A DNA stretch of 32,000 nucleotides, from positions 266,379 to 298,378 of the forward strand of contig JAPLKZ010000010.1 of the NCBI GenBank assembly GCA_026387835.1. The letters are read 5' to 3'. The notes below the pieces were generated by a model. It did not search any database. It was given only the letters and a program-made list of their open reading frames with translations, and was not told where the DNA came from. This stretch comes from Candidatus Saganbacteria bacterium (lineage in GTDB: Bacteria; Margulisbacteria; WOR-1; JAKLHX01). Each line of letters begins with the position of its first letter. The stretch's first letter is position 1. The position numbers and the translations under genes are program-made. Positions 1 to 32,000 of the stretch are shown piece by piece.

Positions 1-816
1 ATTTGCGGCCATCTGGACCTTTGTCTTTCCGGAGATCTGCGCATCGTTAGGCGGAACTGAAGACCCCGCGGTGCCGATTAAAAACGTCTTGATCTGGTCG
101 GCTGTGGCACCCGAAATGAGAGGGAGCGTGTTGAACAAAACAACAGACCCGTTGCTTTTATATCCCCACTGCTTTTCGGGGGTCCCGTTCGGATCATCGG
201 ACCATGAAAACCATCTCATTGTCGAGAGTCTGGGATCAAGCACTGTTCCCGTGGCCGCCCCTGCCGTTCCCGTAAGAACATCATTGTCGGCATAAGCATA
301 TACCGTCCACTGGTAATTGGCCAGATCCCAGTAAGGGGCCTGTATCGTCAATCCTGTCTCGTAGAACATATTGACATCTGTTCCTGTAAGATAAGTCGAC
401 GGTTTTGACGCTTCAGGGGATCCCGCGCCATCAGCCGGGTTTATGGCATCGCCCTTTACCCAGACCGAGGGGAACGGCGATGAAGCGGTCAGCGGAAATA
501 ATTTGTATGTTCCCGCATGATTAAGTATCGCCGAGGTCTTTCCCACTATACTTGTTTTTACCACCGATGTCGTACCGTTCAGGGTATTACCAAAAACTGT
601 ATTGGCTTGGTCCGCAAGCTGAAGATTGGAAATTGTAAGGTTGAACATAGCCGGCGCAACGGCAAAAGCCTGGAAACTCCACGCGCCGTTCGTGTATCCT
701 TCGGTCAACGCGGGGTAGTCTACCGGGATCCCTCCTGATCCCGCCGCCATGGCGGGAACAATGAATACCGCTGACATGACCGCCGCGCACACTATCGAAC
801 AAAACACTTTCTTCAT
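1..816 (-). CDS. Secreted protein of unknown function; the N-terminal 272 codons are present and the gene continues past the window start
   Basis: Absent from the supplied ORF track because no stop codon lies inside the window. Manual translation of the minus strand from ATG 816-814 stays open through base 1. AAGGAGG Shine-Dalgarno at 824-830, 7 nt upstream of the ATG. The N-terminus MKKVFCSIVCAAVMSAVFIVPAMAAG looks like a cleavable signal peptide. The mature part is Gly/Thr/Ala/Asn-rich and matches no family I recognise. Confidence 0.8.
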   Translation of the reverse strand, partial: MKKVFCSIVCAAVMSAVFIVPAMAAGSGGIPVDYPALTEGYTNGAWSFQAFAVAPAMFNLTISNLQLADQANTVFGNTLNGTTSVVKTSIVGKTSAILNHAGTYKLFPLTASSPFPSVWVKGDAINPADGAGSPEASKPSTYLTGTDVNMFYETGLTIQAPYWDLANYQWTVYAYADNDVLTGTAGAATGTVLDPRLSTMRWFSWSDDPNGTPEKQWGYKSNGSVVLFNTLPLISGATADQIKTFLIGTAGSSVPPNDAQISGKTKVQMAAN

Positions 817-913
817 AATTTTTCCTCCTTTCTTAATAGAAGTGATCAAAGACATCGCACACATTAAAAATCACCTGCCTTTCCTTGCAGAATAGTCTTG
901 TTTTCCCTTCAAT

Positions 914-946
914 AATATATCGTCAAATATTATTGTGAATTTCACT
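914..946 (-). promoter_or_regulatory. Alternative-sigma-type promoter candidate (AGTGAAAT-N16-CGATATATT) for the secreted-protein gene
   Basis: Minus strand reads AGTGAAAT (946-939), 16 nt, CGATATATT (922-914). It is one of six sites with the same motif and spacing. It lies about 100 nt upstream of ATG 816. Confidence 0.5.
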
Positions 947-978
947 CTTTTTTGTGTTACACAACAATTTCATAAATA

Positions 979-1006
979 TTGCAATCGATGATTAAAATGT
1001 TATAAT
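979..1006 (+). promoter_or_regulatory. Sigma-70-type promoter candidate for the small ORF / two-component operon
   Basis: TTGCAA (979-984), 16-nt spacer ending in TGT (extended -10), TATAAT (1001-1006). The GAGGTGG Shine-Dalgarno and ATG 1035 follow downstream. Confidence 0.5.
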
Positions 1007-1034
1007 ATCCTTATTATATTCCGAGGTGGAACGT

Positions 1035-1298
1035 ATGAACGATGCACATAACACAAATGAAGATCCGAACACAAAACTGGTGGAAAGCATAAAAAAATTC
1101 GCCGCTTCATACCGGGTTTTGACGCCCCAGGGAAAGACCGCCTTCCAGAACCAGATAAACATCCAGATGAAAACGATGGACGAGCGCACAAGAAAACTTT
1201 ATCAGGCTCTTATCGATTCCACAAAGAACGACCTGAACGTGGATAAGACCGTACAAGAGATGGAGAGGGCCGATAAAAGGTATAAGTCCGGCATGTAG
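1035..1298 (+). CDS. Small hypothetical protein (87 aa), predicted helical, no signal peptide
   Basis: The ORF track gives a GTG start at 1026. I prefer ATG 1035 because GAGGTGG (1023-1029) sits at proper Shine-Dalgarno distance from it. No family recognised. It is the first gene of an apparent operon with the response regulator and kinase. Confidence 0.5.
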   Translation: MNDAHNTNEDPNTKLVESIKKFAASYRVLTPQGKTAFQNQINIQMKTMDERTRKLYQALIDSTKNDLNVDKTVQEMERADKRYKSGM

Positions 1299-1327
1299 AT
1301 CCTTTCTTCCCGGAGCGACCAGCAAAA

Positions 1328-1696
1328 TTGAAAAACATTCTTATCGTTGAGGACGTAGAAGACCACTTAGAGATAGTAAAGATCATTCTCGAGCAGTACA
1401 ACTATAACATCCTTACTGCCGCAAACGGCAGATCGGGGCTTGAAACGGTCCAAAAAAAACTTCCCGACCTTATTATCCTGGACGTGATGCTGCCCGAAAT
1501 GAACGGATATGAGGTCTGCAAGGCTATCAGGGCGGACCAGCACACAAGGGTTATCCCTGTGATAATGCTGTCCGTCAAGTCAAATCCCGAAGACATCGAG
1601 GCGGGCTACAAGGCCGGGGCCAACGAATATATCACCAAACCTTTCAATCTTGAAGAACTCGTTAAAAAAGTAAAAAAACATCTAGGGGAGGAATAA
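1328..1696 (+). CDS. Single-domain CheY-like response regulator (receiver domain only, no output domain)
   Basis: Receiver-domain hallmarks: IVEDVED acidic pocket, phospho-acceptor context LIILDVMLPEMNG, and conserved ITKPF lysine. 122 aa, TTG start. Confidence 0.85.
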   Translation: MKNILIVEDVEDHLEIVKIILEQYNYNILTAANGRSGLETVQKKLPDLIILDVMLPEMNGYEVCKAIRADQHTRVIPVIMLSVKSNPEDIEAGYKAGANEYITKPFNLEELVKKVKKHLGEE

Positions 1697-1702
1697 TTAC
1701 AA

Positions 1703-2758
1703 ATGATCAAAGAAGGTAAAAACTGCCTGCTTGTCCAAACTACCGGGATAAAGCCTTTCAAGAGATGCACGTACTGCGAACGCAGGGTGACAGATTGTTT
1801 TGGTATACAGTTTTTTATCGTCGCTTTCGGCATAATAGGGTTGTTGCTCGTAATGTTCACTATTAGGGACCTACCTATACTGGCCATCGACATCACCGTA
1901 TTGATATTGATGATGCTTATCCTGCTGGGTATAATCGCCAGCCGCGAGACGAACGAGATCGTAGTCAATAACTTCCTCCTCAAGGAATTAAACGAAGAGC
2001 TTGAGGCCAGGGTCGCTCAAAGGACTAAAGAGCTCCGGTTCCTGAACCTTGACCTGAAAAAAGCCCTTCGCATAAAGTCCGAATTCCTTAGGAATATAAA
2101 CCACGAGATCAGGACACCTCTTACGGCAATGCTCGGTTACTGCGATATAATAGAACGAAAGCAGCTCGGAGAATTGAACGAAAGGCAGATAAAAGCGGTC
2201 GACGCTTTAAAAAGGAACGGCCAGGACCTTTTGGGCCTTATCAATCAGCTTCTGGACCTTTCAAAACTGGAGGACAACAAGCTGGGGTTAAATGAAGAAT
2301 GGTTCAACATTGCAAAGGTTATCAGCGATGTCACGGTCAATATCGAACCCCTTGCGTCCAAAAAAGACATAAATATTTCCACCAAGATAGATGAAAACGT
2401 TATAACAGTGTTTGGCGACCCCGACCGGATAAAACAGATACTGTTAAATCTGCTTTCGAACAGTATTAAGTTCACCGACAATGGCGGGAAAGTGACCGTT
2501 GAAACAAAAGATGACAAAGACGAGGTCATTGTATCGGTAAGCGATACCGGCGTCGGCATCAAGAGTGGTGACCTGCAAAGTATTTTTGAGCCCTTTTCCC
2601 AGGTCGACGGGTCGCAGACAAGAAAATACGGTGGCGCAGGGATAGGCCTTTCCATCGTGAAAAGCCTTGTTGAAGCGCATGGCGGAAGCGTTACCGTCGA
2701 AAGCGAGTTTGGAAAAGGCAGCGTCTTTTCGTTCACGATCCCAAAAAGAACGGTGTAA
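1703..2758 (+). CDS. Membrane-anchored sensor histidine kinase (HisKA + HATPase_c)
   Basis: H-box [17 protein letters not shown]-box [10 protein letters not shown]1 DTGVGI, G2 [10 protein letters not shown]. Two adjacent N-terminal TM helices with essentially no external loop. GGGGAGGA Shine-Dalgarno upstream. Confidence 0.9.
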
Positions 2759-2762
2759 ATAG

Positions 2763-3971
2763 TTGAGACCCAAGTATTTTTGGATCCTTTTTATATATAT
2801 CTTCCTTATAGCTGTCAGCCTTTCCGGCGTATTTATATGCAATTTTAGTAAGGTCTCAATAACCATACTTGCCCTTGTCAGTTTCAGTTCGGTGATCGCG
2901 GCTGCTCTCCTTATCAGCTGGGGGGCCGAATGCTATCAGTTCGTGGTCTCTCAGGGATTTGCGATCGCGATTATCGCCCTCCTTCAGGTCATCCCGGAGT
3001 TCTTTGTCGAGGGTGTGATCGCGTGGGAAAAGGACGTGCCTCTTATGTTAGCCAACTTTACCGGCTCAAACCGGCTTCTCATGGGAGTGGGATGGTCCGG
3101 TATCTTTTTCATCGCTTCAGTAATGAACTTTGTTAAAAAAAAGAAATTCCTTAAGGAGATCGTGATACGCGAAGCTCACAGCATTGAGGTCGCCGCTCTT
3201 TTAATAAGCAGCTTCTATTTTTGCGTCGTGCTTACAAAAGGCACGCTGACCATAATAGATTCTATTGTGCTTCTTTCGATATTTGCCTGGTATATGAGGC
3301 TTTTGTTCAGGCTCGAGCCAGAGGAAAAAGAAAGGATCGATGACCTTATCGAACCTTGCAAGGTCATCGTAAAAATACAAAATGTTTTCGTAAAAAAGGC
3401 GGTGATACTGTTGCTGTTCGCCGTCGGGGGTGGAACATTTCTATTTATCGCGCAGCCTTTTCTTCACAGCCTGAGGGGTCTTGCCGGCGTTCTCGGCATA
3501 TCGACCTTTCTTTTTGTCCAGTGGGTCGCTCCGTTCCTTTCGGAATTCCCCGAAAAGGTAACCGCCTTTTACTGGGCGGCTCACATAAAACTGGCCCCGA
3601 TGGGTTTGGTTAACTTCATCTCATCAAAAGTGAACCAGTGGACGCTCCTGATAGCTATGGTGCCTGTGGTATATTCGGTTTCCTGCGGGAAGATAATGAC
3701 AGTCCCCCTTGATGATTACCATAAATGGCAGATTGCGCTTTCAATGGCAATGACTTTTTACGGGTGTTCTACACTGGCAAAATTCAGGTTTACTTTTATC
3801 GACGCTTGCTTTATGTTCTCGCTGTGGCTTACCCAGTTCGTTTTTCCGCGGACATTGGCACCGACAACGTTTATATTTTTAGGGCTGACAATAATAAATA
3901 TCTGTATTTACAGGAAAGAGAACAGGCTCTTTAAAAGCTTCGTAAAAACTCTAAAGAGCTTGAAGAATTAA
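2763..3971 (+). CDS. Polytopic membrane protein, probable CaCA (cation/Ca2+ exchanger)-superfamily transporter
   Basis: Two internal repeats resemble CaCA alpha-repeats: IIALLQVIPEFFVEGVIAW...FTGSNRLLMGVGW and FVQWVAPFLSEFPEKVTAFYWA...ISSKVNQWTLL. About 10-11 hydrophobic helices. The TTG start is uncertain, with no good Shine-Dalgarno. Confidence 0.55.
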   Translation: MRPKYFWILFIYIFLIAVSLSGVFICNFSKVSITILALVSFSSVIAAALLISWGAECYQFVVSQGFAIAIIALLQVIPEFFVEGVIAWEKDVPLMLANFTGSNRLLMGVGWSGIFFIASVMNFVKKKKFLKEIVIREAHSIEVAALLISSFYFCVVLTKGTLTIIDSIVLLSIFAWYMRLLFRLEPEEKERIDDLIEPCKVIVKIQNVFVKKAVILLLFAVGGGTFLFIAQPFLHSLRGLAGVLGISTFLFVQWVAPFLSEFPEKVTAFYWAAHIKLAPMGLVNFISSKVNQWTLLIAMVPVVYSVSCGKIMTVPLDDYHKWQIALSMAMTFYGCSTLAKFRFTFIDACFMFSLWLTQFVFPRTLAPTTFIFLGLTIINICIYRKENRLFKSFVKTLKSLKN

Positions 3972-3982
3972 TACGGCCCTAA

Positions 3983-5197
3983 CTATCCGTTGTTAATCAT
4001 ATAAAACAATGATCCCCACAGATTTGTCTCTTGAGAAGGAAATGCACCTGTAACATACTTTGGCGCTTTACCCCAGGACGGTCTTTCGATCGCATCTGCA
4101 CTGAAACGTGTCATATCTCTTGTGAGATATGCACCTTTACTTACGCCCACGCCACCGATCAATGCAAATGTTATCGGCGATGCATGATCATCATATCCTC
4201 TTTGTAAAGCTTCAAGTCTAAAGGCCAGCAGATATGCTATCCTTGTCAGGACCTCTTTGCATATCGGCTCATTCCCTAAAGTTTTTCCCATTACAGCGTC
4301 CACATCATGATAGTTCAAGTGATCACTGGCCGATTTTATAATTTGGCCAGTATCTGTTTTGCTGATATTCATTCCGAGCCTTTGCATTACTTGTTTGATC
4401 AATACGTTCGACCTTAGTTCCGTTTCTGTCATTGCGGGATTTACAATATTGAATATCTGGTCTTTTGTGCGTGCTGAAGCAGCCACTATCCTGATATTGG
4501 ATATCACGCCGCTGATTATCTTGTATATCGAAGGACCCTTTGCCAGTGTTTCAAAACAGACATCACCGTGCTGCCCGGTTATCCCGCAGCCGCAAGGGTC
4601 GAATGGTGCATAATACCTGAGCAATCCAAGGCCGTCGATCATTCTGTCGTGGATCAAAAAATGGCCGGGTTCAAATGCGCCGGGGACCTGCTCGATGCCT
4701 GAAGCGGTTTTCCTGTAAAGCCGTCCTCCGATACCATGCCCGATAATAAGGGCCAGTCCAAGATCGCCTGTCTTTAGATCTTTTAAAGCGCCCTGAGGAC
4801 TGAACTCAGCCCACGCCCCTGCTTCGCCGTCATTTATTAAGATTACATCGACATCTTTACCTGCTTGGGATTTAAAAGCCGTTTTTAGTTCGGCACTGTA
4901 AGGAATGTCTCTTTTTTCGATACCTCCCTGGTTTGTCAGTTTTCTGATAATGCCCGCACCGGTATCCACAGGCCCTGCGATCGAGATCGCTATCCTGTGC
5001 TGATCATCCGGTATATCTCTTAATTGAGACAAAGAAAATCCTATTAGATCCCTTTTGCCGGAAAATTTTAGCTCTATAGCCTCCGGCTTTCCTATCATTG
5101 TCGCCCTCTTGCCGGCTTCTATCTGAAACAATGCTCTCCGGAAAGTCCCTCCACCGATATCGGCAACCATCAGCCTCCTGCATGCAGATGTATTCAT
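3983..5197 (-). CDS. ROK-family (ASKHA-fold) sugar kinase-like protein, atypically long
   Basis: DIGGGTFR phosphate-1 motif, ISIAGPVD, ILINDGEAGAWAE, GHGIGGRL...PGAFEPGH ROK signature, and a Cys-rich CGCGITGQHGDVCFE zinc-motif region. AGGAGG Shine-Dalgarno upstream of ATG 5197. Confidence 0.7.
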   Translation of the reverse strand: MNTSACRRLMVADIGGGTFRRALFQIEAGKRATMIGKPEAIELKFSGKRDLIGFSLSQLRDIPDDQHRIAISIAGPVDTGAGIIRKLTNQGGIEKRDIPYSAELKTAFKSQAGKDVDVILINDGEAGAWAEFSPQGALKDLKTGDLGLALIIGHGIGGRLYRKTASGIEQVPGAFEPGHFLIHDRMIDGLGLLRYYAPFDPCGCGITGQHGDVCFETLAKGPSIYKIISGVISNIRIVAASARTKDQIFNIVNPAMTETELRSNVLIKQVMQRLGMNISKTDTGQIIKSASDHLNYHDVDAVMGKTLGNEPICKEVLTRIAYLLAFRLEALQRGYDDHASPITFALIGGVGVSKGAYLTRDMTRFSADAIERPSWGKAPKYVTGAFPSQETNLWGSLFYMINNG

Positions 5198-5260
5198 GAA
5201 CTAATTACCTCCTGATATTATTTTAATTGTCTTTACAGGTCGTGAAATTTGGCCTCAAAT

Positions 5261-5292
5261 CTATTTCGTGTATATTTTAATGAAATTTCAGT
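5261..5292 (-). promoter_or_regulatory. Alternative-sigma-type promoter candidate (ACTGAAAT-N16-CGAAATAG) for the ROK kinase gene
   Basis: Minus strand reads ACTGAAAT (5292-5285), 16 nt, CGAAATAG (5268-5261). It shares an identical 16-mer, AAATTCACTGAAATTT, with the FGGY kinase promoter region. Confidence 0.45.
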
Positions 5293-5333
5293 GAATTTTT
5301 GAAAATAAGGAAAGACAAGGCGCATGGTCGAAG

Positions 5334-6218
5334 TTAAGGTGCGGTAAATCTCTCGGCAATCCTCTCGAGGTCTTCTTTGGAAAAATAATCTACCTCGATC
5401 TTTCCTTTGTTCTCGTCCCCGCGAAGGCTTATTTTTGTGCCGAGGCTTTCGGTCATTTTTTCGACGACATCCGCAAGGAACGGGTTCAAGGCTGATCTTT
5501 TTGAGGTTTTTGTTTTTCCTTTTGATCTTTCCTTCTTGACGCCAAGTATCGCTTCGACATCCCTGACGGAAAGGTTCGCTTTTAATATCTGCTCCCACGC
5601 TTTGATCTGTTTTTCGCGTCCCTGGATCGTCAAAAGAGGCCTCGCGTGGCCCGCCGTTATCTGCCCGGACGCTATGCTGTCCCTTATTTCTTTTGGCAGG
5701 TCAAGAAGTCTCATAGTGTTCGTCACGGTAGACCTGTCCCTGCTTACTTTTTTTGCGATCTGGTCATGCGTAAGCTTGAACTCCAGCGAAAGAGCTTTAT
5801 AGGCCAAAGCTTCTTCCATCGGGTTCAGGTCCTCCCTTTGTAGGTTTTCAACTATAGCTATTTCGAGAGATTGTTCGTCGGTGAAATCTTTGATGATGGC
5901 GGGGATCGTCGTGATACCGGCCTTTTTTGTGGCTCGCAGTCTTCTCTCTCCCGCCACAAGCTCGAACATGTCACCGTTTTTTCTTAAAAGTACCGGGGAT
6001 GTCACGCCCTGCTCCTTGATGGAGGAAGCAAGCTCGTTCAATTTTGCATGGTCAAAAGACTTCCTGGGCTGCCGCGGATTAGGGATTATTTTTGATATGT
6101 CTACCTGAAGGACCGCGCGTCCCGATGTGAACGGGAGGGCCGCTTTTTCGGTCTCTCCGCCTGAAGGGATGAGTGCGCTTAGGCCCCTGCCAAGGCCGCG
6201 CTTTGCGTTTGTTGACAT
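5334..6218 (-). CDS. parB: Chromosome partitioning protein ParB/Spo0J
   Basis: N-terminal KRGLGRGLSALIP, the ParB box LVAGERRLRA, and an HTH region. Lies directly downstream of parA. Confidence 0.93.
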   Translation of the reverse strand: MSTNAKRGLGRGLSALIPSGGETEKAALPFTSGRAVLQVDISKIIPNPRQPRKSFDHAKLNELASSIKEQGVTSPVLLRKNGDMFELVAGERRLRATKKAGITTIPAIIKDFTDEQSLEIAIVENLQREDLNPMEEALAYKALSLEFKLTHDQIAKKVSRDRSTVTNTMRLLDLPKEIRDSIASGQITAGHARPLLTIQGREKQIKAWEQILKANLSVRDVEAILGVKKERSKGKTKTSKRSALNPFLADVVEKMTESLGTKISLRGDENKGKIEVDYFSKEDLERIAERFTAP

Positions 6219-7057
6219 TGCTGACCGCTTATCCTTTCTCTGCCCGGTATATCGTTTATTTCTTCATCCGGAACTTGCTCTTTTCCGAAAAGAGCTTTTT
6301 CTCTTTCAAGAAGTTCTTTCGTGAAATGCTCGTAAGCGACCGCGCCCGTCGAAGTCGGGTCATAGAACAATATCGGCATCCCGTGCGACGGCGCTTCGCT
6401 CAAACGGACATTCCTCGGGATAGGGGTATCAAAGACAAGGTCCGGAAAATGGTCTTTGACCTCTTCTCTCACTTCATTGTTCAGTATCAGCCTAGAGTCG
6501 TACATTGTCAGGACTATACCGCCTATTTTAAGCCCCGGATGGAGATTAACCCTTATCAGCTCTATAGTCTTTAATAGCTGCGACAGGCCTTCGAGCGCAA
6601 GATATTCGCATTGTATGGGGATTATCACTTCGTCAGTCGCGGCCAGGGCATTTACCGTCAAGAGTGAAAGGGAGGGTGGAGTGTCTATTATGATGTAATC
6701 GAATTTGTCACTGACATCTTTAAGCGCTTCCTTCAATTTAAACTCGCGGGCCATCATTCCTACAAGTTCTATCTCTGCTCCCGCGAGGTCTGTGGTCGCC
6801 GGTATGACGGACAGATTGTTCGTTTTTGTCTCTTTGATAGCTTTTTCGGCCTCGAGTCCGTCCGTCAGGATATCATAGATCGAAAAATCTACCGCATCCC
6901 TTGCCAGCCCGACAGCTGACGTCGCGTTACCCTGGGGATCCATGTCTATAAGAAGGACCTTCTTGCCGGAAACCGACAAAAACGCACAAAGGTTGATAGC
7001 GGTCGTGGTCTTTCCCACTCCGCCTTTTTGGTTGCATATGGATATTATTTTCCCCAT
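6179..7057 (-). CDS. parA: Chromosome partitioning ATPase ParA/Soj
   Basis: Deviant Walker A NQKGGVGKTTTAINL; IIIDTPPSL. The C-terminal tail of about 35 aa overlaps the parB start by 40 nt. Confidence 0.93.
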   Translation of the reverse strand: MGKIISICNQKGGVGKTTTAINLCAFLSVSGKKVLLIDMDPQGNATSAVGLARDAVDFSIYDILTDGLEAEKAIKETKTNNLSVIPATTDLAGAEIELVGMMAREFKLKEALKDVSDKFDYIIIDTPPSLSLLTVNALAATDEVIIPIQCEYLALEGLSQLLKTIELIRVNLHPGLKIGGIVLTMYDSRLILNNEVREEVKDHFPDLVFDTPIPRNVRLSEAPSHGMPILFYDPTSTGAVAYEHFTKELLEREKALFGKEQVPDEEINDIPGRERISGQQCQQTQSAALAGA

Positions 7058-7067
7058 TTATAGGGTT

Positions 7068-7076
7068 AGTATAACA
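7068..7076 (-). promoter_or_regulatory. Extended -10 element (TGTTATACT) 10 nt upstream of the parA ATG
   Basis: Minus strand reads TGTTATACT, AACCCTATAA, ATG(7057). There is no Shine-Dalgarno in the gap, which implies a very short or absent leader. Confidence 0.4.
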
Positions 7077-7091
7077 TAAAAAAAATTAGCA

Positions 7092-7760
7092 TTATAGAGG
7101 CCGTTTTTTGCAAATTCCTGGTTTTCTCGGGTATTTTTCGGGCGTTAGTTTCTCTTTTTTTATGACTACGATCTGATGCAGATACTTTTTACGGTTCTTT
7201 TCATCGTCCAATTCTACCTGTATCGTCCTTTCAAGCTTTCCTCCCATGATCTTCAAAGCTTTTTCCGCGTTCTTTATTTCCGTTTCGATGTCTTTCCCTT
7301 TCATCGCTATAAAGATTCCGCCCGTTTTTACAAAAGGTAGGCAGAGTTCTGATGCGATGTTCAAAGGCGCAAGGGCCCTGCATACGGCCACGTCATATTG
7401 TTCTCTTCTTTTTTTTGCATAATCTTCGGCCCGTTCCCAGATGATGTCTATATCCTTAAACCCGAGGATATCGGCAATATGAGATAGGAATCCCGTCTTC
7501 TTTTTTATACAATCGAGTAAAGTCAATTTTATGTCCGGAAAAAGCACCTTCAAGACCAGCCCCGGAAATCCCGCTCCGGTCCCGATGTCGATTACTTCCG
7601 GATGTCCTGTTGAAAAATCGAAGGCTTCTTTTAGCGTTTCGCAGTCTTTGAAATGCTTGAGGATTATATCATCTTCATCGGTTATGGAAGTTAGGTTGAA
7701 CTTTTTGTTCCAATTAATTAGCTCTTTTGAATAGATTTTAAATCGGGCTTCTTTGTCCAC
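7092..7760 (-). CDS. rsmG: 16S rRNA (guanine527-N7)-methyltransferase RsmG (GidB)
   Basis: SAM-binding DIGTGAGFPGL, the WNKKFNLTSI N-terminal motif, and canonical position upstream of parA-parB. GTG start. Confidence 0.88.
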   Translation of the reverse strand: MDKEARFKIYSKELINWNKKFNLTSITDEDDIILKHFKDCETLKEAFDFSTGHPEVIDIGTGAGFPGLVLKVLFPDIKLTLLDCIKKKTGFLSHIADILGFKDIDIIWERAEDYAKKRREQYDVAVCRALAPLNIASELCLPFVKTGGIFIAMKGKDIETEIKNAEKALKIMGGKLERTIQVELDDEKNRKKYLHQIVVIKKEKLTPEKYPRKPGICKKRPL

Positions 7761-7784
7761 GTGTTATAAGTTATCGGCTAAGAG

Positions 7785-9545
7785 CTAAAATGCCTGGCCG
7801 ATCGAGAAATGCAGAACGCCTTCAGAGAACATCTTATACGCGCCGACACCGAAATCAAGCCTGATGGGACCCATCGGAGTATTAAGTCTGAGACCGAAAC
7901 CCCTGCCGGATATAGAGTTGTCCAAATCGGGCCATCTGGGATGGTACCATGCTTTACCCAGATCATAGAAAAGCACTCCCTGAAATGTTTCGTTGAAAGT
8001 GTAGCGGTATTCGATATTGGCAACATATTTTTTGGTGCCGACCTGCGCCTGGGACGGATCATAGCCCCTGACCGTATTGGCACCGCCAACATAATAGAGC
8101 TCTCCGGGAGGGATATCGCCAACCCCCACGCCTACCCCAAAGTGAAAAGCAAGTACCTGTTTATCTGCCAATTTTAAGAACTGGTTCAAATCGACCGTGT
8201 TCTTTGTGAAATCGGTAGTTATATCCGGCTTGACCTTCCAGCCTTTTGTTATCCCGAAAGTCGCAAACCTTCCCGTGGACGGGTTCATCCAATTATCTCT
8301 TGTGTCATATGCCAGAGAAAACCCTATAGTGTTTGAAGTATAGGGATCAAAATATGTCACTGTCGGTTCGACCCTTTCTGAACCTAGGGTAAGAGTAACA
8401 TTCCATTCATCGTTGACGGGTTTATTTAAACTTAAGTCCCATCCGTTAAATTTCCCGTCGCTTTCAGGCTGGCCGATCAAATATACGTTCTTTCCGATCG
8501 TATACCATCTTCTTACGGTCGCCGAGACCTTATCACCAAGCTTGTCAGGCAGGAACCAGGGATACATGTACCTGAATTGATACGTAGACTGCTGCTGACC
8601 GGCCTGGCCACGGAGCAATATTCCCTGTCCGGTGCCGAAAACGTTCTCCGCACTAAGGTCGAGGAACCCGAACATTCCTTCGCGCTCTCCATAGCCGCCG
8701 CCGAAGTTGATCGTGTTGGTCTTGCTTTCTTTTACCTTAACCAGAAGTATTATCTTGTCAGGAGCAGCCGCAGGTTCGAAGTCCGGAGAAATATCCGAGA
8801 AGAATCCCAGGTTGAATATTCTTTTAAGGTCTTTTGCCAGGACCTTTTCGTTTAAGACCGTACCCGGCTTGCTTTTCATCTCCCTTAAGATCACATAATT
8901 CTTGGTCAGGGTGTTGCCGTCCAAAGCTATCTGTTCTATCGCTCCTTCGACAAGCTTAATTTGAAGGATGTCGGTGTCCGGATCGGTAGTGACGTTGACG
9001 ACCCTTTCAAGGATATATCCGTCCTTGTGATACATATCATCGATGGCCTTGATGTCTTCTTGGATAGATTTGAAAGACATTATCTCCCCCTGCTTTGAAC
9101 GCATCATGGAAAATATCTTTGCCGCGGGATAGACGCTGCATCCTTCTATTGTTATACCCTTCAGGCATGGGTTCTCGACCACATTGAAAGTCACCGCAGT
9201 GCCTTTTCTGGATTTGTTAAGATCCGTTGTCACATCCGCAAAATACCCCATTGCGTATATGGCTTTTACATCATTATTCAGACTTTGCTGGGTCATGCGG
9301 TCTCCAACGCGTATTGATACCTGCTCGAGTATTTTTCCCGACGGGATAATGAAATTACCTTTTATGTTTATTCCGGTTATAAGACTGTCAACGGTCACGG
9401 CATCTGTTTTTGTGACGGCAGGTCCGGTCAAGCTACCAAGATCTGGCGCGGACTTCAGGCTGAAATCTATCGCCAGCGAAATGCCTGACAGCAGAAAAAC
9501 CGCGGCCGAGATGCAAAATATTTTTTTCATGTCTGATACTTTCAT
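7785..9545 (-). CDS. Omp85-family outer-membrane protein assembly factor (BamA/TamA-like; POTRA repeats + C-terminal beta-barrel)
   Basis: Signal peptide, then POTRA-like repeats (for example NIKGNFIIPSGKILEQV, ITIEGCSVYPAAKIF, IALDGNTLTKNYVILREM), then a barrel ending in an aromatic terminal motif (HFSIGQAF). At 586 aa it is TamA-sized. Confidence 0.85.
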   Translation of the reverse strand: MKVSDMKKIFCISAAVFLLSGISLAIDFSLKSAPDLGSLTGPAVTKTDAVTVDSLITGINIKGNFIIPSGKILEQVSIRVGDRMTQQSLNNDVKAIYAMGYFADVTTDLNKSRKGTAVTFNVVENPCLKGITIEGCSVYPAAKIFSMMRSKQGEIMSFKSIQEDIKAIDDMYHKDGYILERVVNVTTDPDTDILQIKLVEGAIEQIALDGNTLTKNYVILREMKSKPGTVLNEKVLAKDLKRIFNLGFFSDISPDFEPAAAPDKIILLVKVKESKTNTINFGGGYGEREGMFGFLDLSAENVFGTGQGILLRGQAGQQQSTYQFRYMYPWFLPDKLGDKVSATVRRWYTIGKNVYLIGQPESDGKFNGWDLSLNKPVNDEWNVTLTLGSERVEPTVTYFDPYTSNTIGFSLAYDTRDNWMNPSTGRFATFGITKGWKVKPDITTDFTKNTVDLNQFLKLADKQVLAFHFGVGVGVGDIPPGELYYVGGANTVRGYDPSQAQVGTKKYVANIEYRYTFNETFQGVLFYDLGKAWYHPRWPDLDNSISGRGFGLRLNTPMGPIRLDFGVGAYKMFSEGVLHFSIGQAF

Positions 9546-9554
9546 TTTACTTTA

Positions 9555-9563
9555 ATTATACAA
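9555..9563 (-). promoter_or_regulatory. TATAAT -10 element (TTGTATAAT) 9 nt upstream of the Omp85 gene ATG
   Basis: Minus strand reads TTGTATAAT, TAAAGTAAA, ATG(9545). No Shine-Dalgarno. Confidence 0.35.
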
Positions 9564-9582
9564 ATTTATCCACACCTTGTTT

Positions 9583-12500
9583 TCAAAAAACGTACGCGTA
9601 CTGAAGCATGAGCTTGTAATATGTAACGCTCCAATCCTTGATATAAGGCATCGGTTCCCTGTAATAAGCCAGCGAATAATATCTGTCGATCTTCCAGGAT
9701 ATCTGATAATTGAAAGATGAATTGTTGTAAACCGTGTTCTGCTGCGTTGACTGCGCGTACTTCAACTGAATAAATATTTTATCAAAAAAGCCCTTAGCTA
9801 TGCCCACGGCCAGCTGTGGTTTGTCTGTATATCCGTACTCTCCGCGTCTTGTCGGAAGGTATTTTTCAAGGTCTCGTCCGAAATTGTAGTCCAGCGTAAA
9901 GCTCTCGAGCCCCAGCGCTTTTTCCACATTGCCTGTTATACTTTTTACAAGATATGAGTTTATGCTGGAGTTAAGGTAATCCACGAGTATCGCGTTCGTA
10001 TCCATAACCCCGCCCGTATTTGACAGGTTCAACGTGTCCCTGACAAAATCAGGCAGTATTATCTCTCTTATTTTATTCTGGTCATAAGTAGTGCTGACCA
10101 TCGGCGGTGTTTTTGAGGCGTCTTCCTTGAACGCGAAAAACTGGATGTTTAAAGGTCTCGCTTTTTCTTTGTCCGAAGGAATGCCGGTCGCTCTTGTCAG
10201 GACATATACTTTTTGCTGGGTATATTCCTGCGGCACACCGCTGTCGATCCCTGACGCAGGAGGCGTGGATTGAGCAACTTTTTCTTTTACCTTGACCTCG
10301 CTCTGCGCCGTGATCGACAGATAAGGCAGAGCAGAGGTTAAACCGCTGCCCCCCGAGAATATGGCTGTGTTTTTCATGATCATTGACCTGTTCAAGCTGA
10401 AATATTGCTCTTGTTTATCTTCGGATAGGATATTAAAATCCCTTCCCAGGATGTTAACCGTACCGCTTTTTATATCTACGTCTCCTATGATTGTCGGGGA
10501 TGACAGGAAACCTTTTAACTCAAGATTTTCAGAGGCTACTTCAAGGTTAATATTAGACATGTCCAGAGAGATCGGCCTGTTCGACTCCCCCTGGACAAGA
10601 TAGACCGATTTGCCGATATTAAGATCGACATCAAAACCGATGTCGACAAAAGGAGCTGCGTCGTTTTGTTTTCCCTGTGGGATTATTACCTTACCGTCAT
10701 GTATGTTAAGGTCTGCTGACAAAACAGCTTTTTGCCTCTTGCTTAATGACCCGTCCATTGATAGCGTGCCTTTCAGGCTCAGGCGCCTCAAATCCGCCTG
10801 CCCGGAATAAAACCCGGGGATGCCGACCGAACCTGTCACGGGAGCTGCTGCGATATTCAGCCAGATCTGTTTTTTGCCGATCAGGTCTGCGAGATCGATA
10901 TCTCCCGCGATAGAAAAAACATCGGATTTTTTCAGTGTCCTGTCTCCCGAGATAGTGCCGGAAAATCTTTTTATCGTCATATAGCTGTCCACTATCTTTA
11001 TGTCCGCGTCAAAGTCATACAAAGTCGATCTGATCTGGTCGATATTGACTACAGCATCATTTATAACGACACTTCCGTTTATTAAAGGTTTATCTATTGT
11101 CCCGCTTAAGTCGAGATCTACTTGCCCTCCTCCCGAAGTCCAACTCACCCCTTTAAACAGCGTAACAAGAAGTCCGGCATTGTCCCCGGCCAGATCTATC
11201 TTGATGTCGATATTTTTTCCCGAGACAAAAGGCATCCTGCCTTTTATAGAAGCTTTCTGCTTGCCGTTGCGTATATCAAGCTCCTCGATATCCAGCATGC
11301 CTCCGGAGTAACGGGCTTTTGAATAAAGGCTTTCGACATAAAAACCTCCCACGGTTGTTTTGCTTATAGAAAAGACGGCATTGATATTGGGATCGAAATA
11401 TTTGCCGTTTGCAGAAGCTTTAACTGTGAGCCTGCCGTCTATAGGAAAAGAAAGGCCGGTCGCGGTCTCTATCTTTTCCGCCGGAAGGTCTTTGGCGGAA
11501 ACATTCAGATCTATAGGACCTTTAACATCGATCATGCCCGATGCATCAAGATTTCCTCCATGATCTTTCAATGACAGGCCATTCAGGTATATTTTCCCGC
11601 TTTTATATGAGCCGGATACATCCAGGCTGTCAAAATCATATTGCCCCAACAGACCGTTGATTATCCTGACCGAGCCTTTGACTTCAACATCCGCTCCCCT
11701 GCCTTTTACAAATATGTTCGCTCCAAGCAAGCCGGATATTTTAAGTTTTGAAATATCGAGCGCGCGCTGCTGTTCTGCCGACGGTTTGACGCTCTTTGTC
11801 CATGCCTTCAGAAAAGCGTTATCCGGAGTGAACAAAACGTCTCCTTTTTGTGATCTATATCCTGACAGATCAGGGAACGAAATATCATCTTTTCTTATCG
11901 CCACCTTTATCGGGGCTTTGTCCGCAGATCCGATCATCCTCAACGCTTCGGAATAGACCATGCTGCTGATCTGGACCGCTGTACTTAACCCGCCCCTGTT
12001 TGTATAGATCTGACCGGAGTAAGACGGCTCTTTCCCGTTAAGGTCCAGCTCTGCGGAGACAGAATATCTGTCAGCGCCCTGACTGATGATAACCGGTCCT
12101 TCGACGGAAATGAATTTATCTTTATACTTTATTGTTCCGTCTAACCTATCCAGCTTTATCTCATTAAAGACAAGGTCTTTTACTCTAAAATTGAGCAAGG
12201 CCAAGGGATGAGAGAATTTCCCGCTGATATTTCCGTTGAACACGGCGCACCCATTGATCCTTGCGAACCTCTGTGTGAGCGGCCTGAGCCTTGCAAGATC
12301 GATATTTCCGCTTAAGTTTATGTCCGCTTTATCATCAAGCCCGGCCTTGCCGGATATAGAAATGTTAGAGTCGCTGTTTGTCAGGGTGATATTCTTTATC
12401 TCGAGTTTCTTTTCCTTTAATTGGAACGATGCTTTTGCCGTTTTGACCTCTTCGCCTGATAATATCGCATCCTTAAGTTCCATCTCGCATGAAACATCAA

Positions 12501-14232
12501 GCCCCTGCAGGATCTCAAGAGGTGTAGTCCCTTTGTCCGGCACTCCTTTTATTGCGACGTTCACATCCAGCAAACCTTTATTACTTCCTCTTTCGGAGGG
12601 TGCGAATTTGTCAATGATCTTAAAGTCGGCCACATTGGCATTCTTGGCCCTGATCATTATCGAGGAGGCCGTGCCTCTCGCAAGTGCCCCGCTGGCCTCT
12701 ATCTTAGAGTCACCGGCAAATAAAATAAACTTTTTTAGTTCAAAAGCTCCCTTTTTCAGTGAGGCCTGCGCCTCTGCAGAAGTAATGTCCTGCATAGATA
12801 TCCTTGCGTCCGAAATTTTCATCTGTGCATCAAAATTGATATTTTGAAACGGTCTTTTGAACAAGGAATCGTCGATCCGGCCAGAAATATTTCCTTCAAA
12901 ATAATCGAGGGTCCCTCGTACGCCATCCAGGAAATACGGGTTGCTGACACTGAATCTGCTTGCCGAAGCCCTGGCATAAAATGAAAGGTCCTTTTCTATC
13001 CTGCCGGAAGAGACGACCTTGGACTGCCCGTTGAATATTTCGACCCGGTCAAACGTGACGCATCCCCTCTCAAAAACAGCTGTGCCAGTTATCCTGTCGG
13101 CGTTTTGACCTGCAAGTGACGCATCAGAAAGAGAAGCTTCTGCTGTTAAATTGACATTCTCGCCAGCTCCGTTTATCAGGACGTTCCCGCTTGCAAGTCC
13201 TTTTGTTCCGGCAAGACCGCCGGAAAGTTTTTTCAGATCAGCTTTCGAAAAATTGACCTCCCCGTTAATAAGGGGTGTTTTTACCGCGAATAGCACAGCC
13301 AGGTTACCCGTTGTTGTCCCGCCGCAGAATGTTCCATTATCAGAACCGAGAACTAACCTTTTTTCATCAAAAGATATGTCAATTTTTCCGGAAAACGGTC
13401 TCCCATATATGTTCCCGTCAGAAATGCTTACGCTTCCTTTTATAAACATCTTCGGAAGTGTCTGGATATCAAGACTGACTGCGGTTTTACCGTTAAGGTC
13501 TGTAGCTTTTACGGCCGGGATCGCAAGATACTTGATCCACGGATTTGCTTTGAGCCCGGCAGCCGTCAATTTTATCCTTGCCCTTGAAGTTTTCAGGTTT
13601 ATTTTGCCTTCCGATCTTATCGGGGCCCCGTCCGACAGGCATGAAACCGCAAAAAATATCTTGTCTTTTTTGCTAAGATCGGCAGTCCCTGTCACATTGG
13701 CGATCTTTGAGACAAACGGCTGTTTGAGGTGTTCGGGACCGAATCCGGAAAGGTCCCTGAAATCTACGGTGCCGTTACGGATGAAGATCTTGCCCTTGAA
13801 CGGAGGAGGAGGGGCCCCGCCGCCGCCGGGATCCAGCAATTTCGCAAGGTTCCACGAACCGTCCTTTTCATGCTCCAAATAGACCTTAGGTTCGAAAACC
13901 TCGATCTTCCCTATAGCAGAGATAATGTCTTTTACCGCAAGCACCCGGATCACGTTGTAATGGACTTTCGCCCTTTTTATGGTTATTACGCTTCCCTGTG
14001 ACAGTTTTTTGAACTTCGCGATCCTGACATCGTTCAAAGTAATAGAGTCCAAAAGTATCTCATCGACCGAACCGACCGAGATCTCCCTGCCCATCATCGC
14101 GGACGCTTGTTTTGATATTTCTTCTTTTATGTTTGAGAAAATAGGGTTCTCAATATTGAAAAAGGGGATGCTTTGGGCGCAGGAAAACGTCAATAAAAAG
14201 ATAATACATCCACAACAGATCTTTTTGATCAT
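9583..14232 (-). CDS. tamB: TamB-like translocation and assembly module protein (AsmA-like/DUF490-type, 1549 aa)
   Basis: N-terminal signal-anchor helix, a very long repetitive beta-rich body, a C-terminal region typical of TamB, and adjacency to the Omp85 gene. Confidence 0.75.
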   Translation of the reverse strand: MIKKICCGCIIFLLTFSCAQSIPFFNIENPIFSNIKEEISKQASAMMGREISVGSVDEILLDSITLNDVRIAKFKKLSQGSVITIKRAKVHYNVIRVLAVKDIISAIGKIEVFEPKVYLEHEKDGSWNLAKLLDPGGGGAPPPPFKGKIFIRNGTVDFRDLSGFGPEHLKQPFVSKIANVTGTADLSKKDKIFFAVSCLSDGAPIRSEGKINLKTSRARIKLTAAGLKANPWIKYLAIPAVKATDLNGKTAVSLDIQTLPKMFIKGSVSISDGNIYGRPFSGKIDISFDEKRLVLGSDNGTFCGGTTTGNLAVLFAVKTPLINGEVNFSKADLKKLSGGLAGTKGLASGNVLINGAGENVNLTAEASLSDASLAGQNADRITGTAVFERGCVTFDRVEIFNGQSKVVSSGRIEKDLSFYARASASRFSVSNPYFLDGVRGTLDYFEGNISGRIDDSLFKRPFQNINFDAQMKISDARISMQDITSAEAQASLKKGAFELKKFILFAGDSKIEASGALARGTASSIMIRAKNANVADFKIIDKFAPSERGSNKGLLDVNVAIKGVPDKGTTPLEILQGLDVSCEMELKDAILSGEEVKTAKASFQLKEKKLEIKNITLTNSDSNISISGKAGLDDKADINLSGNIDLARLRPLTQRFARINGCAVFNGNISGKFSHPLALLNFRVKDLVFNEIKLDRLDGTIKYKDKFISVEGPVIISQGADRYSVSAELDLNGKEPSYSGQIYTNRGGLSTAVQISSMVYSEALRMIGSADKAPIKVAIRKDDISFPDLSGYRSQKGDVLFTPDNAFLKAWTKSVKPSAEQQRALDISKLKISGLLGANIFVKGRGADVEVKGSVRIINGLLGQYDFDSLDVSGSYKSGKIYLNGLSLKDHGGNLDASGMIDVKGPIDLNVSAKDLPAEKIETATGLSFPIDGRLTVKASANGKYFDPNINAVFSISKTTVGGFYVESLYSKARYSGGMLDIEELDIRNGKQKASIKGRMPFVSGKNIDIKIDLAGDNAGLLVTLFKGVSWTSGGGQVDLDLSGTIDKPLINGSVVINDAVVNIDQIRSTLYDFDADIKIVDSYMTIKRFSGTISGDRTLKKSDVFSIAGDIDLADLIGKKQIWLNIAAAPVTGSVGIPGFYSGQADLRRLSLKGTLSMDGSLSKRQKAVLSADLNIHDGKVIIPQGKQNDAAPFVDIGFDVDLNIGKSVYLVQGESNRPISLDMSNINLEVASENLELKGFLSSPTIIGDVDIKSGTVNILGRDFNILSEDKQEQYFSLNRSMIMKNTAIFSGGSGLTSALPYLSITAQSEVKVKEKVAQSTPPASGIDSGVPQEYTQQKVYVLTRATGIPSDKEKARPLNIQFFAFKEDASKTPPMVSTTYDQNKIREIILPDFVRDTLNLSNTGGVMDTNAILVDYLNSSINSYLVKSITGNVEKALGLESFTLDYNFGRDLEKYLPTRRGEYGYTDKPQLAVGIAKGFFDKIFIQLKYAQSTQQNTVYNNSSFNYQISWKIDRYYSLAYYREPMPYIKDWSVTYYKLMLQYAYVF

Positions 14233-14239
14233 TAGAAAA

Positions 14240-14248
14240 ATTATAACA
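14240..14248 (-). promoter_or_regulatory. Extended -10 element (TGTTATAAT) 7 nt upstream of the tamB ATG (leaderless geometry)
   Basis: Minus strand reads TGTTATAAT, TTTTCTA, ATG(14232). No Shine-Dalgarno. Confidence 0.45.
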
Positions 14249-14284
14249 CCTAATATATTTCGTGGAAAGGAGATTTTTCGGGGT

Positions 14285-15346
14285 CTATAACAAGCTTATC
14301 TGCGAGGCCGGCTGCTGAACATCTTTTTGATTTCTTGCCTGCGGAGGCGTTTTGCCGATATGCCGGTAAGCTGCTTCTGTAAGGACCCTTCCTTTTGGCG
14401 TGCGGTCCAAAAATCCTATCTGCATGAGATACGGTTCATAGACGTCTTCTATCGTGCCGGGATCTTCGCTTATCGCCGCAGATATGGTATCAACGCCTAC
14501 AGGACCGCCGGAAAATTTTTCAGCGATGACAAGAAGGATCTTACGGTCGACATTGTCCAGCCCCAGTTCATCTACGTCAAGATGCTTCAGGGCGGAAGCG
14601 GCGACTTCTTTTGTGATGGAACCGCCCGCTTTTACCTGGCACCAGTCCCTGACGCGCCTTAGAAGCCTGTTGGCTATGCGAGGTGTCCCCCTTGCTCTTC
14701 TTGCGATGGCAAGCGCACCTTCTTTGTCAATATGGACACTCAGTATCTCAGCAGCTGCTTCAATTATTTTTGTAAGCTCCTGAGGAGTGTAAAATTCCAG
14801 CCTGGAGATCATCCCGAACCTGTCGCGGAACGGCCCCGTCAACAGGCCTATCCGTGTCGTAGCGCCTATCAGCGTGAACTTCGGAAGGTCAAGCCTTATG
14901 GACCTTGCGCTCGGACCTTTGCCGATCACTATATCAAGGCCGAAATCCTCCATCGCCGGGTATAATATTTCTTCAACCACTTTGTTCAGGCGGTGTATCT
15001 CGTCAATAAAAAGGACATCATTCTCGGAGAGGTTGGTAAGTATCGCCGCGAGGTCCCCGGGCCTCTCGATTGCCGGGCCGGAAGTCGTTTTGATATTGAC
15101 TCCCATCTCGTTCGCCAGGATGTTCGCGAGGGTCGTCTTGCCAAGCCCGGGAGGACCGTAGAGCAGAATATGCTCCAGTGTCTCGCCGCGCTTTTTAGCG
15201 GCGTCCATGACGACCGTTATGCTTTCTTTGACTTTTTCCTGGCCGATATAGTTGTCTATCCTGCGCGGCCGTAGCCCGCTGAAAGCGGCGTCTTCATCGC
15301 TTCTCCCCAGAGTGACGATCCTGCTTTTATCCTCGTTCATTGACAT
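14285..15346 (-). CDS. ruvB: Holliday junction branch-migration helicase RuvB
   Basis: Walker [12 protein letters not shown], Walker [10 protein letters not shown], and an overall RuvB-like sequence. The true start may be the second ATG at 15340 (see the promoter at 15348-15356). Confidence 0.93.
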
Positions 15347-15347
15347 A

Positions 15348-15356
15348 AGTTTATCA
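15348..15356 (-). promoter_or_regulatory. Extended -10-like element (TGATAAACT) 7 nt upstream of the second in-frame ATG of ruvB
   Basis: Minus strand reads TGATAAACT, T, ATG TCA ATG. The -10 element lies 1 nt from ATG 15346 and 7 nt from ATG 15340. Confidence 0.3.
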
Positions 15357-15376
15357 TAGAAAAGGCGGTATAGCCC

Positions 15377-17035
15377 TTAACTTTGGCCATAGATCCTTAT
15401 ATACTGCCAGTAGCTTTCAAGGACTTTTTTTACGTACAATTTTGTCTCGGCTAACGGGATGCTTTCAACAAACTCGTCGATATCGGAATGATCGATCCTG
15501 TTCAGCCATTTATCCACATTGCCCGCTCCTCCGTTATATGAGGCTAGCGCAAGATATTTATCTCCGCCGAATCTTTTAAGCAGCTGTGAAAGATAATAGA
15601 CCCCCATTTTAATATTCAAGTTGGGATTGAAAAGATATTTCGTCCTGTAAGGCCTGAGATAAAGCCTTGTTGCTATCCCTCTTCCTGTACGGGGCATTAT
15701 CTGAGCAAGGCCTCTCGCGCTTGACCTTGAAACAGCTCTGGGGTTAAAGCGGCTTTCTTCCCTGATCAGCGCGAACACAAGGTACGGATCGACGCCGTAT
15801 TTTTCGGCGACGGCAAATACCTGGCTCTTAAAAGCTGTCGGATAAGCAAGGTTCATCGCGAGATATTTTTCGCTGTCGAGATCCGTAGAATAGAAATCGT
15901 ACTCTCCGGCCTTTTCAAGTGTTTTTATGGAGTGATAATAGTTCTTCTGCAGATTGAGTAAAAGAGAGAGGCATAGCTTTCCGGTCTTTATGTCTCGCTC
16001 GCTTGAGCTTGAATAGACCATTGTTTTTGCTTCGCTGGCCGCATCTTCAAAATATTTTATGCTGAGGAGCTCTTTAAATTTTTCAAAGTGGATATTGGCT
16101 ATTGCCAGCTCGCTGAGCTTCGGAAGGCTGACTCCCGACTCCGGGACACTTTGGACCTGGTAATTAAGGATCTGGCAGGCGCGCATGCCATAATACGTGT
16201 ACGGATAATTTACAGTTATATACTCTAATAGTTTGTGCTGCTCGCCGACCAGGCCGGCTTTTTCGGCACTCTTTGCCCGCCAAAAAACGCATTTTGAGAC
16301 TATCCGCGGATCGGCATCTCCGGGATACTGCCCGAGCTTTATAAAAGCACTTTCAAAATCCCCGCTCTTGTAGAGAATAAATCCTTCGCGCCAAACTTCG
16401 TTTGCTGAGTCATCAGGAGAAATGTCTACTGCAAAAAGTGACCTGGTCTGCTTATATATTTGCTGCACCGAGCTTAATATCGAAACTGCTCCCATCTGAT
16501 TTATTTTTTTCTTTGAGACCTTCGTTGTCCTGCTCTTGGGATAATTTACCACTATTTCCGAATAGCGTTCTGCGGCCTCGTCCAAATATCCCAGTTTCTC
16601 AAGACACTGCGCTGCCCTGAAAATGACCACGTCCCTGGAAAAGACCGGGACATTGAAAGAAAGGGATTTTTCAAAATTGGCTATCGCGTTTAAAAAGTCG
16701 CCTTTTCCGGCATACAGCTCGCCGAGCCTGTAATACGCCTTGCCGACAAAAACGCTCTCAGGGAATTTATTTGTCAGATTGGTATATTCTATTTCGGCCT
16801 GTTGTTTATTGCCCGAGACGTCAAATGCCGCTGCCAGTCTGAACGCTGCATGATCATTAAGGATATACGAATCATTTTCTGCCAAAGGCGCAAGCATGTT
16901 CACTGCCTGCTGGAACCTGCCTTTATTGATAAAATAACAGGCTTTTTTATAATCGGCCGAGGACTGTGAGTAACAAAATGATGTGCCGGAAAGAATTACT
17001 GCAAATATTAATCCTAGAACTCCGGAGTTTTTCAT
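15377..17035 (-). CDS. Soluble lytic murein transglycosylase (N-terminal TPR-like repeats + C-terminal SLT domain)
   Basis: SLT catalytic motif ALIREESRFNPRAVSRSSARGLAQIMP. N-terminal signal peptide. Helical repeat region. Confidence 0.85.
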   Translation of the reverse strand: MKNSGVLGLIFAVILSGTSFCYSQSSADYKKACYFINKGRFQQAVNMLAPLAENDSYILNDHAAFRLAAAFDVSGNKQQAEIEYTNLTNKFPESVFVGKAYYRLGELYAGKGDFLNAIANFEKSLSFNVPVFSRDVVIFRAAQCLEKLGYLDEAAERYSEIVVNYPKSRTTKVSKKKINQMGAVSILSSVQQIYKQTRSLFAVDISPDDSANEVWREGFILYKSGDFESAFIKLGQYPGDADPRIVSKCVFWRAKSAEKAGLVGEQHKLLEYITVNYPYTYYGMRACQILNYQVQSVPESGVSLPKLSELAIANIHFEKFKELLSIKYFEDAASEAKTMVYSSSSERDIKTGKLCLSLLLNLQKNYYHSIKTLEKAGEYDFYSTDLDSEKYLAMNLAYPTAFKSQVFAVAEKYGVDPYLVFALIREESRFNPRAVSRSSARGLAQIMPRTGRGIATRLYLRPYRTKYLFNPNLNIKMGVYYLSQLLKRFGGDKYLALASYNGGAGNVDKWLNRIDHSDIDEFVESIPLAETKLYVKKVLESYWQYIRIYGQS

Positions 17036-17042
17036 CAGAACT

Positions 17043-17051
17043 ATTCTATCA
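17043..17051 (-). promoter_or_regulatory. Extended -10 element (TGATAGAAT) 7 nt upstream of the transglycosylase ATG (leaderless geometry)
   Basis: Minus strand reads TGATAGAAT, AGTTCTG, ATG(17035). No Shine-Dalgarno. Confidence 0.45.
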
Positions 17052-17088
17052 CTTTTCCGAAATTTTACACTGCTTTTTTTGAAGTATA

Positions 17089-19221
17089 TTATGGGGCCTG
17101 CAAACGGTTTACTGGCGCGTACTTTAACATCAGTGATTTTGTGCCGAAGTTAGAGAATACGACGTCTATGACCGTATCTTCGCCGTCGCCATCTATCTTT
17201 ATGACCTCACCCGTCCCCCACTTCGGATGATTTACCGCGTCTCCTACAGAGTAGATGTCGCTGCTGACCCTGATCTTGACCTGTTTTTCTCCGGGCTCTA
17301 AGTCCATCCAGCTTTTTTCGTCAAAAAGAACGGCAGGAATTTCCTCCAAAAACCTTGATGGCCCGTTACACCATGATTCACCGAAAAGCATTCTTTCCTG
17401 AGCGTGGCATAAAAAAAGCTTTTCTTTGGCGCGCGTGATCCCGACATAGCAGAGACGTCTTTCCTCTTCAAGCTCTTTAGGCTCGAACATCGCCCTGTAA
17501 TGAGGGAATATGCCTTCTTCCATTCCCGCGATGAAAACTATCGGGAACTCCAAACCTTTTGCGCTGTGCAGCGTCATCATCAAAACGGAAGGCTTATCTC
17601 CGTCAGCTGTGTCCTGGTCCGTTACAAGTGACATCTGTGTCAGGAACGCACCGAGAGAAGGATCGTCGCTGATATCTTCAAAATCAAGAGCGACCGTTAA
17701 GAATTCTCTTAAGTTTTCAGCTCTTGAAAGTGCTTCGGCCGTCTGTTCTTCTTCAATATCCTTTATCATATCAGTATCTTCATAGATCTTGGCTATCAAC
17801 TGGGAAGCGGGCTGTTCCGCGGAAAGATCTCTGAAGACCTTTATTTTTTTATCCAGAGCCGCCAGTTGTTGTTTTGCATTACGAGAGATCTGAAGGACGT
17901 CGCATTTTTCTATCATTTCCGCTAATGGTATCTTTCTTGCATTAGCTTCATTTTCGATCTTAGAGATTGTCACCTTCCCCACCCCTTCCAGCATGAAAGA
18001 CAGGACCCGCAGGCAATTGATGTTGTCCGAGGGGTTATAGATCATTTTCAAAAGCGAAAGAATGTCTTTTATCTCTTTTCTCTCGTAAAACCTGAAACCT
18101 CCGATCATCCTGTAAGGGATCCCAGACTGCAAAAAGGCTTCCTCGATCACCCTTGACTGCGCGTTAGTCCTGTAAAGGACGGCGATCCTTGAAAAATCCC
18201 CTTTTGCAAAACGCCTGGCGTTGTCGGCAATGAACAGGGCTTCGTCTTTTTCGTCTTTCGCGAGATATCCGGCCACTGCATCTCCTTTTGCGTTCTTTGT
18301 CCAGAGAGTTTTCGGTTTTCTCATCGCGTTTTTGGCGATAACAGCATTCGCCGCGTCAAGGATGTTCTGCGTAGAGCGGTAATTTTCCTCGAGTTTGAAT
18401 ACTTTCGCATCTTTATAGTCCTTTTCAAAATCGAGGATATTGGCTATATCGGCGCCCCTGAACCCGTATATGCTCTGGTCGTCGTCACCGACCACGCAGA
18501 TGTTCTTGTGCCCGCCGGCCAGGAGCTTCGTGATCATGTACTGGGCGCGGTTGGTATCCTGGTACTCGTCCACATTTATATAGAGGAACCGTTCCTGGTA
18601 ATATTTCCTTACGCTCTCGTGTTTTTCAAGCAGCTCCACCGCGTACATCAGCATATCGTCAAAATCTAGGGCGTTGTTCTTGTTCAGTTTTTCCTGGTAA
18701 AGCCTGTAGCAGATCGAGACTTTTTCCTGCCATATATCCGATGCTCTTGCCATGTACTGCGCGTCGTTCACCAGGTCGTTTTTTGCTTTGCTTATAGATT
18801 CTAGCATCGCCGCGGGCTTGTACCGTTTTTCGTCCAGGTCCGCTTCCTTAAGCACCTGCTTCATCAGGATCTTCTGGTCGTTCTCGTCAAAGATAACATA
18901 GTTCTTTTCCCGTCCCAGTTTTTCAATGTCCCGCCGCAGTATCCTCCCGCAAATGGAATGGAAAGTGCCCACCCACATGTCTTTTGCCAGAATACCTACG
19001 AGATGTTTTAAGCGGTGTTTCATTTCATTAGCCGCCTTGTTCGTAAAAGTGACGGCCATTATCCTGTGGGGAGAGATGTTTTTTCCTTTTACAAGATAGG
19101 CGATCCTGTGGGTGAGCACCCTGGTCTTGCCTGAGCCGGCTCCGGCAATTATCAGCACCGGGCTTTCTGTGCAAAGAACGGCCTCTTTTTGTCTCTCGTT
19201 CAGGGATTTTAGGATAGCCAT
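17089..19221 (-). CDS. pcrA: ATP-dependent DNA helicase PcrA/UvrD family (SF1)
   Basis: Motif I AGAGSGKTRVL, DEYQDTN, VGDDDQSIYGFRGA, and the TLHSAKGLEF and YVGITRA motifs. 710 aa. Confidence 0.92.
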   Translation of the reverse strand: MAILKSLNERQKEAVLCTESPVLIIAGAGSGKTRVLTHRIAYLVKGKNISPHRIMAVTFTNKAANEMKHRLKHLVGILAKDMWVGTFHSICGRILRRDIEKLGREKNYVIFDENDQKILMKQVLKEADLDEKRYKPAAMLESISKAKNDLVNDAQYMARASDIWQEKVSICYRLYQEKLNKNNALDFDDMLMYAVELLEKHESVRKYYQERFLYINVDEYQDTNRAQYMITKLLAGGHKNICVVGDDDQSIYGFRGADIANILDFEKDYKDAKVFKLEENYRSTQNILDAANAVIAKNAMRKPKTLWTKNAKGDAVAGYLAKDEKDEALFIADNARRFAKGDFSRIAVLYRTNAQSRVIEEAFLQSGIPYRMIGGFRFYERKEIKDILSLLKMIYNPSDNINCLRVLSFMLEGVGKVTISKIENEANARKIPLAEMIEKCDVLQISRNAKQQLAALDKKIKVFRDLSAEQPASQLIAKIYEDTDMIKDIEEEQTAEALSRAENLREFLTVALDFEDISDDPSLGAFLTQMSLVTDQDTADGDKPSVLMMTLHSAKGLEFPIVFIAGMEEGIFPHYRAMFEPKELEEERRLCYVGITRAKEKLFLCHAQERMLFGESWCNGPSRFLEEIPAVLFDEKSWMDLEPGEKQVKIRVSSDIYSVGDAVNHPKWGTGEVIKIDGDGEDTVIDVVFSNFGTKSLMLKYAPVNRLQAP

Positions 19222-19231
19222 CGGGATATAA

Positions 19232-19249
19232 ATTATAACATGCTATAAT
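19232..19249. promoter_or_regulatory. Back-to-back divergent extended -10 elements for pcrA (minus) and galT (plus)
   Basis: ATTATAACA|TGCTATAAT. The plus strand reads TGCTATAAT (19241-19249), 6 nt before ATG 19256. The minus strand reads TGTTATAAT (19240-19232), 10 nt before ATG 19221. Together they form a 16/18 palindrome inside a 34-bp intergenic region. Confidence 0.5.
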
Positions 19250-19255
19250 TTTGGC

Positions 19256-20263
19256 ATGTCACAGCTCCGGCAGAATCCCGCTACCAAAGAATGGGTCATA
19301 ATCGCTAAAGAAAGGGCTAAAAGGCCGGAAGATTTTGCGTTGGCAAAGATCCCTGAGCAGCTGCCCGAATATGACAGTAAATGTCCCTTTTGCCCTGGCA
19401 ACGAATCGCAGACACCGAAAGAAATATTTGAATACAGGCCCTCCGGCACGAAACCGGGCTCAAAAGGCTGGCGGCTGAGGGCCATCCCGAATAAATTTGC
19501 CGCGCTTGAAGACAAGGCCGGCGAGGTCCCGGACAGGAAAAAAGAAAATGACTTTTTCAGATACATGGACGGACTTGGAGTACACGAGGTCATAATCGAA
19601 TCGCCCAGGCACGATCTGCACCTTGCGATAATGGAACAGAAGCATGTCGAGGAGATCTTTCTCGCGTACAGGCAAAGATATATCGAACTGAGCAAAGACA
19701 CACGGTTCGAGATCATCAAGATATTTAAGAACCACGGCAAAGGCGCGGGAACATCTCTCCAGCATCCTCATTCCCAGATAATAGCGGCGCCGGTCACGCC
19801 GACGCATATCAGGAGCAGGCTTGATGAAGCCATGAGATACTACGATGACGAGGGAAAATGCGTGTTTTGCGAGATGATAGAAAAGGAAAAAGAAGCCGGG
19901 TCCAGGATCGTCATGGAGACAGATAATTTCATCTGCTTTGAGCCGTTCGCTTCAAGGTCCCCTTTTGAGACATACATACTTCCTAAAGAACATCAGGATT
20001 CTTTCGGCATGATAAGCGAGGAACTGACAAAAGAGTTCGCCTATATCACCAAGAGCATGCTGGTAAAAATAAACAAGTCGCTGAACAATCCCGATTACAA
20101 TTACATGATAAGCTCTACCCCGCCGCATGATTCAAGCGAAGAATATTATCACTGGCATCTCCGGATAGACCCGAGGGTCACTTCTGTCGCCGGGTTCGAG
20201 ATCGGATCGGGAATTTACATCAACACTGTGATCCCGGAAGACCTCCGCAATACCCCTTTATGA
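19256..20263 (+). CDS. galT: Galactose-1-phosphate uridylyltransferase family protein (GalT-type HIT nucleotidyltransferase)
   Basis: CPFCPGNE zinc motif and HPHSQII active-site His-Pro-His. N-terminal RQNPATKEWVIIAKERAKRP is typical of GalT. Confidence 0.85.
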   Translation: MSQLRQNPATKEWVIIAKERAKRPEDFALAKIPEQLPEYDSKCPFCPGNESQTPKEIFEYRPSGTKPGSKGWRLRAIPNKFAALEDKAGEVPDRKKENDFFRYMDGLGVHEVIIESPRHDLHLAIMEQKHVEEIFLAYRQRYIELSKDTRFEIIKIFKNHGKGAGTSLQHPHSQIIAAPVTPTHIRSRLDEAMRYYDDEGKCVFCEMIEKEKEAGSRIVMETDNFICFEPFASRSPFETYILPKEHQDSFGMISEELTKEFAYITKSMLVKINKSLNNPDYNYMISSTPPHDSSEEYYHWHLRIDPRVTSVAGFEIGSGIYINTVIPEDLRNTPL

Positions 20264-21027
20264 AAAAACGCCTTGATCAGGTCCTTGCAGAGAAAGGTTT
20301 GTTTGAAAGCCGGACAAAAGCGCAGGCCGCCATCCTCGCAGGAACTATCCTTGTAAATGAACAGAAGATAGATAAAAGCGGCACCCTTGTCGATGAAGAC
20401 AGCGAGATCCGCATCCTCGGCGAAAAAATGAAATATGTCAGCCGCGGCGGGCTGAAACTTGAAAAAGCGCTCGATGATTTTAAAGCCGATCCTTCCGGAA
20501 AGATCTGTATCGACATCGGCGCATCTACCGGCGGTTTTACCGACTGCCTTCTTCAGAAAGGAGCGGCAAAAGTCTACGCCGTGGATGTCGGCTACGGCCA
20601 GATGCATCTTAAAGTAAGGAACGACAAAAGGGTCGTTGTGATAGAAAGGAACAACGCCAGATATTTGACCCCGGAGGTTCTTTACGGGATAGACTTTGAA
20701 ACCGGGAATTTTGCGTCTTTTTTTGTCATGGATGTCTCGTTCATTTCAATACTGAAAATCCTCCCGGCTCTTTATAAACTTCTGTCCGAAAACGGTGAAG
20801 TGGTCTCTTTGATAAAGCCGCAGTTCGAGGTCGGCAGGAAATCCGTCTCAAAGGGCGGCATAGTCAGGGATAAAAAGGCGGTCAAAGAGATGCTCGAAAA
20901 TATTAAAAGGGAAGCTGAAAATTCAGGGTTTAAAGTAATGGGGACTATCGAATCCCCGATAACCGGAGCGGACGGAAATGTCGAATATTTTATTCACCTG
21001 AAGAAAAACAATACTGCTCTATCTTAA
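20260..21027 (+). CDS. tlyA: TlyA-family rRNA 2'-O-methyltransferase (S4 domain + FtsJ-like methyltransferase)
   Basis: N-terminal S4-like KRLDQVLAEKGLFESRTKAQAAILAG and SAM motif DIGASTGGFTDC. The ATGA overlap with the galT stop suggests translational coupling. Confidence 0.88.
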   Translation: MKKRLDQVLAEKGLFESRTKAQAAILAGTILVNEQKIDKSGTLVDEDSEIRILGEKMKYVSRGGLKLEKALDDFKADPSGKICIDIGASTGGFTDCLLQKGAAKVYAVDVGYGQMHLKVRNDKRVVVIERNNARYLTPEVLYGIDFETGNFASFFVMDVSFISILKILPALYKLLSENGEVVSLIKPQFEVGRKSVSKGGIVRDKKAVKEMLENIKREAENSGFKVMGTIESPITGADGNVEYFIHLKKNNTALS

Positions 21028-21072
21028 AGCTAAGCAGTCCTCCAACTAAATAACACCTCTTTCTTTATTATT

Positions 21073-22557
21073 CTACACGAGGTGTCCATTAAATCGGGGA
21101 AGGTCAAATTGAGACTCATATCCGTGTTTTATTTCTTGATAGATATCTCTATTCATCGGATTTGGACTGAATGTTTTTCCCCATGTGATCATATGTTTAG
21201 CTGCGGTTTTGAAGTCCGGGTAAAACCCGAGCCCGACAGCAGCGATCATAGCAGCCCCGAGAGCAGAAGCTTCAGTCTCGGCATTGAGAGTCACCGGCAC
21301 ACAGAGCGCGTCCGCGAATATCTGCGGCCAGGTTCCCGTATTATCGCGCGCTCCTCCTCCCGCAAGATTGGCCCTTGTTATCAGCGTGCCGAAATCACGC
21401 ATTCTGTCAGCGCACATTACCATTTCAATTGCGACCGCTTCCATGAAAGCCCTGGCAATATGGGGCCTGCCATGAGTTGACTTCAGCCCGGTTATCTGAC
21501 CGGCCAGACCTGGGTCCCTAAGCGGATGGTTTGCACCGGACAACCACGGGAATACCCTAACGCCTTCTGAGCCAGGACCGACTTTTAAGGCCGCTTGAGT
21601 AAGTTCATCCGGATCTAATCCGGTAATCTTTGATAACCAGTCAAATGCGCCGCCTGACGACATGCAGCACGCCATCAGCCAGTCTCCAAAAAAGTGGATC
21701 AGACCTTCCGGATCGCGTTTGCGCTCAGATGTAAATGCGGTCGTCACTCCCGATGTCCCAAGGTTAAAGCCCGCAACCCCGGCCTCAACTACCCCGAGTC
21801 CGATCCTCGCGCACTGCTGGTCCCCTCCTCCCGCAAAAACAGGGGTTCCCTCTAGCAATCCGGTCAGTTGAGCTGCTTCTTTGATTATTCGGCCAACCAT
21901 ATTAGTAGAATTGACTAACAGGGCAAATTTATTGGCCATACCCAGTGCTTTAAATAACCCGTCCGCATATTTCCCGTCAACTCCTATCGCTCCGATCATG
22001 TCGGACCTTTCCTGTCTTAATTCCCCTGTCAGATGATAATTCCACCAGTCTTTTGGTGTAACTACATATTTTGTCGCATCCCAAATATCCGGTTGTACTT
22101 TCATCCTGTGAAGCGCTTTGATGATCGTCCACCTTACTGCCGGTTGATTTCCGGTCAACTCGACAAAAAGATCCTTCGGAACACTTTCATATTGTGGCGC
22201 AGACCTGGGGCAATCCCACATCGATGCAGGGACTATCGGCACCAACTTGCCTCCCGCACCACTCCCGAGCAGAACATCACCGTGCATCCAGCCTGAGGTC
22301 GAGACTGCCAGTACTTCTTTTGGATCAATGTTTGTTGTAATGCGTTCTTTTATCGCCTTGCATCCCGCATCTGCAAGCTTGACCATATCCTGTTCTTTAA
22401 ATCCGCTTGGAAGAGTCTTATAACTACAGGGCCATGCATCTGTTGTATGGCATTTATAGCTTTGTCCGGGAGTGGTACTTACCCTGATCGGTAAAACTCT
22501 TACTCCATGGGTACCGAAATCTACGCCAAGAATAACTCCGCTTTTTTGGACCGGCAT
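21073..22557 (-). CDS. FGGY-family carbohydrate kinase (substrate unknown)
   Basis: ILGVDFGTHG N-terminal ATPase motif, FAGGGDQQCA, and the NLAGGGARDN...WPQIFADALCVPV C-terminal motif. The ORF track starts at TTG 22596. I prefer ATG 22557, which is preceded by AGGAGGAAG and lies downstream of the predicted promoter. Confidence 0.8.
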   Translation of the reverse strand: MPVQKSGVILGVDFGTHGVRVLPIRVSTTPGQSYKCHTTDAWPCSYKTLPSGFKEQDMVKLADAGCKAIKERITTNIDPKEVLAVSTSGWMHGDVLLGSGAGGKLVPIVPASMWDCPRSAPQYESVPKDLFVELTGNQPAVRWTIIKALHRMKVQPDIWDATKYVVTPKDWWNYHLTGELRQERSDMIGAIGVDGKYADGLFKALGMANKFALLVNSTNMVGRIIKEAAQLTGLLEGTPVFAGGGDQQCARIGLGVVEAGVAGFNLGTSGVTTAFTSERKRDPEGLIHFFGDWLMACCMSSGGAFDWLSKITGLDPDELTQAALKVGPGSEGVRVFPWLSGANHPLRDPGLAGQITGLKSTHGRPHIARAFMEAVAIEMVMCADRMRDFGTLITRANLAGGGARDNTGTWPQIFADALCVPVTLNAETEASALGAAMIAAVGLGFYPDFKTAAKHMITWGKTFSPNPMNRDIYQEIKHGYESQFDLPRFNGHLV

Positions 22558-22598
22558 GATGTTCTTCCTCCTGTGATTTTTGATATTTTCAGCCAAAT

Positions 22599-22630
22599 GA
22601 GTATCGAGAGGTTATTTTGAAAATTTCAGT
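22599..22630 (-). promoter_or_regulatory. Alternative-sigma-type promoter candidate (ACTGAAAT-N16-CGATACTC) for the FGGY kinase gene
   Basis: Minus strand reads ACTGAAAT (22630-22623), 16 nt, CGATACTC (22606-22599). Same motif and spacing as the five other sites. Confidence 0.45.
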
Positions 22631-22691
22631 GAATTTATAATTCCGCCCAAAGATCATACAATTATCCTGACGGTATTTTAGAGGGGTGGCC

Positions 22692-22729
22692 TCAAAAGAA
22701 AAACCTCCAAACAGGAATGGAGGTTTTTT
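22692..22729 (-). terminator. Rho-independent terminator candidate after the small-ORF pair (potentially bidirectional)
   Basis: Stem AAAAACCTCC (22699-22708) pairs with GGAGGTTTTT (22719-22728) around a 10-nt loop. The minus-strand transcript ends in UUUUUCUUUU. A T6 run also follows on the plus strand. Confidence 0.55.
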
Positions 22730-22749
22730 GCTTGAGAGAACAGCAACCG

Positions 22750-22968
22750 CTAATTCTTGCAGTTGCTCAGTTTGAGAGAACACCATTTAGCAAGATCGCC
22801 GATCATAACGAACCTGAAGGATGCTTTCAGGTCGGGCGATCCGCTTAAATGACACTGTCTGTAAAGGGTCGCTGTATAAGGTTTTGTCTCCCTTATTTCT
22901 TCGAGATAACCTTTAAAGATCATCTCGTTAAGCACTTTTAGCATTTTCGTATCGTTTAAGTTGAACAT
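22750..22968 (-). CDS. Small hypothetical protein (72 aa), second gene of a two-gene module
   Basis: GGAGA Shine-Dalgarno lies inside the end of the upstream ORF, with a 4-nt intergenic gap. The terminator begins about 20 nt after the stop. There is weak, unverified resemblance of LSGSPDLKASFRFVMIGD to the L-x-G...R-[IV]-G-D core of RelE/ParE-type toxins, but the protein is too short to be a complete one. Confidence 0.5.
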   Translation of the reverse strand: MFNLNDTKMLKVLNEMIFKGYLEEIRETKPYTATLYRQCHLSGSPDLKASFRFVMIGDLAKWCSLKLSNCKN

Positions 22969-22972
22969 TTTG

Positions 22973-23164
22973 TTATCTCCAGTAAGAGACCGTTCTTCCG
23001 GGGGCTTGCCCCATGGAAAAACGGTTGGATATTATATTTATGAAACTTCCGGCTTCGTTCTTGATCAGTTCGGACAGGGCGGCGGAAGTGTTGCTCTTTA
23101 CATACCTCTTGCCGCTTATCTCTATCTTTTCTATTGTCGTGTTAAGTCTTTCTGCGTCTGTCAT
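22973..23164 (-). CDS. Small hypothetical protein (63 aa), first gene of a two-gene module
   Basis: The ORF track starts at GTG 23182. I prefer ATG 23164, preceded by GAAGGGGAAAGAG, because the proximal promoter (-10 at 23192-23184) would start transcription downstream of 23182. There is weak, unverified resemblance of SNTSAALSELIKNEA to helix 2 of ribbon-helix-helix regulators. Confidence 0.5.
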   Translation of the reverse strand: MTDAERLNTTIEKIEISGKRYVKSNTSAALSELIKNEAGSFINIISNRFSMGQAPGRTVSYWR

Positions 23165-23183
23165 TGTCTCTTTCCCCTTCACT

Positions 23184-23216
23184 TATTTATCGTCAATAAT
23201 TTCAGGAAATTTCACT
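23184..23216 (-). promoter_or_regulatory. Alternative-sigma-type promoter candidate (AGTGAAAT-N16-CGATAAATA), proximal promoter of the small-ORF pair
   Basis: Minus strand reads AGTGAAAT (23216-23209), 16 nt, CGATAAATA (23192-23184). The -10 9-mer is identical to the site at 29364-29356. Confidence 0.5.
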
Positions 23217-23217
23217 C

Positions 23218-23248
23218 AAACCGGTCTTTTTTAAAGAATCTCCGGTTT
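23218..23248. other. Interrupted inverted repeat / hairpin between the two tandem promoters
   Basis: AAACCGG (23218-23224) pairs with CCGGTTT (23242-23248). An inner TCTTT/AAAGA stem is present. On the plus strand it is followed by TTTTGTCCTGTTTTG. Confidence 0.35.
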
Positions 23249-23257
23249 TGTCCTGTT

Positions 23258-23290
23258 TTGATATCGGCTTGAATTTTTGAATATTTCACT
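23258..23290 (-). promoter_or_regulatory. Alternative-sigma-type promoter candidate (AGTGAAAT-N16-CGATATCAA), distal promoter of the small-ORF pair
   Basis: Minus strand reads AGTGAAAT (23290-23283), 16 nt, CGATATCAA (23266-23258). With the two preceding bases the -10 region reads GCCGATAT. Confidence 0.5.
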
Positions 23291-23315
23291 GTTTTAGAAT
23301 ATACTTACATATAAT

Positions 23316-24434
23316 ATGTACGGGGTACTTGTTCTTGAGGACGGGATGTATTTTGAAGGCGAGGCTTTCGGGGCTGAGGGGGTATCTTTCGGGGAAGCCG
23401 TTTTCAATACGAGCATGACCGGATACCAGGAGATACTTACCGACCCCTCCTATAAATACCAGATAATAACGATGACCTGCCCGCTTATTGGCAACTACGG
23501 GGTCAATAAGGACGATATGGAATCCTTAAAGCCCCATTGCTCCGGTTTTGTCGTCAGGGAAAAAAGCAACATCTTCAGCAACTGGAGGGCGGAGACCGAC
23601 CTTGATTCTTTCCTGAAAAAGCACAATGTCATCGGCCTCTCCGAAATAGACACCAGGGCTTTGACAAGGCACATAAGGAGCAAAGGAGCTATGAAAGCCG
23701 TGATATCGTCATCAGAGACGGACATCAAGGATCTGCACAAAAAAGTGGCCGCTTCCGCTTCGATCGTCGGGATGGACCTTGTAAAGGATGTAAGCTGTGA
23801 AGAACCGTATTCATGGGAAAAGGGCCGCAGGGATTTTTTGACCGATCCGAAAAAGAAGAATAAAGATTCATTCAATGTTGTCGTTTTTGATTTCGGCGTG
23901 AAGTTCAATATCCTGAGAAAACTTCATTCTTTGGGGTGTAAAGTAACGGTAGTCCCCGCCGGCACAAAATCTGAAGAGATTTTTAAGTTAAAGCCGGACG
24001 GGATCCTGCTGTCAAACGGACCCGGAGATCCCAAAGCCGTGGCCTACGCGATAGAGACGGTACAAAAGCTCGTAGGCAAGTTCCCGATATTCGGTATCTG
24101 CCTCGGCCATCAGATATTATCGCTGGCGTTCGGAGGCAAGACCTATAAACTGAAATTCGGCCACAGGGGCGCCAACCACCCGGTAAAGAATCTTTTGACG
24201 GGAAGGATCGAGATCACATCCCAGAACCACGGGTTCGCGGTGGACCCCGGGTCCTTCAGGAACACGAACATCGATCTCACCCATATAAACCTGAACGACG
24301 GAACGTGCGAAGGGCTGTGCCATAAGAACCTGCCGGCTTTTTCGGTCCAGTATCACCCGGAAGCGTCCCCCGGCCCGCATGACAGCGAGTATTTGTTCAC
24401 AAAGTTCATTGACATGATGAAAAAGGGGCTGTGA
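23316..24434 (+). CDS. carA: Carbamoyl-phosphate synthase small (glutamine amidotransferase) subunit CarA
   Basis: N-terminal LVLEDGMYFEGEAFG...FNTSMTGYQEILTDPSY, catalytic GICLGHQ, and HGFAV...QYHPEASPGPHD. No carB follows. Confidence 0.93.
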   Translation: MYGVLVLEDGMYFEGEAFGAEGVSFGEAVFNTSMTGYQEILTDPSYKYQIITMTCPLIGNYGVNKDDMESLKPHCSGFVVREKSNIFSNWRAETDLDSFLKKHNVIGLSEIDTRALTRHIRSKGAMKAVISSSETDIKDLHKKVAASASIVGMDLVKDVSCEEPYSWEKGRRDFLTDPKKKNKDSFNVVVFDFGVKFNILRKLHSLGCKVTVVPAGTKSEEIFKLKPDGILLSNGPGDPKAVAYAIETVQKLVGKFPIFGICLGHQILSLAFGGKTYKLKFGHRGANHPVKNLLTGRIEITSQNHGFAVDPGSFRNTNIDLTHINLNDGTCEGLCHKNLPAFSVQYHPEASPGPHDSEYLFTKFIDMMKKGL

Positions 24435-25447
24435 TGGAAAGGATCCTTAAAAGCAAATATAAGATCCTTGAAAAGATAGCGGAGTTATCGTCCCACAACA
24501 CATACTCCGGCGCTTTTGCCGACACCGAAAAACCGCTCATAATAAAGATCTTCAACAGGGGCATATTGAACAGCACCCTTACAAAAAAACTTAAGAAAGA
24601 TGTCGTCAGGCTTACGAAGCTTGAACACCAGTTCATCCCGAGGGTCTACGACGGCGACTACGGCTGGCAAGGTTTCTATTTTGTCAGGGACTTTGTGGAG
24701 GGAAAAACGCTGGATGAGACGAAAAAACCGTTTGAGATCGAGGCCGCGTGCGAGCTTATGACAAAAGTCTGCGGACTTCTTTCTTTCGCGCATGAAAACG
24801 GCATAGCCCACGGGTCGCTTACGCCGAACAATGTCTTCATCTCAAAAAAGAACGTCTTCATATCCGATTTTGGCATAGAATCGGCCGTCAACCAGATGCT
24901 CGAGCAAAAGACCATGTCGCTTTTTTCTGAAAACGCAGCGTTCTTCGCCCCCGAAATGGTCCTTGGGGAGGAAGCTAGCATCCTTTCCGACATCTACCAG
25001 GCGGGATTATTGTTTTATCTGATACTTACCGGCAGGCTGCCTGCCGACGGGCAGAAAGGGCTTTCAAGCGCCCTGACAAGCCTTGGCGGCACAGTCCCCA
25101 CGCCTTCATCGGTGAACGGCAAGGTGCCGAGATACCTGGACGAGATCGTTCTTAAATGCCTGGAAAAAGATCCTCTTCTGCGCTTTGCCGGTGCCGCGCA
25201 GCTTTCCGAAAGCATCAACAATAAAGTATTGATGCTCCCGAAAACCGAGATCTTCGAACTGCCGGAGATCGATCTGAACATCGAAGAGGAGTCAAGAAAA
25301 GACGAGCCGGTATTAGTCGAACTGCCCAACATCGAAGAAAAAAGTGATAAAATCAATCTGTTCAGGTGGATAATGTTCGCTGTCTGGGCTGCAATAGCGG
25401 CAGGGATAATATATTCTCTGATACAGATATTTATAATAGGTGAATGA
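24431..25447 (+). CDS. Ser/Thr protein kinase-like protein, predicted pseudokinase, with a C-terminal TM anchor
   Basis: The Hanks-type fold is recognisable: LIIKIF lysine, SDFG, APE, and DIYQAGLLFYLILTGRLP. However, the glycine-rich loop is degenerate (AELSSHNTYSG) and the catalytic loop HRDLKPxN reads HGSLTPNN, so it has no catalytic Asp. It ends in the TM helix IMFAVWAAIAAGIIYSLIQIFII. The start is either GTG 24431 or ATG 24434; both overlap the carA stop. Confidence 0.75.
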   Translation: MMERILKSKYKILEKIAELSSHNTYSGAFADTEKPLIIKIFNRGILNSTLTKKLKKDVVRLTKLEHQFIPRVYDGDYGWQGFYFVRDFVEGKTLDETKKPFEIEAACELMTKVCGLLSFAHENGIAHGSLTPNNVFISKKNVFISDFGIESAVNQMLEQKTMSLFSENAAFFAPEMVLGEEASILSDIYQAGLLFYLILTGRLPADGQKGLSSALTSLGGTVPTPSSVNGKVPRYLDEIVLKCLEKDPLLRFAGAAQLSESINNKVLMLPKTEIFELPEIDLNIEEESRKDEPVLVELPNIEEKSDKINLFRWIMFAVWAAIAAGIIYSLIQIFIIGE

Positions 25448-26037
25448 TGGCTGATCTAGTTATTTATTTTATGCTCTCGGCCGTGGCACTCGCGGTGATA
25501 GGATATTTTATCGGCGCGGGAAAGATCTCTTTGAAGCCGGTCACTTTGCTTGTCATGTTCCTGATCCTGGTGCTGCCGGTCGGGCTGAATCTTTTTATCT
25601 GGATCTACTCGGGGACGATCCCCGAAGTGTTCGTCCCGGACGTACTTGGAAGTCCGGGCAGTGACGCGGTCGCAGTGCTTGAGAAGACTGGCCTTAAAGG
25701 CGAAATAGCCGGGATATCCTTCTCAAAAGAACCGGGCGGCACCGTCATCAGCCAGCAGCCCGAAGGCGGTAAAAAAGTCAAGGCGGGCCGCCTTGTCAAA
25801 CTGATCATCAGTGCAAGGGAAAGATCGGTCACCGTACCGAACCTTATCGGAAAGACAAGCACGGAAGCGGAAAGCATTCTTATTTCTTTCGGCCTTAATA
25901 TCGGCCAGGTGTTCGAAAGCCCGGGCGACGGAACGCTCGGTATAGTGACAGACCAGAAACCGGCCGTGGGAGAGGTCGTATCGCTGGGGTCCAACGTCTC
26001 GGTCACTATAACCGTAGGAAATGAAACCCGTGATTAA
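25444..26037 (+). CDS. Membrane protein with two N-terminal TM helices and two PASTA domains
   Basis: PASTA repeats VPDVLGSPGSDAVAVLEKTGLKGEI...GTVISQQPEGGKKVKAGRLVKLIIS and VPNLIGKTSTEAESILISFGLNIGQV...GIVTDQKPAVGEVVSLGSNVSVTIT. ATGA overlap with the upstream kinase-like gene. Confidence 0.8.
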   Translation: MMADLVIYFMLSAVALAVIGYFIGAGKISLKPVTLLVMFLILVLPVGLNLFIWIYSGTIPEVFVPDVLGSPGSDAVAVLEKTGLKGEIAGISFSKEPGGTVISQQPEGGKKVKAGRLVKLIISARERSVTVPNLIGKTSTEAESILISFGLNIGQVFESPGDGTLGIVTDQKPAVGEVVSLGSNVSVTITVGNETRD

Positions 26038-26677
26038 GATAGCACCTTCAATATTATCAGCCGACTTCTCCAGGCTGGGGGAAGAGATCAGGGCTGTGGA
26101 AGCGGCCGGCGCGGACCTCATACATATCGACGTTATGGACGGGCATTTTGTGCCTAACATCACGATCGGCCCCGCGATCGTCAGAGCTGCAAGGCGCGTA
26201 ACGGCTCTTCCTCTGGATGTCCATCTTATGATAGAGGATCCCGCTAAATATATCCGTTCTTTTCTTGACGCGGGCAGTGATATAATCTCTTTTCACATCG
26301 AAACTGCAAAGGATCCTGACAAAGTGATCCGGGAGATCAAAAATTCCGGCAAGGGCGCGGCGATCGCGCTGAACCCTGACACAGACATAAAAAAAATAGA
26401 ACCATATCTGGAAAAGATAAAGATGGTCCTTGTAATGTCTGTATTCCCGGGGTTTGAAAAGCAGGTTTTCATCCCGAGTGTCCTCCCGAACATAAAAAAG
26501 CTGCGCGATATCATTTCGGCAAAAAAGCTGGATGTCGACATCGAGGTGGACGGCGGCATAAACCCGATCACGTCTAAAGACGTCATTTCCGCCGGCGCAA
26601 ATATCCTTGTCGCGGGATCTGCGGTCTTTTACGGCGATGATTACAAAAAAGCCATTCGGTCAATAAGAAATGCTTGA
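26021..26677 (+). CDS. rpe: Ribulose-phosphate 3-epimerase
   Basis: IAPSILSADFSRLGEE, HIDVMDGHFVPNITIGP, and VDGGIN motifs. Overlaps the PASTA gene end by 17 nt. Confidence 0.93.
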   Translation: MKPVIKIAPSILSADFSRLGEEIRAVEAAGADLIHIDVMDGHFVPNITIGPAIVRAARRVTALPLDVHLMIEDPAKYIRSFLDAGSDIISFHIETAKDPDKVIREIKNSGKGAAIALNPDTDIKKIEPYLEKIKMVLVMSVFPGFEKQVFIPSVLPNIKKLRDIISAKKLDVDIEVDGGINPITSKDVISAGANILVAGSAVFYGDDYKKAIRSIRNA

Positions 26678-27795
26678 TAAATAAAATGACCCCACAAAAA
26701 AATGGCGCTGATATAAAATTCATGAGAGAGGCGCTAAAGCTTGCCTCAAAAGTTTTGGGCCTTGTCTCGCCAGATCCCGCAGTCGGAGCGGTGATCGTCA
26801 AGAACGGGAAGATCATCAGCAAAGGATATCATAATAAATTTTCAACCCCCCACGCCGAGGACTATGCGATCAGGAAAGCAGGGAAATCTGCAAAAGGATC
26901 TACCCTTTATATCAACCTTGAGCCCTGCTGCCATTATGGCAACAATCCGCCGTGCACTGATAACATCATAAGGTCCGGGATAAAAAGGGTCGTCGCTGCC
27001 ATGAAAGACCCTAATCCTCTCGTCAACGGCAAGGGCTTTAAAAGGTTGAAAAAGGCCGGAATAAAAGTTGACGTCGGCTTACTTGAAAATGAGGCCGCAG
27101 TGCTCAACGAGTTTTTTGTCGGGCATATCACGACAAAAAGACCTTTTGTGATACTGAAGATGGCGATGAGCCTTGACGGAAAGATTGCCACTAAACTCGG
27201 GGAGAGCCGCTGGATTTCCGGAGATAAATCAAGGGAATTTGTGCATTATTTAAGGGGCATCGTCGATGCGGTTATGGTAGGCATCGGAACTTTGCTTAAG
27301 GATGATCCTCTGCTTAATGTGAGAAATGCAAAAGGCAAAAATCTCACTGACCCGCTGAAGATAATAATCGATCCTGAAGCAAGGGTCCTCCTATGCTCAA
27401 AAGTCCTACAAGACCCGTCAAGGGTTATCGTTGCCGTATCTGAAGCGGCCCCGGCTATCAGGGTAAAAAAGCTGGAAGGCATCGGCGCAAAAGTGATAAA
27501 GGTAAGGTCCCGTAAAGGAGAAATGGACCTTGGCCATCTTTTATCAACCCTTGGAAAACAAAAAATAACAAGTATCATGATCGAGGGCGGCGGGAATCTG
27601 GCGGCCTCTGCCATCGGGACTGGGATTGTCGATAAGGTCGTGTTCATCGTTGCACCAAAGATAATCGGTGGCAAGACGTCCCCTACCCCGGTTGAAGGCA
27701 AAGGGATCGATATCCTGGCGCGCGCACTCCGCCTGAAAAATGTCTCCACAAGAAGGCTTGGCGAGGATATAATAATAGAAGGATATTTAAAATGA
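26674..27795 (+). CDS. ribD: Bifunctional riboflavin biosynthesis protein RibD (pyrimidine deaminase / uracil reductase)
   Basis: Deaminase zinc motifs HAEDYAI and PCCHYGNNPPC. C-terminal reductase domain (MSLDGKIA...ESRWISG). The start is either TTG 26674, overlapping the rpe stop, or ATG 26686. Confidence 0.9.
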   Translation: MINKMTPQKNGADIKFMREALKLASKVLGLVSPDPAVGAVIVKNGKIISKGYHNKFSTPHAEDYAIRKAGKSAKGSTLYINLEPCCHYGNNPPCTDNIIRSGIKRVVAAMKDPNPLVNGKGFKRLKKAGIKVDVGLLENEAAVLNEFFVGHITTKRPFVILKMAMSLDGKIATKLGESRWISGDKSREFVHYLRGIVDAVMVGIGTLLKDDPLLNVRNAKGKNLTDPLKIIIDPEARVLLCSKVLQDPSRVIVAVSEAAPAIRVKKLEGIGAKVIKVRSRKGEMDLGHLLSTLGKQKITSIMIEGGGNLAASAIGTGIVDKVVFIVAPKIIGGKTSPTPVEGKGIDILARALRLKNVSTRRLGEDIIIEGYLK

Positions 27796-28649
27796 AGGTC
27801 CTTGAACTTATTTTCATAACGATGCAACCGTCAAGATGGTGGCGTTGCAGCGTGATACTTATTTCTTTGTTCTTTACCGGAGGAGCATGGAATATTATAA
27901 TCATATTGAAAATGATCGTGGCTTTCCTGATATTTTCTCTCCTCACCGGTGCCATCAATATAATGGACGATATAGCCGACCTTGAAAAAGATAAGCAGGA
28001 CCTATTAAAGCGCACCAAGCCGCTGGCAAGCGGCGAACTGTCCGTGAACAAGGCCGAGTTTTCCGTCGCGATGCTGCTAATAGGCTCGTTTGTCGCCGCT
28101 TTTTTCTTCGGGCCGCTGTTCGGCGCTGCAGCGGTAGGTTATTTCTTCATCGAACTGTGCTATTATCTCTTTTTCAAAAAAATAGCCGTGGTCGACAGCC
28201 TCGCGATCGCTGGTGAAACCTGCATGCTGTTCATTGCCGGTACTGTCGCCTCGGGGAAAGTTCTTTCTTCGTGGCTTTTTGTCTTTGTAGTCGCGTCATC
28301 GGTCTTCCTGGTCTTCTGCGAGAACAAAAGGCGCCTTGCGCTGTCACCGGAAGACCAGGGACTTTTAAAAAAATACGGTGCGGCATCTTTGGGGCGGCTT
28401 ATCGATATCTCCGCTCCTTTTGTCCTTATCATCTATTCTTTATATACTCTGATATCTCCCGACGGGATAAGGTTCAATCTTGTGTATACCGTTCCCTTTG
28501 CCATGTATGCTGTCTACAGGATCATGATGCTGATAGATGAAAAGACCTCTGACAAAGGGTTTGAAAAAATACTGCTAAAGGATAGGAATTTCATTGTTGC
28601 AATTGGATCGTGGGCGGCGCTTCTTCTGGTATTGACCTCGATATTTTAA
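27792..28649 (+). CDS. UbiA-superfamily prenyltransferase, decaprenyl-phosphate phosphoribosyltransferase-like
   Basis: First Asp-rich motif NIMDDIADLEKDKQDLLKRTKPLASG (N-x3-D-x3-D followed by K-R-x-x-P-[LI]-A-S-G), about 8 TM helices, and a second polar loop ENKRRLALSPEDQGLLKKY. ATGA overlap with the ribD stop. Confidence 0.65.
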   Translation: MKVLELIFITMQPSRWWRCSVILISLFFTGGAWNIIIILKMIVAFLIFSLLTGAINIMDDIADLEKDKQDLLKRTKPLASGELSVNKAEFSVAMLLIGSFVAAFFFGPLFGAAAVGYFFIELCYYLFFKKIAVVDSLAIAGETCMLFIAGTVASGKVLSSWLFVFVVASSVFLVFCENKRRLALSPEDQGLLKKYGAASLGRLIDISAPFVLIIYSLYTLISPDGIRFNLVYTVPFAMYAVYRIMMLIDEKTSDKGFEKILLKDRNFIVAIGSWAALLLVLTSIF

Positions 28650-28656
28650 ATTTTTT

Positions 28657-28690
28657 TACTTCCCGCCTTCAAGAAGAAGGAACAGGACCG
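28657..28690. repeat. Left copy of a diverged direct repeat equal to the 3' coding end of pyrB (relic gene end)
   Basis: 31/34 identical to 29458-29491. Read on the minus strand it still encodes VLFLLLEGGK followed by TAA. All differences from the functional pyrB end are at third codon positions. Confidence 0.8.
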
Positions 28691-28714
28691 TTCCGACTCT
28701 TTCACAAAGTGTAA

Positions 28715-29284
28715 TTATTTTAAGTCCTCAACAAGACGGACCGCAATAATGTAGTCACGAAACCACGATGGTTGGGTGTGGCGGTTCTCGATGTGCAAGC
28801 AGCGAAGGGCAAAGGATCTTTTTTCAACGGGGGTTTCTGTCCATTCCCATTTGCTTCCGGATAGTTTACTTCCGATTGTTGCCGCGGCATCTAGCCATTC
28901 TTTTTCGGTTGGGAGCCTAAAACTTCTTCCTGTCATTTCGCTCAACCATTTAGCATATGCCCGGCCATCATTCAAGTTTAAATATATTGCCGTTATTGTT
29001 TGACCGGGAAGGGTTGACACTAGAAGGTTTGCTTTGTCTCCGGTGATCGCGTATTTTGCGCTATCAACAAATTGGCGGAATTGGTCAGTCGTGACCTCCC
29101 CTTTCATTATTCTAATAGGCTTTCCGGTAATTTTTGCGAACGCCGGTATTTGCATGCGCGTTAAGATTGTATCATCCCCTTGTTTTATTCTATCTGCTAC
29201 TGATAATAAGCGCCTAAAGTCTATTCTTGACACGGGTTTCCCGCCGCTCATCCATCCGCTCATGGTCCCTCTAATATTATTCAC
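28715..29284 (-). CDS. Minimal FGE-sulfatase (SUMF1/EgtB/PvdO-type) domain protein, 189 aa
   Basis: Family hallmarks IRIMKGEVTTDQFRQFV, LNLNDGRAYAKWLSEMTGRSFRLPTEKEWLDAA, SKWEWTE, and C-terminal IIAVRLV. GTG start 29284 is preceded by AAGGAG. No signal peptide. Confidence 0.7.
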   Translation of the reverse strand: MNNIRGTMSGWMSGGKPVSRIDFRRLLSVADRIKQGDDTILTRMQIPAFAKITGKPIRIMKGEVTTDQFRQFVDSAKYAITGDKANLLVSTLPGQTITAIYLNLNDGRAYAKWLSEMTGRSFRLPTEKEWLDAAATIGSKLSGSKWEWTETPVEKRSFALRCLHIENRHTQPSWFRDYIIAVRLVEDLK

Positions 29285-29355
29285 TACTTTTCTCCTTTTG
29301 ATATTTTCGCCCTTATCTACGGCCGCTCAAATTAGGGCTCTATTTCCCATCTACA

Positions 29356-29388
29356 TATTTATCGAAAAAAAACATCTGGGATTTCACT
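29356..29388 (-). promoter_or_regulatory. Alternative-sigma-type promoter candidate (AGTGAAAT-N16-CGATAAATA) for the FGE-sulfatase-like gene
   Basis: Minus strand reads AGTGAAAT (29388-29381), 16 nt, CGATAAATA (29364-29356). Confidence 0.5.
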
Positions 29389-29456
29389 TTATTTTGGCGG
29401 ACTTAGGAAAGTCTGGCGGGACGGCGAAAGCCTGTGATTTTCTGATCAGCGGTCTT

Positions 29457-30380
29457 CTACTTACCGCCCTCAAGGAGAAGGAACAGGACCGCCATCCGGA
29501 CGGCGACGCCATTGGTCACCTGGTCAAGGATCACGTTATATGGGCCGTCGGCAACATCGGAGCTGAGTTCGACTCCCCTGTTTATCGGACCGGGATGCAT
29601 GACAATAATATCCTTTTTAGCCTTTTTGAGCCTTTCCGCCGTGACGCCGTAAAGCTTGTGGTATTCAAGAAGCGACGGAAAAAGACCGCCCTTCTGCCTT
29701 TCAAGCTGGATGCGCAGCACATTCACAAAATCCGCGTTCTCAAGCTCCTTGTCCAGGTCATATGAAACTTTCGCGCCGGTCTCTTCGATGCCTTTCGGGA
29801 TGAGCGTCGGAGGACCGACGAGAGAGACCGAAGCTCCGAGCTTTAAAAGCCCCCACGTGTTGCTGCGCGCGACACGGCTGTGCAGAATATCTCCGACGAT
29901 CACCACTTTTTTGCCTTTCACGGAACCTTTTTTCTCTATCATCGTGAAGATATCCAGAAGCGCCTGGGTCGGATGTTCGTTGCAGCCGTCACCTGCATTT
30001 ATGACGGGACCGGAAACATGCCCGGCTATCAGGTGCGGAGCGCCTGCCATGCTGTGCCGCATTATTATGGCATCGGTCCCGATAGCTTCAAGATTTCTGG
30101 CGGTATCTATCAGTGTCTCGCCTTTCACGACGCTGCTGGTGCCGGCGGCAATGCTGTTGGTCGATGCCGAAAGAAGTTTTGCCGCTGTTTCAAAAGAATT
30201 CTTTGTCCGCGTGCTCGGCTCGTAAAAAAGCGTGGTCACTATCTTGCCGGAAAGCGCGGGAACGGTCCTCATCGGCCGCGAGAGGATCTCTTTCATGCTT
30301 TCTGCGGTGTTGAGTATCTGATTGATCTCGCCGGCGGACAGTTCTTTGAGACCGAGGAGGTCTTTTGACTTTAGCGCCAT
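29457..30380 (-). CDS. pyrB: Aspartate carbamoyltransferase catalytic subunit PyrB
   Basis: FYEPSTRTKNSFE, MRHSMAG, CNEHPTQALLD, and HPGPINRGVE motifs. 307 aa. Confidence 0.93.
   Translation of the reverse strand: MALKSKDLLGLKELSAGEINQILNTAESMKEILSRPMRTVPALSGKIVTTLFYEPSTRTKNSFETAAKLLSASTNSIAAGTSSVVKGETLIDTARNLEAIGTDAIIMRHSMAGAPHLIAGHVSGPVINAGDGCNEHPTQALLDIFTMIEKKGSVKGKKVVIVGDILHSRVARSNTWGLLKLGASVSLVGPPTLIPKGIEETGAKVSYDLDKELENADFVNVLRIQLERQKGGLFPSLLEYHKLYGVTAERLKKAKKDIIVMHPGPINRGVELSSDVADGPYNVILDQVTNGVAVRMAVLFLLLEGGK
29458..29491. repeat. Right copy of the direct repeat (functional 3' end of pyrB)
   Basis: Partner of 28657-28690 at an offset of 801 nt. Encodes the terminal VLFLLLEGGK of PyrB. 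Confidence 0.8.
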
Positions 30381-30400
30381 GTTGATTTTTGCCTTCGGTT

Positions 30401-30409
30401 ATTATATCA
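30401..30409 (-). promoter_or_regulatory. Extended -10 element (TGATATAAT) upstream of pyrB
   Basis: Minus strand reads TGATATAAT followed by 20 nt, then ATG 30380. It lies in the 43-bp pyrB/ackA divergent region and overlaps a plus-strand TATTAT (30400-30405) that could serve ackA. Confidence 0.4.
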
Positions 30410-30423
30410 TACACAAGGAAGCA

Positions 30424-31686
30424 ATGAAAATCTTAGCTCTCAACTGCGGAAGCTCCTCCGTAAAATACCAGCTCTACGATTGGACCCAGAAAAAGGTAAT
30501 TTGTAAGGGGATGGCCGACCGCGTCGGACTTCCCTCGGGTTCACTATGTCACGAAGTGCCCGGGAAGCCGGACCTGGTCCTTGAAAAGGATTGCCCAAAC
30601 CATTGCGTTGCGATCGACCAGATACTTAAAGTGCTTGTTGATCCCGGTTACGGCATGATCGCGGATATAAAAGAGATATCCGCCGTGGGCCACAGGGTAG
30701 TGCACGGCGGGGAAAAATTCCAGCGCTCGGTAAAGATAGATGATGACGTGCTCGCGGCAATAAAAGAAGTCAAGGACCTTGCCCCGCTGCATAACCCTCC
30801 CAACATCGAGGGGATTGAAGCCGCAATGAAAGTCCTTCCGGAAGTCCCCCATGTAGCTGTATTTGATACCGCATTTCACCAGACAATGCCGCCGGAAGCA
30901 TATCTGTATGCCGTGCCTTTTGAATGGTACAAGATGTATGGCGTAAGGAAATACGGATTTCACGGCACTTCCCATCTTTATGTCTCAAAAAGGGCCGCGG
31001 TACTTTTGAAGAAGAAGCCCACGGAAACAAATGTAATAACTCTTCATATAGGCAACGGGGTCAGTGTAGCGGCTATTAAAAACGGTGTCTCGATCGACAC
31101 ATCAATGGGACTGACTCCTCTTGCCGGCGCGATAATGGGGACCCGGAGCGGCGATCTTGATCCTGCGATCGTCATTTTTATGATCGAGAAAGAAGGTTTC
31201 TACGCGAAAGAGCTTGATAAAATTCTTAACAACAAAAGCGGCTTGCTGGGTATAACCGGCAAATACTCGGACAGACGCGAGATCGAAAAAGCTTCCGCCG
31301 CAGGCGATGAAAGGTGCCGGATGGCAATAGACATGGAAGCTTACAGGCTCAAAAAGATAATCGGTTCATACATCGCTTCGATAGGACAGGTAGACGCCAT
31401 CGTATTTACCGCGGGCGCAGGCGAGATGGACGCAAATCTCAGGGCCCGGACGCTGGCAGGGCTGGAATCTTTGGGGATTAAATTCGATCCCGTCAAAAAC
31501 GGGAACGCAAAGACCCACGGGGTCGAATCCGTAATATCGGCTGACGATTCAAAGATAAAGATCTTTGTTATTCCGACCAATGAAGAGCAGGTGTTCATCG
31601 AGGACGTGGTCGCGATCATTGAAGGCAGGTACGACATTCACACAAAGTTCACCTATTCTTTCCAAAGCGAGGATTACAAAATATGA
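30424..31686 (+). CDS. ackA: Acetate kinase
   Basis: MKILALNCGSSSVKYQLYD N-terminus, GHRVVHGG, FDTAFHQTMP, and YGFHGTSH motifs. The ORF-track start at 30322 would add 34 residues encoded antisense to the pyrB 5' end. ATG 30424 is preceded by AAGGAAG. Confidence 0.92.
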   Translation: MKILALNCGSSSVKYQLYDWTQKKVICKGMADRVGLPSGSLCHEVPGKPDLVLEKDCPNHCVAIDQILKVLVDPGYGMIADIKEISAVGHRVVHGGEKFQRSVKIDDDVLAAIKEVKDLAPLHNPPNIEGIEAAMKVLPEVPHVAVFDTAFHQTMPPEAYLYAVPFEWYKMYGVRKYGFHGTSHLYVSKRAAVLLKKKPTETNVITLHIGNGVSVAAIKNGVSIDTSMGLTPLAGAIMGTRSGDLDPAIVIFMIEKEGFYAKELDKILNNKSGLLGITGKYSDRREIEKASAAGDERCRMAIDMEAYRLKKIIGSYIASIGQVDAIVFTAGAGEMDANLRARTLAGLESLGIKFDPVKNGNAKTHGVESVISADDSKIKIFVIPTNEEQVFIEDVVAIIEGRYDIHTKFTYSFQSEDYKI

Positions 31687-32000
31687 GGGTGATCATAACA
31701 AAAGATTACGATGAGATGAGCAGAAAAGCCGCGGAATTCATCGTAAAGGAACTGAAAAATAAACCGGACTCGATATTGTGCCTTGCGACCGGGACCACAC
31801 CTGTCAGCACATATAAGGAACTTGTCCGCCTTTATAAAGATAAGAAAGTCGATTTTTCAAAGGTCTCGACATTCAATCTTGACGAGTATTACGGGCTTGC
31901 CGACGACCATCCGCAGAGCTATCACTATTTCATGAACGAACATCTTTTCAGGCATATCAACCTTAAAAAAAGCAACTCGATGATACCCGACGGAAAAGTC
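31683..32000 (+). CDS. nagB: Glucosamine-6-phosphate deaminase NagB; the N-terminal 106 codons are present and the gene continues past the window end
   Basis: Manual translation gives MRVIITKDYDEMSRKAAEFIVKELKNKPDSILCLATGTTPVSTYKELVRLYKDKKVDFSKVSTFNLDEYYGL. The motifs LATGxTP and FNLDEY are diagnostic. ATGA overlap with the ackA stop. Not in the ORF track because no stop lies inside the window. Confidence 0.85.
   Translation, partial: MRVIITKDYDEMSRKAAEFIVKELKNKPDSILCLATGTTPVSTYKELVRLYKDKKVDFSKVSTFNLDEYYGLADDHPQSYHYFMNEHLFRHINLKKSNSMIPDGKV

Follow-up and report, generated by a model that had tools for sequence, protein, structure and literature searches.

The genes preceded by the motif described here lie on the minus strand of a 32,000-base stretch of DNA from a Candidatus Saganbacteria metagenome-assembled genome (MAG), the whole of which is referred to as the window, and comprise a cell-surface operon, two sugar kinase genes of the ROK and FGGY families, a pair of small ORFs and an FGE-sulfatase-domain gene (Table 1). 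The cell-surface operon, most of which lies to the left of the window, encodes a secreted protein of 351/367 amino acids, a 256-residue protein, a 973-residue TIG/fn3/CBM protein and a 648-residue SLH protein. The small ORFs, A followed by B, are preceded by two sites, the distal of which (site 5) lies 74 nt upstream of the proximal one (site 4), within a divergent region that carA shares. An intrinsic terminator, read from the sequence, closes the small-ORF transcript, and site 3 is located directly downstream of it. The FGE-sulfatase-domain gene is inserted between ubiA and pyrB and is absent between these two genes in relatives, in agreement with an earlier note on this DNA that had described it as an inserted cassette.

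Promoters of a different type are present in the same stretch. The one at 979..1006 precedes an operon in which genes for a response regulator and a histidine kinase accompany one for an 87-residue protein, and others stand before pyrB and the TamB operon. Two further sigma-70-like matches overlap copies of the motif, one of 10/12 at site 1 and one of 9/12 at site 2.

Table 1 Motif sites, their genes and other transcription signals in the window
Feature	Position	Strand	Elements	Context
Site 1	918..946	−	AGTGAAAT (946-939), 16 nt, CGATA (922-918)	cell-surface operon
Sigma-70-like match	939-912	−	TTCACA-N16-TATTAT	overlaps site 1
Sigma-70-type promoter	979..1006	+	TTGCAA-N16-(TGt)TATAAT	two-component operon
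ROK-family kinase gene	3983-5197	−		downstream of site 2
Site 2	5264..5292	−	ACTGAAAT, 16 nt, CGAAA	between parB stop and ROK-family kinase gene
TamB operon promoter, housekeeping type	14268-14240	−		
FGGY (xylulokinase-like) kinase gene	21073-22557	−		downstream of site 3
Site 3	22602..22630	−	ACTGAAAT, 16 nt, CGATA	upstream of FGGY kinase gene
Intrinsic terminator	22695..22730	−	AAAACCTCCA-loop-TGGAGGTTTT, then T run	end of small-ORF transcript
Small ORF B	22750-22968	−		after small ORF A
Small ORF A	22973-23164	−		downstream of site 4
Site 4 (proximal, P1)	23188..23216	−	AGTGAAAT, 16 nt, CGATA	23 nt before ATG of small ORF A
Site 5 (distal, P2)	23262..23290	−	AGTGAAAT, 16 nt, (GC)CGATA	small-ORF pair
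FGE-sulfatase-domain gene	28715-29284	−		downstream of site 6
Site 6	29360..29388	−	AGTGAAAT, 16 nt, CGATA	upstream of FGE-sulfatase-domain gene
Sigma-70-type extended −10 promoter	30401..30430	−	TTTTCA-N18-TGnTATAAT	before pyrB

Number and placement of the sites

A scan of the window for ASTGAAAT-N16-CGAWA returned exactly six sites, all on the minus strand and identical to those listed in the earlier note, compared with 0.02 sites expected from dinucleotide-preserving shuffles; none of 100 shuffles contained at least six. With one mismatch permitted in the core TGAAAT-N16-CGAWA, the window yielded no additional site, and the perfect sites therefore stand cleanly apart from its background. 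The strict core was matched nowhere in unrelated bacterial loci totalling 1.23 Mb. Under a weight matrix derived from 11 sites, true sites reached 24.6–36.4 and no position in 1.38 Mb of control DNA reached 14, so that the ranges do not overlap.

Intergenic DNA, counted from the gene map, amounts to 1,472 of the 32,000 bases (4.6%), and all six sites are located wholly within it, oriented toward the next gene. Start codons follow the last base of CGATA at approximately 23 nt (proximal site) and 97 nt (distal site) for the small ORFs, 44 nt for the FGGY kinase (to the ATG at 22557, behind AGGAGG), 66 nt for the ROK kinase, 75–96 nt for the FGE-sulfatase-domain gene and 101 nt for the secreted protein, values close to the range of 23–101 nt reported previously. 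Spacers and flanks are unrelated from site to site, and a search of Rfam gave no matches for the sites.

Conservation of boxes and spacing in related genomes

The wider sample consisted of approximately 211 kb from ten related genomes; the relatives include some with about 70–75% DNA identity and more distant Margulisbacteria. Of 19 sites recorded, every one has a spacer of 16 nt and is either intergenic or at a gene boundary, aimed at the next gene; variants with 15- or 17-nt spacers were found inside coding sequence only. The −35 box carries G in 19/19 sites (TGAAAT) and invariably ends in AAT, never AAC. The −10 core is CGA throughout, never CGT, and is completed as CGATA in 16 sites, the remaining three being CGAAA, CGAGA and CGATG, with A or T as the next base in most.

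Three of the window's targets, the ROK kinase, the small-ORF pair and the FGE-sulfatase-domain gene, have orthologues with the motif upstream. The ROK kinase gene is preceded by it in five lineages and in five different genomic contexts (the relatives being L120, L121, L122 and L123), with identity of 91% in the boxes, 32% in the spacer and 30% in the flanks. For the small-ORF pair the motif is present in four lineages, site 4 being kept in L086, L087-90 and L099, with identity of 96% in the boxes, 54% in the spacer and 24% in the upstream flank. This retention of boxes and 16-nt spacing before orthologues, amid diverged spacers and flanks, strongly supports the earlier proposal that the sites serve a non-housekeeping sigma factor as promoters and define a regulon. 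In L086 the motif also precedes an FGE-sulfatase-domain gene, at a different location, whose product has weak similarity to that of the window. Because the ROK gene occurs in five contexts and the FGE gene in two places, the promoter travels together with its gene.

The homologue of site 5 in L086, at position 9976 and with CGAGA as its −10 box, precedes a gene for a 246-residue protein and an AAA-ATPase gene, which are themselves ahead of the small ORFs; a degenerate remnant of site 5 is present in L099. The tandem arrangement of sites 4 and 5 is best explained by loss of the two genes that the distal promoter appears still to drive in L086. In relatives, the density of sites found without ascertainment is roughly one per 28 kb, from which a regulon on the order of 100 promoters per genome would follow.

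In these genomes housekeeping operons are served by canonical TTGACA/TGnTATAAT promoters close to consensus, including, besides the three in Table 1, those of rplU and infC in L121; the use of TGnTATAAT elements by housekeeping genes had been correctly described. The motif resembles the housekeeping sigma-70 promoter (TTGACA-N17-TATAAT) in its bipartite build and its position relative to genes, but both of its boxes, TGAAAT and CGATA, are different, the conserved boxes do not form TTGACA- and TATAAT-like hexamers 16–18 nt apart, and canonical sigma-70 promoters coexist with it before ribosomal-protein, pyrB and TamB operons.

The factor that reads the motif

The six sites very probably constitute a single promoter class for RNA polymerase equipped with an alternative sigma factor that belongs to the sigma-70 family, is dedicated to these promoters and is encoded outside the window, because they are enriched and consistently placed, because boxes and spacing have been kept while spacers diverged, and because distinct sigma-70 promoters coexist with them. 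No sigma gene is present among the genes of the window, as had been noted before. We infer the reader to be a sigma factor and not a protein of another kind; its family, the start sites and the role of the regulon are likewise predictions. The holoenzyme would recognize a −35 element, (A)(G/C)TGAAAT, usually following an A-rich stretch, and, exactly 16 nt further on, a −10 element, CGATA(A/T); to judge from sigma-28 and ECF promoters, initiation would be expected approximately 6–9 nt downstream of CGATA.

The favoured, still tentative, candidate is a group-3 sigma factor resembling sigma-28 (FliA/SigD/WhiG), the −35 specificity of which would have shifted from TAAA to GAAA. The sigma-28 consensus is TAAAGTTT-n11-GCCGATAA (PMC2859248); it is also written TAAA-N15-GCCGATAA, in which the distance from AAA to CGA is 17 nt, as in the motif, where GAAA and CGATA are 17 nt apart in all 19 sites. 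The core of the −10 element, CGATA(A/T), is identical to that of GCCGATAA, and strict spacing with an A/T-rich region upstream is common to both promoter types. The distal small-ORF site reads GCCGATAT, as the earlier note stated. The −35 boxes differ, however: that of the motif extends to (A)GTGAAAT and has an invariant G where sigma-28 has T (TAAA(G)TTT), a position at which a change to C in the Escherichia coli aer promoter reduced sigma-28-dependent activity approximately tenfold (PMC2859248). Moreover, GC directly precedes CGATA in only three of the 19 sites (23290 in the window, 11129 in L121 and one in L099 reading GG-CGATA), with GA, GT and others elsewhere. The 19 genes downstream include none for flagella or chemotaxis, the roughly 211 kb sampled containing no flagellar gene. 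The sigma-28 reading is weakened by the invariant G and the mostly missing GC. Regulons of this sigma family unrelated to motility have precedents in Chlamydia sigma-28 and Streptomyces WhiG. No group-3 sigma gene was present in any locus sampled (about 42 kb of the source MAG and the 211 kb of relatives), and the only sigma factor gene in the related DNA belongs to the ECF group.

Ranked second, and rather doubtful, is the possibility that the promoters are read by an ECF (group 4) sigma factor, such as a relative of sigma-W or PvdS, by an otherwise similar mechanism. The sigma-W promoter of Bacillus subtilis is TGAAAC-N16-CGTA. The motif shares its geometry, and the identical geometry of the PvdS iron-starvation box, TAAAT-N16-CGT (PMC2235872), in having the same two-box formula with a strict 16-nt spacer; its −35 GAAAT resembles GAAAC and TAAAT and differs by one base from each. 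Several targets, among them the SLH/TIG operon, encode envelope or surface proteins, and ECF sigma genes exist in the lineage. The −10 box of the motif, by contrast, has CGA in place of the CGT core of ECF promoters and conserves a further TA followed by A/T, and its −35 box lacks the AAC of the ECF signature (GGAAC or TGAAAC), to which the TAAAT of PvdS-type promoters is an exception (PMC2235872). The roughly 100 promoters implied exceed the usual size of an ECF regulon, and many targets are cytoplasmic genes of sugar metabolism. ECF sigma genes are normally autoregulated, yet the one ECF operon sampled, in relatives L101, L102 and L103, has its own canonical and conserved promoter, GGAAC-N17-CGTCTAA (TGTCAAA in L103), and no copy of TGAAAT-N16-CGATA; nor did any adjacent sigma/anti-sigma pair among the loci sampled carry the motif.

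It is improbable that TGAAAT is instead the binding site of an activator that replaces the −35 element, with the housekeeping sigma factor reading a weak −10 element around GATAnn. GATA(A/T)(A/T) is loosely similar to the beginning of TATAAT, and the motif overlaps sigma-70-like matches at 946 and 5292, but the C and G ahead of ATA are invariant, the final T of the −10 hexamer, needed by sigma-70, is not kept, and the upstream box has neither the repeats nor the dyad symmetry of most activator sites. Exact spacing of 16 nt in 19/19 sites across genomes of about 70% identity points to a single protein touching both boxes, and the true sigma-70 promoters of these genomes are near consensus. Least probable by far is a repeated or mobile DNA element, an RNA motif or a chance cluster devoid of promoter function, as the cassette-like appearance of the FGE gene with site 6 might suggest, given that the unrelated spacers and flanks show the sites not to be copies of one element, Rfam matches are absent, shuffles predict so few sites and the two boxes alone are conserved at orthologous positions.

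A candidate regulon of Saganbacteria and Margulisbacteria

The regulon controlled by the predicted alternative sigma factor would be old and common to Saganbacteria and other Margulisbacteria, which are the sister group of Cyanobacteria. Its core would include the ROK-type sugar kinase and the lineage-specific pair of proteins of approximately 60–70 residues, with further members in single genomes: the FGGY kinase, FGE-sulfatase-domain proteins, the cell-surface (SLH/TIG) operon and a glycogen-synthase-like gene followed by a phosphoglucose isomerase gene. A more specific reading, possible but less likely, is that a retargeted sigma-28-family or novel group-3 sigma factor, of altered −35 specificity and non-flagellar function, governs a large and ancient regulon of about 100 promoters. 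Such a regulon would join sugar phosphorylation and glycogen metabolism (the two kinases, the glycogen-synthase-like gene and phosphoglucose isomerase) to surface proteins and the tiny-protein pair, genes being recruited as promoter-plus-gene cassettes.

As a mode of gene regulation the motif involves no new principle. Neither the Saganbacteria nor the Margulisbacteria have been cultured, and a search of the literature on them found metabolism covered but not transcriptional regulation. A clean motif that can be scanned for, together with its conserved targets, gives a first point of entry to a regulon of this lineage. It permits assignment of sigma factor to regulon by phylogenetic profiling across MAGs, informs how sigma-28-like and ECF-like specificities diversify, and provides orthogonal promoter and sigma parts ready for use.

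Intergenic placement of the motif

The motif A[G/C]TGAAAT-N16-CGA[T/A]A has exactly six matches in the window, all on the minus strand, which reproduces the number and positions claimed in the earlier note, against 0.02 expected from dinucleotide-preserving shuffles. Permitting one mismatch in the core, TGAAAT-N16-CGAWA, added no window sites; the six thus stand as a discrete class rather than grading into weaker matches. No match to the strict core was present in 1.23 Mb of unrelated bacterial loci, and with a weight matrix derived from 11 sites the true sites scored 24.6–36.4 and all controls (1.38 Mb) below 14. Intergenic DNA, counted from the gene map, amounts to 1,472 bases of the window (4.6%) and contains each of the six sites in full, always aimed at the next gene.

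The window host is a diderm, with BamA and TamB encoded in the window. Entries MCX5749677-79 and NTZ10_05490/95 belong to a Candidatus Saganbacteria MAG, one protein of which is identical to that of the window carA. The product of the ROK-family gene has the ROK sugar kinase motifs DxGGT and CxCGxxGxxxC. Site 22630 is positioned directly 3' of the intrinsic terminator that ends the small-ORF transcript. Gene callers start the FGGY kinase gene at a TTG at 22596, just 5 nt past CGATA; a better start by far is the ATG at 22557, which follows AGGAGG and gives a leader of about 44 nt. Sigma-70-like pairs overlap sites 946 (10/12) and 5292 (9/12), and could be dual promoters or chance matches. The annotated carA ATG (23316) directly adjoins a TATAAT hexamer (CATATAATATG), an abutment that points to something unusual in the assignment of carA's start codon or of its promoter; two other divergent intergenic regions are also very short.

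Coordinates of motif sites and associated features (window numbering unless an L handle, a DNA locus of a related genome, is given)
Feature	Location	Strand	Context
Motif site	946	-	Before a surface operon running past the window end (secreted 351/367-aa, 256-aa, 973-aa TIG/fn3/CBM and 648-aa SLH proteins)
Motif site	5292	-	Between parB and the ROK-family gene
Motif site	22630	-	Upstream of a xylulokinase-like FGGY kinase gene
Motif sites	23216 (proximal), 23290 (distal)	-	Upstream of two tiny ORFs (63 and 64–72 aa)
Motif site	29388	-	Upstream of a short FGE-sulfatase-domain gene
Motif site	L120		Before a glycogen-synthase-like gene, then a phosphoglucose isomerase gene
Motif site	L102		Before the gene of a 488-aa Pro/Ala/Lys-rich protein
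Motif sites	L121		Before two unannotated genes
Small-ORF pair	22750-23164; L086 7027-7440; L087 9590-9984; L099 9470-9869	- (window)	Divergent from carA in every relative examined
Tandem promoters and counterpart	23165-23315; L086 7440-10000		Two L086 promoters split by 246-aa and 570-aa AAA-ATPase genes
FGE gene with promoter	28650-29456		Between ubiA and pyrB
Purine-rich block	946, 23216, 29388; L086 5287, 7489; L087; L099; L102; L121 11129		Present past CGATA
ECF promoter GGAAC-N17-CGTCTAA	L101 ~9640-9680; L102 ~9640-9690; L103 ~3400-3450		TGTCAAA in L103
FGGY start codons (TTG and ATG)	22555-22596	-
Sigma-70-like pair TTCACA-N16-TATTAT	912-939	-	Overlaps site 946
Sigma-70-like pair TTCAAA-N18-TAAAAT	5274-5303	-	Overlaps site 5292
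carA start and TATAAT hexamer	23300-23320	+
Other very short divergent intergenic regions	19222-19243; 30381-30423

Conservation in related genomes

Contigs of the same population (L081–L085, L091–L098) are 99.9–100% identical to the window and therefore provide no independent evidence. Relatives were reached through carA homologues with 72–80% protein identity, corresponding to about 70–75% identity of coding DNA; in a genome-collection scan with carA, the best among the matches listed was 63% identical. The small-ORF pair is divergent from carA in each of the three relative lineages, and 20–22 nt before its ATG stands (A)(G/A)TGAAAT-N16-CGATA, whose spacer sequence varies from lineage to lineage. 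TGAAAT-N16-CGATA also stands upstream of the ROK homologue in all four loci with 34–40% identical proteins (L120–L123, one labelled Candidatus Margulisiibacteriota), and the neighbours of the ROK gene differ in all five genomes, the window included. An FGE-sulfatase-domain gene with the motif upstream is located at another chromosomal place in L086, its protein weakly similar to that of the window. The window FGE gene and its promoter lie between ubiA and pyrB in the window lineage only, as befits the inserted cassette that had been proposed; ubiA adjoins pyrB in L086, L087, L089 and the related contig P0011.

A total of 19 sites were found in approximately 211 kb, every one with a 16-nt spacer, intergenic or at a gene boundary, and co-oriented with the next gene; in the sampled related DNA, spacer variants of 15 or 17 nt were confined to the inside of genes. 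Within orthologous sets, identity is 91–96% in the boxes, 32–54% in the spacer and 24–30% in the upstream flank, a textbook footprint for a protein that contacts two short boxes a set distance apart.

The L086 homologue of the window's distal small-ORF site is weaker, with a -10 box of CGAGA, and is located upstream of two genes, one encoding 246 aa and one an AAA-ATPase, that lie ahead of the small ORFs there. Because these two genes are lacking in the window, its tandem promoters are most likely the product of gene loss in the window lineage.

A purine-rich block, T(T/A)GA(G/T)GG(G/A)AAA, starts about 6 nt past CGATA at many sites (span approximately 6–18 nt); with transcription predicted to start 6–9 nt past CGATA, it would form the extreme 5' end of the transcripts. 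In front of the small ORFs the block is also the ribosome-binding site; it is present too where leaders are 75–150 nt long (946, 29388, L086 FGE and L102), and is missing at the ROK sites of L120–L123. At both FGE sites the block holds an ATG that opens a mini-ORF of 5–7 codons.

Candidate sigma factors

With placement, conservation and the sigma-28 and ECF points weighed together, the motif is very probably an alternative-sigma promoter class; its reader may plausibly be a group-3 sigma akin to sigma-28 whose -35 specificity has shifted, an assignment made tentatively, and an ECF-type sigma is a less likely reader. Comparative evidence backs the promoter-class part of the earlier note's regulon claim.

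The geometry of the motif is that of the ECF-type sigma-W promoter formula, TGAAAC-N16-CGTA. It is equally identical to that of the PvdS iron-starvation box, also ECF-type, TAAAT-N16-CGT (PMC2235872), and to that of the sigma-28 consensus, TAAAGTTT-n11-GCCGATAA (PMC2859248). The -10 core, CGATA(A/T), matches sigma-28 exactly and is never CGT. In relatives, sites found without ascertainment average roughly one per 28 kb, a density from which a regulon of approximately 100 promoters is implied; this would exceed the usual ECF size and count for sigma-28. Unlike sigma-28 promoters, the motif has an invariant G as its first -35 base, and GC ahead of CGATA is rare among its sites; in E. coli, sigma-28 promoter activity falls about tenfold when the T at the first -35 base is changed to C (PMC2859248). 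The targets include no motility gene, as had been remarked, and the sampled DNA itself has no flagellar gene.

An ECF-type reader would fit the similar -35 box and the envelope proteins among the targets, but the motif has a CGA core, not CGT, and AAT, not AAC, in its -35 box, and the sole ECF operon examined carries its own promoter and no motif copy. This operon, approximately 10 kb from carA in relatives and found in three lineages by a metagenome scan, encodes a 177–182-aa sigma, a 95-aa membrane protein and a 157-aa periplasmic protein with LTxxQ repeats. Its sigma was rejected as the reader because of that conserved promoter, which looks like the signature of a second, independent sigma regulon in the lineage. 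A 69-aa C-terminal ECF fragment had no match in the protein database. With this ECF and E. coli FliA as queries, phmmer recovered no sigma gene other than the same ECF from the sampled related DNA; no sigma gene was seen in the window, in line with the proposal that the reader is encoded elsewhere.

An activator site combined with a sigma-70 promoter is an unlikely reading: the downstream box has an invariant C and G, conservation is lacking for the T needed by sigma-70 at the end of the -10 hexamer, and no symmetry is seen within the upstream box. Housekeeping promoter identity was rejected, since sigma-70 promoters with different boxes coexist with the motif: near-consensus TTGACA/TGnTATAAT promoters serve pyrB, the TamB operon and the 1035 (+) operon in the window, and also rplU and infC in L121, in keeping with the TGnTATAAT elements noted previously for housekeeping genes. 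Sigma-32, sigma-H/ComX and cyanobacterial SigF/SigJ-type promoters do not fit in box spacing or sequence, a dispersed repeat is dismissed by spacers and flanks unrelated between sites, and the window gave no Rfam or tRNA match that would mark a known RNA element.

Content of the candidate regulon

The conserved core of the putative regulon is the ROK kinase together with the small-ORF pair. ORF A has the C-terminal end ...GSFINI(L/I)(A/S)NR.S...APGR.VS(Y/H)WR, and ORF B contains ...IGDLAKWCSLK.... The small ORFs had no Pfam or NCBIfam match, and their homologues form only six small clusters in a set of 1.84 billion representative proteins; on these searches, the small proteins are of no recognisable family and confined to the lineage. 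Two further matches, to immunoglobulin-repeat proteins, were judged spurious. Variable members are the FGGY kinase, the glycogen-synthase-like gene with phosphoglucose isomerase, FGE-sulfatase-domain proteins and surface proteins.

Literature searches with the motif strings gave nothing but primer sequences and unrelated papers; flagella, motility and sigma factors go unmentioned in the main Saganbacteria genomics paper, and transcriptional regulation of this uncultured lineage was not discussed in the literature searched. The motif is a kind of element already well known, here in an uncultured lineage, with comparative support for its interpretation as an alternative-sigma regulon, and the content of that regulon suggests that it may tie carbohydrate handling or storage to the cell surface.

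Follow-up and report, generated by a model that had tools for sequence, protein, structure and literature searches.

The PASTA-containing Hanks kinases (PknB of M. tuberculosis, PrkC of B. subtilis, Stk1/PknB of S. aureus and StkP of S. pneumoniae; NCBIfam NF033483) carry a kinase domain, a linker, one transmembrane (TM) helix and PASTA domains, in that order, on one polypeptide. We analysed a 32-kb stretch of a Saganbacteria (Margulisbacteria) genome, hereafter the window, in which the same parts occur in the same order but are divided between two polypeptides with three TM helices. This raises the question of whether the pair is a kinase gene cut by an error or a working two-gene module, and whether its kinase-like half is still an enzyme.

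A two-gene locus next to rpe

The two open reading frames, ORF1 and ORF2, lie between carA and rpe (all coordinates are window positions):

23316..24434, + strand: carA, carbamoyl-phosphate synthase small chain (Pfam); its stop overlaps the ORF1 start
24434..25447, + strand: ORF1, membrane-anchored kinase-like protein (putative pseudokinase); 337 aa from ATG 24434, 338 aa if from GTG 24431
25444..26037, + strand: ORF2, TM hairpin and two PASTA domains; 197 aa, or 196 if from ATG 25447
26021..26677, + strand: rpe, ribulose-phosphate 3-epimerase (PF00834, 257.6 bits); 17-nt overlap with the end of ORF2
26674..28649, + strand: ribD and a UbiA-family prenyltransferase gene (Pfam), each with a 4-nt overlap with the preceding gene

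The original prediction described two frames overlapping at an ATGA, and both the ORF list and the sequence bear this out. The ATGA occupies 25444-25447, the ORF1 stop TGA lies at 25445-25447, and both candidate ORF2 starts overlap this stop, giving an overlap of 1-4 nt depending on the start. The starts themselves required minor correction. For ORF1, the ATG at 24434, which overlaps the carA stop as TGATG, is favoured by the family N-terminus 'MERxLKSKY' and by the NCBI 337-aa model (P0001, Candidatus Saganbacteria), to which ORF1 is 100% identical. For ORF2, the NCBI 196-aa model (P0099) places the start at ATG 25447. Overlapping stop and start codons chain carA, ORF1, ORF2, rpe, ribD and ubiA, and no convincing + strand terminator was found between 23316 and 28649; the promoter and terminator scan returned weak consensus matches only. 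The ribD and UbiA-family prenyltransferase genes probably belong to the same operon as the pair. An Rfam scan of the window gave zero matches.

The neighbourhood is also as first described. The rpe gene directly adjoins the pair downstream, a PP2C phosphatase partner is not adjacent (neither PP2C nor FHA was found among the scanned ORFs of at least 150 aa in the 32-kb window), and two ORFs that mark a diderm host were located in the same window:

7785-9545: Omp85/BamA
9583-14232: TamB

The two proteins are colinear halves of a PASTA kinase

ORF1 belongs to the Hanks-type kinase superfamily by both profile and fold. It matches Pfam Pkinase (PF00069) at 80.8 bits (cut-off 31.7, E 1.4e-22), its AF2 model (pLDDT 89.6) has the bilobal kinase fold, and the best Foldseek matches are PknA, PknB and Stk1, with target-normalised TM-scores of 0.75-0.88. 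The PASTA kinases Stk1, StkP and PknB also head its PDB sequence matches. The domain is followed by a juxtamembrane linker that is unconserved and of low pLDDT and, as anticipated, by a terminal TM helix; every member of the ORF1 family has a hydropathic C-terminal segment. The features of ORF1 discussed below are:

24650..24691, + strand: family signature D74-G-D-Y-G-W-Q-G-F-Y-F-V-R86-D, from the beta4-beta5 hairpin to the gatekeeper
24809..24832, + strand: catalytic loop in degenerate form, H127-G-S-L-T-P-N-N134, replacing HRDxKPxN and aligned to HRDIKPQN of S. aureus Stk1/PknB
24866..24874, + strand: DFG motif, kept (D146-F-G; D in 54/54 family members)
25358..25441, + strand: C-terminal TM helix, residues 310-337 (AF2), with few residues beyond the membrane

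A MADS6 defence-system kinase is the second-best NCBIfam match of ORF1. A defence reading was dropped because the PASTA-kinase match is far stronger and the synteny is that of housekeeping genes.

ORF2 contains the two TM helices and two PASTA domains originally assigned to it. Pfam finds two PASTA copies (PF03793, 80.4 bits, cut-off 23.2, E 9e-23), its PDB matches lie in the PASTA portions of PknB from S. aureus and M. tuberculosis, and the AF2 model (pLDDT 83) consistently shows two helices followed by two beta/alpha PASTA units:

25447..25617, + strand: TM1 (residues 2-24), basic loop GKISLKP and TM2 (residues 32-58), AF2 helices
25624..25812, + strand: PASTA 1, residues 61-123 (iterated HMM); this repeat is found in every family member
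25825..26013, + strand: PASTA 2, residues 128-190 (Pfam, iterated HMM and AF2)

A word-based homologue search with ORF2 gave only six close relatives; tblastn and an iterated HMM, applied to the loci, brought in the wider ORF2 family. Its members carry one (n=10), two (n=38) or three (n=6) PASTA units. The residues A75, L84, Q104, P106, G109, V112, K113, G115 and R116 are conserved in PASTA 1, and a K/R-rich loop lies between the two helices in nearly all listed members.

NF033483, the Stk1-family PASTA kinase equivalog model, is the top NCBIfam family of both proteins. ORF1 matches profile positions 2-268 (149.1 bits) and ORF2 positions 335-499 (80.5 bits), in order and without overlap. Because the same model is matched at these two intervals, ORF1 and ORF2 together represent a PknB/PrkC-type kinase in two colinear halves. 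Neither half reaches the curated cut-off of 450 bits, and a stop codon separates what the family definition places on one polypeptide (kinase, single TM and PASTA). The common origin with PrkC loci proposed earlier is supported by these colinear halves, by the closest PDB and fold matches and by a conserved linkage to rpe, which also neighbours the prpC-prkC-cpgA locus of Firmicutes (PMC6449344).

The split is conserved across the phylum

A short overlap of 1-4 nt with a change of frame is the pattern expected if one indel in this MAG had cut a normal single-polypeptide PASTA kinase, a worry that the original prediction itself raised together with the need for a survey of relatives. The survey answers it. 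The family is carried by 55 Margulisiibacteriota-type species loci, and at all 52 species-level loci where the kinase-like ORF is readable to its stop, that ORF ends and a separate TM-TM-PASTA ORF follows. The two ORFs are spaced by -59 to +54 nt, and each of the relative frames 0, 1 and 2 is represented among these independently assembled genomes, which excludes a frameshift or readthrough. Every ORF2 begins at a start codon of its own and brings an additional TM helix, and the degeneration of the catalytic loop is independent of the junction. No fused member was found among about 85 clusters at 90% identity, all of 311-371 aa and without PASTA. Nor was one found in a 50%-identity library, where the 14 full-length family representatives are all 326-354 aa; in the exhaustive profile search behind this second figure, giant multi-kinase proteins with additive bit scores crowded the results, and only the lengths of these representatives are informative. 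An assembly or sequencing artefact is thus vanishingly improbable. Since the split is kept in some 50 related genomes, the pair is a phylum-wide family and a working module, neither a one-off nor a sequencing error.

Throughout the phylum, down to about 35% identity, the two genes remain adjacent at near-zero spacing. Downstream, rpe and/or ribD usually follow, with rpe after the pair in most of the loci (L001-L055). Upstream, carA occurs only in the closest clade (L001-L008); the upstream genes of distant loci are unrelated and variable, with neither a PP2C partner nor Firmicutes-like genes among them. Compared with the PASTA Hanks kinases, with which it shares its rpe linkage, the pair has no adjacent PP2C phosphatase or cpgA/rsgA, and its host has BamA and TamB.

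Selective loss of catalytic residues

The catalytic and glycine-rich loops of ORF1 read as originally quoted: HGSLTPNN aligns with HRDIKPQN, and AELSSHNTYSG occupies the glycine-rich loop position. The VAIK-type Lys (LIIK, K39), DFG (146-148) and APE (173-175) motifs are retained, also as described. The family alignment extends this picture. The HRD Asp, absent from the window's HGS, is found in none of the 54 members (A in 30, S in 10, G in 8, E in 4, and N and C in one each), whereas the catalytic-loop Asn (N134) and the DFG Asp (D146), which form the Mg-binding pair, are kept in 54/54. K39 is invariant, as is the Phe of DFG, while the Gly position of this motif varies (G/V/I/C/L/T); APE is kept across the family. 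The loss of the Asp, part of the pseudokinase pattern originally called for ORF1, is thus family-wide; the catalytic-loop Lys is lost only in the window's clade and kept by 30 of the 54 members.

Two changes go beyond the original prediction, namely the loss of the alphaC Glu and an invariant Arg at the gatekeeper. The alphaC Glu column holds K in 38, D in 7, R in 5 and E in one member (K/R in 43 of 53), so the canonical salt bridge with the beta3 Lys has lost its Glu while the Lys itself is invariant. R86 aligns with the gatekeeper M92 of PknB, a position behind the adenine pocket. The family glycine-rich loop is ExPFSxTYxG, with zero Gly at the three canonical positions, and the equivalents of PknB T171 and T173 are Q and A, with no conserved Ser/Thr in the activation loop. 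Relative to the PASTA Hanks kinases, the family therefore lacks the HRD Asp, the alphaC Glu, the glycine-rich loop and the activation-loop Thr. We infer from these substitutions that the ORF1 family is probably catalytically dead.

Other parts of the domain are strongly conserved. The segment DGDYGWQG does not vary among the 53 sequences that span it, and its D74 aligns with PknB D76. Indeed, the equivalents of PknB K40, N143, D156, R10 (as K/R) and D76 are all conserved, and R10 and D76, the salt-bridge pair of PknB's back-to-back N-lobe dimer shared with the PASTA kinases, are matched by K/R and D in 53/53 sequences covering those columns. The position of PknB L33, also in the dimer interface, is polar rather than hydrophobic in the family. 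Conserved residues are found within the TM helices as well: G325 (nearly invariant) and Y328 (invariant) in ORF1, and Y8, P45 and Y55 in ORF2, with P45 invariant within TM2.

A putative two-subunit sensor and its alternatives

The activation of PASTA kinases is still called highly debated (PMC13434768). That PASTA sensor, kinase fold and dimer residues have long been retained, despite the apparent loss of catalysis and the loss of covalent linkage, argues that the module functions without phosphotransfer. We consider it probable that ORF1 and ORF2 are the subunits of a sensor that descends from a PASTA kinase and has given up phosphotransfer, most likely a peptidoglycan sensor-scaffold assembled through a three-helix membrane bundle. 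Early in Margulisiibacteriota, an ancestral kinase-TM-PASTA gene, linked to rpe as in Firmicutes, would have given rise to two genes coupled in translation. ORF1 would be a cytoplasmic kinase-fold protein on a C-terminal TM tether (N-in, C-out), and the ORF2 hairpin would insert N-out, with its basic loop inside and its C-terminus out, placing one to three PASTA domains in the periplasm. The ORF1 helix and the ORF2 pair may then pack into a single three-helix bundle. By binding a precursor or fragment of peptidoglycan, or by placing the complex at sites of wall synthesis, the PASTA domains would alter the conformation or oligomeric state of the pseudokinase; instead of catalysing a reaction, the pseudokinase would then serve a cytoplasmic partner as scaffold or allosteric regulator. 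The contact between ORF1 and ORF2, the ligand, the absence of catalysis and the output are all put forward here as parts of this proposal.

Three observations count against the sensor reading. With K39, N134 and D146 invariant, ORF1 may still bind nucleotide or carry out some chemistry; Glu occupies the HRD-Asp position in four members and the catalytic-loop Lys is present in 30 of 54; and the PknB L33 equivalent is not hydrophobic.

The first two of these, along with the high-confidence predicted fold, are what would be expected if ORF1 were still an enzyme, either an atypical kinase with another base or a nucleotide-dependent enzyme of other chemistry (an ATPase or, like SelO-type kinase folds, an AMPylase), with the PASTA subunit as its regulator in trans. 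We regard this as rather unlikely, given that the catalytic base is replaced by A, S, G, N or C in 50 of 54 members, that the glycine-rich loop is devoid of its three canonical glycines, that K/R stands in place of the alphaC Glu, that an Arg lies behind the adenine pocket and that the activation loop has no conserved Ser/Thr. Still less likely is that the proteins are independent, with ORF2 a free-standing PASTA protein of the periplasm (one that tunes a PBP or hydrolase, for example), ORF1 an unrelated membrane scaffold and their adjacency a relic of the ancestral gene. The PASTA domains of StkP and PknB are reported to have kinase-independent effects. Overexpression of the PknB PASTA domain alone perturbs mycobacterial growth (PMC4632501). 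However, the close adjacency of the two genes survives to about 35% identity while their upstream neighbours change freely, and the conserved polar, aromatic and small residues in all three TM helices suggest specific packing.

ORF1 could also be a pseudokinase partner or substrate of an active Hanks kinase encoded elsewhere, forming a heterodimer through the back surface of the N-lobe while ORF2 localises the complex, on the model of C. difficile CD2148 with PrkC or of allosteric partners of the HER3/KSR type. The conserved R10/D76 equivalents fit such a dimer, and PknB is allosterically activated by back-to-back dimerisation (PMC13434768). CD2148 offers a precedent: as described in PMC9674922, on which the likeness to ORF1 rests, it has a single TM helix C-terminal to a PASTA-kinase-like domain, carries no PASTA and has its catalytic Asp replaced. 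Its autophosphorylation was undetected and it is probably inactive; it is phosphorylated in vitro only with PrkC, modulates how CwlA is phosphorylated in a PrkC-dependent manner, and has a proposed modulatory role in envelope and division control (PMC9674922). CD2148 differs in that it also lacks the catalytic-loop Asn invariant in the ORF1 family, has no adjacent PASTA gene and coexists with an active PrkC. With a second kinase absent from the stretches of about 13 kb at L001-L055 and from the 32-kb window, and with a polar L33 equivalent, we judge the reading unlikely, whether on the CD2148 or on the HER3/KSR model.

If the phosphotransfer-independent sensor reading is correct, the pair would amount to a PASTA kinase dissected by nature. 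The PASTA/kinase-fold combination would then have a conserved non-catalytic core, in which ligand- or localisation-driven N-lobe dimerisation serves as a scaffold or allosteric switch, and this core function would operate in a diderm periplasm. In such a minimal two-protein system the transmembrane signal must pass through TM-TM contacts, and heterologous reconstitution is conceivable. Margulisbacteria are a diderm candidate phylum sister to Cyanobacteria, to which the pair would extend sensing through PASTA domains. A tentative but realistic extension is that Margulisiibacteriota use phosphorylation-independent PASTA signalling in which the peptidoglycan-sensing and dead-kinase output subunits are separate and joined only by the three-helix bundle.

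Relation to described bacterial pseudokinases

EssB/YukC of type VIIb secretion is, like the proposed ORF1, a membrane pseudokinase, described as a monotopic, dimerising scaffold (PMC12599244). It differs in that all three catalytic motifs are degraded, in being part of a secretion machine and in having no PASTA partner, and it is not among the sequence or fold matches listed for ORF1.

Seven bacterial pseudokinase families (ActPs1, ActPs2, ActPs3 including MviN/MurJ, GLW, CP1, DYD and DLHK) likewise have degraded kinase folds, often with a C-terminal TM helix, and MviN ties a pseudokinase to peptidoglycan synthesis (PMC12599244). All seven substitute the VAIK Lys and most also the DFG Asp (bioRxiv 10.1101/2025.01.12.632604), whereas in the ORF1 family both residues are invariant and the HRD Asp, alphaC Glu and glycine-rich loop are lost. 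For none of the seven do these descriptions mention a separate PASTA partner or an origin in Margulisbacteria. The invariant VAIK-type Lys sets the ORF1 family apart from all seven at the level of motifs. By this motif comparison the ORF1 family, with its HRD-only loss and gatekeeper Arg, appears to be a new pseudokinase type outside the seven catalogued families.

Two overlapping genes in a putative operon

The two overlapping open reading frames claimed in the original prediction are present as described, both in the ORF list and in the sequence, and lie within a run of six co-directional genes.

Features of the locus (window coordinates)
24431..25447, + strand, ORF1, kinase-like protein; stop TGA 25445-25447
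25444..26037, + strand, ORF2, PASTA protein
23316-28649, + strand, carA-ORF1-ORF2-rpe-ribD-UbiA-family prenyltransferase gene, six genes with stop/start overlaps of 1-17 nt

GTG 24431 and ATG 24434 are both possible starts of ORF1, and every option overlaps the upstream stop codon. ATG 24434, which overlaps the carA stop, is most likely the start, since the family N-terminus reads MERxLKSKY and the identical NCBI model (P0001, 100% identity to ORF1 in a protein database search) has 337 aa. The candidate ORF2 starts, ATG 25444 and ATG 25447, each overlap the ORF1 stop; NCBI's 196-aa model uses the latter, and the database protein P0099 is 100% identical to ORF2. Both proteins, P0001 and P0099, are encoded on a contig of 363,715 bp, and the host is a Candidatus Saganbacteria bacterium in the phylum Margulisiibacteriota (formerly WOR-1). 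A promoter/terminator scan returned weak consensus matches only, with no convincing terminator inside the carA-to-ubiA run. Together with the overlapping stops and starts, this makes the six genes look like one translationally coupled operon. We further note that rpe beside ribD connects ribulose-5-phosphate metabolism with riboflavin synthesis, and that the putative wall-sensor module sits within the same metabolic operon. Between carA and the FGGY sugar kinase gene, which is divergent to it, some 700 bp (22600-23315) contain short ORFs only and match no Rfam family; promoter-like hexamers occur at 23258-23305, immediately upstream of carA.

Predicted colinear halves of a PASTA kinase

Pfam assigns ORF1 to Pkinase (80.8 bits, E 1.4e-22) and finds two PASTA repeats in ORF2 (80.4 bits, E 9e-23), as originally predicted. 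The top NCBIfam family common to both is NF033483, the model of Stk1-family PASTA domain-containing Ser/Thr kinases (563 profile positions).

Alignment to NF033483
ORF1, residues 2-264: profile 2-268, 149 bits
ORF2, residues 34-194 (second TM helix and both PASTA units): profile 335-499, 80.5 bits

Both scores are far under the curated cut-off of 450 bits. On this profile, ORF1 and ORF2 correspond to the two halves of a PASTA kinase in colinear order. The best solved relatives of ORF1 by sequence are S. aureus Stk1/PknB (E 1e-26), StkP and M. tuberculosis PknB, all PASTA kinases; PknA (4e-16) and eukaryotic kinases (1e-13) trail them by a wide margin. In a confident AlphaFold2 model of ORF1 built on 36 family sequences (pLDDT 89.6), the kinase fold is joined through a disordered linker at 286-307 to a C-terminal helix at 310-337; Foldseek ranks PknA, PknB and Stk1 highest for this model. 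The ORF2 hits are PASTA regions of PknB from S. aureus and M. tuberculosis, and the ORF2 model places helices at 2-24 and 32-58 before two beta/alpha PASTA units.

Conservation of the split

Scanning a single genome for each GTDB species with a sequence pattern recovers 55 family loci, nearly all labelled Margulisiibacteriota, Saganbacteria or WOR-1, along with 11 ordinary kinases of other phyla that are unrelated to the family. A separate downstream ORF follows the stop of the kinase-like ORF in all 52 loci readable to that stop; it encodes 138-275 aa, begins after a gap of -59 to +54 nt (usually 0-7 nt), and occupies relative frames 0, 1 and 2 in comparable numbers. A shared frameshift error or programmed readthrough is therefore excluded, and the two-gene split that had been proposed is, judging from these loci, ancient and conserved and no artefact. 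Fused members are absent from ~85 family clusters (90% identity), none of which carries PASTA or exceeds 371 aa, and the 14 family representatives in an exhaustive 50%-identity library measure 326-354 aa.

All 54 ORF2-type sequences, from 53 loci and the window, share the layout TM1, TM2, 'PE' motif, PASTA. The number of PASTA units is one in 10 sequences, two in 38 and three in 6, and the TM1-TM2 loop is K/R-rich in nearly all. Downstream of the pair, rpe and/or ribD occur in almost all loci. The upstream genes vary by clade, with no PP2C gene among them in six loci inspected.

One family locus on a contig labelled Candidatus Falkowbacteria (MFFY01000004.1) has tblastn coordinates and identities identical to those of a WOR-1 locus (METP01000046.1), and a further locus carries an Omnitrophota label. 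Mis-binning or mislabelling of contigs is the probable reason, not a spread of the family beyond Margulisiibacteriota. Separately, the top of the exhaustive profile search is occupied by an odd set of multi-kinase proteins (database proteins P0105-P0245), as long as 7165 aa and containing 2-10 kinase-like segments, whose summed scores exceed those of true family members and which have no relation to the pair.

Catalytic anatomy of the ORF1 family

State of PknB positions in the family (54 family sequences aligned with Stk1 and M. tuberculosis PknB; PknB reference with the same sequence as PDB entry 1MRU)
K40, beta3 Lys: retained, 53/53
N143, Asn of the catalytic loop: retained, 54/54
D156, DFG Asp: retained, 54/54
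APE, subdomain IX Asp, subdomain XI Arg (core of the fold): conserved
D138, HRD Asp, the catalytic base: Asp absent; A30, S10, G8, E4, N1, C1
E59, alphaC Glu: K38, D7, R5, E1
Gly-rich loop, clamp on the ATP phosphates: ExPFSxTYxG, canonical positions without Gly
T171 / T173, phospho-sites of the activation loop: Q / A
M92, gatekeeper: Arg, invariant
K140, Lys of the catalytic loop: K30, S12, T10; the window protein has Thr

The pseudokinase motif pattern claimed for ORF1 extends to the family, with the HRD Asp in 0/54, a degenerate Gly-rich loop, and the beta3 Lys, DFG Asp and APE retained. The claimed loss of both catalytic Asp and Lys holds for the window protein, where Thr replaces the Lys; the Asp is absent family-wide, but 30 of the 54 sequences keep the Lys. 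In four members the sequence HGE[LI]KPSN puts Glu in place of the HRD Asp, and some family clades may be less degenerate than that of the window.

A gatekeeper Arg is uncommon in kinase folds, and here it belongs to the family signature DGDYGWQGFYFVRE. The signature DGDYGWQGFYFVR at ORF1 residues 74-86 (window 24650-24688) is near-constant down to members ~35% identical to the window protein, and DGDYGWQG is identical in all family sequences covering that segment. Since residues 74-86 are far more conserved than the remainder of ORF1, they likely form a partner-binding or structural element.

In PknB, R10 and D76 form the inter-subunit salt bridge of the back-to-back N-lobe dimer. Their equivalents are kept in the family as K/R and D, and a polar residue stands at the L33 position. 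PASTA kinases are proposed to be activated allosterically by dimerising back-to-back, a step that StkP needs in vivo (PMC13434768). The motif losses, the retained K40, N143 and D156 and the R10/D76 equivalents thus make up the sequence pattern of a pseudokinase whose nucleotide pocket may still have a binding role and which retains a surface for dimerisation. We infer that ORF1 is without catalytic activity.

Membrane topology

ORF1 is predicted to be N-in, C-out because basic residues precede its TM helix and only ~5 residues follow. ORF2 has an N-terminus with few charges and, in nearly all members, a basic loop between its helices; by the positive-inside rule it is predicted to be N-out and loop-in with its PASTA domains in the periplasm, in agreement with the original prediction. 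The ORF1 C-terminus and ORF2 N-terminus would therefore lie on the same outer side, as expected if a three-TM ancestor had been cut within its first short periplasmic loop. Conserved residues lie inside the TM helices of ORF1 (G325, nearly invariant; Y328, invariant) and ORF2 (Y8, P45, Y55, plus N49 in the close clade), whereas the ORF1 juxtamembrane linker is unconserved and modelled with low confidence, which suggests specific packing of the helices.

Proposed mechanism and relation to known systems

The pair is a PASTA kinase turned into a split, apparently non-catalytic module, conserved across a candidate phylum, and the original interpretation is supported and extended. We consider it reasonably probable that the two proteins form a two-subunit sensor working without phosphotransfer. 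The PASTA subunit would bind, or be localised by, a peptidoglycan precursor or fragment; a three-helix bundle would carry the signal; and the tethered pseudokinase would shift its dimeric or conformational state and serve as a scaffold or allosteric regulator.

Partnership of ORF1 with a separate active kinase is unlikely, even with the dimerisation residues maintained. Slightly less credible is an atypical enzymatic activity of ORF1, for which the invariant Lys, Asn and DFG Asp could speak and against which stand the lost catalytic base and Gly-rich loop. Independent action of ORF1 and ORF2 as separate proteins seems improbable, set beside their adjacency at every readable locus and the intra-helix conservation in both. 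A two-subunit sensor remains our preferred reading, and as a naturally dissected PASTA kinase system the pair bears on the debated activation mechanism of these kinases. To our knowledge its hosts have no cultured representatives.

The pair descends from PASTA Hanks kinases and presumably works like them, but departs from their defining features in lacking a single polypeptide, the HRD Asp and a score above the family cut-off. Firmicutes have a conserved prpC-prkC-cpgA operon, next to which lie rpe and thiN (PMC6449344); the pair's locus echoes the rpe link, as had been noted for Bacillus, but lacks prpC and cpgA. Seven described bacterial pseudokinase families substitute the VAIK Lys (bioRxiv 10.1101/2025.01.12.632604), whereas the ORF1 family keeps this Lys and the DFG Asp and therefore falls, at motif level, outside all seven. 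By published description, the nearest functional precedent for ORF1 is C. difficile CD2148, a TM-anchored, PASTA-less PrkC relative without the catalytic Asp and Asn (PMC9674922). Neither Margulisbacteria nor a split PASTA partner is mentioned in two bacterial pseudokinase papers (PMC12599244; bioRxiv 10.1101/2025.01.12.632604), and the literature searched contained neither a description of the split pair nor 'PASTA domain' together with 'Margulisbacteria'.

Envelope genes in the window

No PP2C or FHA protein is found among the scanned window ORFs of at least 150 aa, in keeping with the predicted lack of an adjacent PP2C phosphatase. BamA and TamB, which the original prediction places in the window, are encoded there, and with an SLT lytic transglycosylase they are consistent with a diderm envelope. 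They lie in an envelope and DNA-repair gene cluster (7785-17035, - strand):

7785-9545, - strand, Omp85/BamA with POTRA repeats
9583-14232, - strand, TamB/DUF748/YhdP-like protein, 1549 aa
14285-15346, - strand, RuvB
15377-17035, - strand, TPR-SLT lytic transglycosylase

Follow-up and report, generated by a model that had tools for sequence, protein, structure and literature searches.

Recombinase-less cassettes that lie between diverged direct repeats and leave their target gene intact are familiar from SCC and pseudo-SCC elements at the 3′ end of rlmH (orfX). SCC cassettes range in length from kilobases to tens of kilobases, and the Ccr serine recombinases on which they depend are known in the same genus. 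Similar places are occupied by cis-mobilizable elements (CIMEs) and by other remnants of integrative elements with att flanks, such as those within the fda 3′ end of Streptococcus thermophilus. By definition, the att sites of a CIME are shared with a cognate integrase-bearing element that is able to act in trans (PMC6323972). In effector arrays (Rhs, CDI and T6SS), orphan 3′ gene ends have been attributed to homology-facilitated illegitimate recombination (PMC5361080), a process that is also defined in PMC3240628. Here we describe a locus to be compared with these systems, at the 3′ end of pyrB in a 32-kb stretch of DNA from Candidatus Saganbacteria bacterium (32,000 nucleotides, hereafter the window). 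It is a scar of horizontal acquisition, clear but fairly ordinary, and shows no sign of present mobility.

The pyrB gene, which encodes the catalytic subunit of aspartate carbamoyltransferase, occupies 29457..30380 on the minus strand and is intact, with a product of 307 aa in which NF002032 (1.5e-118) and both OTCace Pfam domains were recognized. Convergent with it on the plus strand is a UbiA-family prenyltransferase-like gene (27792..28649; PF01040), the direct neighbour of pyrB in relatives. When 27000-31000 was searched with a repeat finder, the top direct repeat was 28654-28690 versus 29455-29491 (37 nt, 89% identical, spacing 801), ahead of runner-up families of 19-24 nt at 71-84%. The two pyrB-end copies are equal at 33/37 positions at the 801-nt offset, and their longest perfect identity is 16 nt. 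A 33-mer from the left copy has two sites in the window, with zero and three mismatches, and none in 100 dinucleotide-preserving shuffles. The direct repeat of the pyrB end recognized in the first-pass annotation is thus real, and a chance match of the left copy is ruled out by the shuffles.

The right copy (29455..29491, minus strand) covers the last 11 codons of the functional pyrB, its TAG stop and 2 nt more; it reads ...VLFLLLEGGK then TAG and forms an attL-like junction. The left copy (28654..28690, minus strand) is a pyrB 3′ end that has been displaced and is non-functional. It lies 6 nt away from the UbiA-like stop codon, encodes VLFLLLEGGK followed by TAA and reads in frame as ...VGTVLFLLLEGGK then TAA. 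The att-like repeat sequence is GGTCCTGTTCCTTCTNCTTGANGGCGGNAAGTA. The copies differ at 28662/29463, 28668/29469 and 28674/29475, and in the stop codon at 28656/29457. As had been noted earlier, these differences fall on third codon positions of the pyrB frame, the stop-codon difference included (4/4).

The repeat is shared, at the same offset, by the six independent Logan assemblies that are long enough to contain it (L001-L004, L006 and L007), whereas the shorter contigs L005 and L008 run from pyrB into the inserted gene and then end. An assembly artefact or chimera is ruled out by this common structure. The least probable of the explanations considered here is that the left copy has a function of its own (as a terminator or sRNA) without any relation to pyrB, or else is a chance match or a chimera. 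Just behind the inserted gene, at 28694-28679 of the minus strand, there is indeed a terminator-like hairpin with a T-rich tail, and in the closest relative, L095, a terminator made of a hairpin plus U5 includes the pyrB end. The folds, however, are no better than those of shuffled sequences (z-scores 0.01 to -1.08) and no Rfam match was found at E ≤1, results that rule out descent of the left copy from a conserved RNA element or terminator; it may nevertheless serve secondarily to terminate transcripts of the inserted gene. Moreover, the left copy keeps both the frame and the stop of pyrB and is identical to a real pyrB allele, that of L095, which bears out its earlier interpretation as the relic of a pyrB allele.

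An empty site in related genomes was the comparison proposed in the first-pass annotation, and such sites are present. In L095, L096/L097, L009, L010 and a P0016 contig, pyrB abuts or overlaps the UbiA-like gene with nothing between them (a gap of 1-8 nt, or an overlap). The pyrB products of these relatives are 92% (L095), 90% (L096/L097) and 80-82% (L009 and L010) identical to that of the window at the amino acid level. The empty-site lineages number at least four more distant ones represented by DNA sequence, plus one represented by a gene table only, and their arrangement demonstrates that the segment between the repeat copies is a true insertion. The left copy occupies the position at which pyrB natively ends in the relatives. 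All 11 contigs with identical pyrB that reach far enough contain the insert, and no empty-site or excised variant with the exact pyrB of this strain was found among its contigs.

These empty sites also bear on the idea of an ancestral three-gene order, from which the relatives would have lost the inserted gene by deletion between the repeats. Such a deletion, between direct repeats of 34 nt, would restore a clean pyrB/UbiA junction. It would, however, have to have occurred independently and precisely in at least four lineages of different depth, the inserted module is absent from the locus of every relative, and a pyrB-end copy at native spacing to UbiA is itself evidence that pyrB once ended there. 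We consider this history highly unlikely.

The 766 nt between the repeat copies contain one ORF, which agrees with the single FGE-sulfatase-like gene described earlier. This cargo gene (28715..29284, minus strand) has a GTG start and encodes a compact FGE-sulfatase-like protein of 189 aa; the Logan call is a 182-aa form that starts from an ATG at 29263. Its match to the PF03781 FGE-sulfatase profile (6e-12, 46.1 bits against a cut-off of 23.3) passes the Pfam gathering score and covers only profile positions 25-141 of 255, and matches to the NCBIfam models SenA, OvoA and PvdO fall far under their cut-offs. A poor structure model (pLDDT 59) gave weak predicted fold matches to PvdO, ToxD, pFGE and OvoA. 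A spacer between the stop of the cargo gene and the displaced pyrB end (28701..28714, minus strand) resembles nothing among the fetched sequences. On the other side, a unique 82-nt spacer (29375..29456, minus strand) extends from the pyrB stop to a conserved leader; it opens with GACCGC, the inverted repeat of the GCGGTC with which the right copy begins. No other sequence matched either flank (82 nt and 24 nt) of the module. At 0.443, the GC content of the insert is unremarkable against 0.469 ± 0.027 for windows of equal size and in keeping with the earlier impression that its composition is like that of the flanks; the GC3 of the cargo gene, 0.45, is below the 0.51-0.64 of its neighbours.

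The leader (29285..29374, minus strand) is shared with three paralogous modules (GTGAAATCCC...TTCGATA.ATAT.TAGAT...AGGAGAAAA); conservation among the cargo paralogues extends over ~110 nt, and the leader presumably comprises a promoter and a 5′ untranslated region. A simple sigma-70 scan found no promoter-like site upstream of the cargo gene, so that the promoter motif of its own with which the gene had been credited went undetected, the conserved leader notwithstanding. Likewise, no significant structure was found in the shared leader, the consensus fold of which has only -3 kcal/mol and few covarying pairs.

The genome has four paralogous modules, counting the cargo module. A paralogue from this genome is also the sole close homologue of the cargo; the nearest paralogue is 59% identical in amino acids and 78% in nucleotides. 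No such module was found in the loci of relatives (~100 loci), where the counterparts of the module sites are empty or hold other cargo. This distribution makes the module appear accessory. None of the other three modules has target-derived flanking repeats, and there is consequently no sign of a shared insertion mechanism; no gene-end repeats occur at the yajQ/lysC pair. At the queA-vapBC/tgt module site, a similarity of 19-22 nt between the end of queA and the start of vapB falls within a conserved part of the antitoxin coding region and probably arose by chance. A 17/18-nt match, 7827-7844 versus 9142-9159, was also observed within tgt. The cargo was further considered as a DGR target, given an FGE/C-type-lectin-like fold and a variable C-terminal segment. 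This reading was rejected: there is no reverse transcriptase in the window, no second copy of the 3′ part of the cargo gene occurs in the window or the fetched loci, and the differences in the pyrB repeat are not adenine-specific.

The source of the two repeat copies was assessed by comparison with the alleles of relatives. The left copy is identical to the pyrB end of L095 at 34/34 positions, whereas the functional right copy differs from that allele at three synonymous sites. Over its length, the pyrB gene of the window shares 81% nucleotide identity with that of L095 (19% differ), and 45% of third positions differ. Not one of the 888 34-nt windows of the two orthologues is identical (0/888), and only 7% have three mismatches or fewer. 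Because the left copy matches L095 perfectly while the rest of pyrB differs by 19% and holds no identical stretch of 34 nt, the allele comparison establishes that the repeat copies stem from two alleles and not from a local duplication that drifted.

An extended alignment of the repeat flanks, a check suggested by the first reading, gave a tentative result. A possible extension of the left copy lies at 28691..28700 (minus strand), where GTCGGAA-CG resembles GTCAGAATGGCG of L095 and L096 with a 3-nt in-frame gap and one substitution; with ~6/7 matches, a rough estimate puts p at ~0.01. The GTCGGAA of this extension resembles the AGA-type codon of L095/L096, unlike the CGG of the window's own pyrB. 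At the far junction of the insert, only an ambiguous GTC.GAA similarity with a 3-nt gap was seen.

Since the left copy is identical to the allele of another lineage and the functional copy departs from it at three synonymous sites, the left copy may be the one that came in. Its arrival on incoming DNA fits these data at least as well as the first-pass proposal that the insert brought a replacement gene end. Of that earlier interpretation, the insertion at the pyrB 3′ end between two pyrB-end copies stands, now with the copies assigned to different alleles; the replacement gene end is one of two possible readings.

The same comparison weighs against an in-situ duplication, in which a replication template switch or a repair event would have placed a copy of a resident FGE-like module at the pyrB/UbiA junction and repeated the final 35-47 nt of pyrB as a long target duplication, with the copies then drifting apart and no foreign allele involved. 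Three other module copies in the genome could have served as a template, and a recombinase would be unneeded. A non-coding copy, however, should decay faster than a coding one, and the opposite is seen here: compared with L095, three changes are found in the coding copy and 0-1 in the non-coding copy (estimated binomial p ~0.03-0.05). The L095 branch must also have stayed unchanged. The distance of the nearest paralogue (59% aa, 78% nt) implies no recent intragenomic source, and neither flank of the module (82 nt and 24 nt) has a match elsewhere. We regard such a duplication as improbable.

Functions that might have moved the segment were then sought. No integrase, transposase or recombinase domain was found in the insert, as the first reading had stated, or in any ORF of at least 120 aa in the 32 kb, which also contain no tRNA; the unit holds no pseudogene remnants of a larger element. 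A downstream copy of the gene's own 3′ end was seen at 0/89 pyrB loci outside this strain, which excludes the pyrB 3′ end as a general integration hotspot. A degenerate pattern of VLFLLLEGGK plus stop yielded 0 matches in IMG/VR and the JGI metagenomes. A looser 22-mer had 12 JGI matches, one of which is a pyrB end, on the L096 contig already known, and the others are unrelated. The database search for the repeat that the earlier note had recommended therefore produced no IMG/VR or JGI match outside pyrB itself. The insert had no match in plasmid and phage collections, and the cargo protein had none in IMG/VR but one relative at 29%.

Of the features by which integrative elements are recognized, the locus has direct repeats with a preserved target gene and unoccupied sites in relatives, and it has no recombinase inside. 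Nothing in this survey demonstrates a present or past integrative element, a reading put forward earlier, with no recombinase in the insert or the 32 kb, 0/89 comparable loci, no viral, plasmid or JGI match and no excised variant among the contigs of this strain. An insertion sequence, transposon or MITE was rejected on three counts: no inverted repeat pairs the insert ends, the duplication is 34-47 nt and diverged, and there is no transposase. An integron cassette was also rejected, as folds at both copies are no better than those of shuffles and the window has no intI or attI.

The explanation that we prefer, with somewhat less than even confidence, is a single additive recombination event, by crossover of an incoming pyrB-end copy with the resident pyrB end. 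In such an event, a unit of 801 bp (the 82-nt spacer, the leader, the FGE-sulfatase-like gene, a short tail and the copy of the pyrB 3′ end) would have been placed at the pyrB stop. The incoming DNA would have carried its own ~35-47-nt pyrB 3′ end, of a different allele, and a single crossover with the resident end, as by a small circle integrating in the Campbell manner, would have produced a pair of hybrid, att-like direct repeats without altering the pyrB protein. The preferred geometry places the crossover in or beside AAGTA at the stop codon; the functional pyrB would then be wholly native and the displaced copy would be an arm from an L095-like lineage. The choice between the two possible geometries rests on 34 nt and one reference allele.

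In favour of such a crossover, the boundaries of the extra DNA coincide exactly with the repeat on either side, and the pyrB ORF is intact. When the ends of the insert are joined as a circle, an L095-type end is restored, TAG stop included; the predicted circle junction joins ...GAAGGCGGGAAGTAG to AAGACCGCTGATC, and the predicted empty-site junction joins ...GAGGGCGGTAAGTA to AAAAAATTTAAAATATCG. Our first guess for the enzyme would be a site-specific recombinase acting in trans or since lost, and our second host recombination on short homology. Given the substrate requirements of RecA, 16 nt of perfect identity is short for a RecA-dependent crossover, which leaves room for a dedicated recombinase. 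The crossover model is weakened by the lack of any recombinase or tRNA in the 32 kb, of similar loci (0/89) and of a phage or plasmid match. To our knowledge, the known att-flanked non-autonomous elements are all far larger than the 801-bp unit, which also counts against it.

Because the unit encodes no recombinase, it would today be an immobile scar or at most a non-autonomous cassette. A bolder version holds that it is a live recombinase-less cassette that uses the ~45-bp pyrB-end arm as its attachment site, circulates as a small circle among related Saganbacteria and was inserted at the pyrB stop by a chromosomal recombinase, as one of a dispersing, lineage-specific family of modules with four copies here. 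This version strikes us as improbable.

A possible alternative, which we favour only slightly less than the crossover at the stop codon, is homology-facilitated illegitimate recombination with linear DNA from a related Saganbacteria strain that has an FGE-like module downstream of pyrB. The donor pyrB would have served as the anchor, and the far end would have been joined ~35-47 nt before the stop of the recipient pyrB; the donor end would now be the functional one and the recipient's own end the relic downstream, with no mobile element involved. The absence of a recombinase anywhere in the 32 kb fits this course of events, as does the relic at its native position beside UbiA. A geometry of this kind, with the native 3′ end displaced downstream of the new DNA, is also the one put forward for Rhs and T6SS arrays and their orphan 3′ ends (PMC5361080). 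With 90-92% amino acid identity among lineages, pyrB would be a usable anchor, and the genome also encodes recA.

The pattern of divergence weakly hints at a replacement of pyrB. The pyrB product of the window is 91.5% identical to that of L095 and 90.2% to that of L096, and the latter two share 94.8%; for UbiA the corresponding values are 75.1%, 69.5% and 75.8%, so that the pyrB of the window is relatively farther from L095 and L096 than its UbiA. A native relic, however, requires the 34/34 identity to L095 to be a coincidence, with an estimated probability of 1-5% at best and 0/888 empirically, next to native genes that are much more diverged (UbiA shares 69% nucleotide identity with L095). 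No donor lineage in which pyrB is followed by an FGE-like gene was found. The differences between pyrB and its L095 counterpart are spread evenly, and no recombination breakpoint or mosaic boundary was seen in pyrB against L095 and L096, although relatives at 81% nucleotide identity are too distant to reveal one.

The locus is a well-bounded case in which a single accessory gene was added to a tightly packed core junction with both flanking genes undamaged, in an uncultivated phylum (Margulisiibacteriota/Saganbacteria). Since the displaced end is identical to the allele of another sampled lineage, it records an exchange of DNA between lineages ~19% apart in pyrB. The case would carry greater weight if the unit were a mobile recombinase-less cassette; nothing found here shows mobility.

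Among the known systems, integron cassettes resemble the pyrB unit in being single-gene units of ~0.8 kb that would circularize with one recombination site. The pyrB unit, by contrast, has no attC-like imperfect palindrome and no intI or attI in the window, has a putative leader or promoter of its own, and is bordered by repeats derived from the target gene. The Rhs, CDI and T6SS arrays share with it the acquired DNA after a conserved gene, the persistence of the old 3′ end downstream and the absence of mobile-element genes. In those arrays, however, a variable toxin tip is exchanged and an immunity gene is gained with the acquired DNA. Here, pyrB still encodes the same product, a fragment of just 34-47 nt was displaced, and the cargo has no relation to the target gene. 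As in staphylococcal SCC, diverged repeats each contain the 3′ end of an intact target gene, although no such recombinase or array was seen at the pyrB locus. It differs from CIMEs in its size (0.8 kb, with a single gene and without remnants of a larger element) and in repeats that differ at 4/37 positions, and no cognate integrase-bearing element at this site and no evidence of mobilization were found for it. Like CIMEs, it comprises extra DNA between direct repeats, and the 3′ end of a housekeeping gene with a preserved ORF makes up one of these repeats; like them, it is without integration or transfer genes and has relatives in which the site is empty.

The pyrB gene, encoding the 307-aa catalytic subunit of aspartate carbamoyltransferase, lies at 29457–30380 on the minus strand (NF002032 at 1.5e-118, together with both OTCace domains). 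The cargo ORF (28715–29284), also on the minus strand, follows some 170 nt downstream; it has a GTG start and encodes a 189-aa FGE-sulfatase-like protein (PF03781, 46 bits, covering profile positions 25–141 of 255 only). A UbiA-family gene on the plus strand (27792–28649) converges on both. A repeat finder returned a single outstanding direct repeat, 28654–28690 versus 29455–29491, with 33/37 identical positions 801 nt apart; the remaining repeats within 4 kb are weaker, at 14–24 nt. The right copy consists of the final 11 codons of pyrB and its TAG stop, and the left copy reads in frame as VGTVLFLLLEGGK followed by TAA, 6 nt from the UbiA stop. The repeat 33-mer has two matches in the window (0 and 3 mismatches) and is absent from 100/100 shuffles. 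The three internal mismatches between the copies, like the stop-codon difference, all fall at third codon positions. The first-pass annotation had reported this pyrB-end repeat, and every coordinate is borne out; its third-position substitutions and TAA/TAG difference are likewise confirmed from the window sequence. It had also noted no obvious compositional difference, in agreement with an unremarkable insert GC content (0.443 versus 0.469 ± 0.027). The GC3 of the cargo gene (0.45) is lower than that of its neighbours (0.51–0.64). A simple scan, by consensus match only, marks a sigma-70-like site on the minus strand at 28643–28672 (TTGAAG, 18 nt, TAAAAT), which begins within the displaced pyrB end and is directed antisense into the UbiA-like gene.

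Relatives of pyrB place the window in Margulisiibacteriota/Saganbacteria, and its proteins correspond to NCBI MCX5749684–MCX5749686 from a Candidatus Saganbacteria MAG. Eleven contigs on record carry an identical pyrB. In all eight that were fetched, pyrB is followed by the FGE-like gene, and in the six that are sufficiently long the repeat recurs with its offset unchanged, which excludes an assembly artefact. None of the fetched contigs of this strain has an empty site, so the insert is fixed at the assembly level. More distant lineages keep the neighbourhood (ackA, pyrB, UbiA, ribD, rpe, PASTA, kinase), with pyrB running directly into UbiA. The two stops are 1–3 nt apart in relatives' contigs L009 and L010 (pyrB 80–82% at the amino-acid level) and 8 nt apart in L095, the closest empty-site relative (92%); in L096/L097 (90%) pyrB overlaps UbiA by 27 nt, and the gene table of contig P0016 also places pyrB straight before UbiA. 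The empty site that the first-pass annotation had suggested seeking is thus present in relatives, which makes the additional 0.8 kb a derived feature. In the window, the left copy occupies the exact site of the native pyrB end in these relatives.

Three further features of the region were observed. In L096 (6925–6960) and L097 (2599–2634), CAG stands in place of the pyrB stop, adding 12 codons (…EAGKQEKRLKDVRQHQ) and producing the 27-nt overlap with the convergent UbiA-like gene. In L095 (1120–1175), the pyrB 3′ end forms a long hairpin, after which come UUUUU and AAAAAA; it looks like a bidirectional intrinsic terminator common to the convergent pyrB and UbiA, with a z-score of only −1.1, and in the window the insertion has come between the functional pyrB end and the downstream half of such an L095-type hairpin. 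Finally, window 30514–30610 (ackA codons ~31–62) contains a segment (…LPSGSLCHEVPGKPDLVLEKDCPNHCV…) just past the conserved acetate kinase N-terminus that is much shorter in the L095/L096 orthologues.

The window and L095 pyrB genes, collinear over 924 nt, share 81% identity; their 174 differences are evenly distributed over the gene, and 138 are at third positions, corresponding to 45% of all third positions. The L096 pyrB is about equally distant from both. The left copy, however, is identical to the L095 pyrB end at 34/34 positions, with the stop alone differing (TAA versus TAG), whereas the three synonymous sites that distinguish the two copies are also those at which the right copy departs from L095. 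Among 888 34-nt windows of the pyrB alignment, none is identical, 0.8% have at most one mismatch and 7% at most three. Other relatives use different codons for the VLFLLLEGGK-end residues, so this stretch is under no general nucleotide-level constraint. Directly upstream of the ungapped part, the sequence is GTCGGAA-CG in the left copy, GTCAGAATGGCG in L095/L096 and GTCCGGATGGCG in the window pyrB; allowing a 3-nt in-frame gap, the left-copy extension may tentatively be likened to the L095/L096 type. Had the repeat arisen by local duplication followed by drift, the non-coding copy should have decayed faster, but the opposite is seen: 0–1 changes in the left copy versus three in the right (p ~0.03–0.05 by a rough binomial estimate, before requiring an unchanged L095 branch). 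We therefore conclude from these comparisons that recombination between two distinct pyrB 3′ ends, one of them on incoming DNA, gave rise to the repeat. The two-allele reasoning of the first-pass annotation holds, and the evidence supports reading the segment as an insertion scar built from two pyrB alleles.

Two geometries, S1 and S2, fit the sequence. In S1, the crossover would lie within the shared GGTCCTGTTCCTTCT, making the left copy the native end and the functional end an arrival with the insert. The identity of the native end to L095 would then be a coincidence, while nucleotide identity in the adjacent UbiA gene is only 69%. In S2, the crossover would fall in or adjoining AAGTA at the stop codon, so that pyrB would be entirely native and the left copy would be the arm of the incoming DNA. 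Under S2, that arm is L095-like throughout, the joined insert ends regenerate the L095 TAG stop, and the resident pyrB end shows ordinary divergence from L095, leaving each parent uniformly related to L095. We tentatively favour S2 over S1, on 34 nt and one reference allele. The earlier suggestion that the insert brought a replacement gene end is not established.

No integrase, transposase or reverse transcriptase was found among ORFs of at least 120 aa in the 32 kb, all of which are housekeeping genes (including a two-component system, parAB, rsmG, BamA/TamB-like, ruvB, uvrD, carA, a Ser/Thr kinase, rpe and ribD), and the window contains no tRNA. Nothing within the insert or the window can have mobilised the insert, and its reading as an integrative element is not established. 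The repeat finder detected no inverted repeats pairing the insert ends, folds of both repeat copies are no better than those of shuffles, and there is no Rfam match. In a scan of 89 pyrB loci, a downstream copy of the locus's own pyrB end occurs in this strain only. Searches of IMG/VR did not turn up the pyrB-end sequence, nor did those of JGI metagenome contigs except in a known pyrB; the insert has no match among plasmids and phages. The event therefore looks like a one-off.

With RLPTEKEW and WEWT, the compact cargo protein carries the motifs typical of the FGE-sulfatase/C-type-lectin-like fold, and NCBI annotates it as a SUMF1/EgtB/PvdO-family enzyme. Its scores against SenA, OvoA and PvdO fall far short of the family cut-offs, and a poor structure model (pLDDT 59) yields weak matches only, to PvdO, ToxD, pFGE and OvoA. 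An exhaustive search gave 1804 relatives at E ≤0.001, many of 170–260 aa and others repeats within giant proteins. Four paralogues, the cargo gene among them, occur in this genome (45–59% amino-acid identity), each part of a module comprising a ~110-nt conserved leader and an ORF of ~186–193 aa. The leader, which precedes the ORF in all four, reads GTGAAATCCC ... TTCGATACATATATAGAT ... AGGAGAAAA. The window module spans 28715–29374; another lies between queA-vapBC and tgt (contig L089, 7903–8582), and two lie between yajQ and lysC (contig L110, 3222–3897 and 3898–4561) in direct tandem, the second leader beginning immediately past the first module's stop codon. Homology of the cargo module to its nearest paralogue extends from ~29394 to 28830 with 78% nucleotide identity and continues, less strongly, to the stop codon; nothing matches the 82 nt by the pyrB stop or the 24 nt preceding the left copy. 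In the C-terminal ~38 codons (28715–28830), the stretch between WEWT and the final VRL(V/I)EDL is far more diverged among paralogues than the remainder of the protein; this is the position varied by diversity-generating retroelements in C-type-lectin-fold targets, and no reverse transcriptase or template repeat was found in the sequences examined.

In relatives, the yajQ–lysC spacer is empty (58 nt; L117 4943–5000) or, in L115/L116, holds an HTH_32 transposase-like gene (L115 734–2935, with an unknown ORF), and the module and leader motif are absent from the ~100 relatives' loci fetched; the module family is therefore lineage-specific and accessory. This divergent spacer is a variable spot, occupied in the window's genome (L110 3209–4663) by two FGE-like modules, with no flanking target repeat seen. 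None of the other three modules has target-derived flanking repeats, which gives no support for a common insertion mechanism. Near the L089 module, the queA 3′ end and the vapB antitoxin start, flanking the vapBC pair, share a weak 17/22 similarity (7128–7149 versus 7755–7776), probably by chance, as the second of the two lies in conserved antitoxin coding sequence, and the spacer upstream of the paralogue matches the tgt interior at 17/18 positions (7827–7844 versus 9142–9159).

The longest perfect identity between the repeat copies is 16 nt, which is short for a RecA-dependent crossover within the repeat. Our preferred reading, held tentatively, is a Campbell-type crossover in which the resident pyrB end would have recombined with a pyrB-end arm on small circular or non-replicating DNA, by way of a site-specific recombinase either supplied in trans or later lost, giving a CIME-like unit. 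That the unit is still a live, recombinase-less cassette with the pyrB-end arm as its attachment site is very improbable. The main rival to the preferred reading, only slightly less likely than it, is homology-facilitated illegitimate recombination of linear DNA, which has been invoked to explain displaced 3′ ends in Rhs and T6SS arrays (PMC5361080; PMC3240628). Here a donor pyrB would serve as the anchor, with the illegitimate join 35–47 nt before the recipient stop; this requires no recombinase, consistent with the absence of one, but it makes the left copy native, so that its identity to L095 must be explained away, and no donor with an FGE-like gene following pyrB was found. As for the preferred Campbell-type crossover, a CIME is an att-flanked unit without its own recombinase (PMC6323972). 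On this reading the insert would likewise be att-flanked and recombinase-less, though it is far smaller than any described and lacks a known cognate element. The case is well documented, but events of this kind are already known.
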